A stretch of DNA of 64,000 bases, from contig CAJFCJ010000016.1 in the NCBI GenBank assembly GCA_904063045.1, forward strand, positions 806,001 through 870,000, in the 5' to 3' direction. The notes under the pieces were generated by a model that was not told where the DNA came from, did not search any database, and saw only the letters and a program-made list of their open reading frames with translations. This DNA is from Dimorphilus gyrociliatus. Its lineage: Eukaryota; Animalia; Annelida. Both the position numbers and the translations under genes were made by a program. Below are positions 1 through 64,000 of the stretch, in pieces (the stretch's first letter is position 1; the number at the start of each line of letters is the position of its first letter).

Positions 1-538
1 GTCTATAGGACTACGTTTTCTCTATTGAACTATTAGAAACATTAATATGGGGAAGGATACATAGATGATATTAGTAATAATTGAATATATTAGAATATAT
101 AGCAAAAAAAGAGAGTTATGTACAATGAATAAATAGTACCTTGACAATTAAAGGTGATATTAGTTATTGATATTATTACCAAGTATAACGTATTTAGTTA
201 AATAAATCAATAAAATAATACTTTTTTTATTTATCATTGAAAAGATAAAGAAATATATAGAAAAAAAGAAATTTCTATTTCTTATCTTGCTTTTTCAATG
301 AACATATTCAATTAATCTTTAATATACTCTACATACTTTAAATATTATTATATCCCTTATTAGCATAATTTATGAATAATTAACTCTTTAATTAATTCAT
401 TTTTTCTTTTATTTATTTGCTACGGTGTAATGTTTAATTGTGCAATCTATACTACTATATTTATATCTGTAATATTCAATTGATACAGATAGTAGTAATA
501 AGGGTATAGGTTTGTTATAAGTACAAGTATACACATAC

Positions 539-576
<38 letters not shown>

Positions 577-1562
577 CGTGTGAAAAGAGTCTATCAACAT
601 TATGTCTGATAATAAGCCCGTACAAGATCCATCTAATACTGAAAAATGTTATATATAGTATATTAACACTATATAAAAAGAAACGATTGTAGAGAGGGGC
701 AGAGAGAGTAAGAGTTAAAAAAATGGTTCAGAGAATACTGTTTTTAAAGCCAACTTTACCATATGACGGCTCATATACTGGTTCAAGTTTTATATATACT
801 GTATATACTGTATATAGCATACAGGAAAAAGTCATATATTAAATATAATATCGTCAAAGCCCATTCTGTAAACTATTTAAGCTATATTACATTGGCCTAT
901 TTTCACAATTGGTATCTATTTGAGTTGTTTATTAACCTCTTCTAAATGAAAAAAAAATGTCTATGTAATTAATGTTAATAGGGAAATGAACATGGCATAT
1001 GTTACTTTACACATAGTTTGTGAAACTATTTTGGTTTATAGGCCTATCTCTTTATAATTGACAATACTATTTCGCTTTTTATATCTTTATACTTTATAGT
1101 ATGAAAAAAGTTAAGTTTGAAAAAAAAAATTGAATAAAAATTCTTTTATATCAAAGAAAGAAAAAAAATGAAAAGAAAAAGAAACTAGTATTTTCTTTAG
1201 ATTTTTTTCTTTCTTTTTTTAACTCCCTCTCTTTCTCTCTCTTCTGTTTTCTTACTCTGGAAAGTATTATGACTCTTTCTGTTATTTTCCTTTTACTATT
1301 AATTGTTTATTCTATGAATGTTGTTAAAAATAAAAATGTATACAGTGACAGATGGATGTAAAATTATCCAATATATACGTATATTGAGTATAAAGCTTCT
1401 GACGTAATATCATATTTAATACAATATTAAATGGGAATGGGAGGACATGTGTATTTGTGTGGGTGGGGTAAATTGGCTGATATAGATTCGATTTATAAAA
1501 AGGAAACATGCAAACATTAACAAGTATTGAATAGTTTATAGATTTTCTCTTTTTAAACATAG

Positions 1563-4500
1563 ACAAAAAGAAGTTGAAATTACAAAAGAAAGTTCAAGAG
1601 CGGAAATCTTAGCTCAACAACCAAACTTTAACGAAAATTGCTGTATGAAATGCTGTAAAAAGCTAGTATTATTTATTTAATAAATTAATATATACTGTAT
1701 ATAATAATAATAATATTAATAATAATTTCTCTCTATTCAAAAACAAAATGCAGGTTTATTATTCTCTTTAATCCTAAAGTTAAATGCTCTTCCTGCGAAT
1801 TCAATTATTGTAAAAGTTGTTGCATTTTCATTAAAAAGAAATCTGCATACATATGCAAAACTTGTGATAATGACAAACAGTTAAGTGCCTCCACCTGTTC
1901 GTGGTTTTACGACGGTGTTAAAAAGAAGTAAGTTTTGTACTAAACTTTTATAAAACATGCTATATACAGTATAATTATTCGTCTTTAATAGATTTAGAAG
2001 ATTTGGTAGTGCTAAAATAGTGAGAACTTTAATACAAGCTCGTTCACTGTCCGATGAAGAAGGTATATATAAATACAGTATATATATATACAGTATATTA
2101 GTGTATATAGGTATATAGTCTATTCAAAAAATGACTAATTAGCATATTTTATATAAAAATGTTATTTAATATCATTTTAATTGAAAATGAATGAAATAAA
2201 GAGTAAGAGAAGAGAGAGAGAGAGAGGGAAAAGAGAAATTATGTTTAGATAAGATAAAAAGAAAATATACTATAAATTCTCTTCTCTTATTATTTTATTA
2301 CCATTTGAACTCTATAATCGATTTTTTAAAACATGTCAAGTTTTTTTTATTAAGAAAGCTATAAAAAATAAGATATTTAGCATATTTTTTTATATTAGGC
2401 CTATATTTAACTATTTTTTTCTTTCTTCTTTAACATTGCTATCTATTTATCTATTTATCATATTACTTTGTTCTATAGCTTTTTTTTTTCTCTTTTTCAC
2501 GTTACTCTCTTGATTCCTCGTTACTCTCTCTTTATCACTTTATCGCTATTTCTTCGCATGAGCATGCTATAACTGTGTTTTTAGTTAAACGTCTTCTTTA
2601 TCGCATTTTGTCCAGATTGCCAACGACATGCTAGTGACGACGAAAGACAGCGGCCAAGATATGGGCCTACAACAAGCGTTCAAGGTTTATTCGATAAAAT
2701 GATATATTTGAAGCATTCAGGTAGCCGATATGAGTGTAGTGATTACCATTTTCATTCTAGTATTCCTTTCAATTTTTGCGGTGATTCTAATTGTCTTTCG
2801 TGTGAAAAAAATTAGAGTAGTTGGTTGGTTATTTTATAAACGAAGGGATGATTTATACTTTCATTTTCTATATTTGATTTTATATATTGGTGACCTCAAT
2901 TGCTAAAAGGAAAGGCAACAGTATGCCTTTTTTATATATAATTAAATAAATAATATTCATATCTTCATTCAAGTCAACTCGATTACAATTTAACCTTTAA
3001 AGCAAAACAGAAGTAAAATTCAAGTTTTATCATCAAATTATATGAAACTATATTGAAAAATAAATATGAAATGACTTTTTTTCTTTATTATTAAATGATA
3101 TAGAAAAGAGAAAAAGCCATTTTTTTTTGATTTCTTTATCTTATATGATTTATCTGCTACTTGAATGCTAATATAATTCAAACAACTTGAAATAAAAAAT
3201 ATTTAACAACTGTACACTATAGCAGATCTGAAAGAGAGCATCGACACGTTGAGAGAATCGTTACAGTCCGCTGAAAAACGTCTATTCTCCGAATTAGACA
3301 ATGACACCAATGAAGTTCGATCTCTAGAAGTCTGTAAATGTTCAATAGATGACGCCTGCAAAACCTTTCTCCAATCGAACGCTAATTCATCGGCAGCAAG
3401 GCAGGAACTACAACGTCAATTGTGTATATTCGCTGGAGAAGACGAGTTGGACCAAAGCACTTCAGATTACGGTTCGGATATTCGAACGGATTCAAGCGAA
3501 TCTTTAATAAATTCGCTATACAAGCGTTACCGAGAACGTCAAGAGAGGTTTGTTCTTAGGGCTCTGGAGAAATTATATAACGATTGCGTAATCGCACACC
3601 TGATGAACAGAATCAAGGAAGACGCTAGCACCACGGATTTTCGGTCACTTTCTTCTTTAGAAAGAGACGAATCGGTAAGCGAAGAAATTCAATCAACAGT
3701 CGTTCAACTAAATAGTCAAGTTCCCGACTCCGATCTAACAACCAAGGAGGATATAAGCCATTTGAAGACTATTGATGTGTCTCAACAAAGCCCCAAAAGC
3801 TTCTTGGATCCCTCCGCTGAACAGGATGAAGACGTTGACCTAGAAGAATTAGAATCGTTTTGTTCAGCTAAAGAAACTTCGCTACCTCACTTTAATACAA
3901 CAATTTCAAGTCTAACGGAAACTGATCCTGATTTGCTACAAATGTCATTAATTGACTACGAAGCTTTGGATACTCTCAAAGAACAGAGAGAATTAGAAGA
4001 AAATGGGAAAATAGAAGAAAGGAAAGTTGGAGAAGGAAAAGATGGCGAAGACGAAGAAGAAGAAGAAGAAGAAGATTTTGACATTGACGATGACGTAAAT
4101 ATGGAAGAGGAAGTATCATTGCGTTCAAAACCAGAATATAATTTCCGACCTCCAACTGAAAATGTTTTCAGTCCTTACAAAAATATGAAAAATTCAACAA
4201 TCATTGGCGAAGATAACTTTTTAATGTACACTCCCGAAGGTGACAACTCCCAACAAGAAGTGTTGTCGGACGACGACAACCTTCCAAGCGATATTGATAG
4301 ATTCTCAATAGATAGCGAAGAAGAGGATAAACTAGAGAATTTAGACGAAAGCTATCTGGATTCACCATCCAAAATCGATATAGACGAAGGTTAGTAGAAG
4401 AATTTCTGACAACTTTTGACATATGTAATTTTTATTGCGTGCAATAAATATATTAGGAATTTCAAAAGGATAGAAATACTATACAAGTATATATAAAACA

Positions 4501-7171
4501 GGTAGCCCGTGTTTTGTTGTCTCTCCTCCAAAGAAAACGACAATAAATCTGGGAGATATGGCATCAATAACCTGTACAATTGAAGGCTCGTTACCAATTA
4601 CTGTACAATGGTTCTCATCACAAACCCAACTAGAATCGGACGAAAAGTACGAAATTGGCCAAGTTGATAGCGATATTCACTCCTTAGATATTTATAACTG
4701 TAAAGCCATCGATAGTGGAACTTATAGAATATTATTAACCAATGAAAAGGGATCTGCAGAGAAGAAATTTGACGTAATTGTCAAAGAGGATAGTATATCA
4801 GGAGGTTCGTACTCTTCTTTATCTTTAAATGGCTTTGGTAGGTAGGTCGCTAGTACATAGAGTCTATCTAAACAAATAACAGATTAAAATTAAATATAAA
4901 AAGATAATCGATTATCCTTAGAAAATTGAAGAGATTTCATTTTGTGTTCTTTAGGTATGAAGCCTCGTTTAATAGAAGGTTTAAGGAAGACTTATAGCGT
5001 AAGGAGCGGTGACGACGCTTTCTTCTTTTTCTCAATCACAGCTTTTCCAATTCCAAGAGTTGCTTGGTACATCGACTCTCAATTAGTAAATGCAACAAAC
5101 TTTCCAAATGCACAATCCACTAAATATAAAAAAGACTATTCACTCTATATAAAACAAGTAACAAAATCATCGATAATAACAGTAAAAGCGTTTAACTTCT
5201 TAGGAGAAATTGAAAGCAGCTGCTCGTTAAAAGTATTGGATGAAAATGCTAATGAAAATGAATCTATTTATCCATCCGAGGAAGATTTAAATCAAATTGC
5301 ATCGATAATGTCCGATAAAACTGATAAGGTATGTAGAAAGAAAAGAGAAAGAAGCGTACTATTTTTCTCTTTATCGTCGTAAAGTTCAATATATCTCGTA
5401 TATTAGTTTTGAACAGGGAATACTAGAACTTTTACGCTTTGAACGGTATTATTTTGTTGCTTTTTTTTGTATTGAATATCTCCTCGTAGGGAAAATTGAA
5501 TAAATTGGTTGCAAAGTGCAATTCTTTAAGGGAGGAATATAATATGGAATCGAAGTATATGAAAGAATGGGTAACAATAAGCTTATTGAGCTTAAAAATA
5601 AAAATATTCCAGGCCTATAAAGAATGTTTATACATAGTTGAATATTAGTAAATAGAATGCATGATATATATATATATAGATATATATATTAGATGGTATT
5701 ATACGCATCCTATTGTCTTAAATAGATTTTCATGAATATGCTAATTTCCCTTTATTTACATATTTTAAATTAAATTTTACTCTTATCATTCGTGCAGAGG
5801 AACGATGTTGAAAACTTTGAGAATTCAATCAATTCTGTTGATTCTAAACTTGAAAATTTGGATACGGATGTTCAACTGTTAACTCCTCAACCGCAAGATA
5901 GCTTTTTCGATGTTGATTTAGAGCTTAGGAATGTTAATATATGCGTAAGGAGTTTACGAGAAATAAATAAGAAACCTAGATTGTTCAGGCAAATGTCATC
6001 CGCCTTAGACGCTATTCATCAAACTCTTACGGACATTGAAAGGAGCCAGAGCGTAAGGGAAAGACGGTTGAGTGAACCTTCCCAAAATGTTGTATCTCTA
6101 CGCCATCATTTTATTGAGGAAGAGGACATTGAAGATTTTACGGAAAAGGTCGAGTTGTATTTACCGTTCGACGATTATGAAACTCTTTACATTTATAAGC
6201 TGATAGACCGTACGATTTTAAGGCAGGCATTTATTACTGAACGCCAGATGGCGTCCGTAAAAAAAGTTTTAATAGCGCTTCCGAGTTTAAAAGAGAAATT
6301 AGCCATGGAAGATAAGACAATTTTACTACCAGATATATCTGAAATGGATGGAAATTTGGTTCTCAATTGTGGATTGAAACGCGTTAATTCTAAACGTTAC
6401 AAACGTGATTATAATATTAATAGATCAGGTCAAAAAGGTCAACCAGAAGTAAAACCCTTTATAAAAGAGGAAAGTCAAGGTCAAAAAGCTAAAAGTATTC
6501 TCAAGCAACCGAATGATACATTAGCCAAAGCAACTCTTGTCCTAGTCGATGAGAGACCGGAACTAGCCCAGGTAATGTAATAATAAATATCGGAGCGCGT
6601 GGGTTAACCATAATCATAAGACAATTTAGTAGATTTACAAAAAGTCTTAATACTTTTTCTCTATTTTATTAACAAAACTAACCACCGATTTAATTAACAA
6701 ATAAGTATTAATAGATTAGTTAAGAATTGAATCTAGGTTAGAACGGTAAATACAATCGCAGCTTTAATTAAAAACTTCTCATTAGTATTATAATAATAAC
6801 AACAACAACCCGTGCAAAAGTTAACCTATTATAATGGCAATTTTAATTATAAACCATACGAAAACAAAATACCAAATGTCTAAAAGTTAATTGGTCAACT
6901 ATATTAAATACTGTAATAGTCTTTTTCTTCGGTAAGTCGCATGAATAAAGAAAGCACAATCTGCAAAAGCTATAATTTAATACTTTATTATATACATTTA
7001 CATAAAATTGCGCATGTATTCACAGCTAAAAGCTTTATTGCATATATTTCTTAATATTACATAAAGTTGAATTATTGCTGTAATAGAAGTTTCTTTATAG
7101 TTTTCTTTGTTGTATAGAATCCTGCAAGTAAACCAGAAGAGTCATCTGATTTAAAAGATTCGTTTTGTTGA
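1563..7171 (+). CDS. MYRIP: Slac2/MyRIP/melanophilin-family Rab27 effector with acidic region and two Ig I-set domains; 5'-partial (first coding exon is upstream of the window). Exons 1563-1661, 1754-1927, 1992-2062, 2616-2684, 3223-4389, 4502-4804, 4955-5328, 5490-5570, 5798-6571, 7118-7171
   Basis: Spliced translation gives NCCMKCCKKFIILFNPKVKCSSCEFNYCKSCC..YICKTC..SWFYDGVKKKFRRFGSAKIV, the Rab-binding FYVE_2/SHD signature (WFY..V..RF.RFGSAK). Later exons give Ig motifs (ASITCTIEG..ITVQW..DSGTYRILLTNEKG; AFPIPRVAWY..VKAFNFLGE). Splice phases are consistent over about 1055 codons; one GC-AG intron is required. Symbol denotes family, not strict orthology. Confidence 0.85.
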
Positions 7172-7662
7172 AAAAGGAAAGAAGAAAATTGAAAACAATA
7201 GAAATAATATATGATAAATATGAATAAAAGTACCAAAATTAACTCTTTCCTATCCTGTGTCTATCTCTTTTTTGTTGTTTTTATACATCGGCCAATAGCT
7301 GTAAAATTTAGCCATATAATATAAAAATATGAATATATACAGTATATCTATAATTTAAATCCTTTTTGTTTTCTAATTAAAATATTAAAAATTAAAAAAA
7401 TATACAAACTATGCAAACGTCAATGTTTCTTCTTCGTGGATATTAAATACAAAGATAAACAATTAAAAATCATTCCAAGCTTTGTTTGTTGTTAATTATT
7501 TTATTAAAAGAATGTTATATTTAATATAAAATTTGTCTATTCAAAAAGAAAAGGTAAAGAAAAAAGGGAAAAATAAACAATTCTATAGGAAATATTTCGA
7601 AAACGAAAATAATTATGCAAATTAGAAACAATATACGAAAGATAAGAAAATTCTTTCTTTTC

Positions 7663-10600
7663 TTAATTCCTTAGTCCTTTAAATTTAATTATTGGATTCT
7701 GTAAAAGGCTTTGTTTTAACGTTGGTCTTCCTTTATCATCCAATGGATCTTCATTCTTGAATTTTCTGGCATAGATTTCCGGATAACTTGTCTTGAACTA
7801 TTGAAATATATATATATATATATATAATTATTAAATTGTATATTCGTCTAATCTACCTCTTTCAATCTCTTCTTCTTTTCCTTGTCAGTCATATTTTCAT
7901 TCTTTGTAATAGTATCCAATAGATCACGTAGTGCTTGTTGCGATGAACTTAACTTTTGATTTTCGAATTCTTGAACGGATATTTGACTGCAGTAAACTTT
8001 GTCCGCCCAATCATTTTTCAACTGTAAATTTATGGTTTTTTTTCTCTTTTAATAATTTAACATTTTAATGATCTTCATTTTACATAAAGATTTTTATTAT
8101 CTTCTCTAATTACTCAAAATTATTTTAATGGAAATAATGCAATCACAACATGCTAATACACACTGATATTTATATAAAAAGGAAAATTAATACAAGTTAT
8201 ATATATTGATTCATTCTCTTGATTTTGATAAGCGAAAGAGAGATTAATATTTTGATAAGATTTTTTTCTGTAATATTCTTTTTAGCATGCAAAAAATAGA
8301 AACGAAAAACAAAAAAGTCTATTAATTCAATTTACTTTTGATTGTTTTCCTTGAATTTTTCGTTTCTTTTAAAAAATAAACAAAAAAAAGTTGCTTATCT
8401 TATGATTAAATTAAAGCTGATTTTTTACTATTACTATCATTGTTTTAGACAGAATTTAGCTTGTTTTCTTTTGTTTTTTTTTGTTCTTTTAGCTTTTTTT
8501 TTAAAAAGTCATGCAAAAAAAATCTTACCACAACCGATTCCAAAGACTGAAAACAGTAACATAAATATATAAAAAAAATTCTTCCTTATCATAATCAACT
8601 TTTGCATTTTAAATATATGAAATATATTAATTTTATGGTTGATTTTTGATTTCATTTTTTTAATAAATTCAAATTTGTAAATTCAATTTGGATGGTTCAC
8701 TTCTATGGAATTTTGAAATTGAACATTTTACCTTTGCTCTTCTCAATGAAATGATTCTTTCTTCTATTTGATCTTTTAAAGTTTCTGGGATGGATAAAAC
8801 CGCTTGATAATTATCTAATAATAAAGATACTAAATGGGCGTCTGCTATTTCCAAATCTTCTACTTTCTTCTTCTCTGGCCTTATAATACAAATGGTAAAC
8901 GTAGAAATGACCTAGAAAAAATAAAAAATATAATAATCAATCCGAATCGTGTTGGAAATATATTTTCTACTCACAAAGTCTCTATTAGATTCTCCTGAAA
9001 CAAGTTTGAGTTTGCGATTACTTATCATTTTCGACATTAATCTCAAAAGTAAGTGCAATTTCCTTCTGTTTCCTGGAGGAAGTAATAAAAGTGCTGTTTG
9101 TAACGCTTCAATCATTTTGTTCTTCTTCAACGGAGTAACAATGCCTGTGTTGGATTACATTATGAAAATTAATTAATTATGCTGATGCGAGAAAATGTAA
9201 AAGGGAAAGAAACTTACACGGCGAACTAATGCTTCTGCTTAAAGTTTTACAAGGTTTTTCCGGCGTTTTATAATCTTCGACTTTTAAGTTCGATGCAATT
9301 TCGTTATTTATTTCCTCCTGACAGACGAATACCGAAGTCTTCTTCATATATGGGGGTGGAGGTACATAGGGGGGTGGGCTCGGTTGACGTCGTCTCCAAT
9401 CTTTTTTACTCTCAAGATTATCCAAGTATCTTGGACTCATCCTATAAGGAGCGTGAGAAGTTGGACTAGCAATAGCTTTACTAACAACTGATCTGTAACC
9501 GAAGATGTTAAGGTTAGGAAGGATTTGACACGAACTCCAGAATAAGAAAATACTAACCTAATGTCATTTTCGACGGTTGTCCAATTGTATAGAACATTGC
9601 TTTGATTGCCACGAAGCGTTTCGCAAAATCTTTTATTCTCCCTCACGTCGTTCATCGAATAGAACATTTTATCATCTTTCGGCAAGCAGAGAGATTTCGT
9701 TTCCATCTGCCCAATACTTGTAATAGACGCATATTGGACCGGATAGCGTCTATAACCAGATTCACCGTATCTTCTCGATGGAGTCGGCGGTTCAGCGCAC
9801 AAAGAATCAGATCTAGCGGCACATTGATGCTTTTCAGAGTTTAAGGAAGTGGAAGAAGAAAAAGCTTTCAGTTTCTTCATCATAGAAGTTTTCGCCCTTC
9901 TTTCAGCAGGACGGTAAGGTTTTTCCTCCACTTCCGGAAAAGTTTCAGATGAAGCATTAGAGTCATCAACATGACTGGATTCAGTTGAATTTGAAGAGGT
10001 TAGAAAATCTATTGAGTATTTACATATACGTTGGTTAGTTATAGATTTCTTACAAGAGTCATTCCATTAAAAAATTTACCTTGAATAAAAGCGAAAATTT
10101 CATAAAATTGGCAAGTTAGCAGAGGTTCTTCATGATTATAGAAATAGTCTTTAACAACATTCAAAACATCTCTTTCGAATCCTTCGTAGCTGGGAAGGTC
10201 TTTGTCTACTTTGTCTGGCCAGTGAGCTAAGCATCTCATTGCCGATAATACCCAATGAGGTAATTGATCTAATAGTTACGAGTGGATTAATCATTGTCGT
10301 CCGAAATATATAGTTTAAACGTAAAATCTTACCAGATTTTGGTATATTTGTAACAACACCGTTCTTACTGACATGAGAAACATTATGTATAATATATTCG
10401 GGATTTACGCTGTCAATTTGAATTAAATCTGAGAGTTTATTCAAGCCTAAAACTCTTTGAAGTCTATAAAATAAATATTTTAATGTTAATTAGTTTATAA
10501 TTTAATTAACAAAAAGAAACAATTCTCTAGTACTTATTTATAACCATATTCTTCCAAATTCCATCAGTCTCCTCCTTCGATATTCGTGTACTGCTCATAG

Positions 10601-11486
10601 CAACCAATTCGCATTCCTTTTTCATCTCTTCTTTCTTGGAAGTTTTCTGAGACCTTGTAAGAATTAATAATAAACTTATAGCTAATCTATAGATTATGAT
10701 CAATTTATCATTTGACAAACTAATCATATATCGCACTTAAAAACTAACGATTCATTAATGAATTAATAATAAGTTAATTATTATTTGTAAGTTTACTAAT
10801 AGAAATATCAATAAATTACCTAGATAAAATTGGTAAATTCATTAAACTTGTTCGGCTAGACAAGGGCACTCTGCCACTCTTAGAGGACGATAGATCTTTC
10901 AAGGACTTTCCATTCTCATCCGATATTCCTGTTACTGTATGACGTCTTTGATTTCTTGGTGTTATTTTCAATCTATGAAAATGGTAAATCATTAAACGAG
11001 CTATTATTTAATTTTAATTTCTCACTCATTTACCTGTAGAGTTTGTTATTATCCTCAAATAATTCCTTATTATGCTTTTTACCTCGAACATCTTCAAATA
11101 TATTAGAAGCCTGTAGCTTTCTGAGCAGTTGAACAGCTTGAAATCTTCAAGAAAAACAATAATTAAATTCCTATATTTACCTAATTTCGAGTGGATTAAT
11201 TTACCTGGTTACTCCCGAATATTCATTCTTGTTAGTTAAAAATTGATGAACCCAATCTACAGCCTCAGATGCTACAAAACAATCATCGAAGGTTTTCATA
11301 TGCCTTCTATGTCTTCCTAACTTGATATTTTCATTAAAATTATTTACTATTTCATTCCACTGTTACAAAAATAGAACGCTGTTAGAAAGTTTTATTCGGC
11401 TAAATATTTTTACTTACTAATTGTGTTGCTTTATATGGTCCGATTGGTGTGGAAAGTTGAGTAGTAGACGTAGAAGAAGAAAACAT
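7663..11486 (-). CDS. DEPDC1: DEP domain-containing protein 1 (DEP + RhoGAP-like), 13 coding exons, about 767 aa. Exons 11418-11486, 11205-11359, 11034-11144, 10820-10972, 10534-10653, 10333-10463, 10080-10268, 9558-10008, 9218-9492, 8975-9144, 8732-8911, 7857-8021, 7663-7797
   Basis: GPYKATQLWNEIV..RHRRHMKTFDDCFVASEAVDW (DEP domain); DQLPHWVLSAMRCLAHWP..YEGFERDV..DYF..EEPLLT; LLLPPGNRRKLHLLLRLMSKM (RhoGAP-like). All GT-AG introns; total length divisible by 3. Confidence 0.95.
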
Positions 11487-11589
11487 TGCTATAAAAAAGA
11501 ATTAAATCTCTAGCCTAAATAAATAGAAATGATTTTTCAGTTTTTTTCAGGATATAAAATTCATAATATGCGTTAAATATGAAACGAAA

Positions 11590-12360
11590 GCTGATTGGCT
11601 AGTCCTCACCAGTGTGATTGTTAATCCATATAATTAAAACAAATGGTAGCTTCTAGTATTTATATGCTCCGCCATTTTGAAAAACCGTTTAAGGAGCACT
11701 TAACTGTGTATGTAAACACGGAGAGCTACTCTGTCAGCTAGGGAATAAAGTAAAATAAAGCAAATAACTTAGTCGAGTTTGGAAAATGGCGCTTATAGAA
11801 ATCTAACCCGCGCCATTTTGTTTATTTCTAATTGTCATTGGACTTTAACTTATATCGGCCATGTCGCTAGGTTGTACCGTGCCAGATTGAATTAAGTAAC
11901 TAACTCGGCGAGTAACAACCAGTGAAGACACGATTTATTCTTTAAAAAATTTCAAATTTTGTAATAAAACTAGCTAGAGAATTATCACTGTAAAAATTAT
12001 TTAGTTTGGAGCATATTTTTTACATTTAAGGCTAAATATATGTTCTTGACTTAGTCCTGTTTTGACCAAATGATATATCCAACATGGTGGTATGACGCCG
12101 TTGACTGGGACTATTTCTATTCAAGCATCAGCAGATTCTGTTGCATTTTAAAAAACTAGAACCACTAAAAGTTAGAAAAATCTAATTTTATTAAATTAAT
12201 ATAAAAATTCATCAGAGTTTATATAAATAACTAGTTGTAAAATATGTTACGGAGCGAACTATTTTACAGGCGCAGGACTACACTGCAACAGTTGCCCTAG
12301 AAATAAACACCATAGTCACCATCACTCTTGGCGACTGTTACCAAACTACATCAGGTCAGT
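11590..12360. promoter_or_regulatory. Divergent promoter region of DEPDC1 (-) and RFX (+), with YY1-like and CHR-like motifs
   Basis: Head-to-head genes with locally raised GC. CGCCATTTT / AAAATGGCG at about 11670, 11785 and 11810; TTTGAA (CHR-like) at 11676-11681; ATTGG near 11595 and 11837; untranslated-exon donors CTG|GTGAG (minus, about 11630) and CAG|GTCAGT (plus, about 12355). Confidence 0.55.
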
Positions 12361-12815
12361 AATTGTTTACATTTTGTTTTCACTATGCAACTATCACTAT
12401 AAATAAGAAAGCTATCACATCAAAAGCGCCGCCCTTATCTCTAGCTTCTCAGATTAGCTGATTTTTACCGTTGTGTTTATACCCTCTTTGTTTTATATGG
12501 CGGCCTGTCTATTTTGTGGAAAGCTTATAAAGTTTTCACAGCTCTTTTCTATAACTGCTATACGTTTAGAAAAAAACAGCGAAAATTGTATGGAATAAGT
12601 AAAAAAAAGTGCCGAGACGTCTTGTCAGGACTTGAACATTCAATCGATTCTTGTTTGTTCTCGTTCCCGTTCGTTTTTTCTTTTAAAATAGTGCATTTTT
12701 GATACTTTATATGTAGGAAATTGTAACTTTTGTTCGTTTATTATTATTGTACTTTGAATGTATATATATATTATATAAGGAAGTTACAACTAACGAACGG
12801 GTTTGTTTAAACGCT

Positions 12816-12829
12816 GTTTCCATAGTTAC
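12816..12829. promoter_or_regulatory. X-box (RFX site) GTTTCCATAGTTAC upstream of the RFX coding start
   Basis: Matches the GTNNCC-AT-RGNAAC palindrome with one half perfect (GGAAAC on the minus strand). Related sites at 12291-12304 (GTTGCCCTAGAAAT) and 13723-13737 (GTTACCATTGACAAC). Confidence 0.5.
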
Positions 12830-13809
12830 CGATAAACAAACGCCACTCTTATCAGGTATTTGTAATAAGCGGGACGGAAAGTTTTATACAAAAGGCGATC
12901 GATGGCTACCTCCTCCTGTTTAACTTATATTTATTCTAATGAATTTTCACTATTAAATTATGTAAAATTCATAATATCAGTATTAAAATCAATGTTTCCT
13001 GCAAAAGCTTTGCTTATTCTAAATCTCCATAGAATAAGAAGCTCGTAACCTTTAGACATATAATTTTGTAAAGTTAATTAAATAATTTTCAAACTATTCC
13101 CTCGTATTTAGATATTATTAATAACAAAGAATATAATACTTTTTTTATACTATTTTCTAAGCTAATCTCGTTCAACAATTTACTATTATTTATTGTTCTG
13201 CCTGAACATGTTGAAACTAGACTGCCACTTTTTTAATCTATTTCCTAAAAAAAGAACGCTACGTTTTTGTGTTCTTTTTTACATTTCGAATATCTCGAAG
13301 AAAGCGTTCTAAATTCTATTCTATTCCATAATTTTTTTAATGACGTCATTCTAAACCTATTGCGATAAAATATAAAAAATAGAACGAACAAATACACTCG
13401 ATTATTTTAATTTTACAATGAATTAAAAATGCTTATGATTTTTGGTTTAAAAATAAGGATAACACTTTTTTATCCTTATTAAAGTCTTTACAGGAAATAT
13501 TGTAGAGATATTGTTTTCATATTTCGCTAATGTTTCTTTCCTTTTTTTTATGGCCTATGAAGTCTTGTGGAAACGTTTCCCTTAGACTGTGACCTCTTGA
13601 AATCGACTATCCGTCCCAGGCGCTATTATGTTCCTCTCCTTCTTTCTTCGAATATCTTTTAATAAAAGCCTAATAAATCATCAAGTTGCCTTATAATTAA
13701 ATTTTATTAGACGTTCCCCGTCGTTACCATTGACAACTTTTACTTTTGGTGAATACACTCTCTTCTATATTATATGTATATATATATTTATTTATTACTT
13801 TTTAGGCGA

Positions 13810-15762
13810 ATGCCGACTAGTGAAATGAATGTTCAAGGTCAAGGTCAGTCGACGGCGTCTAAAACGCCGACGTCTACAATTCTTCAGCAGACTACGGCCA
13901 ACGCTCAGCAATTTATCGTCACGAGTAAGTTTTTGTAAGCGGTGTTTACATAGTTTCTATGGTAGCATGAGAAGGGGAAGCCAGAGGGTGTATGATACTT
14001 TTATGCTATTAATTAGAAAGAGTCAATAGGTATAAAAGTTTTCCGGTGACAATTTCTGTTTTAGGATTGAAATTATTAATTAGGGATTCCGTTACCTTTT
14101 TCTTTTGTGTGAAATCATCAAACCGGTAATGAAAATTGTAATGATAATTACAATTAATGCATATATTACTGTATGCATGTATGTAATTATACATGCATAT
14201 GTATATATAAATGCATTTATATATTATTGTTAAAATTACAGATATACGGATATTCTATTTTCTTTATAAAGCTAATAGTATGTCAGTTAGCGTTTGTCAA
14301 AATGAACAGCTATCCTCATAAAATTAACTTGTAAACACACGAACTTACTAAATAAAACTTCGCAATCGGTTATGTGTCAGGAAAAAAATGATGATTGATT
14401 GGAACATAGTAATTAATTTACATAATACACTGTTTCATCTTTAAATGAGGATATGAATTACAATGCTAGGCCATTTTATTAATTGAACGAAAAAACAGTA
14501 CATATATATATATATATACAGTATATATATAATTATTAAATCTTCGTTTGCCAATTTAGCTGCTTTAGCTATTTTAAGTCAATGGAATATTAAACGTAAT
14601 GAAACTTTTCGACTATAAAACTGATTGGCCTTTAGCTGACAATTGTTTAACTGACTATTCACTAAATTAAGATTAATTAGCTATAATTAATTATGGAAAA
14701 TGAAGTTTTTAATGTGCCTTTTTTTAGTTACTAATCCGTCATCGAATAACAATGGATCTTCTGGAGAGTCAAATTCTGATGAAGGGACAACTGTTCAATT
14801 GCAGAGCGGAAATGGACCTCAAATGATCTACCAATCCAACAATCAATCTCAACCACAGTACGTTGACTCCTTAAGCGACTCCGGCGATGCCGTATCCTAT
14901 CAGTCTGCATCGGCTGCGGAAAATGAAACAACTTTACCTACCGCAATATTACGGTAGGGAAAAAGATGGATTTTGTCGTTTCACTTTTAACTGTTTTCTT
15001 AGGACCACTGCTACCGATCCTTAGCATAAAAATATTTCAATGATATCATTCCTTTGATGTCGCAATTTGTAATCTTAATCGCGCCATCTAGATGTAAAAA
15101 AATACCATATTTCGACTTGCTTACGCTATGTAGTTGCACCAACTCCCAACAAAATATTTAAAGATAGAGTTTAAGAAAGTCGTAAACAAACCGAAGGTAA
15201 TTAAGAATTTAATGCTAGAGCATTGGAGAAATATTATAGAACTATTAAGACATGTATACGCAGAATATCGGTAGTAGTGGGTATCAATTTGTTTGTTCAA
15301 ACACTTATTTCTTTTCTCACCTTCTAATATTCGAGAGCCATCTAACGTTTGTTGTCTACAAAACTTACACTTTTCCATTGGGCACTGGGCAGACTGAATT
15401 GATGATGGCATCATCGGTTTCCTTTCCCAAAGTTTGCAATACTTTGTTTGTTTTGATTTTCATTTACCTCACTTTCTTTTCAAAATAAACAACGTTTGCA
15501 TAAAATTGTTTTACTAGAGGGAAAAAGGTTATTAAAGAAGTGAAGAATGAAATCGAATTGCAAGAAATAGATCTTGTCGTGGACGGAAATGTTTGCAGGT
15601 TCTCATTTAGGCAGTATTGACGGCAATTTATGCAGCTTTCATCATTACTACTCCATATAATTACAATATCATTAAATGATACACGTAAAACTAATAATAA
15701 TAATATGAAATTATATACATGTATATAAACAATATATATATATTTATATATTTATATTAATT

Positions 15763-15798
<36 letters not shown>

Positions 15799-18700
15799 TT
15801 ATGCTGCATAGAAATTGTTGTTTTGGCAAAGCTTTTTATCTTGGTGGTTGCATAATTTCTTTACGGTTTATTTATTATTATTTTTATATTTTGCATGCTT
15901 TATACAACACTGTCGATCATATTTCTATTTTTAACGATTGTCTTTTTTTTTTTACAGACAATATACAGAATATAATTCCAGTGGAGGCATGTACACTCCA
16001 GTAACTGGAGCTACCTACTATCAAACACAAAGTGGTCATGTTCAGGTATGCAAATGGTTCACCGTTTATATAAGAATTCTTAGAAGAGCTTATGTAAAAT
16101 ACAATAATAGTGAAAATTATTTCAAATACTTTTCATATTTATTCTTTTGTATTTACTTCAATAGACTGCGTCAACTGGCCAAATTATCAACCATGGAGGA
16201 AGCATGTTCCTTGTACAAGGTACTAACGTTACTACTGATGGAGGAATAGGTAATCATACGACAAGAGCCTCTCCTGTTACGGTAAATATTAAAAAACTGT
16301 TTATGGGTAACAAATTTTTAAATGGTCACATGATGAATTTTTTTGTTTATTGTAAATTTCTTTTATAACCTACAAATGGAATACTGTATTATCTCTGAAT
16401 AATCTTTACATTTAAAAATTCAATTAACGTATTTTCTCACCATTTTATTTTTTTCACGTGTAACTTTTCAGTTAATTAAAAAAAAAACAAAGAAAGAGTA
16501 ACTACTTTATTTAGGTAAACTATTTAAAAATCAGTCAGTTTAACGTTTGGCTAAGAATAATATTTCTCTTTCTAATTTAAAAACAATACTGTCTATTTAA
16601 TTGAATTAATTTATTATTTACTTCTCGAGTTAACTAGAAACGTACTTAATGGTGAAGAAACGCGATAAGCATAAACAATACTAGATTGTTAATTTCCACT
16701 AACACATATTTGTAGGTTTTTATTTTGGAGGAGGAAAGAATAAGCATAATTTTGTCTAGTGAAAGTTTTTTTATTTAATTTTTCTTTTCAATTAATTGAT
16801 AATATATTTGATTAAACTGAAAAAAAAAGAAAAAATGGAAAAATTGTAAAGGCAACGTGAAGCAGACCACATAATAAAAAAAGAATTTTTTTTTTTAATA
16901 TTTTTATTTTTTCAAAATAGATTCTCTTTTCAGTTTTATGTGTAGACTTCTTTTCTAACATTCGCAGGAACAGAACGGATCTTCTTCTTGCCCTCGAACG
17001 GCCAACTTCGATGCCAAATCGTGGCAAAGAGAAGTGAGTGTTCGGTTTACAAAAAAAACAAAAAAAATGCCTTTCCTGGCCGGGTCTGCATGTTCACGTT
17101 GTCTCTAGCATGTCTAACAATATCATTTTTTGTATTGTATTTAATATCACGTGATGAAGCTTGTTCACTGTTTCTTCAGCGCGAATTGTCGTTGCTTGTC
17201 GCCTTATCGCTGTTAAATTACACTTTGCTTGCTAAAACAGAATTAGTATTTTTTTTAAAGGTTAGACGTAGAACGTTTACTTTCTAAGGTTTAGTCCAAG
17301 TAAATATTCAGTTTTACATCCGTATGCATATATTTGGTAGCAAAACGATAAAACCATATATGTATATGAGGATGTAAATTAACTAATAACTGAAAATGAG
17401 AATACTTTTCGTGTTTCGTCTGAAACGTATACTTTGATATAGCATGTGACCTTCGCTATAGAGAGCAACAATGAGAAAAATAAGAGTCAATGGGTATCAT
17501 TATTACATTTATTAGTTAAAACTGTAATCACAACTTTAAATTAAACATTTTATTTTTTATAAAGTAATACTTTTACTATTCAGTTCTCTTTATTGAAGAC
17601 TGTCTATTTTTCTACAGTATACTATAATAGATTCAAAATATTTCCATTAGATTTTTCTTTTCTCTATTCTATTTTCTATCGTCTATCTAGTATTTTCTCT
17701 GTTGCTCTCTTTTATTATTCAGATACTTGTGTTTCTGTATAACTTACGTATAATAATATTTAAAGACAGAATTTTATACCCGAACGTAGATTATATGAAA
17801 TTATTGTTAATTGGTTGTGTACTAAAATTTCAGGTTCAATGGCTGTTGGATAACTACGAAACAGCGGAAGGCGTCTCTCTACCCCGATCAACTTTATACA
17901 ATCACTATTTACAACACTGCAATGAGCATAAGATTGATCCTATGAATCCCGCTTCGTTTGGAAAGTTGATTCGATCAGTATTTTTGGGACTAAGAACAAG
18001 GCGCTTGGGTACCAGAGGCAATTCAAAATATCATTATTACGGCATAAGGATTAAGGCGTCTTCTAATCTGCATCAATTTCCCGACGAGCAAACAATGGCC
18101 ATGAGACAAACTCCGATGACTCAGGCTGGTAAAAAATTTAAGGGGGCTGGAGCTGGCGGAGTTGTTGGATCAGGAGCGGATTTGAATCCTGATAATGTGA
18201 TATCTGGTATTGATGGACAACACCAACAGTACTTGGGCGATCATTCAGCAGGATTATCGCCATTTGAAAGCATCAAAGTTGAAAATCTTGTATTGCCTGA
18301 AGGTGTTACTATCCACCACGTTCATGCTCTTGAAGAATTGTATAAAGAGCATGCGGAAGCTATTTTAGACGTGGTAGTTAATTTACAGTTTGCTTTAGTT
18401 GAAAGATTATGGCAACAATTTTGGAGGAATGTACCACCGAATCAACCACCCACCGTAGATTCGGACGACGATGAAGAAAGATTACCAAAGAGTACCTTAT
18501 ACGCTTTGTGTAAGCTTGAGCCTGTTCAAAAATTTGTTAAGTCGGCTGACTATAATTTCTATCAAGTTCTCGTCGAAGTACTTATACCCGATGTTCTTAG
18601 ACCTATTCCATCATCTTTGACACAGGCTATAAGAAATTTTGCCAAAAACCTTGAAGGTTGGTTGAGGGAATCAATGACTGGTGTAAACGAAGGTATGACT

Positions 18701-19312
18701 AGTATTCGTTGTGCCGCCGTTAGTGCTTTAGCTCAAACCCTGAGGCGTTACACCTCCTTAAATCATTTGGCTCAAGCAGCACGAGCGGTTTTACAAAATA
18801 CTCAACAAATTCAGCAAATGTTAAGCGATCTAAATAGAGTAGATTTGAATAACGTCCAAGAACAGGCATCATGGGTGTGTATGTGCCCTGATACTGTCGT
18901 TGAAAGGCTGCATCTCGATTTTAAAAATACACTGCAACAGAATCGAACACTAGAAGAGTGGGCTCAATGGCTAGAAAATGTAGTTAGACAACAACTGCAT
19001 CCATATGACAATAGCGGAAATGCCGATCAATTGGCCAAAGTTGCTCGGCATCTTCTCCTCAAATGGAGTTTTTATTCTTCAATGATCATACGGGATTTGA
19101 CTTTGAGATCGGCTGCCAGTTTCGGAAGTTTTCACCTAATAAGACTTCTTTATGATGAATATATGTTCTACTTGGTTGAGCACAGAGTGGCTCAAGCTTT
19201 GGGGGATACTCCAATAGCTGTGATGGCCGAATTAAAAGCTAATCAGACGAGTAAAAGCAGTGTAGTAGGAGCAACGCCTCCGTCGAAACGAATAAAAGTT
19301 TGTCAGCAGTAA
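13810..19312 (+). CDS. RFX: RFX1/2/3-class winged-helix transcription factor, about 674 aa (696 with the cassette exon). Exons 13810-13924, 14728-14953, 15958-16045, 16165-16281, [16968-17033], 17834-19312
   Basis: HTTRASPVT|VQWLLDNYETAEGVSLPRSTLYNHYLQHCNEHKIDPMNPASFGKLIRSVFLGLRTRRLGTRGNSKYHYYGIR is the RFX DNA-binding domain, followed by B/C boxes and the dimerisation domain (LKWSFYSSMIIRDLTLRSAASFGSFHLIRLLYDEYM). Confidence 0.97.
16968..17033 (+). CDS. Probable 66-nt in-frame cassette exon of RFX (EQNGSSSCPRTANFDAKSWQRE)
   Basis: Pyrimidine-rich acceptor ..TTCTAACATTCGCAG|, consensus donor |GTGAGT, phase 0-0, no stop codon; lies between RASPVT and VQWLL. Confidence 0.65.
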
Positions 19313-19770
19313 AGGGAAATATTCTCCCTGTTCGTTTATCTGCTCATTAAAGGTTCTTTTCAAAAAAAAATTTGGTTAGTATTCGGTTTGTAGGAGAAAA
19401 GATTTTGCTTTTTTTTTCTTCTTATACTTTAAACTACTATCTACATTGAAAAAAGAAAACGTCTTAGTTTTTTCTTATTAAATGAACCCTAACATTTTTA
19501 TTTTTTTCTCTTTTTGTTTTTCATTTAATTAATATTTTCTACATTTCATTAAATTGCTACTTACTCATTAATTTAACATAAAAAGGACCATTTATTCGTT
19601 ATAAGGATCAAAAGTTAAAAATCAAAAACACAATGACTAAAATCCTTTCTATAAATAATCAAAGTTCTTCGAAAGTCTAATTAAAGCTTTATTATAATAT
19701 TGATATTTTAACAACTGTATACTAAAGCAAAGGACAATTTATTTTTGACCCAAATGCGAATGAGCAGTCC

Positions 19771-19813
<43 letters not shown>

Positions 19814-21993
19814 TGTATATCTGATAATTTGGCTGCTGATACGTATACTTCTTTGAACCTTTCACGAAAAGTACTTTCTTGAATGTTTGTCTATTTCCAA
19901 TGGTTTGTGTTCATACTTTTTATCATGTTTGTTGAGTTTTTCTTGTGTTTTTTTTTTTTTTGCTTCTGTAAATAAGCTTTATTGTACAGCAAAATTATTT
20001 TGTACAGTACAAGTGCAGTTGTTATAAAAGAAAACTAATTTTACTTTTTTGGTAATAAAGTTGTCACGTTTGAATGTTGAAAGCTTTTTCTTAAGAAATC
20101 GTTATATGAGATGAAATGGATCTATGATTTTAGATTCGTTAAATATGTTTAAAATTGTCACAATTTTTTGAAAAATAATCTTGTTAAAGTTTTATTTCTC
20201 CACTTTCCCTTAATTTTCCACTTAACTTTTATACTTTGTATCGTATTTTACACTCTAAATTCCCTCCTCTCCTTCCCTTCCACTCCAATTATTCAGCATA
20301 CTAAAGTTTCTTCAAATTTCTTTGCTAAAGATACAAAAGACAATCCCTCTCCAATTATCTTTTTCCTATTGTCTTTCTCAAAGCCTATTTACCTTTATTG
20401 TATGAAAAGTAACAGATAAGTGAACTATGTGTACTCCTTATGCAAAATATTCTGTCTTTAAAAACTATTATGCACATGTATAATAATTAATTATGTGAAA
20501 TATACGTAAAGCGTATTTGTTACATATTTATGATGCGTAATTGAAGTTTTTCTGTGTGCACGTCTGGGTCACTCAATTATCAACGTTTTGATAAGAATGT
20601 GTATTGTTTCACAAGGATAAAAATTATGCAATGAATTAATCAATCTTCTATCGAATAATAAAAGGAAAAGCGATTGTTTGTTGAATATTCTCTTACATTT
20701 ACTGTATATTTTATATATGTATATGTATAATCTAGGCCTAAATTTTGTAAAGATGAAAAATGGTGTATTAATACGAATAAGAACACTTTGCGTATATTGT
20801 ATAGAAAGGTTTATATGTACATTTCTATTCATTTACTCTTTTCTCTTTTGCATTATTTCTTTATTCGCCAGATTATTCACAAAAAAAAATAGTTATTTCG
20901 CTTTGATGATAAGAAAGTCAGCAAATAATGATGGTGAGATCACGTTGCGCTCAGTCAGTCGTTTACGATTTCACTGGTATTTTCCTGTTTATGCCATAGT
21001 CGATTTATGTAAAATTTGCATATACTGCATATATAATCTAATGCTTTAAATGCAATATATACAATGTATATACACTCTATATGCTCTTATATTTATATTC
21101 ATTTAAATATAAACCTTCTGAGATGGATAGAGAAGAGTAATTTCTTCGAACAAGCTTTATTAACATTGATAAAATCGTTACCTGATTATGTAATCAATCT
21201 TCCAGTAATTTCAAATTCTCATGTATATTATTAGGATCTTTTATCGATAATTCTATTCCACGCTGAATATTTGGGAAACTTAGGAATTTCTCTTACATAT
21301 TTAAGCCATCTTTCTCATTTCTCTTTGGACTATAAAATCTGATTTCATACCCTTTGTTGGAGGCATTTATTGATTAACTCAACTTTTAAGTTATATCCTT
21401 AATGTTTTTTTTTTATTCCTTTACATCTTCTTCTCCTCCTCCTCCTCTCTCCTTAAATCTCTCTATTCCTCTCCTTTCTCTGTCGCCCTTCTCTTCTTCA
21501 CTTTCTCCTCATTTTTATCTAATCAATTAGATATAATAAAGATTTGTAAAAGGAAAACCGTTACAAATAGCAGTGTGTTGTTGCAGTGATACAAATGAAA
21601 CCTGGGAAGGAAACTATGTAATATAAATCCTAATTGATAAATTTAGTAATCGAGAGGCCAAGTAAAATATTCTCACTTTATCTCTCTTTATTAGATAAGC
21701 TTATGGGATAAAAACACAGTAAATAGTCTAAAAATGGAAATATACAATGACAACTGAACAATTATAGATTGTCTTACAAACGTAAAAGATTCTGGCTAGA
21801 TAAACGGACGAGAGGAGAGAGGAGAAGAGATAGAGATAGAGAGAAAGATAGATAGATAGACGGAAAAATAACTCCACCCCAAGTTAGAATTCGTCTGCTT
21901 CTAGGTTATTACTATTAATATTATTATTATTATTACTATTAAGTTTAAAATTAATTACGGCTTATTAACGTCATTGGCGTATTTTGCAGAAGA

Positions 21994-23879
21994 ATGACGA
22001 ATAAAGAGATAATTGTATCTTCACCTATAGCGGATCTTGAAATACCTGACAATGTGAATTTTTCTTCGTATATTCTGCGAGAGGCGGAAAAGTATTCAAA
22101 TAATACATGCCTGGTTTGTTTATTAGATATCCTATTATAAATACCTTCGAATGGGTGCTTGTAACCGCTAATTTCTGTCCAGATAAATACGGCCTATACT
22201 AGGGAGGAATTAACGTACAAGGACTTTATAGAATTGGTTTATAACTTTGCCCTAAATTTACAAAAACGTTTCAAAAAAGGCGATAGAATAATGACATGTT
22301 TGTCAAACTCTTTTCACGTTCCTATAATTGCGCATGCTTCCATGCTATCCGGAATGATATTCTGTCCTGTCAGTCCATCTTATTCAACAAGTATAGAATT
22401 GCTTTTAGTTACAAACTGCAATTATTACATATTGAATTTGCAGTCGAACTGGAACATGCTGTCAAAATTATCAATCCTCACTGCATATTTGCGGGAAATT
22501 CGACTATTGAAAAATTGAAGAAGATGGCATTAGAAAAAATTTGCAATGTATTTAAAGAATAAATTTAAATTTCTTTTCGCCTTTATGATGTTGACAAATA
22601 TTTCTAGGTCATAAGTAATATTTACGAGATAGATGACTCTGGTAGTGTTGGATCATTTTGTGGATTTTTAAAGGAGAAAACTAGTATAAAACCTACTTTG
22701 GAAACGTGTAACGGGAGAGAACAAGTAGCAGCCATTTTGCTATCGAGTGGTACTACTGGTCTTCAAAAGGCAGTTCAAATAACCCATACAAACTTTATAG
22801 CTCAGAATTACGCTGTCAGGTGTTTAATATAAATTGTTTCCTAACAATTAATACTTTTATATATATTATTTGATGGTAAAAACTACTATAAATCCATAAA
22901 TAATGTATGCTATTACGTTTACATAGGCATCCCTATTATGACGATGGACAACACGGTCAAGAGACTGTTATTGCTACTGTGCCTCTGTTTCATGTTTTTG
23001 GAATAGTTGCTTTTCTATCTAATGCTCTCTTTAAAGGTAACTGATAGGATTAGCTATAAATCCTTCTATTTTACAAACCCTTTTGTTCGCTCTGTCCCCC
23101 TTTAGCTACTGTATATATCCATTATTTCGCCCCCAGGTTATACCATTGTTTTAATGCCTAGATTTCAACTTGAAAAGTATATTGATACTGTTTACAAATA
23201 CAAGGTAGGACTATTCCAAAAGAAGAGAAACTCTATACTCTTCTTTTTATTTTAGCCTTCAAACGTCAACTGTTTATTTATATCATTTATTCAGGCGACA
23301 ATTCTTCACGTTCCTCCAAAGATTGTTGGCCTTTTGGCAACAAATCTCCACATCAATCCAAATCATTTGAAGAGCGTTAAGGAACTTCGAGTAGGCTCCT
23401 CAGCTTTAACAGTGTTAGTAAAATGTCCAGTTCCTTTTTATTCAATTTCTATATATTTCTTAAAAATTCATTTATTAACAGGACTTTGGTAGAGAAAATT
23501 AAGTCCAAGTATCCCTTTATAAAGTGTATTAAACAAGGTTATGGCCTAACAGAATGTACAGCAGTATGCCATATGCAAACTCCAGTTTATGGAAAGCATT
23601 GCGTTATTGGATCAGTTGGATGTTTAGTACCGAATGTGAGGGCAAAGGTTGTCGATATAGATACTAGGAAAAGTCTAGAGGCAAACAAACCTGGAGAAAT
23701 TTTAATTCAGGGACTCGTTGTTACTAAAGGTTATTTTAACAATGACGAAGCTACAAGGAATACTATGGAGGGTAATTGGTTAAAAACTGGCGATATAGGC
23801 TATTACGACAATAAAGGGAATTTTTACGTAATTGATAGATTAAAGGAATTAATCAAATGTAACGGATTCCAGGTAATTT

Positions 23880-23920
<41 letters not shown>

Positions 23921-24335
23921 GAAAGGATAGAAGGTAGACGATCTCCTATTTTTGTAGGTTTCACCCACCGAACTCGAAAACCTTCTGATATCTCTTAATG
24001 GTATTGCGGACGTAGCAGTCGTAGGTATTCCAGACGATCTATCGGGAGAATTACCACACGCCTTTATCGTTAAAAACTCTAAGCTTACTCTAACAAAGAG
24101 AGAAATTATCAATTACATTAACGGTATAATGAACGCTTTTTATACCAGTTTACTTTATATATTTTTACTAATTAACATACGATTTCCCTTTATCAATATA
24201 GACAAAGTATCGTCCTACAAAAGGTTGAGAGGAGTAACGTTCTTGGACGCTATTCCTAGAAATTCAGTTGGAAAAATCCTAAGAAGAGAATTAAAGAAAA
24301 TCGACACTAATGAAAAATTTTATGCAAAACTATAA
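21994..24335 (+). CDS. 4-coumarate-CoA ligase / firefly-luciferase-like acyl-CoA synthetase, 10 exons, about 543 aa, C-terminal PTS1 (AKL). Exons 21994-22113, 22183-22390, 22444-22547, 22608-22819, 22927-23036, 23137-23204, 23295-23413, 23482-23872, 23958-24123, 24202-24335
   Basis: ANL-superfamily motifs SSGTTGLQKAV, VPLFHVFG, QGYGLTE, WLKTGDIGYY..FYVIDRLKELIK, VSPTELE, IPRNSVGKILRR; ends YAKL-stop. Confidence 0.93.
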
Positions 24336-24864
24336 ACTTGATTATGCAGAATTACGTAATAAAATATGTAATTATTCGTCTAATTAACAAACATACATGT
24401 GAATGTATAGTGTCTTCTTCTAATACTCTGTAAGCAATAATTTACTAGTTGATTATTAAATATTAACTACTATGTTAAAACAATAGATTTCATTCATTAG
24501 GCCTATATAATACGATAGAGTAAGCAACTGTAATAAAACAATTCACATTGTGTGCAGGTAATTTGATGAAATTGTATTATCGCTCAGTTAAAATTTGTAT
24601 TTTAACCGCTTAATTAATTATAATAAAAAGAGATTAATTTAATTTTTATAAAAAAAACTATTAAACCTTGTTTATTTGTGTAAAATTAGAAGGAAATATG
24701 GAAAAACGATAAAAATCGAACACTAGGTAACGACCAGATAAAAGTTAAAAAGTTTTGATTAAAATACATCATATAAGTATAAGAGGGAAGAGCTGTTCAA
24801 GTTGATTAGACATAAAGAACGACAGTGAAAGAAAAAACCAGTATCTCCAGTCTATAGAAGAAAG

Positions 24865-26289
24865 ATGTCGACCGAAGATTATAAGTTTACCCTTGAAGCT
24901 AAATACTTGAAAAAGGCGAAAGATGAATTGAACGAAAATGATAGCGATAGAATGGATGCAATAGAGGCATTGAAAAATTGGATAAACGAACAAAAACATC
25001 TTAAATATCCAACTGGCAAGTATTGTTTGTTGTTCTATTACACTAATAATTATATTTAATATTTAATGTATTGTATTACATATACAATATACAATACTTG
25101 GAATTGTTAATTATGTAATTAATGAAGCTATTTTAAACATAGATACAATCAATCTTCTAAGAATTCTAAGATACGCAAAATTCAGTCAAATAAAGGCTAG
25201 ACAAACTATTGAAAATGTTATTCAGTTTGCTTTTAAATATCCCGATATTTTCTTTAATATCGATACAACTGATGAAACTTTCTTAAAGATTGCTAAAACT
25301 GGGTAAAGTATATACATTCTTTTGTTTTTACGACGTCACTAATCACGTGATGTATATCTTTTTTTATTTTCTTTCATTTATTAATTTATCTTTAGGCATT
25401 GCATCCCTCTACCCGGCTACGATGACGAAGGACGAAAAGTTTTATTGTTTAGATCATGTATAATTTCTTACTATTGATAATTTTTTAAAGTTATTATACT
25501 AACCCTGCAATTTACCTTTCATACAGCCGCCCTTCCTTTTGAACATGCTTTAAAAGAATACGGCATAGACGCCTATATGAGGTCATTTCGCGGTTGTTTT
25601 CTATCTTTATTTCAAGATGAAATGACTCAAATTAACGGTGTAGTACTGATTTTGGATATGACTGGTCTATCATTAAGATCAATGACTAAAATGAACGATC
25701 CTAAATTTAAATCGATTGAAAAAGACTCTCAAGTAAATTTCATAATATTCATATTTCATATATTAATAATTTAAAAATAAACAACAAACATAGGAAGCCA
25801 TTATCGGAAGACTTAAATCCTTTCATTTCTATAATATTGGAGGACTTTTTGAGGCGTTCTTCACTCTTTGTAAAGCTGTTATGAAAAAGAAGCTTATCGA
25901 GAGGGTATAATTTATCTCTATTCAAACAGGTACTCTACTTTAATTGTTGTTGAAAAACAGGTCAAGGTTCACGTTAATCTTGAAACCATGTATAGTTCTA
26001 TACCTAAAAGGATGCTTCCGGATGAATATTTATCAGATGATTATACTGGACCATCGGCTGGTTCAATTCAACATCTCATTGGTAAATAATTTCAAAATCA
26101 ATAGAATTGCAACTTGAATAAGAATTTATTTAATTATAAATAGATTTGGAGGTAAAGCGATTAACATCGGAAAAATGTAGAAATTATGTTCAACAGCAAT
26201 TCAAAAGAGAAAGATACTTTTACGATCCAAATTTAAAACCAAGAGAATCTACAGTCGTTCAACATTTTCGTAAATTGAACGTAGATTAA
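24865..26289 (+). CDS. CRAL-TRIO lipid-binding protein (alpha-TTP/clavesin-like), copy A, 7 exons
   Basis: KKAKDELNE..LLRILRYAKFSQ..LPGYDDEGRKV..QINGVVLILDMTG..RLKSFHFYN..KKKLIERVKVH..IPKRMLPDEY..QHFRKLNVD-stop; the first intron needs a GC donor (25016). Confidence 0.92.
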
Positions 26290-27487
26290 TAGAAATGCAA
26301 ACTTTATATATATACTGTATATATAAAGTACTTGAACACTATATTCCTTTTGAAGGATGGAGTGGGTTTAAACGAATGGAATACTGTTGAAATTGTTGAA
26401 TAAACGATTTTTTTTGTTCAATGGCGCATTTTCTCAATCGATTTATTTATAATTAGAGAAATAAAATGTTGCTTTTATACCTTAAATGAAATTGTGTGAT
26501 TGTTACCTAAAATAGCATCTCTTCTCTCTCTCTCTCTCTCTCCAGTCCCCACTCCCCTTCCTCCACCCTCCTATTTTTTTCCAACTATTTGATACTGGTG
26601 TTAATTTAATAATAAATCAATTATTTTATAAATAAAACGTACCGTAAACAATGATTTTATCTTTTCTAGTACGCTAACCAGTTATCGCATAGATCTATCT
26701 ATTCACTACTTGTTATATTCATTATTTATTTATTATTCTCATTTAAATTGATAAAATCTATATTATCGCTCATCTAAATGCATTATATTAACAATAACAA
26801 TATACACCAATTAAAACGATTACATAATAAAATACTCGGAATCGATTAAAAGAAGTATATTATTAATATCATTAATATTTCTATTAGTAATTTATTATTA
26901 AGAAGCGGCGTTTTTCTCCTTGTTAATTTGAGAGATTATTGAGATGTAAAGACAATGTTTAGTAATCAGCTGTTTCTAATATTAGCATTACTATTAATGC
27001 ATCGTTATTTCTTGCTTGTTATACATTTTTATATGAAAACGAGGTCTGTTGGACTGTCAATAATGCTCAGCTTGTAGGTATATTGATCAAGGTAAAATAC
27101 CGACTGAATACAGAATTCAAGCACAATTCATATCTTTTCGTAATGGTAAATTATCGCTCACAGGGAATATAGTCTTTTACTATTACTGATTTGTATAAAA
27201 TATTGATAAATATTATTTAAAATGATCTTTTATATAAGATACTAATGACGTAAACTTAAATATGGAATATGGGGTATTGGTTGAAAGTAGTACATTGGAA
27301 CAGGCTGGGGAGAAGATATATACTACCCTAGAATTACATATATAAATATATAAACGAAATACCTTTGTGCGTCCAGTGTCTGCGTTTGAATTGCGGTAGT
27401 TGGACGATATCACATACGCAATTCGAATATTTGCATATCTCTCTTCCTTAAATCGTAAAATTAAGAAAGGATAACCATAGAGAAAAG

Positions 27488-28931
27488 ATGTCGAATGACG
27501 ATTATAAATTTACTTTGGAAGCTAAATACTTGAAAAAGGCTAAAGATGAATTGAACGAAAATGATAGCGATAGAATGGCCGCTGTTGAAGCTTTGAGAAA
27601 ATGGTTAAATGAGCAAAAACATCTTAAACATCCAAGTGGTAGGAGTCTAATTTAAATCGAGATACATACTGTATTTCAATATTCATTGCATATTTTACCT
27701 ATTATATAGCATATGTTAATTAAGTGATTATTCTAATTATAATAAATAGAGACTGAACATCTCCTAAGAGTTCTCAGACATGCAAAATTCAGTCAGATCA
27801 AGGCAAGAGAAACTCTGGAAAACGTTGCCGAATTTGCAATGAAACATTCAGATACATTCCACGATCTCAATCTTGCAGATAAAACCTTTTTAGATATTAT
27901 TAAAACAGGGTAATTACAATAACGATATTAGTAATAAACAATAAATTACAGTACTAGTATCTATGCAAGCATTCTTATGCAAAATATTCCCCATTCAGTC
28001 AGATGCTCTATCTTCCTGGCTACGACGACGAAGGAAGAAAAGTCTGCGTCTACAGACTAAGTAAAGTTTAATTTATTTCATATTTTTAGAACGATAGATT
28101 TATTAAACGTTCCTTCTCACCCCCTCTGCATTTAGACGCCTATCCAATCGAAAAAGCTATGAAGGAAGTTGGTGTACAGAATATCATCAAGTCTTGGAAT
28201 GCCTCCATGATGTCTTTCTTTTACGACGAAATGATACAAATTAATGGACTAGTTTTCATTTTAGATATGACTGGTTTATCGTTATCAGTAATCTCAAAAA
28301 TGAGTGATCCTAAAATAAAGAAATACGAAAAGGATAGCATGGTAGACAATCAACCAATCAATAAAATCAATCTAATTCAATAGACTACTAACAATAACCT
28401 ATATATGTATTTTTCTCTTTTTATAGAAAGCTTTGGTTGGTAGAATGAAAGCTTTTCATTATTATAACGTTGGAACCCTTTTCGAAGCTTTTTTTGCTTT
28501 TTACAAGACCATTATGAAAAAGAAGCTTATCGATAGAGTAAATATCAAAAAAAATCCTCTGTATACAAATTGCATAACATCATTTTTCAATAGGTTAAAG
28601 TGCACGATTCATTGGAATCTTTATACACTCATGTACCTAAAAGAATGCTTCCGGTTGAATATTTACCAGACGATTATGATGGACCGTCGGCAGGCACAAT
28701 ACAAGATCTCATTGGTAATTAATTATTCCTTGAATATAATTATAGATAAATGAAATAACAATTAATTATTTAATTAATTAATTAGATGAGGAATTGCAAC
28801 GATTACAATCCGATGTTTGTAAGAATTTCGCAAAGTCCTACTTCAGTAAGGAAAAGTACATGTACGATGAAACTTTAAAAGAAAAATCAACTGAACCGAT
28901 TCAACACTTTCGAAAATTGAATGTTGATTAA
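27488..28931 (+). CDS. CRAL-TRIO lipid-binding protein, copy B, 7 exons
   Basis: Same exon structure as copy A; MSNDDYKFTLEAKYLKKAKDELNENDSDR..QINGLVFILDMTG..VPKRMLPVEYLP..QHFRKLNVD-stop. Confidence 0.92.
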
Positions 28932-29717
28932 AAGCATTTAGTCATTTTGTCTTGCAACCAGGTCACTAGGAATTTTTCGTTTATCTTCTCTAGTTAGTTT
29001 TTCTTTCTGCCACAGTTTATTATCATTAAAGTACACTGCATGCATTATTGCTATTATTACTATTATGCACAAAAAATTTACTATGGAAACGAGATTTTTT
29101 CTCTGTGTTTGGTGTGTTCAAAATATAGCAGAAAGGAAATTGCTTACCTTGTTATCAGTTTATTTAACAAACAACGAAGCATTTTTAGTCTTATTCTTTT
29201 CAATTTTTGAACAAATACAAAATAGCAAAAAAGTATTTAATCGTTTTCTATTACCGGTTTTCTATATTCAGAAGAAAGAACTAGGCCTCATCTCATCTCT
29301 TTCTCTCTGTCTCTCTCTCTCACTCTCTTCTATTAAAATCTATCCTTTATTATACAATAATCACATTTATAAGAGGCATTCTACCGATAGCTTAAACTAG
29401 AACATAGCGTAACCTAACCTTGATAAGGGCTTTGAATATTGATGTCGGATGATTTTAAACACTTCACCTTTGAAACATTTGACGCCAAACACATTCATAT
29501 ATACAATATACTGTAAAAAATAATATATATATACAGTATATATAATATCTCTCACGGTACTGGTTACATCTACCATAGATAGGCCAAATTACATAGAATT
29601 TGATAAGGTTTTTATCGGTAAAAAATGAGATAAGGGCTTATATGGTAATTATTATTGAAATTTAACTCTGTTCTGATTTACCGTTGAAACTGGAATAGAC
29701 TACTAATCTATCCGAAT

Positions 29718-31138
29718 ATGAACAGTCCACCAAACGAAGAATACGTTTGCACGTTAGATGGCAAATACCTAAAGAAGGCGAAAGATGAACTGAATGAAAA
29801 CGAATCCGATAGAAAGGCAGCCGTAGAAGCTTTGAGAGAATGGTTAATTAAACAAAAATACCTAAAATTTCATACAGGTTCTTGTTTGTCTGTCTGCTAT
29901 TCCTTACTTGTTTTACACGAAATTAACAAGTTAATTTTCTCTTAGACACTCCAAACCTTCTTAGAATATTGAGACATACGAAATTTAGTCAAATTAAGGC
30001 GAGGGAAACTATTGAATTGGTTGTTCAAACTGCGTTGAAAAATCCTGAAATATCGTTCAATTTGGATACTGCCGATGAAAAGTTTATTAGTTTCATTAAA
30101 CTTGGGTAATACGTTTAGTTTTCATATTTCATTTATATTCATTCGTTTTACTACTCCATTCTAGGCCATTGTTCTTTCTTCCGGGTCACGATGACTTTGG
30201 CCGAAAAGTTCTAGTTTACAAACAAAGTAATTACTTCATTAAACTTAATCAATAGGGCGTTTCTTTATTTGCATATCTATTTCTATTAAATTAGACGCTT
30301 ATCCTTTGGATGAATTAATGAAAAAGTATCCATTCCTTGATTTGATTAAGTATTGGAGGACATTTTTCTTATCTTACGTGAACGACGATATGTTTCAAGT
30401 TAACGGTCTTGTAATGATTATCGATATGACGGATTGTTCATTAAAAACAATGGCAAGCTTACGTAACCCTGACCTTATTAAATGGCAAAAAGAGAATCAG
30501 GTAGACGTCAGAAAGATGATAATATTGAATAAAACATTTACTTTCTCCATTCAAAACAGAACGTTCAAATAGCAAGATTGAAAAATTTTCATTATTATAA
30601 TATTGGAACATTTTTTGAGGCGCTTTTTTCAATTTATAAAACGTTCCTAAAGAAGAAGTTTATCGATAGGGTAAGGTTGAGTAACCGCAATATACAGTTG
30701 ATATACTGTATATATACAATATATATAGTATATACACAAACTAACAACACACATACATGCGAATATTATCCTCTTATTTAATTATTGTTTTGTTATTTTA
30801 TACGATCATTAGATTCGCGTTCACGATACTTTAGAATCAGTGTACGATAGCGTACCGAAAAGGATGCTACCGTTAGAGTACTTACCTGACGATTACAGTG
30901 GGCCATCTGGTGGTACTATTAAAGAAATTATAGGTAATCAATTATTTGTTGAATTTATTCAATTAATATACAAACTTTTCAATTGTGTATAGACGAGAAT
31001 ATTGAAAGATTGAAAAGTGAAAAATGCCGTACTAATTTATTAAAATATTCCGATAAAAGTAAATACTATTACGACAAAACGAAGAAGGAAAAAGATTCAA
31101 TACCCGTTCAACATTTTCGTAAATTGAATGTCGAATAA
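29718..31138 (+). CDS. CRAL-TRIO lipid-binding protein, copy C, 7 exons
   Basis: Same exon structure; MNSPPNEEYVCTLDGKYLKKAKDELNE..QVNGLVMIIDMTD..VPKRMLPLEYLP..QHFRKLNVE-stop. Confidence 0.92.
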
Positions 31139-32793
31139 TAGATAATAATACACAATATATACAAACGAAAATAATAATTAATAATTTCGATTGGTTTTAA
31201 TATTAAATATGAATTATTAATCGTTTATTTCATTGCTCTTTTAAGAGTTTAATTAAGAAAATATATCTATTATACGTCTTATCAATTATCTATTATCATA
31301 AAACGGAATTTGTTGAGTAGTATTGACGTTTTTAGGCAACGTTTATTTATGTTTGTATAAAAAGGAAGAAGAGATATTTAAAGAAATTAGGCTACGAATG
31401 TTAAAAAAAGCGGTAAAAAGTAATTAAATACAAGAGGAATACAAGTAAACTTTTCCCTGTTAGTTTATTTATCATTTATTCTTGTTGATAAAGCACTTTC
31501 TATTTTGTATTCAAAGGAAACATTTCATCTGCAAAACGTATGCTGCAGTTTTTGCAGATGTCGCTAACCCTGACAAGAATGCCACCTATTTGAATAAATA
31601 GTAACTAATTATATTATGCAGGCCTCTATCAAATTTAACCTTTCTGGTGCGTAAATATTTGGAGCAGATTAAATTATCAGATTGTATTACATTTTGTAGA
31701 AGAGGGGCTTCGAAAATATAAATATAAAAACACTTGCTTAGCCTGAGTCTACGTGCGAGAAATGGCAAAAGAAAATTCACTTAACTAAGTAATTCAATTC
31801 CTCAAGAAATATTAACTAACTATCCAACTTTTTTAAATAGCCTCTCCTTCATATTTGATTTATTCATCAGTATTATTTGGAATAAACATCACGTTTCTCT
31901 CCTTTCAGTCCTTTTTTCATCATTAATTTTTTTCCACTGCTTCCCCTCCTTCCTCGTGCACCCCCTTCTTTTACCTTATCTAAAATCGGTAATATCTTAT
32001 CAAAGTTCTCTTTTATTTTTTCTATGTTTTATGTTACAATTAGGATAAAAAAATTCAGATATTTCAGAACATATATATATAAACTGTATATACATATATT
32101 AGAGCAAGTTTCTTTATTCTCACAAGTTTTCTTTCAAATATGACACAATATCTTCATCTTTATTCAACATGTTTTCCTCCTCCACGCCTCCCTTCCCCTT
32201 TATTCTCTAATCTTTCCATTCTAATGTAATGATTAAGTAAAATGAAAAACAAATAGATTGACAATAAAATTAAGAGAAGGCGTTACTTTTTACTCTTTGG
32301 ATTATATTTTTTTTCGGTTTTTTTCTTTGATTTTTAAGCCAAAATCAAAATATTAAAAAAATATGAAATAAAATAGAAAATATATAAAAAAAAACACATT
32401 TCCTTTTCTTTGTTCTTTTAAAGAATAAAATCTAACAAAATATATCTGCATTCATTTAGCTTTCCTTCCCTGCCCCTCCTTCCCTTCCTTCCTCTCTCTC
32501 TCTCTCTCTCTCGCTCGCTCTCATTTCATTTTGTTCAAGTTTTTGAACAGAAAAAGATTAAAATATTTACAAAAAAAGTATAAAAACGTTCAACGTTTTC
32601 TGGGATTTTTCTTTATATTTTGTGAATTTTTTCCTTAATTTGTCTTTGTTTTTCCGCGCAGAGAAAAGAATTTGTTTAATAAAGATTTCAGATTTTTAAA
32701 AAAAATAGTAAAATTAAAAAAAATTCTTGATTAGTTAATTAATTAAAAAAAAAAAATAACCATAATAATTTCTTTTTAATTAATTAACTAATC

Positions 32794-35700
32794 CTATGAT
32801 ACAATACATTTTCTATGTTTTTTCTTCTTCGTAGGTCTTTGTGTAAAAGATTCAGATTGCACGTATGATATTTTTGGCCTGTAGGCAGAATAGTCAAATT
32901 CACTTTCGGATGAAGAGCAGGATGAACAATCGTCGGGTTCGGGCACATCAAATTTTACAGTTTTTCTCTCCGACAAATCAGGCATTGAAGAAAGTCTGGA
33001 AATTTGCATAAAATCCGATCGTCCTAGACTAGACGTTCTTTTTAGACGCATTTCCGATACGGAATGTTGCATAGCATTTTCCTGACTTATAATAAAATAG
33101 TCCTCAGCCCTTATCGGTGCAGAACAAGAGGAAGAGCAGTAAATGCCATCAGCGCGTCCGACAAAAGGCTTCCCCAAAAGGGAACATTTGCAGCTTTTAC
33201 ATCGGAAACATTCGGGCGTAGCGTGCCAATGGAATGTTCCGTATTTCATGTGACCTTGTTCTATAGCAATTGGACATCGGCAGGTTTCGCAGTGATCCGA
33301 GAATTTTATCTAAGGCGTATAAAGAAAATATAAGAGTAAATGGCATAAGAAAGAAGAAGAAAAGTAAATAGCAAGAAGATAGAAAAAAGGATTTAACACT
33401 AATGATGAACGCAATAAAGAGATTCATATGCGAGGCAGATGTTTCCAATCTCTTATCTTACCGAAATTCAAATCCGGCTACGGGGATATTTTCAAGTTTA
33501 CAGCAGCAATGAGTAACAAATGATTATTGGTAGCAGTATCAGGTAAATAAATACTGAACGTTATATATCTTTAGTTAGGTCTTAAGAAATCACGTTCTTA
33601 TTATAAATCAAGGGGAAAAACTAACAACTACCTGTTTTATCAGATCAATATTATTGTATATATAAAGTTTACTATATATATATATAGTAAAATTTATATA
33701 TATATATACTGTATATACTATACTGTATACAGATTTATAAGAAACATTGCCTCAATTCTAAAGGTTAATTCATCTTTCATCGTAGCTGAACTATGAAATA
33801 AATTATCATTTGACATACCTGAAAACAGGAGCAGCAATAAGGCGTTCCATCTTTCATTAGATAACGCTCTCCGCCGAGACATTTATCGCAATCATGACAG
33901 CAAAAATGTCTCATATGCCAACTCCGACCTTCTGCTTCGGTACATTCGTCAGCAAAAATTATCTCGTCGCATGCTGCGCAACGTGGTTTTAAAGTTTCGG
34001 CGTGATGACGACCGCAATATAAAGATCCACGCCAAAAGTAGATGAGATCAACCAGTAATTCGCCGCATACGCTACACGTAAAACAAGCGGGATGCCACAG
34101 GGCGTTTGGTCCGGCTCTTGATGTTACAACAGCCGAATCCCCTGGGGTAAAAGGTCGCCGACATTTATGGCAAGTTCCACTGACAACCGTTTGAACGTTG
34201 CCTCTCCCTAGAGCCTCTTTTTTCCTTCTTGAGCTAAATTGGCGTAGTTCTCTTTTTTCATCTTCACCCAATTCGTGGCAGTATCTGCATAATACAAACA
34301 TAAAACAGTATAAATCTAATGAATTTGTCCACTCTCAACAAAGTACTAACCGAACTTCATTATCGTGAGGGGGAAGTTGAAAGAGAAGTTGTTTAATCCT
34401 ATACTTTTCACCGACGCTATTAACATAAGGTATTTTATCGTCCGGTAAACAACTCATATACTTTTGAATTTGCGTAAGATTTAATCCAGCCGGTACCCAT
34501 GCGTACTCTTCGACAGCGCAACCCGAATCGTCGTCAGAATGATGACACGGAGGAATAATCTCATAAGTTTGATGAAGTCGAAGATGTTGTTGACAATGTC
34601 GGCAAATTTTCCTATAAAGAATTTATCGATATTGAACAACACTATACAACAAGTAATAAAATGAAAAAAAATCAATTAAACAATTATTTACATGTCCTAA
34701 TGCTTAAGCTAAGAGTCTCGAAAGCTAAAGATAGCGGTTTCCTCATACATTTCAAAGCCTCTAATCCTCTCCTCGTACGGTCTACGTAAATAAAGGTGGG
34801 GCATCTTTACTAATTAAAATAGTCATCCTAATAAAAGACTACTTTGTAGTAAGGACCAACGGAAAGAGAGAGAGAGAGAGAGAGAAAGAGACGGAGAGTA
34901 AAAAAATTGTTAAAGGTGAAAGGGTTAACAAATAAAATAGAGATAGTTGAAGAAAAAATAGATAAGGCCTTTCGGAATTTTATATTTTTTCCACTTTACG
35001 ACTACTTTTACGGTAGAATTAAGGCTATAAAAAGAAACTTTGGCTATTTCTATAGTATGAAAGCAAAGTTGAATAAGGAAATTTTAACGGCAATTTATTA
35101 TAAAGGACATTTATAAATTGACTGATTTAGTATTCCTCTTTGCTGAACTATTTAGTTATAAGTCAATTTTCAATGACAATCTACTAAGTGGCGAAAAAAG
35201 ACGGAACAGCTTTTTTTTAAAAAGGTAACGGGAGAACGAGATAAATAGAGAAAGAGATTAGGCAAAATACAAGTAAAGGCAGATAGGGAACTTTTAGATA
35301 TAGGTGTCAGCACTAGTAGAAAGCGTTTATTAAAAAGACGGTATATTCAAAATTAAATCGCGTATAAACAAGATACTCTGCACAAATTTGTTGGTTGACA
35401 TATATGTCAAAACTATTCATAAATATCATTATTGCTGTTATTTATAGTATTTAAGAGCAATAAATCAACCTTATCGTATTTCTGAGCTTTTGATGTTAAA
35501 AAATCATAGCGTCAGCTGATAAGGCCTGTATGCCCAAACTACTATAGCACCTCGGGCTGTTTAAAAGGTAGTAAAACGAGAAAAAAAATGGGAGGGGACG
35601 GGGTAAGCGAGAGAGCAGTAGGGTATGGGATAGGGGGGCCAAAAAGTGGGAGGGAAAGGGGAGGGTAAAAAGAAGTCACATGACTATGGAAGATAAAGGA

Positions 35701-38700
35701 TTTTTGTAAATGTCCCAATAACTAGCATTCTTCTGAATGGTTGTATTAATTCTCAATAGGATTAGATTAAAATTCTTCATATACACAAAAGTTAGCTAAA
35801 ATAGAAATAATAGAAAGATATATAAATGCATGAAAAAGGAAAGACATTAATAATAAATTAAGAGGCGAAAGAGAAAGAAAGAAAGAAGGAAAGAAAGAAA
35901 GAATGAATGAATGAATGAATGAATGAATGCTTCTTAAATCGTAAGAGGATTCTGTAAAATCCCTAAGACAAAAAGATTCTTTAGGCATTTAGATAATTTT
36001 AGACCTAAAGAAAAGGAAAATCCTACTTGGTTTATGGTTTAAGTTAGCATGTATAAAGAGGGGAGAAAAGAACGTTGAAATGCTAGTGATTAACTGTCAA
36101 CTTAGTTTTCCTATTTCGTATTTCAAATTATTTATTTTTACCTTTTTATTCCCTTTTGGATAAAAGGGAAAAAATCTCAATGTAATCACGTGATTTGAAA
36201 AGGAAAGGGAGCAGATGTGTAAATTTCTAGGTCAAATGTCGTATTATGACACCCTGGGCGCTTTGTAGATCGTATGTCAAAAAACGACCGCATAACCCGA
36301 TTATTAATTCGTAAAAGCATAATTTTTGACTTTGTTTTTGCGGTAAAATGAATTATTAAACAATATGGAAGAAAGAGGGGTGGAGGGAGGCGGAGGAGAG
36401 GAAAATGGTTAAATAGTATGTTTACAATAACATTTATAAATAATTCCTATTGTTTCTTCCTCAATAATAAAAACAACATAATATTTATTTATATATTAAT
36501 ACAAATATTACTAATTAGCCATTTTAATAATTCCCTCCTTTTAACTTGGTAAGACAATATACAAATCGGTCACGTGACTCATCGCTAATTTCTGGCAGAG
36601 AAAGACGAGCCAGAACCTGCTATTCATTTTAGATAGTCATTAATCACGGCTAATAGCCGAGCCAGTACGCGGCGGCGCTGTAAAAATTTGGCAGTTTTAT
36701 TGGGTAGTTTCAGCATACCGGCTGCACTGCGAAGAAAGAGAGCAGAGAAATCTTAGAACACGTGCAGCAAAACTGATAAAAAACAGGGGAATTTTTGCAG
36801 GTGTGGAAAATGTGCGGAATTTCTGGAGAACAAAACCAAATTTGCTATCACGCTTAGCCTATTATTTATTGGACACGGGTCAACAGAGGTCTATAGCTAT
36901 ATTGATAGCTAAAGACTGTATAGCATCATTGACATGATTTGTTTAATAAATTGCTTGATTAGTTGGCTTTTATAAAAAGAGACTTGCTCTTTTCCTCAAC
37001 AATTTTCTATCTCTTTACGTTTAAACTAAATAGTGAGAAAAGAAAATAAAAAAAGAGCTAAAGAAAACGTTCTAATTTAATGCAAATTCGAATAAAAAGA
37101 GTAAATAAACTACAACAGTTGGTTTCTTCTTTTAAAAAGAATGTTTTTTCAAACGTTCTTCTTCCTAAATGTTGAGATGCGAAAGAAATTCTCTTCGGCT
37201 AAGACAACACACTTAAAGGTGAATTGAAAAAATCTTCACAGGTGTTTCTCCTAAACTATGAAAGGCTAGCACGCTCCTTTAATACCCCATACGCCGTCGT
37301 TCGCTCTTGCCCCCTATCCCCCCACCGCCCGCCCCCCTTTTTTTTACCCCCCTCTTTCCTTCCTGCTTGCTTGCTTGCCTGCCTGCCTGCCGGCCGACTT
37401 GCACCTTAAACAAGCCTACTTTTTCTTTCTTATAACAACGTTTCCTAGATAGCAATATTATAAACAGTGTCCAACAAGGCAAAAAACATTCCCTCATCAG
37501 CTTTGAGAAATGTCTCATTTCGCGACGTTCCCTCGAGATGCCGTTCGCTAGACGCCCGATTTAATCAGCTGACGCTTTAGACGTCTTAATCCGACATTAA
37601 TACGGCTCGTGTTAGAAAGAATTTTGTAATCCGTTGTAATACGATTAAAACTAGGCTCTTTTCTATCAGTTTTTCTCTTTAATTTTTGTTTTGACTATAA
37701 TAGAAATCCCTTCCCTTCCAATGAACATTCAAGATGAAAAGTTCCAGCTGTGTTGTATAAAAAAAAAGAAAAGATCTGCCATCTTGCTATCTGATCTGAT
37801 CATCTAAATCTTGGTACTTAATCATCAATTCATACTGATTTCCAACCAACTGAATAATATTAATAATAGGAATAGAATGAAGAATAAAATTACGAGTATA
37901 GTGAGTAAAAGGAGATAGATAGATAGATTTCCCTTTGGCTTATATTACTGGATAGATTTCTAGCCCTAAGCGATTAATATTCATATAGTGTAGATCAAGT
38001 ATTAAATATATTCCAAAGCGTTCAGCCGTTTCGGTTAGGTATCGATAAATCGAGTATCTAAGAAGATTAGAAAATATACACTATTGTATAAGCCTATCCA
38101 ATTTCACAATAGAATGAATAGATATAAAACAAGTTAAAGTGGTTTAGTACAATTGCAAAGTAATAGTATAAATAAAAATTGACAATCGGCTTTATCTTCA
38201 GCCAGCTTTTTTTTTTATTATTTCTTTTAGAAAATAATCTTTTCATCGTCTATTAATATCTTAATAAGACATTCTTAACATGTCGTATAAACATACCAAA
38301 AGTTAGATTTACAGTCGAGTTAATTAACATAATCACATCTCGCTAATACCGTAATGTAATATAATACTTTATATAAACGTTTTGTTTAACTTATCTTAAC
38401 TCGAATTTTTTTCTTTTACAAGATTAAAACAACAAAGGAATACTACTATTACTATTAATACTATAATAACAAAAAAATACTACTATTACTACTACTAGAA
38501 CAACTTGGCAAATAGCAAGCTGAACCGTTGCCCGTTTCTCTTGAAATTATTCAATTAATACTTTCTAGTAAATAACAATTTTATTCAAGTCTTTATCTAT
38601 ATTAAACATATATATATATTGAATAAAGTATAAATTTGGTATTATTATGTCTGTAAATAGACTTTCTTTTCTATTTCTACGATTTTCCATTCACCGCGTA

Positions 38701-41700
38701 GTAGTAGTTTCAATATTTATTCAAGTTTTTTCTCTACATAGTTATAGAATTAGTAATAGATAGTTAATAAATAATATTTGTATATTAAATAAAAACCAAT
38801 TATTCTTTAATATTTGAAAGGAAAGGAAATAAAAAATTAGATTTTCAAGTTAAAAACCGATAAAGAGTGAAATGTGGGCGGCGGAGGAGTGGGGAGGAGG
38901 GGGGTGGGAAGTGAGAAGGTTAAAAAAGAAAAATTGAAGAGGGAAAAAGTCTATCGTTGACAAGCGCCTTTCAAGAAACTCTATCTTGTTTTTATTTATA
39001 AAGATAATACATCGTTTTGATGATTTATTTTCGTTAAAAGAATTATAAATTTGTTTAAGGCAAAAATATAGATATATATATATATATAGAGAGAGATAAC
39101 GATAAAGAAAAAGGCAAGGATGGAGTGTGTACTTTATTTATAAATAGCCACCCATAACTACCTACATGCCCTATTACTACCACCATGAAAATCTCTTTAG
39201 AGGAGCTTAGACCCAATAAGTTGCTCAACTAGAGGAACTTTTTCATCATTTACACGGTAAATAATAGGAATGCAATAGACCTACTGTTAAATAGAACTGT
39301 CTAAATATACCAAAACGGTTAACATTTCATTTCCAGCTGTAATTTTGCCTCTAAGATAAATAAATTTCTTATTACATATTCTGATTGTCTACATAGATCT
39401 TACGCGCAATTTTTCTCCACCCAATTTCTCCTTATTGATAGAATTGCTTTTAATAGGCCTTTTTTTCTTATTAGCCAACTATTAAGTATTTTCTTCATAT
39501 TGTACGAAAAGGATTTAGCTACTGTATTTTGTAATAATAAAAAGAGAAGAAACTGTTTTTACCATAATAAATTACGGCAGACAAAATGCAACCCAATATA
39601 CGAATCAACAAAGGCAGGTGAGCTTAATTACTAACTGAGTATTTACCAATATCTAAAATTTCCAATATCCTCCTCTATTTCTCTTTATCCCCTTATTCCT
39701 CTCCTCTCTATCCTATTCTTTTCTTTCGCAGTAATTAACATAATAAATAGAACTGAGGAGAAAGAGAAAGTGGGGGACAGACGGAGAGTTATAGAAAAGG
39801 GACTAAACGAGAGAGAGAGAGAGAGAGAAAGAAAAAATAACAACTAAATAAGATGAGGATTTAGAGGATATAGATAAAGGAATCTTAACGGATTTAAGCC
39901 TATACAGTGATCATTCGTGCAGAAAGTTTCAAAGTAATTTATCAATGTGCAAAATATAACACTTTATTATGGAAAGCGTTTGATTTGTTTTTTCTATAAT
40001 ACGAGATTAAAACGGCTAAATACGACTCTATTACTTTGAACCAGTTTATTTCTCCCCTCCACTCTCATATCTATTCCTCTCTCTCTTAACTATCTCCTAT
40101 TCTGATATTAATATTAAACAGATACGAATTTTAAATGGGAAATCTTTCAAAAAGACAATAGAAGGTTCTAACTTTCCAATTTAGAAAAATGTTCACTTTT
40201 AATCAAATCCGATAAAAACAAAGTGGAACGCGTAAACACCAATTATCATAAATTACAGTGAAAATAAACAACATTTTCCCCCATATATCACAACCCAGCC
40301 ACCGGCTATTACGTAATAAAAGGGGAAAGAGCTTGCAAACAACTGTCGGCTTGTAATTGAGATGATTTCTTATTTAGCCTCCTCTCCCTCTTGTTCTTTA
40401 TCTCATTAAATGGATGAATGCGACAGAACAATTAGAAATTTATGTAAAAACGGCGTCAATGCTATTGTCTAAGAGAACAAAAGGACGCGCCGAAGTTTGC
40501 TTATAAATTATACATAAATAACATAAAAAAGAACAAAAATCCCCTCCCCCCTTCCCCTCTTCGTTCGCTTGAACAGATGTTGCGAATAAAGGTAAACACG
40601 TTCAAAAACTTAATTCGATAATACGATAGCGCCGTTATTCTAAATTAGCTAATCAATCAAAAATATTCCATTAAAGAAAAAATCAGACCGTATCGGAATC
40701 ATGAATATTCATCAACACACAGCTGCATTTATCATCCGTCTGCAATAGTACAGCAAATTCTCTACAGACTTCTACACGCGTGCCAAGTGTGTATATCACT
40801 GTATCAAATTCAACTTTACAACACATAAATATTTTTACTACAGATTCAGCCTGTAATAAATCAGTGCATTTATATAAGTCTATAAAATAGTTTATTTATT
40901 TATTGATCGATTATTAGGCGATAATCTCTTTTTTTTTTCTCCTTCTTTCTTCTTCCTCTTCTCCTTTCTGTCTTTCTCTCTCTGTCTCTGTTTCTCTCTG
41001 CTCTCCTAACCCTACCGTCCGCTCTTTATTGACAAGTACATTTCTTATCAAAATTGTAATTGATGCTTGAATTGAACAAACTTTTATTTTTATTCAACCT
41101 TGTTCAAGGACGGTCAACAATAGATAAGAGAGAGAGAGAGAGAGACAGAGAGAGAGAGACAGGAGGAAGGGATATAAAAACTAAACAAAGATAGAACTTG
41201 CACAATTAAGAGGATTTAATATTGTTTTCCTTTATTTAGGTTAGATTACTCTGCCTCAATCACTGTTTCTACCAATCAATCAATCAATTCCTAAAAATCC
41301 TTAATTATTAACGTTTTGCATTGTTGAATGTAAAAAGAGAATAAATTACTAAATATTAATTTTCAAACGTATAAAACAGGCGTCGTATTCAAATTGATAT
41401 GGTTTTACAATGTATAGAATTAGAAAAGAGAACACTAAGCCGGATGTAGTTAATCCTATAGATTTCATGAATAGAGATGTCCAATTTAATAAAATCGATT
41501 AGTGCCTCATGTGAAGCGCTTTATCATCTTATCTTATTCATTAAGAGTACAGAAGAAAGAAAAGATTTCTTGTTCGATACGTTCAAAGATCGGACCTATG
41601 AGGCTATAGTATTCTCCTAACTCTGCCCCCTAACCCCCTCGTCCCCTCGACTCCCCTTTCAACTAAATCACACTAACGAAATATACCCAAAAAAAAGAAA

Positions 41701-41989
41701 CTTATAGAAAACGTAAAGAAAGAATCTTATCGATTCGCTAACAAGCTTTAGATGCCGCAAAATCAATCAATTATCGATCATTATAAAATTCTCTTACCTC
41801 CAATCCTGAGATTCGTATCCGGGGCAATTTTCTACAGTAATTTTCATATTGTCCTTATTCTCATAGGGTCCTTGTAGTTTCTATAGAAAAGCATAGTACA
41901 AGCCACGTTTTGGAAGCGCGCCAAAATCATTTAAAGCTTTTTTAACCCTTTTTTCGATAATTTTCTTTTAAACTTACCGTATTCTCCAT
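32794..41989 (-). CDS. prickle: Prickle-family planar cell polarity protein (PET + 3 LIM + CaaX), about 445 aa. Exons 41978-41989, 41798-41880, 34351-34611, 33819-34284, 32794-33309
   Basis: CPGYESQDW|[26 protein letters not shown] (PET domain), three LIM domains ([12 protein letters not shown]; [10 protein letters not shown]; [11 protein letters not shown]) and C-terminal [11 protein letters not shown] prenylation motif. Phases are consistent; the 12-nt first exon (MENT) is less certain. Confidence 0.92.
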
Positions 41990-42111
41990 CTTTAGTATTA
42001 AAAATAACCGTTAGTTAGTCAAAATTTTCACCGTAATGGGCATAGTAATACACCTGTCTACCTCTAGCACCAATATGAGATCTGTACGAAAAAACGTTGA
42101 ATATGCAAATT

Positions 42112-42780
42112 GACCACTCTAGATGGCGCAGATAATCTTTTTGTACCTCTGTAATAAAATTATAGATGGCGCTACAGTAGACAAGTTTCTTTTTTTTCCC
42201 GAATGAACGATTCATATTTCTAGTTGTTTATCAATAAAGAAAGAAAATTTGATATCGTTAATCTTTTAATCTCTTTCTTGTTGTTTTTATCCTTCTCTCT
42301 ATCTCTTTCTTGTCTCTCGTTTTTTACAAAAAGCAACAAGAATTCTATAAACTTTTTTTTGGTAATAGAAAAGAAAAAGTTGACTGCCCTCTTTCATCTT
42401 TTGTTATCTTTTATTATAAAGAAGAAATGTATGACTAAAAATTGACATTCTGACCTAGAGAATACTAGGGTTTTCTCTTCAATTATATATTAAATATGAA
42501 GGAAAGTGCAAGCTTAAAGCTGTTACGACGGGTAATAAATATTCATACATAATACTTTATATAAAAGTAATAGCATCTGGAATTCATTCTTGAATTTTTT
42601 TTTCAATAGCTAGAATCCCGAGCGTTAATGGCCCCGAAGAGTCACTTTTCAGAGTGTAAAGTGGCCCCAAAGGGACATTAAGTAAGTCAATTTAAGCGGC
42701 AGATGGTGCTGATATCGCTCAATATTGTACTGGGGTTACAATGCTAAGGACGTGAAGGGTAGGGGGTGTACTAGATGGCA
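42112..42780. promoter_or_regulatory. Cluster of CTCF-like cores (YAGATGGCGC) just upstream of prickle
   Basis: TAGATGGCGC at 42120-42129 and 42163-42172, CAGATGGTGC at about 42700, CTAGATGGCA at 42771-42780, all in the same orientation. Confidence 0.45.
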
Positions 42781-43013
42781 GAGGCAGACAATAGGGTAAA
42801 AAGAAACATGCACAAGTTTCAAAGGTATTCGACCGGTAAGTTATTTGGCAGCTACAAAAAAAAAGAAATGGAAAAATTGAAAAGGGAAAGAAAGGTTGAA
42901 TAAGGACAAAAACTACAAAAGCACAAAAATCAAGACTCATCTTTCATTGTGGAAGATAATGTTTATAAATGTTTTTTCTTCTCTATTTTTTGTATTAAAT
43001 TCCCCAATGCTTT

Positions 43014-43055
<42 letters not shown>

Positions 43056-43075
43056 CGCTCTCTCTTCCTTTATTC

Positions 43076-43106
<31 letters not shown>

Positions 43107-44742
43107 TTTTAATACACTAACCCCCTTTTCGACTATCTTATTTATGCTCTCCTCTCCCGTAAATGATTATGATTATTCAACAAAATGTCCTTTTTTTCCC
43201 ATTCAAACAATTTTGTATATTCTAGCTTTCTCTTGGTTCATAAACTAGTTCAATTCCTCATTCAATCTCTTTTTTCCTTCGTTTGTTTCTTTCTCTCTTT
43301 TTCTTTCATTCCCCAATTCTTTCTTTCTAATTCTCTTCGGTCCTTTAAAAAAGCGTTTTTCTTCACCTCTAGGCTATTTTGGTGAATAATGACAGCAAGA
43401 TTTCAAGTAAAACTGAGTAGTAGAGTATATATTTCAAGTGATTTGCAATAGCCAAGTAAAAATAAAAGACATTCTTTGCAAGGGTAACGCCCTGAAGGTC
43501 GTCGCAATCCATCGTTATATATGCTAACGATATGCCAAAAAAGGACGAAATGTGTAATATAAAAATCTTTACGTTTAAGGTTGTATTTGCATAATAAAAA
43601 AGAAAATGATCTTAGTTTTAGCAGTTTGTTTGAATTGTTTGCTAAGTCTATTGTTATAGTAGTATATAGGTTTTATTAAAGTACATAATAAGATAAGGAA
43701 AAGAGAAGATTTTTAGAATAAATTAACTTTTGGAACAATATGGAAACTATATTCGGCAACCGATTGATGTTTAGAGAAAAAAACCTTAATAAACAATAAT
43801 TATATTATTAATATTCAAAATTCTTTAACGCGTCTATATACTAGTTTTATAGGACTAGTTAAAGTGTAGGTGTCTAACTCATCTATCTCATCATATATTT
43901 CTTCTTACTCCCACTGTACACTCCCTTCTGCAATCTCTAGCATTTATTTTGTCTATAACCTCCCACGCATAATTTTATATCTACCCAACAAGCGTCAGTT
44001 AGGGTTTCTAATTGTATAGACTCTTAGTAGTCTATATCTATAAAAGCGAAAGTATATTTCGCCCCCTCACCTACCCCCTTCGGCTTTCTATTCCTCCCCT
44101 CCACCTCTCCATTATACGTTCAAGCGTGTTTTACTACTACCAGTAGTACTACTAACACCACCACCACCGCCACTCAGCTACCAACAGGTCTGCCACCACC
44201 GCTATCACCGCATTACAAATACCGCCGCCACCGTTTCATTTTCAAGCAAAACAAAAAAAAATGTCATTGATTTTCCAGTGACTTTCCAACCGCAAAGTAC
44301 GTTTCTGTAATTCACTAACCAAAACCAATCATTAAAAGCCACTTACTTTTACAAAAAAAATCCTCAAACAAACCACATAAAACCAGACAAATGAAATCGC
44401 TTCCCACATATTGACCTAGACGACTCATGCGAACTACAGGCCCTTAATATAAAATCTTACTATTGTACTAGTAACCCATTTGGTAAAAAAATCTCTTATC
44501 GGAATGGTGCGTCAAATATTTAGTGATTCCAATGCAAGAATGCAAGTATTTCTTATCATTGTATTAATTTTTAATTATGATACGATTAACAATAGCTTTG
44601 CGTTGCTATGGTTATTAGTAAAAGCTAAATAAGACTATATATATACTAATATATATGCGTATACTGTATATTATTGTTTATTATTATTGTTGTTATTATA
44701 TTGTTCTGTTTTCTTTTTTTTCGATTGCATTATTCGAGCAGG

Positions 44743-45229
44743 ATGGAAATGGTGTGGCATAGTTGCTTCGATGGATTTTTTACGGAATTCTGGCATAATT
44801 ACAATCATCATTGGCAACTTCTTCCAACCAGATATCCAATAGATATAGATAAGAATAAAGGGTGGTGTATGTTCAGGGACAGCGCCAAAGTGAGATTTAA
44901 TTGTCAAAAATGTGGCCATGGGTGGACAAGTATGAAAGGTAGAGTAGTATTTTGGTTTTGGTTAGACCCTATAAGTTATCAACCTATTGACTATTACGGA
45001 AGAGCATTTCATTCTGGACTGGTATTTTTTAAACTTTATGGTCAAAAGTGTCAAAAATGTATGGATGAGAAGAGATTCGAAGCTGCAATGTGGTACCCTG
45101 AGGAAGTTCAAAAGGTTTCTTTAATTATTAATTATTGTATATAGAATTCAATTTTTGTTGGCAAAGGGAAAAAGTAGGGAGAGAAGATTGGAAGTAGATA
45201 AATGTTAACAAGTTAATAGGACTATTAAC

Positions 45230-45260
<31 letters not shown>

Positions 45261-46309
45261 CAGAAAAGCTTGTATAGTAGTATCTAAGAAAAGTAATTCT
45301 CCAGGGATAAAGTTTCCTTTAAAATTTTCTTTTTATTTCATAAGAAAAAATAGAACTCTGACGTACATGAGCTTTTTCTTATCTCATTTATTCAAGAAAA
45401 CCAACTTACGACATCGTTTCTATTAATAAGAACATTTTAAATCCATTATCATTCACTAAAAGGCGAAAAAAACGTAGATCTTTTGAATACTTCGATTGTT
45501 CAATTTTTCTTTCCCTGTATAAATAGGCCTAAATCAAAGAAATATGGAAGAGGATTTTGTGAATCATATATATATGATATATTTAAATACTGTAAGAAAA
45601 AGTTTGTACTTTTAAGCAAGAATTTCAAACTTGCAAATAAATTAGGAAAGAAATTTTTTCAAATGTTTTGAATAGATTTAATCTAGAATATGCAATAAGT
45701 TGAAATATTTAAAATATTTCGCCTAATTTAGGCCTAAAAAAATCATTTTTGAATAGTAAGGATAAAAGAAGGATAAAAAAAGAAGAGAAAAAGTAAAATG
45801 AAAAAAAGATTGAAGCGAATTTGGATATGATAGAATTCTTCTATATTTAACTTTTGTACTATTTTACTTCTTTAATCTTTCGAAAATGGAAGAATTGAAT
45901 CGTCGGCCATGAAAAGAAGTAATTAATAACAAATATTATTTAAGCAATATAGAGTAATATTTCATTGCTAATCACCTAATTGTTCGTCTTTTACAATTAT
46001 AGGATCATAGATTGTCAAAATAATAATTAAATATCCTATTCTCTCCTTTTCTTTTACCATTTAGATGAGTTTTAAATAAAGAAAGTAAAGATTGAACGAT
46101 GCGTTAGTCTACATATATGCATATATTGATATATATTTCTTTTATAGGTTCTCCAAAATATCCACCAGAGAGTTGGGCAAAACTATTACGGCTTTCAACA
46201 ATCTATATTAAGGTTAGACAGAAGGGCGGGTAAACCAAGACAGCAGCATAATTCAAATCTTTGCCAAGCATGTCAAGAAGGAGGCATTTGTTACGAGGGC
46301 GCTAACTAA
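44743..46309 (+). CDS. Receptor-transporting-protein-like zf-3CxxC protein, soluble (no TM), about 177 aa. Exons 44743-45114, 46148-46309
   Basis: AKVRFNCQKCGHGWTS..FKLYGQKCQKC..HNSNLCQACQEGGIC: three CxxC pairs plus the WTS and H motifs of RTP/ZAR1-type domains; phase 0 intron. Confidence 0.88.
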
Positions 46310-47616
46310 ACCAATCGATAGAAAGTTGTCCATAGATAATGTTTTTTTTTTATGACTCTGTAATTTTTTCTTTCCGCTGAATAGGGAAATATGCAGAGTG
46401 TTTTAACAGAAATATAGAGAATTGAATATATAGATATATATATATATATTTAAAAAAGTAACCTTATCTTTAATTAATTAATTAGTAATCAATTGAGAAA
46501 TGAAAGAACAAGGAAAAAAGATGTTTTACATATTTTGTTTCAGTCAAGAAATACTTGAGAAAGAACTTTGGCTATAATTATAATTATATTAATGATGTTG
46601 AATGACTAGAGATAACGTTACAACTGTATTCTACAAACCATTAAAACTTTCTTAAAACAATCTTCGTTTGTTTATTTTTCTTTCTTTAACTTTGATTTTT
46701 GTCTCTAAAAAAAGTTTTGGTTATTTTTTTTTGTTTTTTTAAAAAAAAAAGGAATGAAAATTTTTTGCAAAAATAAAAAAATAATAAAACATACAGTTGA
46801 AAATCAACAATTTCCTTATATGGTAAAATGATTTATTATCTACTTTACCTTTGTTTCTATTCCTCCTTTTTTTCCTATTAAAATAATTGCAAATTCAAAT
46901 TGGCGCCATCTTTTATCAATTGTAATGTAGAGGGTAGAGTTATATAGAATTTGCTATTTTTTTCTCATATAGCAACTACTCAAAGGCATTGTAATCTCCT
47001 TAAAATTTGTAAAGAAGTAATATCTTTATTCTTTCATTAATGTGTTACACAGGCTATATATAAAGAAGAAATAGTTCACGACCGTAAAAATAGTCTTTCA
47101 TAGGCCAATTATAAAAGTAAATGTTACAATATTAAGATTTCTCTTTATACTAGAGTTCATAAACATTACATATATATATACATATATATTGATATATACT
47201 TTTCAAAGAGAAAAGATAGGAAAAGGCAGAAAGAGAGACAGAAAATGAGCAAAATAGAAAAAGAGGCGGTAAGTTTAATCAATACGGAAGTACTGAAAAG
47301 TTTGGATAATAGGCGTCAGCACTATAAGTGTATTGCTGTGCTACCACGTGCTGCAATGGTGTAAAGATATGGAAATCAAGTAAAAAAAGAAGAAACATCA
47401 TAAAAATAGAGAGATTGAGAGAATATTTTCAGTGTATTTAGCGTTTTTTCTCCCTCGATATTTAATATTAAAGCGTCTATTAAATATATTGAAATATTTC
47501 ATCATACCGATGTGTTTGAACACCTTTATTTCTCAACTTGCTGTTATTCATTTATTTCTTCCGTGATATTGTTGTTGTGTTTTTCATCATTATATATTCT
47601 TATTTAAAACGAATAT

Positions 47617-49579
47617 ATGAGAAATATGGAGAAAGATTACCATCCACCCGGAAACTGGTTTACTTCGATGAGGTTTCTCGTTGCTTTATTAGGATTTTTT
47701 GGCTTTTTTAATATGAATGCAATGAGAGGATCAATGAGCTTTGCTATTGTTTGTATGGTTAAACCAGTTAATTTAAACGTTACCACTTGGTCGAATACTA
47801 CAAATACGACCTTATACTGTCCTTGGGCCGTTCGGACGGGTAATCATGTAAGTTTTCATCTTTTCCGTTCAATTACGCTAATCTAGAGTCTGTATATATT
47901 TATTCTAGAAATTCTTAAAAATAGATGGCGTTAGTAGTTAGTAATAGGAAAAATAGATAAACAGTTAGCTTATTTATATATATATATATATATATATACT
48001 TTATACTGTATATAATTGAGGATATTCTATTTATTCAATATTATTCTACTTGTTTTTTTTTGTTTTTTAAAAAAACAAACAACATAATTACAGACAATAG
48101 AAGAATCATTTAGTAATGAGTTTGCATGGTCGAAAGAAATACAGAGTTTGATATTAGGTTCATTTTTCTGGGGATACTGCATATCTCAAATACCCGGCGG
48201 TTGGTTGGCTGATTCTATCGGTGGTCGTAGAATACTTACCTTCGGTATACTTCTCGCCTCGTTATGCACCCTATTAGCCCCAATTGCTGCAAGGTTTCAT
48301 TATATAACTCTCATTGTTATAAGATTTCTAACTGGATTAGGGTCTGGAGTTTCTTATCCAGCGATGCACGCTCTTTGGGGAAAATGGGCTCCACCTTCGG
48401 AAAGATCGAGATTAACTTCTATAAGTTACGCCGGTAGTATGCTAGGAGTTGTATTAGTAATGCCGATATCAGCGTCCTTCTGCGACTCGAGAATAGATAA
48501 TGGATGGCCATTAATATTCTATACTTTGGGTGGTTCAAGTTTATTATGGATAATTCTATGGCAATTCTTAGTAAGCGATACACCGGCGGAAAGTAGGAGA
48601 ATCTCTAGAGCGGAGAAGGATTATATAATAAAATCGTTGAAAGATGTAATAACCTACGATGAAAATAAGGTAAGAAAATAAAACAGCATCTCTATCTATC
48701 TGTCTGTCTCTCTATCCTTCTCTCCATCATTCAATTCCTATTCTCTTTTCTAACAGTTGTCCCATTTCTGTTCGGTACCCTGGCTATCATTTGCTAGTTC
48801 GATGGCTGTCTGGGCAATAGTTGTTGCAAATATAACATCGGATTGGGGAATGTATACAATAGAAACAAATATGCCTACCTATTTAGCGGAAGTTTTAAAA
48901 TTTGATGTAAAATCAAATGGCTTCTTCTCAGCAATACCCTATATATACTTTTGGATTAATATCCTAATTAGCGGTCTAATTGCCGATAAACTACGATCGA
49001 AGTGCTTAAGTACCAAAAATACAAGAAAGCTCTTGAATACTTTTGGTCAAGCATGTCTCTGTATAAGTTTTATAGCAATATCCTTTATGGATTGTACAAA
49101 TTGGTTGGTGGCTGTAATAATGCTGGCCATTGGAACAGGAGCTATTGGTTTTTCTTTTAGTGGTTTTTTGGTTAATCACGTTGATATAGCTCCAGCCTAT
49201 GCAGGCGCATTGATGGGTATTAGTAATTCAGTTGCGGCACTAGTATCTGGTTTTGGCGCACCTTATGTTATAGGAATTTTAACTCCTGATGTAAGTAAAC
49301 TCTTCCATTCAAGAATTTTTATTCAAATTCACAAAATTAATTAATAATAACAGTAAATTATTCAATTAATTAACATTTTCGCATATTTACAAAGTCTTTT
49401 AAATCACACAGTCAACCCCCGAACAATGGAAGACTGTATTTTTTGTCGCGGCAAGTGTTGTAGCTTTTGGGGTCCTAATATATGGAATATTTGCACAAGG
49501 AAGTGTTCAAGAATGGGCTAAACCAAAGTCGATGAAAGAAAACAAGGAAATGGTTAAATTAACAGAATTAAATGCTTAA
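47617..49579 (+). CDS. SLC17 (sialin-like) MFS anion transporter, about 502 aa. Exons 47617-47847, 48094-48669, 48757-49290, 49412-49579
   Basis: ILGSFFWGYCISQIPGGWLA, YPAMHALWGKWAPPSERSRL, NHVDIAPAYAGALMGISNS, EQWKTVF..GSVQEWA. Confidence 0.93.
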
Positions 49580-49989
49580 AGCAAGGAGACAAAGGGAAAA
49601 TAGAAGGTTAATACAACAACAAAAAAAAAACAACACATAACTAGACTTCATTGAGAAAGTTCACCGTTTAACAAAAAAATTGATAATAAAATTACCAAAG
49701 AGGTGTTTAATACTATAATAGAGCTATTTTTCATTTTGTTGCCTTTTGGTTAAAGCATCCAAGTTTAGGCTTTTGTCTCACTATCCGAAATTTTACTTTT
49801 CCTTCTCTTAGGAGCAATCGGCTTAACGTTGACGTAAGTTTCAACGGAATCCGTTCGATTTCTGATTGGTTCTCGTTCAGTTGAATTTTTACGAATATCT
49901 AAATCTTCGATTGATTAATTAATCAATTGATTGATTAAAGAAAAAAGTTTTGAATGAAACAATTGATCTATTATACAGTAGAATAAAAT

Positions 49990-52900
49990 TCAAAACATAC
50001 TTATTTCCGGTAATGACGCCATTGAGTGGGCGTATGGTCGTCCTTCTCCAACCACTCCACTTCCAGCGCTAATCACAGACATAGTCCTTCTAGACATTAC
50101 TGCCTCTCTTGTGTTCTTATGAGGTCTAAATATGCATATATATACTTTTGGAGCAAATATACACGATACAGCAATCAATGCATTGACCGTAACTGATAGT
50201 GAAATAGCTATAGGCCTTATTGTATAGAATACAAAGAAAGTTGGGAGGAATGCTACCCAAATTACCCATGTAGAATAGGACGTAAAAGCTATGAATTTCG
50301 TTTCATTGAATCCATCAGGAGTTTTTCGTGTTCTGATTGCGTAATAAGTACAAGCAAGCATTAGAAGTAGAGGATATATTAGCGGTACCAAGAAGCTAGT
50401 ATTCGCTAATCCTTTGCAAATTAAAATATTACTATCCCGTGACGGATAAACAAAAGTTGAAGTTGGCTGTAGAGCAACTAACCACGAGATGAGAACGAAT
50501 ACTTCTATAGAAAGCAGGCATAGAACTATGAACATTTGAGACTTTGGACTCGTTAACTTTGTCTTTTTAGTGACTTGTTTCGGCTCAGTTGGAAATAGCC
50601 TGTAGACTCGATTCGTCTTTGTGAGTATAGGAGCGTAGAGAGCAGCATAACAAAATCCGACTAGAAATCTGCTCGCTCCACACGTTCCTCTACTAGGTTT
50701 CGCTAAAAAGATAAAAGAAGATATGCAACAAAAGGCGCAAGCTCCGAGAAGAAGTGCGCTTAATTCTCTGGAAGACGCCTTTATAACCGGTGTATCTCTG
50801 AATCTGAACATGACTATTCCAACTAGTATAATTATTAATAGACCAATCGACGATACAACCAAACTTGCTATTGCAACCGGATGAGTATAATCAATGTATT
50901 GAGGTTCCATTGCAATGCAAGACTTTTGTTCATCGTCTGGTTTGGTTCCATTTGGGCAGTCTACACAAGATTCTTGAAATCCAATCGAAAAAACCCTACT
51001 CCACACCGGGCATTTAATGCAACTCCAGCAACAAGCCAATCCAATTCCACCACTAAATTTTCTAATTTCACCAACACCGCAATCCTCCGAACATATTGAT
51101 GAATTATAAAGGGTTGGGATATCTTCATCCACTTGTAGGAAAGTTTGATTTGTATATTCGCCTTCAACTTGAGTATATACACCGACTTTATGCCAACTAT
51201 CGTCAACCGTATACCTATGTTGCAGAGGAATTAGATATAAATCATAATATATATATATATATATATATCTAAATATAAAAGAAAAGTCATAGAATAATAT
51301 TTAAAGTTGACGACGGTCTTTTCTTTTCTTTCTTTTATCTTTTATCAGAAACGGTAATAATACTTTTTGATGTTTCTGTGGCAAACACTTGATATTGAGT
51401 TGAATTAATTTTTTCGCAGTTGTTAAGTAATAACGGTAATAAGATAAAGAAAAGGATAAAAGAGATAGGTGCAAAATGTTATAGAAATAACGTCCAATAA
51501 ATTATATGTACCTATAAATTATTATTTTATGTGTCCTGCTAAAAGAACCTATTTCTTCAACTCTAATCGGATAAGATAACTAGACACGTGTTGACCGAAT
51601 GCTCAAGTTTTGTTTTGACCCAATTACCTTAGAACTGAATATCTTGGTGGTCCATCAATACCGCCTTGAAAATAGAATGGAACGCCGGATATACCAGTAA
51701 ACGTTGAATTTCTTATATATTTGATCAGCGTTGATCCAGAAATATTCCCAGGTCTCAATTCGCTGCAAAATTCATTTGTAGATCCGCAAATATCCTTATA
51801 CATTCTAGAAAGAGAGTCGACAAATACTTGAACAGCATCGTATACGTAATGTAGAGATGGTATTTGTTCATAACCATTTTCTGGTCCAATAATAGCATTC
51901 TCATCGCAGTAGTTGTCGCTGTTTCTATTTTCGTCGTTAAATGAACAATTAAAGTGATATTCCCAATATTGTTTGAACCATGGATTCCTCGTATTGTTGA
52001 ATGGTTTCAAGCTGGAAAGGTAAAGCAATATTTAAAAAACCAGCAATTTATTTAAACAATAAGAGAGATTTTGATAAACCTTTGAAAGTATTCGTCAAAG
52101 TTAGGTATTCTAAAGGCGTATGGTTGAATTGCTAAAGCGTTATTGACAATTTCTTTATGTTTCTTTACAACCGACATCCTTCCTGCCCAACCGTCGACTC
52201 CTAGCCAATAAATTGTTTTATTTAAACCAACTTGATCGGCTGCCTCGAATAGATAATCCGCATTTGTATAATCTAAATAAACTATTACAGCTTTTGCCTT
52301 ATTTTTATTATCGGTAAGGGCTGAAATAATGGCTTTATACTGTCTTAGTCCAGGCTGGTTGACTCTGACTTGAAGAACTTTTTCAAAGCAAACATCGTAT
52401 AATGCAGCTATACCGCTTAGCTCGTAAAATCCCCTTGTACCGTAGTTCGAATTCTCGTATACAATCGATACAAACGTCCATTTCATTTTCCTTAACAAAC
52501 TCAAAATTGCGTTCACTTGAATGCTATCGGAAGGTACTGTTCTCGCTAAATATGGAAATCTAACTACGTTACTAATATCTGACGAAGTTGATTGAGGAGA
52601 TATTTGTGGAATGTTAAACACTCTGAACATATTGGCAAGGGCCATTGTTACTCCCGATGAAGATGCTCCAACAACTCCGATCATTCTTTGCAGGGCTTTC
52701 ATATCCGATTTAAGTATTGGTTTTGTATCATTGCTGTATAATTTTTAACAATAAAAATTGAATTATTCAATAAAATAGCTATTTAAATTGAATAATAAAA
52801 ATATAGTTAAAGTAATAACAATAAGAATTCATGAATATTCATTAAGTGCTTATAAATTTGAATATACAGTATATATTGTATGTAATGAAATTGCGAAACA

Positions 52901-53360
52901 TAAGTGTTTTTGTAATAATTCCTTTTTTTCTTTGACCTATTTCTGGTGTGAATAGAATAGAAAGAGGAGAGTGCTCAAGTACTTACTGGCAGACGTACGG
53001 TATTGAATCTGAAGTATCATCTTTTGTCATAAGAATACGTATAACGTTCATTCCTTGTTCTAGAGCATGAGCGTCAGAACTACAACTATCGAATGCTATT
53101 CCTCCTAAACTAAATTTAGGCAATCCTGGTAGTTCTTTTCTATTAATTTCATCTAGAGTAAAATGGAAGGCTTCGAGCATTTGTATACCATCTTCTTCGG
53201 CTACTGCGCCGCATAGTTGTCGACCGTATAGGCCACTTTCGTGAACCGGAAAGAAGGCTATCAGGAGAATGTCTCCAGTATAATTGGCAAAGTTTGAACA
53301 CTTTACAGGAACTTGAAACAATAATATAAAAAAAATGAACTTCACAAAGAGCATATTCAT
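49990..53360 (-). CDS. Metabotropic-glutamate-receptor-like class C GPCR, about 878 aa. Exons 52987-53360, 52080-52733, 51628-52011, 49990-51214
   Basis: Signal peptide; Venus flytrap (GDILLIAFFPVH, FDSCS, GVVGASSS, RTVPSD, GVDGW, RNPWFKQYWE); 9-Cys domain (SICSEDC..CCWSC); 7TM (TPVIKASSRELS, ILTKTNRVYR, KTPDGFNETKFIAFT, FAPKVYICIFRP). Confidence 0.95.
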
Positions 53361-53783
53361 GTTACCGAAGTCATGTTTACTGTTGTTTATAACTGTTCAA
53401 AGAACGATTCGTAAATGATAATGGATTTACTCGATAATATCTAAAAATCGATATAAAATGTGTCATTTTTAAGTAACAGATAAGATAAGGAATGATTTAA
53501 ATAATAGAAAAGGTCTAGCCTTATTTATTTTTCATACTAAAAATTCCGTTTAATAGACAGACACAAGTATTACAAAGACATTATGTATTTGTAAATGTAA
53601 ATTCTTGAAGTTTCCATTCGATTATCACCGATTTTAAATCGGAAAACAAAGAAAACTAATGAATTGGACAACGTCTATAGATTATATAAGAAAACCTTTC
53701 ATTTATTTTAATAAAAGGAGAAAGGAAGAGGAAGGAAAGCAAGAAAGTTTTCTTAAAGCTATTAAACATAAATCTTGAATTAT

Positions 53784-54110
53784 TTATCCGTATTTTGTGC
53801 TATTTAATACAGAATGCATTGTAGGACGAAGTACTATCAGTCTATTCCAGTGTTGTCTAATTTCTTCTTTATAGGAAATGGCTTGACGGTTATGTTGCTG
53901 TTTACAGCATCGAAATGGTATTGTATCCGCTGATATCCTTATTGAAGGCAATATTGCTGTAGATTCCAGTTTTTTACATACTTTAGTAGGCACCTTGCAA
54001 TCGTATGTTGTAAAAGAAGAATTTCTATATTGTATTCGAGGAAATCTCGAAGAAGTTGATTGTTGTACAGGATCTAAAGTTAGATTGACGAGATTTACAG
54101 CAGTTTTCAT
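53784..54110 (-). CDS. Unassigned 108-aa ORF upstream of the GPCR (small gene or uORF)
   Basis: ATG-initiated, coding-like GC and third-position bias; acceptor-like AACAG about 18 nt upstream; AATAAA about 80 nt downstream. No homology recognised, and the antisense frame is also open. Confidence 0.3.
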   Translation of the reverse strand: MKTAVNLVNLTLDPVQQSTSSRFPRIQYRNSSFTTYDCKVPTKVCKKLESTAILPSIRISADTIPFRCCKQQHNRQAISYKEEIRQHWNRLIVLRPTMHSVLNSTKYG

Positions 54111-56614
54111 TGCAGTTTGGCTGCTGTTTTTTTTTTGGTATATAATAAAATCAATAAAACTTCCGAAATCGTTTAATTTTAATTGTAATTGATTTTTTTA
54201 CCATTGATTTAAAATTAATCGGCGTTTACTTTGAACTTTAGACATTTCGCTTTAAGCTCAAATTAGGCCAAATGAGAATGTTGAGTCAGTATCCTCTATT
54301 TCGAACGAATAAGAAAACAAACTTGTACTTGAAGATAAAGAAACTTGAATAATTAATAAAAAGATATCATTCTTATGTTATGGAATATTCTCTTCCTTTA
54401 AAAACTAAACAACTAACTTGCTATTTGCCGATCAAAAGTCTTCTACGAGGAATAATGAATCACTAACCCTGACCCAGCCCACTTCGTCTCTAGATCTAAC
54501 AACAAATAGATATTAGTATCGATCTCGTATCGATTCAAACTGAATTAGCTAATGATAAAACATAAAAAAAATGAAATTACTTTTTCAACATTTTCTCGAA
54601 TGTAACGCCATCTATTGGACGCTCTCTTTCTCTCTGTCCCTTCCTCCTCTCCCGGCTGGAATGTAAGGGAGGAGAGAAGGAAAGAGAGAGTGAGAGAGAG
54701 AGTAAATTTTGGAAGTAGATTGAGAAAGAAAAATATACCTGTTTTTAGATGAATTTCAAGGATTGAAACCGATTAAACTTTTAATGGAAAAGGTAGAAAA
54801 ACTTGAATAAACAAAAGTCGATTAATAGACATAAATGAATACCTGAAAAATTGATGTTCATTTACTTAAAGGAATGTTTTTTTGATAAAAAGGCCAACAT
54901 GTGGTAAATTGTTATCAAAACTTTTTCAGGTGAAAAAATTCTCTCTTTCTCTCTCCACCTTGATCTTTGTGTATATATGTGTGTGTGTATGTGTATTTGT
55001 CTGTTTGTGCGTCTTTCCTTAGTCTCTTTTATTTATTTCTCTATCTCTATCACTTTTCTTTCCTCTTTCTCTCTCTCTGTCTCCCTCTCTGTCTTTTTTT
55101 AAGCCTACAAAATGAAGCGACGTAATTCAACCTAATTACAAGCCGTTTGTCATCATTTACCCTAGTTTGCTGAATGTTTTTGACAGTTATTTCGATTGAC
55201 GTTGCTTTCATTTTTTTTATATTCCAATTTTAAAAAAAAAAGAAAGAATATAAAGAAAACAGTAGCGATTATTTTTTTATCGTAACTTTCAAACTCTACG
55301 TTGCAGAGGTCACAGAATGTTAAAACTGGTAGTAATTTGCCGCATAGCTTCCGCATAATTATCCAAGCTGTTAATAATTATTTAAATAAGTTAAATATCG
55401 ATAAATTAAATGAGAATATTAAAAGTATATATAAATTGTGTAAATTACCTTAATAATAACATTAGATGATGGCCTTTTTTTAAATTTAATTGTTACTTTT
55501 CTCTTGTTTGGGAATGCGTTAATGGCCAATCCGGATATTGTAAATATTTGCCTACAGTTGCTTGTAGCTGTTTGCAATTTGATACTCTGTTTCCTAAGAT
55601 CCTCTTGCAAATACCAAGCATCCGTTGCAAGAAATCAAATGATTTATTTAATAGTAAATAGCTTTACTAATTTCTTTACCAAAAGCCTTTTAGCTATTAG
55701 AAAACTTTATTAACGTAAGTTATTTAACTTTACTCTCTGTCTCTCTCTCTCTCTCTCTCTCTTCTTTTTCTTTTATTCCATTCCTCCTTCCTTCCCTATT
55801 TCCCTATTATCACTATTCTATTTGTTATATACGTATGGATGGATGGATGGATGGAGAGATATATTCTAGGATTTTTTTTTATCTACGTTTTCCGAGAATA
55901 CACTATATCGACTAGTAATAGAGATGACGCTGAAGGCGTTGGGCGTCTATTCGAAAATATTCAACCGACTTATTTTTTATACGATAGAAGAAGAAAGAAA
56001 GATTCTATTAGATTAGTGTTTTTTTTTCTTTCAAATCGATTATTTTGAAAGAGAGATTTTGTATATATTGCTTGTGACGTCACATAAAAAAATTTTTTTT
56101 TCTTTACCAAGCTTGGTTAAGATTAGCTGTGGTAATTGTTTTGATTAGAATCTGTCTATAGCACATTTGTTTTAGTAGCTGTTGGCGTCCGATAGTTACT
56201 TTACTTTTCTTATAGAAAACATCTTTAAGAGTAGAGAATAGAAATCTTTAATTTATTTATTGTTTACTAAACAATTAACTAGCTAATTTCAAAAAATTTA
56301 TTATTTCTAGTATGTTTAATTAACTAATTAACTAATTTACTTAATTAATTAGCAATTAATTTGCATAAAAAAGGTTGTTATTCAATATTGCGTATACTAC
56401 ACAGTACGTAAAATATCTTATCTATTATCTCATTCTTCCTTTATTATATTTGTATATACAGTATATATCTATATCTATGTCTATATATCTAAATAGTGAC
56501 TTGAGTTAATTCTATCTTTAATGTTTTAATATTGGACGAATATAGGATGATATTTGAAAAAGGTTAGTCCTCTTTTCCATTTCTCTTCTTTCTTCATCTT
56601 CTTCTTCTTCATCA

Positions 56615-56661
<47 letters not shown>

Positions 56662-56810
56662 GCTCCTTCTCATCTTCAGTTTCTTTCTTAGGGAATGTGA
56701 AAGTATGGGTTTATTTCATGTTTGAAAAAAGTAATCCTTCTCAAGTACCGCAATTATATATAATCTTTCAATTTTCCACTCGTAGTTTGTCAATATTACA
56801 GTCACTTTCA

Positions 56811-57020
56811 ATGACAATGCAATACGATGTCAACATTTTTGTTACGCTCCTATCTTTGTTATTAATTATTGTTATCTCTCTTTGTTTTATACTGTCGATA
56901 AGGAATCGCTGTGTACGTTGTAAAGAGGCTCTTTGTTTAAGATACGATAATGATAAAGTGAAAGAGGAGGCGGAGGATGACGGAAAAAAAAAAGAGGAGG
57001 AGGAGGAGGAGGCGGTTTGA
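56811..57020 (+). CDS. Single-pass membrane microprotein A, 69 aa (MTMQYDVNIFVTLLSLLLIIVISLCFILSIRNRCVRCKEALCLRY..EEEEEEAV)
   Basis: ATG 10 nt after acceptor TTACAG; about 21-aa hydrophobic helix followed by basic and Cys residues; acidic tail. Confidence 0.55.
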   Translation: MTMQYDVNIFVTLLSLLLIIVISLCFILSIRNRCVRCKEALCLRYDNDKVKEEAEDDGKKKEEEEEEAV

Positions 57021-57046
57021 TAGTAGATACGATTGAACCTCAAATT

Positions 57047-57262
57047 ATGACAAGCCGTGCAGCTATCGTATCCGTTTGGTCTTTCATTATAGTTTTACTT
57101 GTATTTCTCACCCTCTTCTTCTGGACTTTACTGAAGAATTCTAGGATTAAAAAAGGATTATCTCAAGATTACGATAATTCGATACCGAAACCACCCAATT
57201 ACGAGGATATATGCGATAAACCACCGCCCTACGAGCCTGTTATCAACGTGACTTGTTTATAA
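57047..57262 (+). CDS. Single-pass membrane microprotein B, 71 aa, with two PY motifs and a PDZ-type C-terminus
   Basis: MTSRAAIVSVWSFIIVLLVFLTLFFWTLLKNSRIKK..KPPNYEDICDKPPPYEPVINVTCL; TM helix with positive-inside flank, PPNY, PPPY and T-x-L end. Confidence 0.7.
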   Translation: MTSRAAIVSVWSFIIVLLVFLTLFFWTLLKNSRIKKGLSQDYDNSIPKPPNYEDICDKPPPYEPVINVTCL

Positions 57263-57964
57263 ACATGAAAAAATAGGATGCTCAGGGATAATATTCACCA
57301 ATATCCTCTTCGGATTGACGGAATTCGGATAATGATGCTAAAATGCACTAATAAACAATTTCTCAACGTGCAAAATAGGCCTCTAAGAATTTAGTTTTTT
57401 TTTTGCAGTGTATTCACCTATGCTATTATTAAAATGGCGTGATGTAATAAATCATCCCTTAATTGAATTTTGCATAAAAATTCACCTTCTTTTTTAACTT
57501 GCGTCTGACTTATTTATGTAAAATAAATGTGAAATAAAGTCCCTTTTTCTCCTTTCTCTTCGTCTTCCACTTCTTTTCCATTCTTATATCACTTAGTATA
57601 AATCTTTCTTTGTTGGTATTCTCTTTCTCTCTCTCTCCCTCTCTTCCAGTTTCCCTTTTTAATCATTGTAAAAAATTCTATCCACCGGGTCATTCAACAT
57701 TGTCAAAAATTATTGAGAAGGCCTTGAAATATCGGACAGATGGCTCTGATAGTTAGGATTAACGACTTATTGTACTGTCTATTCCCCTATATTTTTTGTT
57801 TGTTAATTTTGTTTGCATTAGTCGTAGACATTTATTCTTTTGCAGTAAAAATTCCTAACTGTAAAAATAACTAAAATATTCCTTATTTCGTTTTCTATCC
57901 AATAATTGAATTATTACGACTAGTCATTTTATTTTTCTCCTTCTATATTCTTTTATTTGTTTAT

Positions 57965-58003
<39 letters not shown>

Positions 58004-58283
58004 TTCGGTTTTATGTATTCGTTTTGTCAATGACTCGTCTTTAAATGTATACAGATACAAGCAGACACGCACAGACAGACACATAGATATTTATATAAAT
58101 ATATAAGTATATTCATATATATGCCATGGGAAAAATGAAAAAAAAGTTGGATTTGTAATATTTAATACCCTGTTCTATATTAATAGAAATGAATGAATAG
58201 ATGAATACAATAATGATAATTAAAAGAAAAGCAAAAAGAGAAGGAGGTTAAAATAGCAACTAATCTTTTTACATTCTAGTATA

Positions 58284-58325
<42 letters not shown>

Positions 58326-58937
58326 ATACTGCTATATACAGTATTTATACACAGAAAAGGTACTCAATATTATGTACAAACAGCAAACTATAAAGAGCGC
58401 TTTTTGTTAATGATTAAAGTGCTTTATTTCTACTTTGTGGACTTACAGAAAAATAGATATGATTATTTATTTAAATAACTACATGCTTAAATTCTGTATA
58501 TATATATATATATATACATATATATTTATATGTGTGTAGAATAAGATTGCATAAAATTAATTAATACTCTCTCTCTCTCTCTTCCCCTCTGTATGTACGT
58601 CTGTCTTCATCACTGTCCAAGAATAATTTCTTCTCTCCAGCACACACACGTAGACTTATTAAAATGTATACATCTACTTAAAAACAATACCTATACATAT
58701 CACATAATGATGTATTCTATCTACAAATTAGGTTTAAACCATCGTAACCTTACTCTAAAATTGGCCTTGTTTCTAATTATATTTTTATTTAAACAATATT
58801 TTCATCCTCTCTGTTTACATGGGCTAATCAAGCGCGTTCTCCTTTAATTAGGTAGGACCCGTACAAAGTGTCCGCTAGGTGACGTTCTAGTAAATTCTTC
58901 TTTTCAAATTCGAGGCGTTCGCTGGTTGGACTAGAGG

Positions 58938-59388
58938 ATGTTGGTAATATGTGCGCTTTTTCTGTGCACAAGTAAGTACGATATAAGGATTATAAATATT
59001 AATTGCAATGATAGATAGCTTTAAGTAGAACGTCAAGTGTGTAAAAAGCGTCGCTTCTCAATTTACCGCCAACGTTACAGTTTGAATAGGCGAAAAACAA
59101 ATAGAGATAAAAGCGTCCCCTCTTCCTAAGAGTTTGTCAGACTAGATAATAAAGAGTATATGCTAAAAAGTTGTTTTTCGTTACGTTTATTTTCGAATAG
59201 ACTACTGAGAAACAAGAAATTTTTCTTCTCTTCCTTTCTTTCCTTAAAATGCTTTGCAGTTGAAAAGTTGAAAAACAAGAGCATCCTAACTAAACGAGAT
59301 AAAAAAAATTTGTATCTTTTTGTAACTTTTCTTTTTATTTAACCTCAAAAAAAAGAGAGTAGTTATAGAAGAAGTCTAAGAAGAAGTC

Positions 59389-59419
<31 letters not shown>

Positions 59420-62400
59420 AAGAAGAAAGAGAAAGAGAAGTAGAACAAGAACAAGAACAAGAGGAATTGTAATAAAAAATGAAGAATCTGTAATAGAAGA
59501 AAAACAAAATAATAATCAACTGTTAGACTTCTTCTTCTTCTTCTTTCTTTTTTTATACCAGTTTCCCTTTTTGTATTAATTAAGGTTTTTATTCAATTAA
59601 GAAGAAAATGACATTTTTCCTGTTAAAAAGTATAAAAACCTTTGCTAAACATTTTCTATTAGCTCTTAACATGTATTAAAAGGCTTTTTTTTGGACGGGT
59701 GCGGACCGGTTTGAGGTTCGAATGGATTTTACAGTTTTCGATCGAACTTCAACACCTCATGCATAGAAAGTCATATAGGCCTGTTTAAAACCTTTTAGTT
59801 ATAAATACTTTTCCGATCGAGACAGCTTGTTTTTGCTAACAGCCAAACCTAAAAGCTTCAAAAATACAATTTTATAAGAAAATATTAATATTTATAAAAT
59901 AAAATCAAAAGATAAAGAGATAGGATTATAGATTGAAAAAAGAGTACAAATTTTTTTTCACTGTGCTCTCTCTCTCTCTCTCTCTCTCTCTCGCTCTCAC
60001 TTTCCCTCTGTGAGTGTCTATGTGTGTGTGTGTGTGTCTGTCTCTCTCTCTTTCCCTCCCTTCGTCCCTCTTTCAATTTTCCACCCCTTGTCGCTCTCTT
60101 ACACGCTCCCTCTCTCTTTCTTTCGCTTTACTGTTCAATTATATATCTATCTGTCTGTCTTATTTTCCACACACACACACACATATACACTCACACACTC
60201 TCTCTCCTTTCACTAATTCAACTAATAATCTTTTTTATGTTCTTTTCTCTCAATTCTTTTTAGTTTTTTTTTATACACTACAAGTTTTTTCTACGTACAT
60301 AGGTGTTTGCATTGATTAATCGTGTGCCCGGAGGCAAATTCTACAACTTTAGTGCAAGATAATATTGTGTTTCGTCTAGCTTTCTATGTAAACTAGCTAA
60401 CGAGTACAACCTTAATTAACGATTGAGTTCTAATCAAATTCTAAGCTATCACTTTGTTACTTTACTTTCTATCCAACAGAAAATGGCTAATTGTTGAATA
60501 AGAAAGAACATCTTTAATTGAATTTCCATTTTTTTTTTGAACAATGTAAAAGTACCTTTTTCATCTATTCATTTCCCTTTCGTACTCCTCTTCCCGTCAC
60601 ACCTCTCTCGATCCCCTCTGCAAATGAAAATAGGTTGTGCCTCTTTTCTATGTATTTTTGAAATTCCCCGAGTTATCCTCATTGATCCTTTATCAACTTA
60701 AATCTTTTTCCTCTTCCACGTTCTATTCATTTTGCTTTTTTCATCTTTTTAATAGACTAACTAAAATAGGGGAAAAAATAAGACTAAAGGTAAAGTTTAT
60801 TACGTTTAAAGCTCTATATTAATTAGACTTTGTATAGTAAAAGAAAAACTGGTATTAAAAAATGAAGGGGAAAAAAAGTAGTCTCTTGTCGTTCCTTATC
60901 AATAAGTTTGCATATAAGTACTTTAAAGCGTTTTGCCCGCACTAATCCACTTTATTTCGACTGGAAGAATCTACATCAGATTACATAATGTTTCTCCATA
61001 GCTATAACTATTAAATATATGATGACAATAACTATGAGGAAGCTAATTTTTAGTTTTGTTACGCCTCAAGAGATTAATGTCTCTCTGCAAATGAATGAGT
61101 AAAGAAAGTAGCTTTTTTATGTAACCATTTTAGATAGAAGAGACGAAAAGGAAGTTTATTTGTTATTCCATAATACTTGTCTATAAGTATATACAATATT
61201 CTAGTATCTAGTTAATTAACACAACTATTTCTGTCCTAAATCAGTGAGGGGTACATGTATTTCTGTAATTAGTACCTTTTCCCCTTCCTTCCTTTCCTTT
61301 CCTCTGACAAAGACGGAGGAAGGATAGAAGAGATAAACTTTATCATCTTTTTCGTTAAAATTTACATTTCTCTTAATTTTTTTCGTGAGCCTAAATAAAT
61401 GAATGAAATTGAGGAAAAATATCGCCAACAGATGTTTCTTTAAAAAAAAAATACCGAATTTCCACTTTGCGAGCTTCCGATAATTTGTCGTCGATCGGCC
61501 GTTTATGGAAATCGTATGTAAATGAGGCTATCGATTTGGGGAGACCGAGTTTTGTATAATTTATCAAAGACGCCGCTTATCTAGGCAACGCTCTAGTTTA
61601 ATTGACAACCGTTGCAGATTCGATACTCATGCAAGAAACTGGAAAGATTTGTTTTTTTGATTCTTTGGCGAAAATAGATATAACTAACACGGAAAAGGCC
61701 TAAACATACGTGTCTCAATTGATAATTCGTTTTCCTTTAAATGTAAATATTGCCAAAGGGGAAAGAAATAGGGATAGGAGTAGGAGGAAGGAGAGGCAAA
61801 AAGAACAAAGATGAGTAGTATTAGTAATACTAGCAATAGTATCAATAGTAGGTAGTAGTAGTAGTAGTACTAGTAGTAGTCGTTGTTGTAGAATCAGTAG
61901 ACAAACGATATTACAAGGAAGAGGAGAAAGTATCAAGGTGATAAAAAAGAGATAGAAAAGAAAGAATGAAAAAAAAAAAACATACGAATTTTCTTGATTT
62001 ACTAAAATGGTTTATAAAGAATAATTGTTGCACAGTTAAAGAAGTTGTAAAAAGGCGCCAATTTCTTGTTTTTTATTCCCTAAGTAATTCTTTCAATTTG
62101 GACAACGTTCATACTATTCTAAAGTTTGTAAAGGGTTTTTACTTGTTATAGAAACCGTCGGTGTTTTTTTTTTAGGGAAAACATTCTGTTTGGGTTAAAT
62201 AACCTACGTAGAAGATGTCTAGTAATTGATTTCTTAGTCGATAACATGTGTATTCGGTCTTTTTGAAACTTATTAGAAACTTATTGATTTCTTTATTTCG
62301 TAGTTGTTTATCAAAGGAGTAAAAAACACAAAAAAAGAGAAAGTAATTAAAAGTTTAGCTTAATGAATAAAGAAAAGGAAAATGTCGGGGATAATGAATA

Positions 62401-63397
62401 TTCAATAAATCTATTAATTTATATATAAATTACAATAAAATCGAAATCTGAGAAGGAAAGAGATGAGTTGATAAAAGGAAATTACTTTTATAGAAAAAAT
62501 GCATGAGATCTTGGTCGTTCTTAGTATCGCTATTCTTATTATATAATCTAATTCTATAATAAATAAATAAATAAATACGGGGAAGGGTGCAAAGTTCACT
62601 CTGCGTTCGACCATTAATCGCCTTTTTCTCTTCACCTCTGTCATCAATCATTCGATTAATGTTCACTTAAATGAGAGAGAAAAAGATGAAAGGAAAGCGA
62701 CAAAGCACGAGGGAGATATATACTGTATATACATATCTCTTGTCATTCTAAACATTTTTTCAACACTAGCAAACAGTTTGGTTGTTGGTTTAGAATGTTT
62801 TTAATTTTGAGCAAAAACCAAAAACCAAAAGGAAAAAAAAAAACCTCAAGATCTTATGATAAAAACTTTCCAACTGCACGCAGCCAGAGGCTGGAACGTC
62901 TATCAATAACAATCTCGAATATTTTCTACGAATATAAAAAACCAGCATCCTTTCACGGCGCACCGAACTTGACGCTCTGTATTGAAAAAAACGCCTATTC
63001 AACGCCGCCCGGTCGGATGATTATCAATTTATAGTACGGGTTTTTTTTCTCTATCTTTCGTACAGGTATTGCTCGAGCATCTTCACCTACCACTTCCGCT
63101 ATTTCGACACCTATAACCAGTTTGGACGCCTCGGAGATTATGGAGAATTTCGACAGACCCAGAAGAGCTAGTAGTAGATCAAAACAAAGAAAAAAAGACA
63201 AGAAGAGAAACATGCTACCAACTAGAAGCCAAGATGATAATTGTAAACAATCTAAATTGAATAGAACTTACTCAAACGAGTATAAGATAAAAAAAGTTGT
63301 ATTTGATGGATACGACATAACAACTCGTCCAGTTATGAATGATAGCGTTGCTATGACAGTTGTAATTGGAATGTCATTATATCATATCCTTGATACG
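58938..63397 (+). CDS. Cys-loop ligand-gated ion channel subunit (nAChR-like), 3'-partial. Exons 58938-58971 and 63066-63397
   Basis: Splicing (phase 1) gives the signal peptide MLVICALFLCTSIARA. Exon 2 ends EYKIKKVVFDGYDITTRPVMNDSVAMTVVIGMSLYHILDT|GTAAGT, the alpha1/beta1 start of Cys-loop extracellular domains. Confidence 0.8.
59368..59462 (+). repeat. (GAA)n microsatellite with AGAAGAAGTCTA and GAACAA variant units
   Basis: Direct reading of the sequence. Confidence 0.9.
59964..60210 (+). repeat. Compound (CT)n/(GT)n/(CA)n microsatellite tract
   Basis: Direct reading. Many similar (TA)n and (GA)n tracts occur elsewhere, e.g. 537-580, 23881-23915, 43016-43110, 56620-56660. Confidence 0.9.
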
Positions 63398-64000
63398 GTA
63401 AGTTAAACTGTAATAGTTTGTTTTCTTTTCTTTTCAAAACGTATCTCTTTCATTTCTTCTCTAAAAGTGTTCAATCTTTCTCTCTCTCTCTCTCTATTTC
63501 CCCATACTTTACCTTCTTTCTCTTTCCTTATTACATAATTGTTAATAGTTAAGACTTCAGCTCTTTTACTATCGTAACCTTGACTCTTATTTGATGATGA
63601 TCATTAATTTTATAAGGAAAAAGAAAAGAAAAAACAAGAAAAAAACACCCAAAGATTATCCGTAAATTACTTAATAAGCTACTTTTGAAATTATTAAAGA
63701 AAAAGTAAATCCTATTATACTAATAATTTTCATTAAAATGAATATAAAAAGAACTCTTCCAGACAGAATTTCTATATAGGAGAAAATTAAAAGAAGTTCA
63801 TAGGCCTAGATTGTGTACAGTTAATAAAATATTTCATTACATTCTATATTGGTAATAATTGTAATTTGAAGACTCGCGTTAGTTTTTACCAACAGACTCT
63901 AAAATAGTGGAAACGCTCTATAGACGCTTTTTAAATAATAAAAAAAAATTCACTTGCGGTAACAGCTTAAGCGGAAAGGTTCTCTTTTATTGGGAGAGAG

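Follow-up and report, generated by a model that had tools for sequence, protein, structure and literature searches.

The word TA-C(A/T)G-TA, which is found mainly in TA tracts of the genome of Dimorphilus gyrociliatus, is probably a fossil excision footprint of Tc1-family transposons (DD34E, Sleeping Beauty-like) with 5'-CAG ends, a reading drawn from the genomic sequence and held with good confidence. Thousands of earlier transposition events are most likely recorded in these marks. The reading draws on the enrichment of the word, its triplet specificity and flank preference, the CAG-ended elements present in the same genome, the intact catalytic triad and the matching target context.

Results

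Enrichment of the word

In the window, by which we mean the whole 64,000-nt stretch of DNA analysed, 18 exact copies of TATAC(A/T)GTATA and 37 of TAC(A/T)GTA were found. An earlier, sequence-only reading of this DNA had listed about 18 of the longer word, together with the shorter ones, and the words lie where it had placed them, including the close pairs 797/806, 2074/2089 and 33707/33721. The same reading had estimated that fewer than one 11-mer should occur by chance; in fact, 100 dinucleotide-preserving shuffles set the expectation in the window at 0.06 for TATACWGTATA (largest 1) and at 8.6 for TACWGTA (largest 16), and none of them reached either observed count. No flanking TA is present on either side of 12 of the 37 7-mers, about the number expected by chance, and we therefore consider roughly 25 window sites to be true members of the signal (Table 1).

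Over the genome as counted (77.9 Mb in 349 contigs), TATACWGTATA occurs 7,166 times, against 150 for the reversed control, 211 for TATAGWCTATA and 268 for TATACSGTATA, and for TACWGTA the count is 24,999 where its reversed control gives 12,506, a surplus of about 12,500 copies. This puts neighboring putative scars about 6 kb apart on average over the genome, and 2-3 kb apart in the window, where the density of the 11-mer is about three times the genome mean (5.9 expected, 18 seen; Poisson P 4e-5).

The specificity of the central triplet was assessed from a table of all 64 triplets covering 264 kb (the window plus 200 kb of contig C1) and from the four genome-wide word counts. In the window, CTG (11) and CAG (7) account for 18 of the 34 TATA-NNN-TATA words, the next triplet reaching 3; in the independent 200 kb of C1 they account for 25 of 71, the next G/C-containing triplet reaching 5. 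CAG and CTG exceed other G/C-containing triplets about 30-fold within the same TATA…TATA frame, a comparison which the sequence-only reading had named as a check and which came out in its favor. Among single interruptions of TATA…TATA, CWG ranks first in the window and shares first place with single-base interruptions in the C1 sample. No enrichment of TATA-CATG-TATA was detected in the window or the C1 sample, and non-canonical scars are rare, the double-overhang form TATACAGCTGTATA being present in 4 copies versus 1 for its control, a scarcity which counts against the excision reading.

The two orientations of the 7-mer are about equally frequent, with 15 CAG and 22 CTG in the window and 31:35 in the C1 sample. 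This near-equality weighs against a motif acting at the RNA level, namely a Pumilio-like UGUAUAUA within CUGUAUAUA, an explanation favored by the fact that TACTGTATA, if TA follows, includes TGTATATA, and by the location of site 49974 directly past a stop codon. However, the CAG orientation contains no UGUA on the same strand and the sites lie chiefly in intronic and intergenic TA tracts, and we regard an RNA motif as a most improbable source of the words.

Table 1. TACWGTA words of the window with a flanking TA on at least one side (strand '.' throughout); rows headed TATACTGTATA or TATACAGTATA are putative scars.
Word	Position	Context
TATACTGTATA	795..805	First of pair, 9 bp apart
TATACTGTATA	804..814	Second of 9-bp pair with 795..805
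TATACTGTATA	1691..1701	
TATACAGTATA	1963..1973	
TACAGTA	2074..2080	TA right side only; next putative scar 15 bp on, same TA tract
TATACAGTATA	2087..2097	
TATACAGTATA	7336..7346	
TATACAGTATA	14515..14525	Within (TA)n run
TACAGTA	17613..17619	TA right side only; 89 bp upstream of RFX open frame
TACTGTA	20700..20706	TA right side only
TACTGTA	23107..23113	TATA right side only
TATACTGTATA	26311..26321	
TACTGTA	29509..29515	TA left side only; neighbor at 23 bp has the other central base
TATACAGTATA	29530..29540	
TATACTGTATA	30702..30712	
TATACTGTATA	33705..33715	Intron adjoining Prickle-like LIM exon; relative has aligned word with flipped central base
TATACTGTATA	33719..33729	Relative without word at aligned place
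TATACTGTATA	44660..44670	Immediately upstream of Zn_ribbon_3CxxC open frame
TATACTGTATA	48002..48012	Adjoins long (TA)n run; no counterpart in relative's poorly alignable intron
TACAGTA	49974..49980	TA left side only; 10 bp beyond stop codon of class C GPCR gene
TATACAGTATA	52863..52873	Missing in relative despite conserved anchor nearby
TATACAGTATA	56455..56465	
TATACTGTATA	58280..58290	Start of long (TA)n run
TACAGTA	58337..58343	TATA left side only; opposite end of TA/TG tract of 58280..58290
TATACTGTATA	62719..62729	

Flanks, tracts and neighboring sites

Across 103 sites, flank information is confined to positions -4 to -1 (T A T A) and +1 to +3 (T A T). The resulting logo, TATA[TACWGTA]TAT, implies ATA[TA]TAT as the target; the target consensus of Sleeping Beauty is ATATATAT. 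Since the flanks carry no information beyond TATA and TAT, the sites reflect a target preference and not a repeat family. The same observation, with none more than 4 nt to either side of the core, speaks against the words being degraded remnants of a dispersed repeat or MITE with TATACAGTATA in its consensus, even though MITEs with Mariner-type inverted repeats have been reported for this genome (PMC7854359). In addition, BLAST searches with 167-nt windows around the sites returned as paralogues only a conserved site internal to family A (see below) and low-complexity TA matches, and neither the window nor the 200-kb sample contains a pair of inverted repeats of the form TA|CAG…CTG|TA spanning 40-4,000 bp. 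A dispersed repeat is therefore given hardly any weight as the origin of the words.

Most of the sites occupy TA tracts, both within introns and between genes. As stated in the sequence-only reading, the motif lies mostly in (TA)n runs and in both orientations, with (TA)3 on at least one side of 16 of the 18 window 11-mers. Long open frames are avoided by the 11-mer (2 of 43 inside); in the window, stop-free frames of at least 100 codons contain 2 of the 18 11-mers and 5 of the 37 7-mers.

Adjacent putative scars, pooled over 26 pairs, have the same central base in 14 and different ones in 12, as independent events predict. Arrays with the same central base at 9-bp spacing do exist (for example 797/806 in the window, and a set of three in the C1 sample); some of these runs look like secondary slippage and not separate excisions, which counts against the excision reading, and slippage may account for a minority of the 9-bp tandems.

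The preference for TA tracts and the 9-bp arrays are also what could be expected of an unrecognized mutational process of (TA)n, for instance template switching or the processing of hairpins or cruciforms, followed by spread through slippage and involving no transposon. Nevertheless, the change from TA to TACWGTA requires a 5-bp non-TA insertion, and so cannot be a single substitution of (TA)n, as the earlier reading had argued; CWG is unreachable by substitution or by slippage of TA units, GWC and CSG are about 30-fold rarer, and the pooled neighbors agree in their central base (14 pairs) about as often as they differ (12). A product of microsatellite slippage or substitution was rejected on the same grounds. 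We know of no intrinsic process of (TA)n with this outcome, which is counted against it, and consider such a process improbable.

Candidate source elements

Tc1-type transposase matches are numerous in the genome, with at least 150 to DDE_3 and 149 to HTH_Tnp_Tc3_2, many of them in open frames of 330-363 aa, and the Tc1 copies are clustered on small contigs. Ends of the form TA|CAG…CTG|TA and matching terminal inverted repeats are present in at least five lineages, several of them with intact open frames, and in the best copies of three lineages the first 24 nt of the repeats match perfectly. For one element, a paralogous empty site confirms both the boundary and the TA duplication; when two element loci were compared with the genome by BLAST, a further copy of a host repeat proved to carry a 1,446-bp insertion.

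Two families were considered in particular. The transposase of family A (338 aa) contains DDE_3 and HTH_Tnp_Tc3_2 domains and matches the catalytic domain of SB100X with an E value of 1.3e-42; its DD34E triad, a first D followed by D242 and E277, aligns with the catalytic motifs of Sleeping Beauty, with 34 residues between the last two. Seventeen ends of this family were counted, mostly preceded by TA. Family C is represented by 19 ends, that is 10 copies, mostly on large contigs; TATA precedes 13 of the 19 ends, the same context as that of the scars, and one copy, located in a TA tract, has a TACTGTA at 6 bp and a TACAGTA at 44 bp. Families A and C, both intact, Sleeping Beauty-like and with perfect inverted repeats, are candidates for invertebrate Tc1 elements that are naturally active.

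The search for CAG-terminated Tc1 relics, another check named beforehand, yielded elements with an intact DD34E triad and the same preference for TA tracts. The claim that no element is left holds for the window, where, as in the 200-kb C1 sample, no transposase or element DNA was detected, and fails for the genome with its many Tc1-type transposases.

Comparison with a relative and search for paralogues

Five window sites were compared with a relative which is 72-80% identical and whose non-coding DNA is mostly unalignable: three are absent, one is ambiguous and one is retained. The ambiguous case is site 49974..49980, for which the relative carries TATACAGTAT about 28 nt from the corresponding place, making orthology ambiguous. 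At the retained site, 33707, the relative is about 25% diverged and its aligned counterpart has the central base flipped, a finding which counts against the excision reading. Over these five sites, the motif mostly appears not to keep its position, and positional conservation together with protein binding was what the sequence-only reading had named as evidence against itself. Short-read contigs of a related lineage also contain the word in a TA tract, and consequently it is not an assembly artefact.

These comparisons bear on the possibility that the word, an 11-bp palindrome around a central W, is a functional site bound by a dimeric protein (for example a chromatin protein or transcription factor) and kept by selection in TA-rich non-coding DNA. 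The alignment of 33707 in a diverged relative and the similar word about 28 nt from 49974 could be taken in its favor, but three of the five sites compared are missing and the retained one differs at its center. Moreover, the word is present in about 7,000 to 12,500 copies, mostly in microsatellites, with flanks which merely continue the TA phase, and a binding site leaves unexplained the living Tc1 copies which occupy the same context and whose ends predict the exact word. We assign only a slim likelihood to a protein-binding palindrome. Among the loci compared, no paralogue with a 5-bp gain, as would form an empty, occupied and scarred set, was found.

Discussion

A model for the origin of the scars

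Based on the CWG core and the similarity to Sleeping Beauty, we hypothesize that the transposases of these families cut with a 3-nt stagger, a reading with which the absence of enrichment of TATA-CATG-TATA agrees. An element would insert at TA, preferably at the middle TA of ATA[TA]TAT and hence mostly in (TA)n, and become flanked by a duplicated TA. On excision, the transposase would cut 3 nt inward from the element end on the non-transferred strand, leaving each flank with TA and a CAG 3' overhang. Pairing of the two overhangs would give C:G and G:C on either side of an A:A mismatch, which end-joining would set to A or T, so that the TA is turned into TACAGTA or TACTGTA with a gain of 5 bp. 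Repetition of this cycle would account for about 12,500 scars that are still intact across the genome, about 25 of them in the window, while a few hundred element copies would remain, mostly in small contigs rich in transposons, with at least one family dispersed in TA tracts of gene-rich contigs.

The repeated visits and excision of a CAG-terminated Tc1/mariner family proposed in the sequence-only reading are supported by the enrichment, the elements and the target context; the excision itself, and with it the former occupation of each scar, is what we infer from them. There are about 30 putative scars for each detectable element, which counts against excision and means that, on this reading, excision must have been prolonged or intense, with no net gain. 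A further proposal, that Tc1 elements were cleared from gene-rich DNA mainly by transposase-mediated excision and not by random deletion, appears doubtful to us. If it were true, the scar count would be a direct tally of cut-and-paste traffic, excision without reinsertion, owing to an excision-biased transposase or to the host repair setting, may have helped to keep the genome small, and the scars would be the main source of the interruptions which stabilise TA microsatellites.

Cut-and-paste transposons usually leave no countable record, and their past traffic is normally invisible in a single genome. Here the putative scars are uniform, numerous and directly countable, in a genome in which transposons are reported to make up 4.87% (PMC7854359). 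They may thus offer a means to measure past DNA-transposon flux and target choice, and allow testing of whether compact, transposon-poor genomes arose partly via excision.

Comparison with known systems

The Tc1 and Tc3 elements of Caenorhabditis elegans likewise insert at TA, have CAG-type ends and leave, after end-joining, scars made of element-terminal nucleotides. Their stagger is, however, of 2 nt, which predicts CA/TG scars. In rice, an alignment of the Asian and African species identified 94 DNA-transposon excisions, Mariner-type (TA-target) elements included, most of them with deletions or filler DNA and only 8 simple (PMC4423477). Past excisions were there, as here, read from genome sequence, but those sites were recovered by alignment, whereas thousands of uniform scars are proposed here in a single genome. 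The messiness of most of the rice sites counts against our reading.

The published description of the D. gyrociliatus genome (roughly 78 Mb in about 350 scaffolds) reports DNA transposons of the Mariner and MULE types, concentrated in gene-free islands, MITEs with Mariner inverted repeats, and transposons which are either old or very recent (PMC7854359). The reported size agrees with the 77.9 Mb in 349 contigs counted here, and the concentration in gene-free islands with the clustering of Tc1 copies on small contigs; in contrast, the terms 'footprint' and 'excision' are absent from that report, and the scar field is not described there. No genome-wide, word-level record of scars is described in the literature searched, the 'footprints' of a catfish paper being a loose usage of the term. 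What is new here is that source elements with CAG ends exist in this genome.

The closest parallel is Sleeping Beauty, whose canonical footprint, 5'-TACAGTA-3' or 5'-TACTGTA-3', is the predominant product of end-joining repair in several types of animal cell (PMC6943129) and the very word which the sequence-only reading had taken as the Tc1-type scar. Its footprints come from experimental donor sites, whereas those proposed here are deduced from an excess of words in a wild genome. Nevertheless, the two share the identical 7 bp, the TA on each side, the central A or T and the TA-repeat target context, and the candidate source family A matches the catalytic domain of SB100X and has the same DD34E signature.

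Abundance of the word in the window and the genome

The heptamer TACWGTA (W = A/T) is found 37 times in the window (31% G+C) and its longer form TATACWGTATA 18 times, at the coordinates named in a sequence-only reading of this DNA, close pairs 797/806, 2074/2089 and 33707/33721 included. That reading had roughly estimated well under one 11-mer from base composition; dinucleotide-preserving shuffles of the window give 0.06 11-mers and 8.6 7-mers, the observed counts being reached in no shuffle, which confirms that the signature is real. CTG (11) and CAG (7) make up 18 of the 34 TATA-NNN-TATA words of the window, the runner-up triplet reaching 3, and no other single interruption of TATA…TATA, whatever its length, is as common there as CWG. 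Sixteen of the 18 11-mers have (TA)3 next to them on one or both sides, and only 2 fall in a stop-free frame of at least 100 codons. Because the 12 7-mers lacking TA on either flank come to about the number expected by chance, some 25 of the 37 count as signal: TA stands on both sides in 18 of these and on a single side in 7. At 58282-58343 two copies of the word with opposite central bases enclose a long run of (TA)n that gives way to a short stretch of (TG)n. The window is otherwise ordinary gene-dense DNA, with large open frames that have Pfam matches.

Features of the window: Pfam matches of open frames, and word sites compared with short-read contigs of a related lineage
Feature	Position	Strand	Basis or state in the relative
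RFX transcription factor (DNA-binding and BCD domains)	17702-19312	+	Pfam match of open frame
AMP-binding enzyme	23423-23998	+	Pfam match of open frame
Prickle-like PET/LIM exon	33777-34301	-	Pfam match of open frame
Zn_ribbon_3CxxC protein	44674-45144	+	Pfam match of open frame
MFS transporter	48148-49344	+	Pfam match of open frame
Class C GPCR (7tm_3, NCD3G, ANF_receptor)	49990-52702	-	Pfam match of open frame
Word site	33707		Word at aligned place within TA tract, centre flipped
Word site	33721		Absent
Word site	48004		Absent; intron poorly alignable
Word site	49974		Similar word about 28 nt off; ambiguous
Word site	52865		Absent

Across the 77.9-Mb assembly (349 contigs, the window being C16:806001-870000), TATACWGTATA occurs 7,166 times, against 150 for its reversed control, 211 for TATAGWCTATA and 268 for TATACSGTATA (S = C/G). 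TACWGTA occurs 24,999 times and its reversed control 12,506 times, a surplus of about 12,500 copies or one per 6 kb; the density of 11-mers in the window is three times the genome mean (18 vs 5.9, P 4e-5). The full triplet comparison, which rests on 264 kb (the window and an independent 200-kb sample of contig C1), bears out the enrichment of CAG/CTG: these triplets fill 25 of 71 TATA-NNN-TATA words in the C1 sample, where the best other G/C-containing triplet reaches 5, and in the pooled sequence CWG accounts for 43 words versus an estimated 1.4 or so per other G/C-containing triplet class, an enrichment of about 30-fold. TATACSGTATA itself exceeds its own reversed control (101) by about 170, some 2% of intact scars, and these copies could be scars with a central-base transition, offering a rough handle on scar age.

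Resident elements with CAG ends

The element ends at 24 loci include those of four families and a fifth lineage with TA-CAG…CTG-TA termini. The sequence-only reading had supposed that no element was left, which holds for the window but not for the genome: neither the window nor the C1 sample contains a TA-CAG…CTG-TA inverted-repeat pair, transposase-like coding sequence or DNA of families A-D, all four of which are present elsewhere. Genome-wide there are at least 150 DDE_3 matches among 353 first-look candidates and at least 149 HTH_Tnp_Tc3_2 matches among 281, many of them in open frames of 330-363 aa.

Tc1-type elements with CAG ends (the hyphen marks the junction with the target TA)
Lineage	Terminus	Length	Remarks
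Family A	TA-CAGTGAGGGAC…	1.47 kb	Inverted repeats about 200 bp; copies 97-100% alike
Family B	TA-CAGTCTGTCTC…	2.28 kb	Inverted repeats long
Family C	TA-CAGCCGCGGTC…	1.65 kb	10 copies, mostly on large contigs
Family D	TA-CAGTGTGTAAA…	1.47 kb	
Fifth lineage	TA-CAGGGGATTTC…	1.3 kb	Degenerate

The boundary of family B is confirmed by a paralogue of its host sequence which lacks the element and has exactly the gap that an empty TA site should show. In family A the protein (338 aa) has a match, at an E of 1.3e-42, in the crystal-structure sequence of the catalytic domain of SB100X, a Sleeping Beauty transposase; its catalytic triad is intact, the second D and the E being separated by 34 residues. 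Between families A, B and C the transposases share only about 28-39% identity, and the CAG end is therefore common to several old lineages. Three further lineages have other ends (TAGGG… in two, CAC… in one); at loci L001, L005, L008 and L013 the Tc1-type ends other than CAG read TA-TAGGGGGTTTC, TA-TAGGGATTTTC and TA-CACTATCCCC. The overhangs of these ends would not pair with each other, so that mixed scars, invisible to a word count, are to be expected from them.

Most Tc1 copies lie on small, repeat-packed contigs above about C100 (e.g. C119, C167, C176, C209, C215, C228, C288 and C328), some of them nested. On C328 a 1,446-bp insertion splits a repeat of about 1 kb, at least five other copies of which are uninterrupted there, and on C288 an entire family A copy is duplicated, flanks included, in inverted orientation. 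All 17 family A ends are on such small, transposon-rich contigs; the 19 ends of family C represent 10 copies, on C1, C14 (twice), C19, C24, C28, C30, C46, C85 and C223.

Target preference and competing explanations

When 103 sites were aligned on the core in the same orientation, information was confined to positions -4 to -1 (T, A, T, A) and +1 to +3 (T, A, T). Further out nothing is conserved, so that the sites do not represent a dispersed repeat, and a repeat-family origin was rejected; BLAST found no paralogues of the site surroundings, and inverted-repeat pairs with TA-CAG…CTG-TA ends were absent from the window and the C1 sample. Deletion of the five inserted bases leaves ATA[TA]TAT as the target; Sleeping Beauty and other Tc1 elements are reported to have this AT-repeat consensus. 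T stands at -2 in 72% of the scars and A at -1 in 64%, TATA flanks about 57% of the excess 7-mers on both sides (about 0.76 per side), and TATA precedes 13 of the 19 family C ends (68%). One family C copy, on C14, lies within a TA tract with TACTGTA 6 bp from its left end and TACAGTA 44 bp from its right; about 250 bp upstream stands an adjoining TACAGTA-TACTGTA pair, a picture to be expected of a single tract used repeatedly. A mutation process intrinsic to TA tracts would have to insert a specific non-TA pentamer; we know of no such process and regard this origin as very unlikely. Neighbours at most 60 bp apart share the central base in 14 pairs and differ in 12, a split that fits independent events rather than local copying, and a few 9-bp-spaced arrays with identical centres, among them a triple in the C1 sample, suggest secondary slippage. 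A Pumilio-like RNA motif is unlikely, given that the two orientations occur near-equally.

Short-read contigs of a relative (Logan SRR23372216, SRR23372228 and SRR23372231), reached through two protein searches, show synteny with the window and, in alignable blocks, an identity of 72-80%. Four of them, one being a 10.5-kb contig of SRR23372228, correspond to 47.2-56.2 kb and 33.6-34.7 kb, with the order MFS, GPCR, ANF receptor preserved; the relative would appear to be either a distinct dinophilid species or a deep cryptic lineage. The word is also present in these short-read contigs, which led us to reject a long-read assembly artefact. Three of the five compared sites are absent from the relative, and the word would thus be mostly lineage-specific, a weak comparison because most non-coding DNA is unalignable at this identity. 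That the word is a protein-binding palindrome seems to us highly improbable, since such a role would leave unexplained this seemingly poor positional retention, the microsatellite setting and, taken together, the strict W centre and the CAG ends of resident elements.

Probable excision scars and comparison with known systems

We consider it probable that the TACWGTA words are excision scars of Tc1-type elements, as the sequence-only reading had proposed; the excess lies far beyond chance, and this view is strengthened by living, Sleeping Beauty-like elements with CAG ends and a matching target preference. In Tc1/mariner excision the transposase cleaves the non-transferred strand a few nucleotides in from the element's end, and end-joining leaves the terminal nucleotides stranded between the duplicated TAs. 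Two CAG overhangs would pair at their outer bases and leave an A:A mismatch at the centre, which would explain why that base is A or T and hardly ever C or G (7,166 vs 268). For every detectable element there are about 30 scars, and non-canonical scars are rare in the genome.

The D. gyrociliatus genome paper puts transposons at 4.87%, lists Mariner and MULE among DNA transposons together with MITEs bearing Mariner inverted repeats, and places transposon islands in closed chromatin; the words "footprint" and "excision" are absent from it (PMC7854359). In our literature search we came across no published description of a genome-wide, word-level scar record. Such events are already known in kind; the novelty lies in their scale and uniformity here, in a compact genome. 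The canonical Sleeping Beauty footprint, 5'-TACAGTA-3' or 5'-TACTGTA-3', is the same word and the prevailing product in zebrafish embryos, mouse ES cells, CHO cells and mouse somatic tissue (PMC6943129). In rice, by contrast, most excision sites are messy (PMC4423477), whereas the scars described here are uniform, which fits the animal end-joining data (PMC6943129) if these are assumed to carry over to this species.

Follow-up and report, generated by a model that had tools for sequence, protein, structure and literature searches.

A conserved pair of small open reading frames in Dimorphilus gyrociliatus predicted to encode two membrane microproteins, one of them a candidate PY-motif adaptor

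Introduction

Do two short open reading frames (ORFs) lying close together on one strand of the Dimorphilus gyrociliatus genome encode two separate membrane microproteins, a single protein joined by a frameshift, or no protein at all, and, if they are genes, to which kind of known system do they belong? ORF A (56811-57020, plus strand, 69 aa) begins with the ATG at 56811 and stops with the TGA at 57018-57020, which is followed by TAG TAG. ORF B (57047-57262, plus strand, 71 aa) runs from the ATG at 57047 to the stop codon at 57260-57262, leaving a spacer of 26 nt between the ORFs (57021-57046). All positions refer to the window, meaning the whole stretch of 64,000 nucleotides that was analyzed. 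B lies in the -1 frame relative to A, a frame that is open from 56981 into B, and the acidic tail of A contains a run of ten adenines (A10, 56984-56993) that makes up KKK codons.

This geometry, namely, both sets of ORF coordinates, the 26-nt gap, the -1 frame, and the A10 run, was re-derived and agrees with the initial annotation of this DNA. That annotation had also reported that no poly(A) signal separates the two ORFs, which holds for AATAAA, whose first copy downstream of the A start is at 57350, but it overlooked an ATTAAA variant at 57146, within ORF B. The parts that we distinguish are as follows:

56735-56810, plus strand: conserved upstream block, 79 to 80% identical to a sister species with no indel, read as a putative core promoter with a short 5' leader
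56811-57020, plus strand: ORF A microprotein, predicted N-out/C-in single-pass protein with an acidic tail ending in EEAV
57047-57262, plus strand: ORF B microprotein, predicted N-out/C-in single-pass protein with PPNY and PPPY motifs and the C-terminus VTCL
57263-57545, plus strand: probable 3' untranslated region (UTR), with AATAAA at 57350, 57446, 57522, and 57533 and a putative 3' end

Results

The ORF pair in a sister species

The word-index protein search with B returned one match (P0001, 76% identical), located on the Logan contigs L001 and L002. The same type of search with A alone gave no match, and the A orthologue (P0002, on contig L007) was found with the A alignment. The three contigs (L001 and L002 from SRR23372216 and SRR23372228 and L007 from SRR31984831) are all genomic and come from one species, the only related species found, so the selection tests described below are a single pairwise comparison. 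Contig L001 is collinear with window positions 52980-57967, GPCR exon 1 included. Across L001, L002, and L007, the sister species retains both ORFs with their ATGs, as well as the TGATAG stop of A and the spacer, so that a conserved A-plus-B arrangement, which the initial annotation had left to be sought, is found in the same order and with the same 26-nt spacing. The counterpart of A (L001:4035-4208, 58 aa) is 67% identical to A and was not gene called on this contig, and the counterpart of B (L001:4238-4450, 71 aa) is 76% identical to B, with no indel.

The spacer is the least conserved part of the unit (54% identical to the relative), and its freedom from indels is not significant (P = 0.54). 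For nearby intergenic DNA, the alignment level is about 70% and indels occur once per 42 nt, and the flanking noncoding DNA is alignable at 70 to 80%; because of this background, conservation alone proves little at this locus. The sister species has one more ATG in the frame of B, overlapping the A stop codon (gtATGAtag, L001:4208-4211), which gives an 81-aa form of B. The window has TTG at this place, and the overlap is not conserved.

Evidence that both ORFs are coding

ORFs of the size of A and B are common in this AT-rich DNA (31% GC), which raises the possibility that neither ORF is translated and that both have survived by chance in conserved noncoding DNA or in a noncoding RNA. This explanation is also favored by the 70 to 80% alignment of the adjacent intergenic DNA, by the 3' part of the unit, which is 86 to 90% conserved without coding, with the 3' UTR matching the ORFs in conservation, and by the lack of both proteins for this genome in a collection of 15 billion sequences. 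Against it stands frame-specific selection in both ORFs. In the pairwise comparison with the sister species, dN/dS is 0.29 in A against 0.95 to 1.3 in its off frames and 0.29 in B against 1.2 to 1.4, and in both ORFs the second codon positions have changed least and the third positions most. We ran a neutral simulation, in which the observed number of substitutions was placed at random following the local substitution spectrum and a trial counted as a success if the frame stayed open, the ATG survived, and the amino-acid changes did not outnumber those observed; this gave P = 8e-4 for A and P = 5e-4 for B.

The indels, the control ORFs, and the codon usage likewise argue against a noncoding origin. 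The 452-nt block from A to B contains a single indel, which is 33 nt long and in frame, so that no frameshifting indel is present against the local rate given above, and the probability of finding no indel in B at that rate is 0.006. Of 12 ATG-initiated ORFs of at least 40 aa in the collinear 5 kb, only GPCR exon 1, A, and B are intact in the relative, and the other control ORFs decay. A itself is intact there when taken from the ATG at 56811, and its upstream extension is broken. Codon log-odds were trained on 1,770 codons from exons already known in the window; in both species they are positive for the claimed frames of A and B only, and these are the best of the six frames. In addition, the two PY motifs and a cysteine cluster are invariant, and Rfam gave no match within 56735-57545. 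On these comparisons, both ORFs are very probably translated genes, and we consider the noncoding explanation highly improbable; as far as the two sequences can tell, A and B are conserved and under purifying selection as separate proteins.

One protein or two

A and B might instead form one two-helix protein, through a -1 frameshift at A_AAA_AAA, through transcriptional slippage, or because the run is a miscalled A11. The -1 frame that is open from 56981 into B, the fit of the heptamer to X_XXY_YYZ in the zero frame, and the long-read, PacBio-based assembly (PMC7854359) can be cited for such a fusion. However, the 33-nt in-frame indel contains the A10 run, and the relative lacks this segment; the run is species specific. 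The relative ends A with KEEAEKEEAV-TGA-TAG and the window with EEEEEEAV-TGA-TAG. Since the relative, without the A-run, ends A in the same EEAV-stop and keeps a separate start for B, a fused ORF, a homopolymer error, and a conserved programmed frameshift are ruled out, and since the frame of A past the run reads the conserved tail, A10 is the in-frame length.

The RNA and the predicted protein topology agree with this result. The slippery A_AAA_AAA heptamer is present in the window only, the relative lacking the whole 33-nt segment, and no stable stimulatory structure of the kind required 5 to 9 nt downstream of such a site was found after A10 (minimum free energy against shuffled sequences, z = 0.10 and -0.17). 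The RNA fold across the spacer is no better than that of shuffled sequence (z = 0.31). Furthermore, the N-out/C-in charge pattern of the two helices cannot hold for both of them in one two-helix chain, and we attach almost no weight to a fused protein. The reading preferred by the initial annotation, two separate small type III membrane proteins, is thus borne out by the sister species, whereas its alternative, a fusion by -1 frameshift or homopolymer error, falls with an A-run that the relative lacks and with the EEAV-TGA-TAG end of both species. A 40-nt mini-intron joining A to B was considered separately and rejected on reading the sequence, as the sole GT...AG pair common to both species puts B out of frame.

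Features of the two microproteins

ORF A starts with a short N-terminus (MTMQYD), followed by a helix of 24 uncharged residues (residues 7 to 30, 56829-56900; Kyte-Doolittle value, 3.1). The segment after the helix, RNRCVRCKEALC, carries the cysteine cluster C34-x2-C37-x4-C42 (56910-56936), in which C34, C37, and C42 are invariant in both species; these juxtamembrane cysteines are probably palmitoylated. The acidic tail varies in length between the species, and its EEAV end is invariant. The AlphaFold2 (AF2) model of A is a helix with a pLDDT of about 90 over the transmembrane (TM) segment. A PDB sequence search with A gave no match.

ORF B has the N-terminus MTSR, a helix of 25 residues (residues 5 to 29, 57059-57133), and a juxtamembrane region composed of the basic stretch KNSRIKK and then GLSQDYDNS. 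Its tail, KPPNYEDICDKPPPYEPVINVTCL, contains PPNY at 57191-57202 and PPPY at 57221-57232, both invariant in both species, and the last 26 residues differ from the relative at only two positions (P47S and P64A; 95% DNA identity). The AF2 model of B shows a helix over residues 4 to 45, and the PY tail is modeled as a coil of low confidence, as short linear motifs would be expected to give. The [LP]PxY motif is rare in the window, where it occurs 15 times per 37,580 open-frame residues, a density of 4e-4 per residue, and at least two copies are found in 2 of its 595 open stretches. The hydrophobic segments of A and B reach a Kyte-Doolittle 19-residue maximum of 2.6 to 3.5, and the 12 residues following the helix have a net charge of +3 in both proteins. 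Helix and charge together predict an N-out/C-in topology for A and B.

The PPxY motif is a ligand of class I WW domains. In this genome, two to four WW domains adjoin a HECT domain at at least three loci (C4:888513-890351, C9:1293578-1295829, and C7:3733323-3736061), although Nedd4 ligases are not the only WW proteins that PY motifs bind, which is a caveat for the partner of B. The PY motifs of ENaC that bind Nedd4-2 are, we assume, similar to the PPNY of B, and the EEAV end of A and the TCL end of B presumably fit PDZ-ligand patterns. The initial annotation had proposed a Nedd4-type adaptor; B has the sequence hallmarks of one (a helix, two invariant PY motifs, and WW-HECT ligases in the same genome), while the binding itself is a prediction from sequence.

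A and B have a pattern in common, which consists of the helix, (R/K)N, basic residues, and YDN. The hhalign comparison of the two gives a probability of 52% with an E-value of 1.4e-4, and segment-wise shuffles give P values of 0.003 to 0.04 for the whole proteins and 0.007 to 0.12 for the tails. This is modest support for paralogy. A is a separate microprotein, rich in cysteine and with an acidic tail, and may be an old tandem duplicate of B. As a further observation, the helix and juxtamembrane segment of B (residues 14 to 50, 57086-57196) show a weak, nonsignificant resemblance to the helix and tail of the LDL receptor among PDB sequences (E-value of about 0.05), in which KNWRLKN...FDNPVY of the receptor compares with KNSRIKK...DYDNSIP of B and RNRCVRCK...RYDND of A.

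Probable transcription and translation of the unit

The conserved upstream block contains the TATA-like TATATATAAT at 56755-56764 and Inr-like TCAAT / CAGTCA sequences at 56790-56805, and upstream of 56735 the alignment falls to 52% with many gaps, suggesting that 56735-56810 might act as a promoter. On the other side, 57263-57545 is 86% identical to the relative overall and 90% over 57406-57540, with a fall to 57% beyond about 57540, and the relative retains the AATAAA signals matching those at 57350, 57446, and 57522. The 90% identity of 57406-57540, which has no Rfam match, exceeds that of the TM-coding parts of A and B and that of the intergenic DNA (about 70%). From this conservation and these motifs, we infer the transcription start and the poly(A) site of one intronless transcription unit of about 0.75 kb, roughly 56790-57550 on the plus strand, that would carry A and B.

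The pair has the layout of a bicistronic-type gene, with two conserved smORFs of fewer than 100 codons on one strand and no canonical poly(A) signal or recognizable promoter between them. Because no AATAAA occurs from A to the end of B, where only the ATTAAA inside B is found, the mRNA for A should include B, and we think it probable that the two share an mRNA. Whether B is actually translated from this mRNA is more doubtful, and we put the chance at somewhat below even. At position -3, the AUG of B has A in both species, and the first and second AUGs of A have T and A, respectively. Five AUGs precede the AUG of B in each species, which makes simple leaky scanning as in Sloth1/2 unlikely; ribosomes would then get to B by reinitiating after A or on a shorter mRNA that starts inside A. 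Three or four of the AUGs in each species are out of frame, three of them in the +1 frame of A, and these AUGs give no hint that scanning past A has been selected for. When an ORF of 69 codons is followed by a gap of 26 nt, reinitiation is as a rule inefficient.

These points bear on the possibility of separate mRNAs, in which B is made from the shorter transcript starting inside A and the longer A transcript spans B without translating it. The five AUGs ahead of B in both species, the length of ORF A, which exceeds what suits efficient reinitiation, and the poorly conserved, unstructured spacer are all in keeping with this arrangement, as is the published description of D. gyrociliatus, which reports canonical promoters from its epigenome analysis and neither spliced-leader trans-splicing nor operons (PMC7854359). 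A search for nematode SL1 was blank and is uninformative here. However, a promoter for B would have to sit in the coding sequence of A, which is itself under protein-level constraint, a promoter-like element was not recognized within A, and Sloth1/2 show that such pairs can share one mRNA (PMC9681215), which together make separate mRNAs somewhat unlikely in our view. A different role would fall to the ORFs if they were conserved upstream ORFs (uORFs) that control the translation of the downstream Cys-loop channel gene from within its long 5' leader. Conserved peptide uORFs exist, and A and B lie on the strand of the channel exon at 63122-63406, but this exon is about 5.9 kb away, beyond several conserved AATAAA signals and the sharp drop in conservation at about 57540, and full-length membrane-protein features and PY motifs are unexpected in regulatory uORFs. 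We consider a uORF role very unlikely.

Relatives and family searches

Pfam scans of A and B yielded only subthreshold, helix-driven matches, and the Ndfip/Bsd2, Commissureless, and WBP1/VOPP1 families did not match either protein up to an E-value of 10. When the B alignment was compared exhaustively by HMMER with 1.84 billion representatives, P0001 of the sister species was the only protein returned. Scans of metagenome and viral contigs with the A and B alignments were blank, which argues against a viral origin, in collections that hold few animal genomes. No convincing paralogue was found elsewhere in the genome, where the weak matches L004 and L006 are without a similar ORF. Both proteins are absent from the 15-billion-protein collection, from which records of this genome are possibly missing, and A and B are probably unannotated in D. 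gyrociliatus. The scarcity of relatives is weak evidence of absence, because gene callers often skip small ORFs and animal genomes are sparse in the collections.

The nearest language-model look-alikes of A and B are TMEM52, stannin, and viroporin-like clusters, with scores of 0.85 to 0.89; scores below 0.9 count as leads only. Like A and B, these type III proteins have an N-terminal helix, a basic or cysteine-rich juxtamembrane segment, and a short tail, but neither Pfam nor HMMER supports kinship with them.

Neighboring genes

A class-C GPCR (7tm_3, NCD3G, and ANF_receptor domains) is located at 49990-53360 on the minus strand and is transcribed away from the ORF pair. The first recognizable exon of the Cys-loop channel (63122-63406, plus strand) was identified by a subthreshold Pfam match to Neur_chan_LBD. 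The initial annotation had placed a receptor-trafficking module between these two genes, which is speculation. The GPCR is on the opposite strand and the channel exon is about 6 kb off, and a functional tie of the ORF pair to either flanking gene is unsupported.

Three further features of the window were observed. A single 536-aa open frame at 17702-19312 (plus strand) with a complete RFX DNA-binding domain and an RFX BCD domain reads as an ordinary RFX transcription factor gene with a large exon. A conserved 108-aa ORF lies at 53787-54110 (minus strand), about 430 nt upstream of the GPCR start codon and on the GPCR strand. Its counterpart at L001:1152-1526 (minus strand) is 77% identical and 90% similar over an ungapped alignment (E-value, 2e-63; pN/pS of about 0.18). 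This ORF, for which Pfam gives no match, might be another small gene that the searched protein sets lack, or it might belong to the GPCR gene as a 5' exon or upstream cistron. Finally, 58279-58355 gives subthreshold matches to mir-297, mir-3149, and mir-1277 on both strands, at 23 to 31 bits against gathering thresholds of 81 to 100, which we take as chance.

Discussion

We favor, with a probability of roughly 0.55, the reading that the locus is one compact intronless unit encoding two separately translated microproteins, of which B would be a PY-motif membrane adaptor. The strong helix of B, its disordered tail with the invariant PPNY and PPPY motifs, and the presence of at least three WW-HECT ligases in the genome make a lineage-specific adaptor of the Comm, Ndfip, or PYT-1 kind its most likely identity, as far as sequence features can indicate one. 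In this model, A would end at its conserved TGA-TAG and B would start from its own conserved AUG, and each ORF would yield a microprotein some 70 residues long, made up of a very short outer N-terminus, a single TM helix, and a cytosolic tail. Through its disordered tail, B would offer both PY motifs (PPNY and PPPY) to WW domains in HECT ligases of the Nedd4 family, and B might recruit or activate such a ligase on endosomal or Golgi membranes, whereupon neighboring membrane proteins, or B itself, would be ubiquitinated and sorted. Both the binding of Nedd4 by B and the way in which B is translated are predictions of this model.

A might pair with B in the membrane, a partnership that we conjecture by analogy with Sloth1 and Sloth2. 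Taken further, a truly bicistronic mRNA could encode A and B as subunits of a heteromeric adaptor, in which B would recruit the ligase, palmitoylated A with its PDZ-type EEAV end would set the cargo or location, and the fixed 5'-to-3' order would set the stoichiometry through termination-reinitiation. We regard this full version as unlikely.

The closest known system is Sloth1/Sloth2, a bicistronic smORF gene of Drosophila whose products are orthologues of SMIM4 and UQCC6 (PMC9681215). Both pairs consist of two 60- to 80-codon smORFs on one strand, each encoding a single-helix peptide. The Sloth proteins, however, are mitochondrial and conserved across eukaryotes and have no sequence kinship with A or B by Pfam, whereas the A/B pair is detectable only in the sister species, and B has PY motifs. 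In Sloth1/2, leaky scanning takes ribosomes past a single weak AUG to the downstream ORF, and the spacer is 5 nt, compared with five AUGs and 26 nt here.

PY-containing membrane adaptors (Comm, Ndfip, PRRG4, and PYT-1) are lineage specific and have little in common beyond their motifs (PMC12101832, PMC6913780, and bioRxiv 10.1101/2025.08.13.670147). Like Commissureless, Ndfip1/2, PRRG4, PMEPA1, and Caenorhabditis elegans PYT-1, B combines a predicted membrane anchor with at least two [LP]PxY motifs in an unstructured region that would be cytosolic. It differs from them in being far smaller (71 aa, compared with about 370 aa for Comm), with essentially no ectodomain, and in having a conserved upstream partner ORF, and no homology was found between B and Comm, Ndfip, PRRG4, PMEPA1, or PYT-1. 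Ndfip, moreover, has three helices and N-terminal PY motifs, unlike B. UL56-family proteins of herpesviruses differ from B in being C-terminally anchored, with the PY motifs ahead of the helix. They resemble B in being small, single-helix proteins whose chief feature is a PPxY motif engaging Nedd4-family ligases (PMC5849660), but the family is viral, and the viral contigs yielded no relative of A or B.

The locus joins two known kinds, a bicistronic-type smORF pair, with Sloth1/2 as the closest case, and a probable lineage-specific PY-motif adaptor, and what is new is this gene pair. The initial annotation called the module undescribed, which is right for this particular gene, while bicistronic single-helix smORFs (PMC9681215) and lineage-specific PY adaptors (PMC12101832 and bioRxiv 10.1101/2025.08.13.670147) are established.

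At the level of method, the locus illustrates that a single sister-species comparison can tell genuine smORFs apart from chance ORFs, of which AT-rich intergenic DNA contains many. If confirmed, the pair would add to the D. gyrociliatus genome two protein-coding genes that are missing from the searched protein sets. It would also represent a tandem membrane smORF pair outside insects and vertebrates, probably on one mRNA, in a compacted genome described as being without operons. B would be among the smallest PY-motif membrane adaptors known, near the bare minimum of an anchor and two PY motifs, and would as such be a convenient model for how adaptors engage and activate Nedd4-family ligases.
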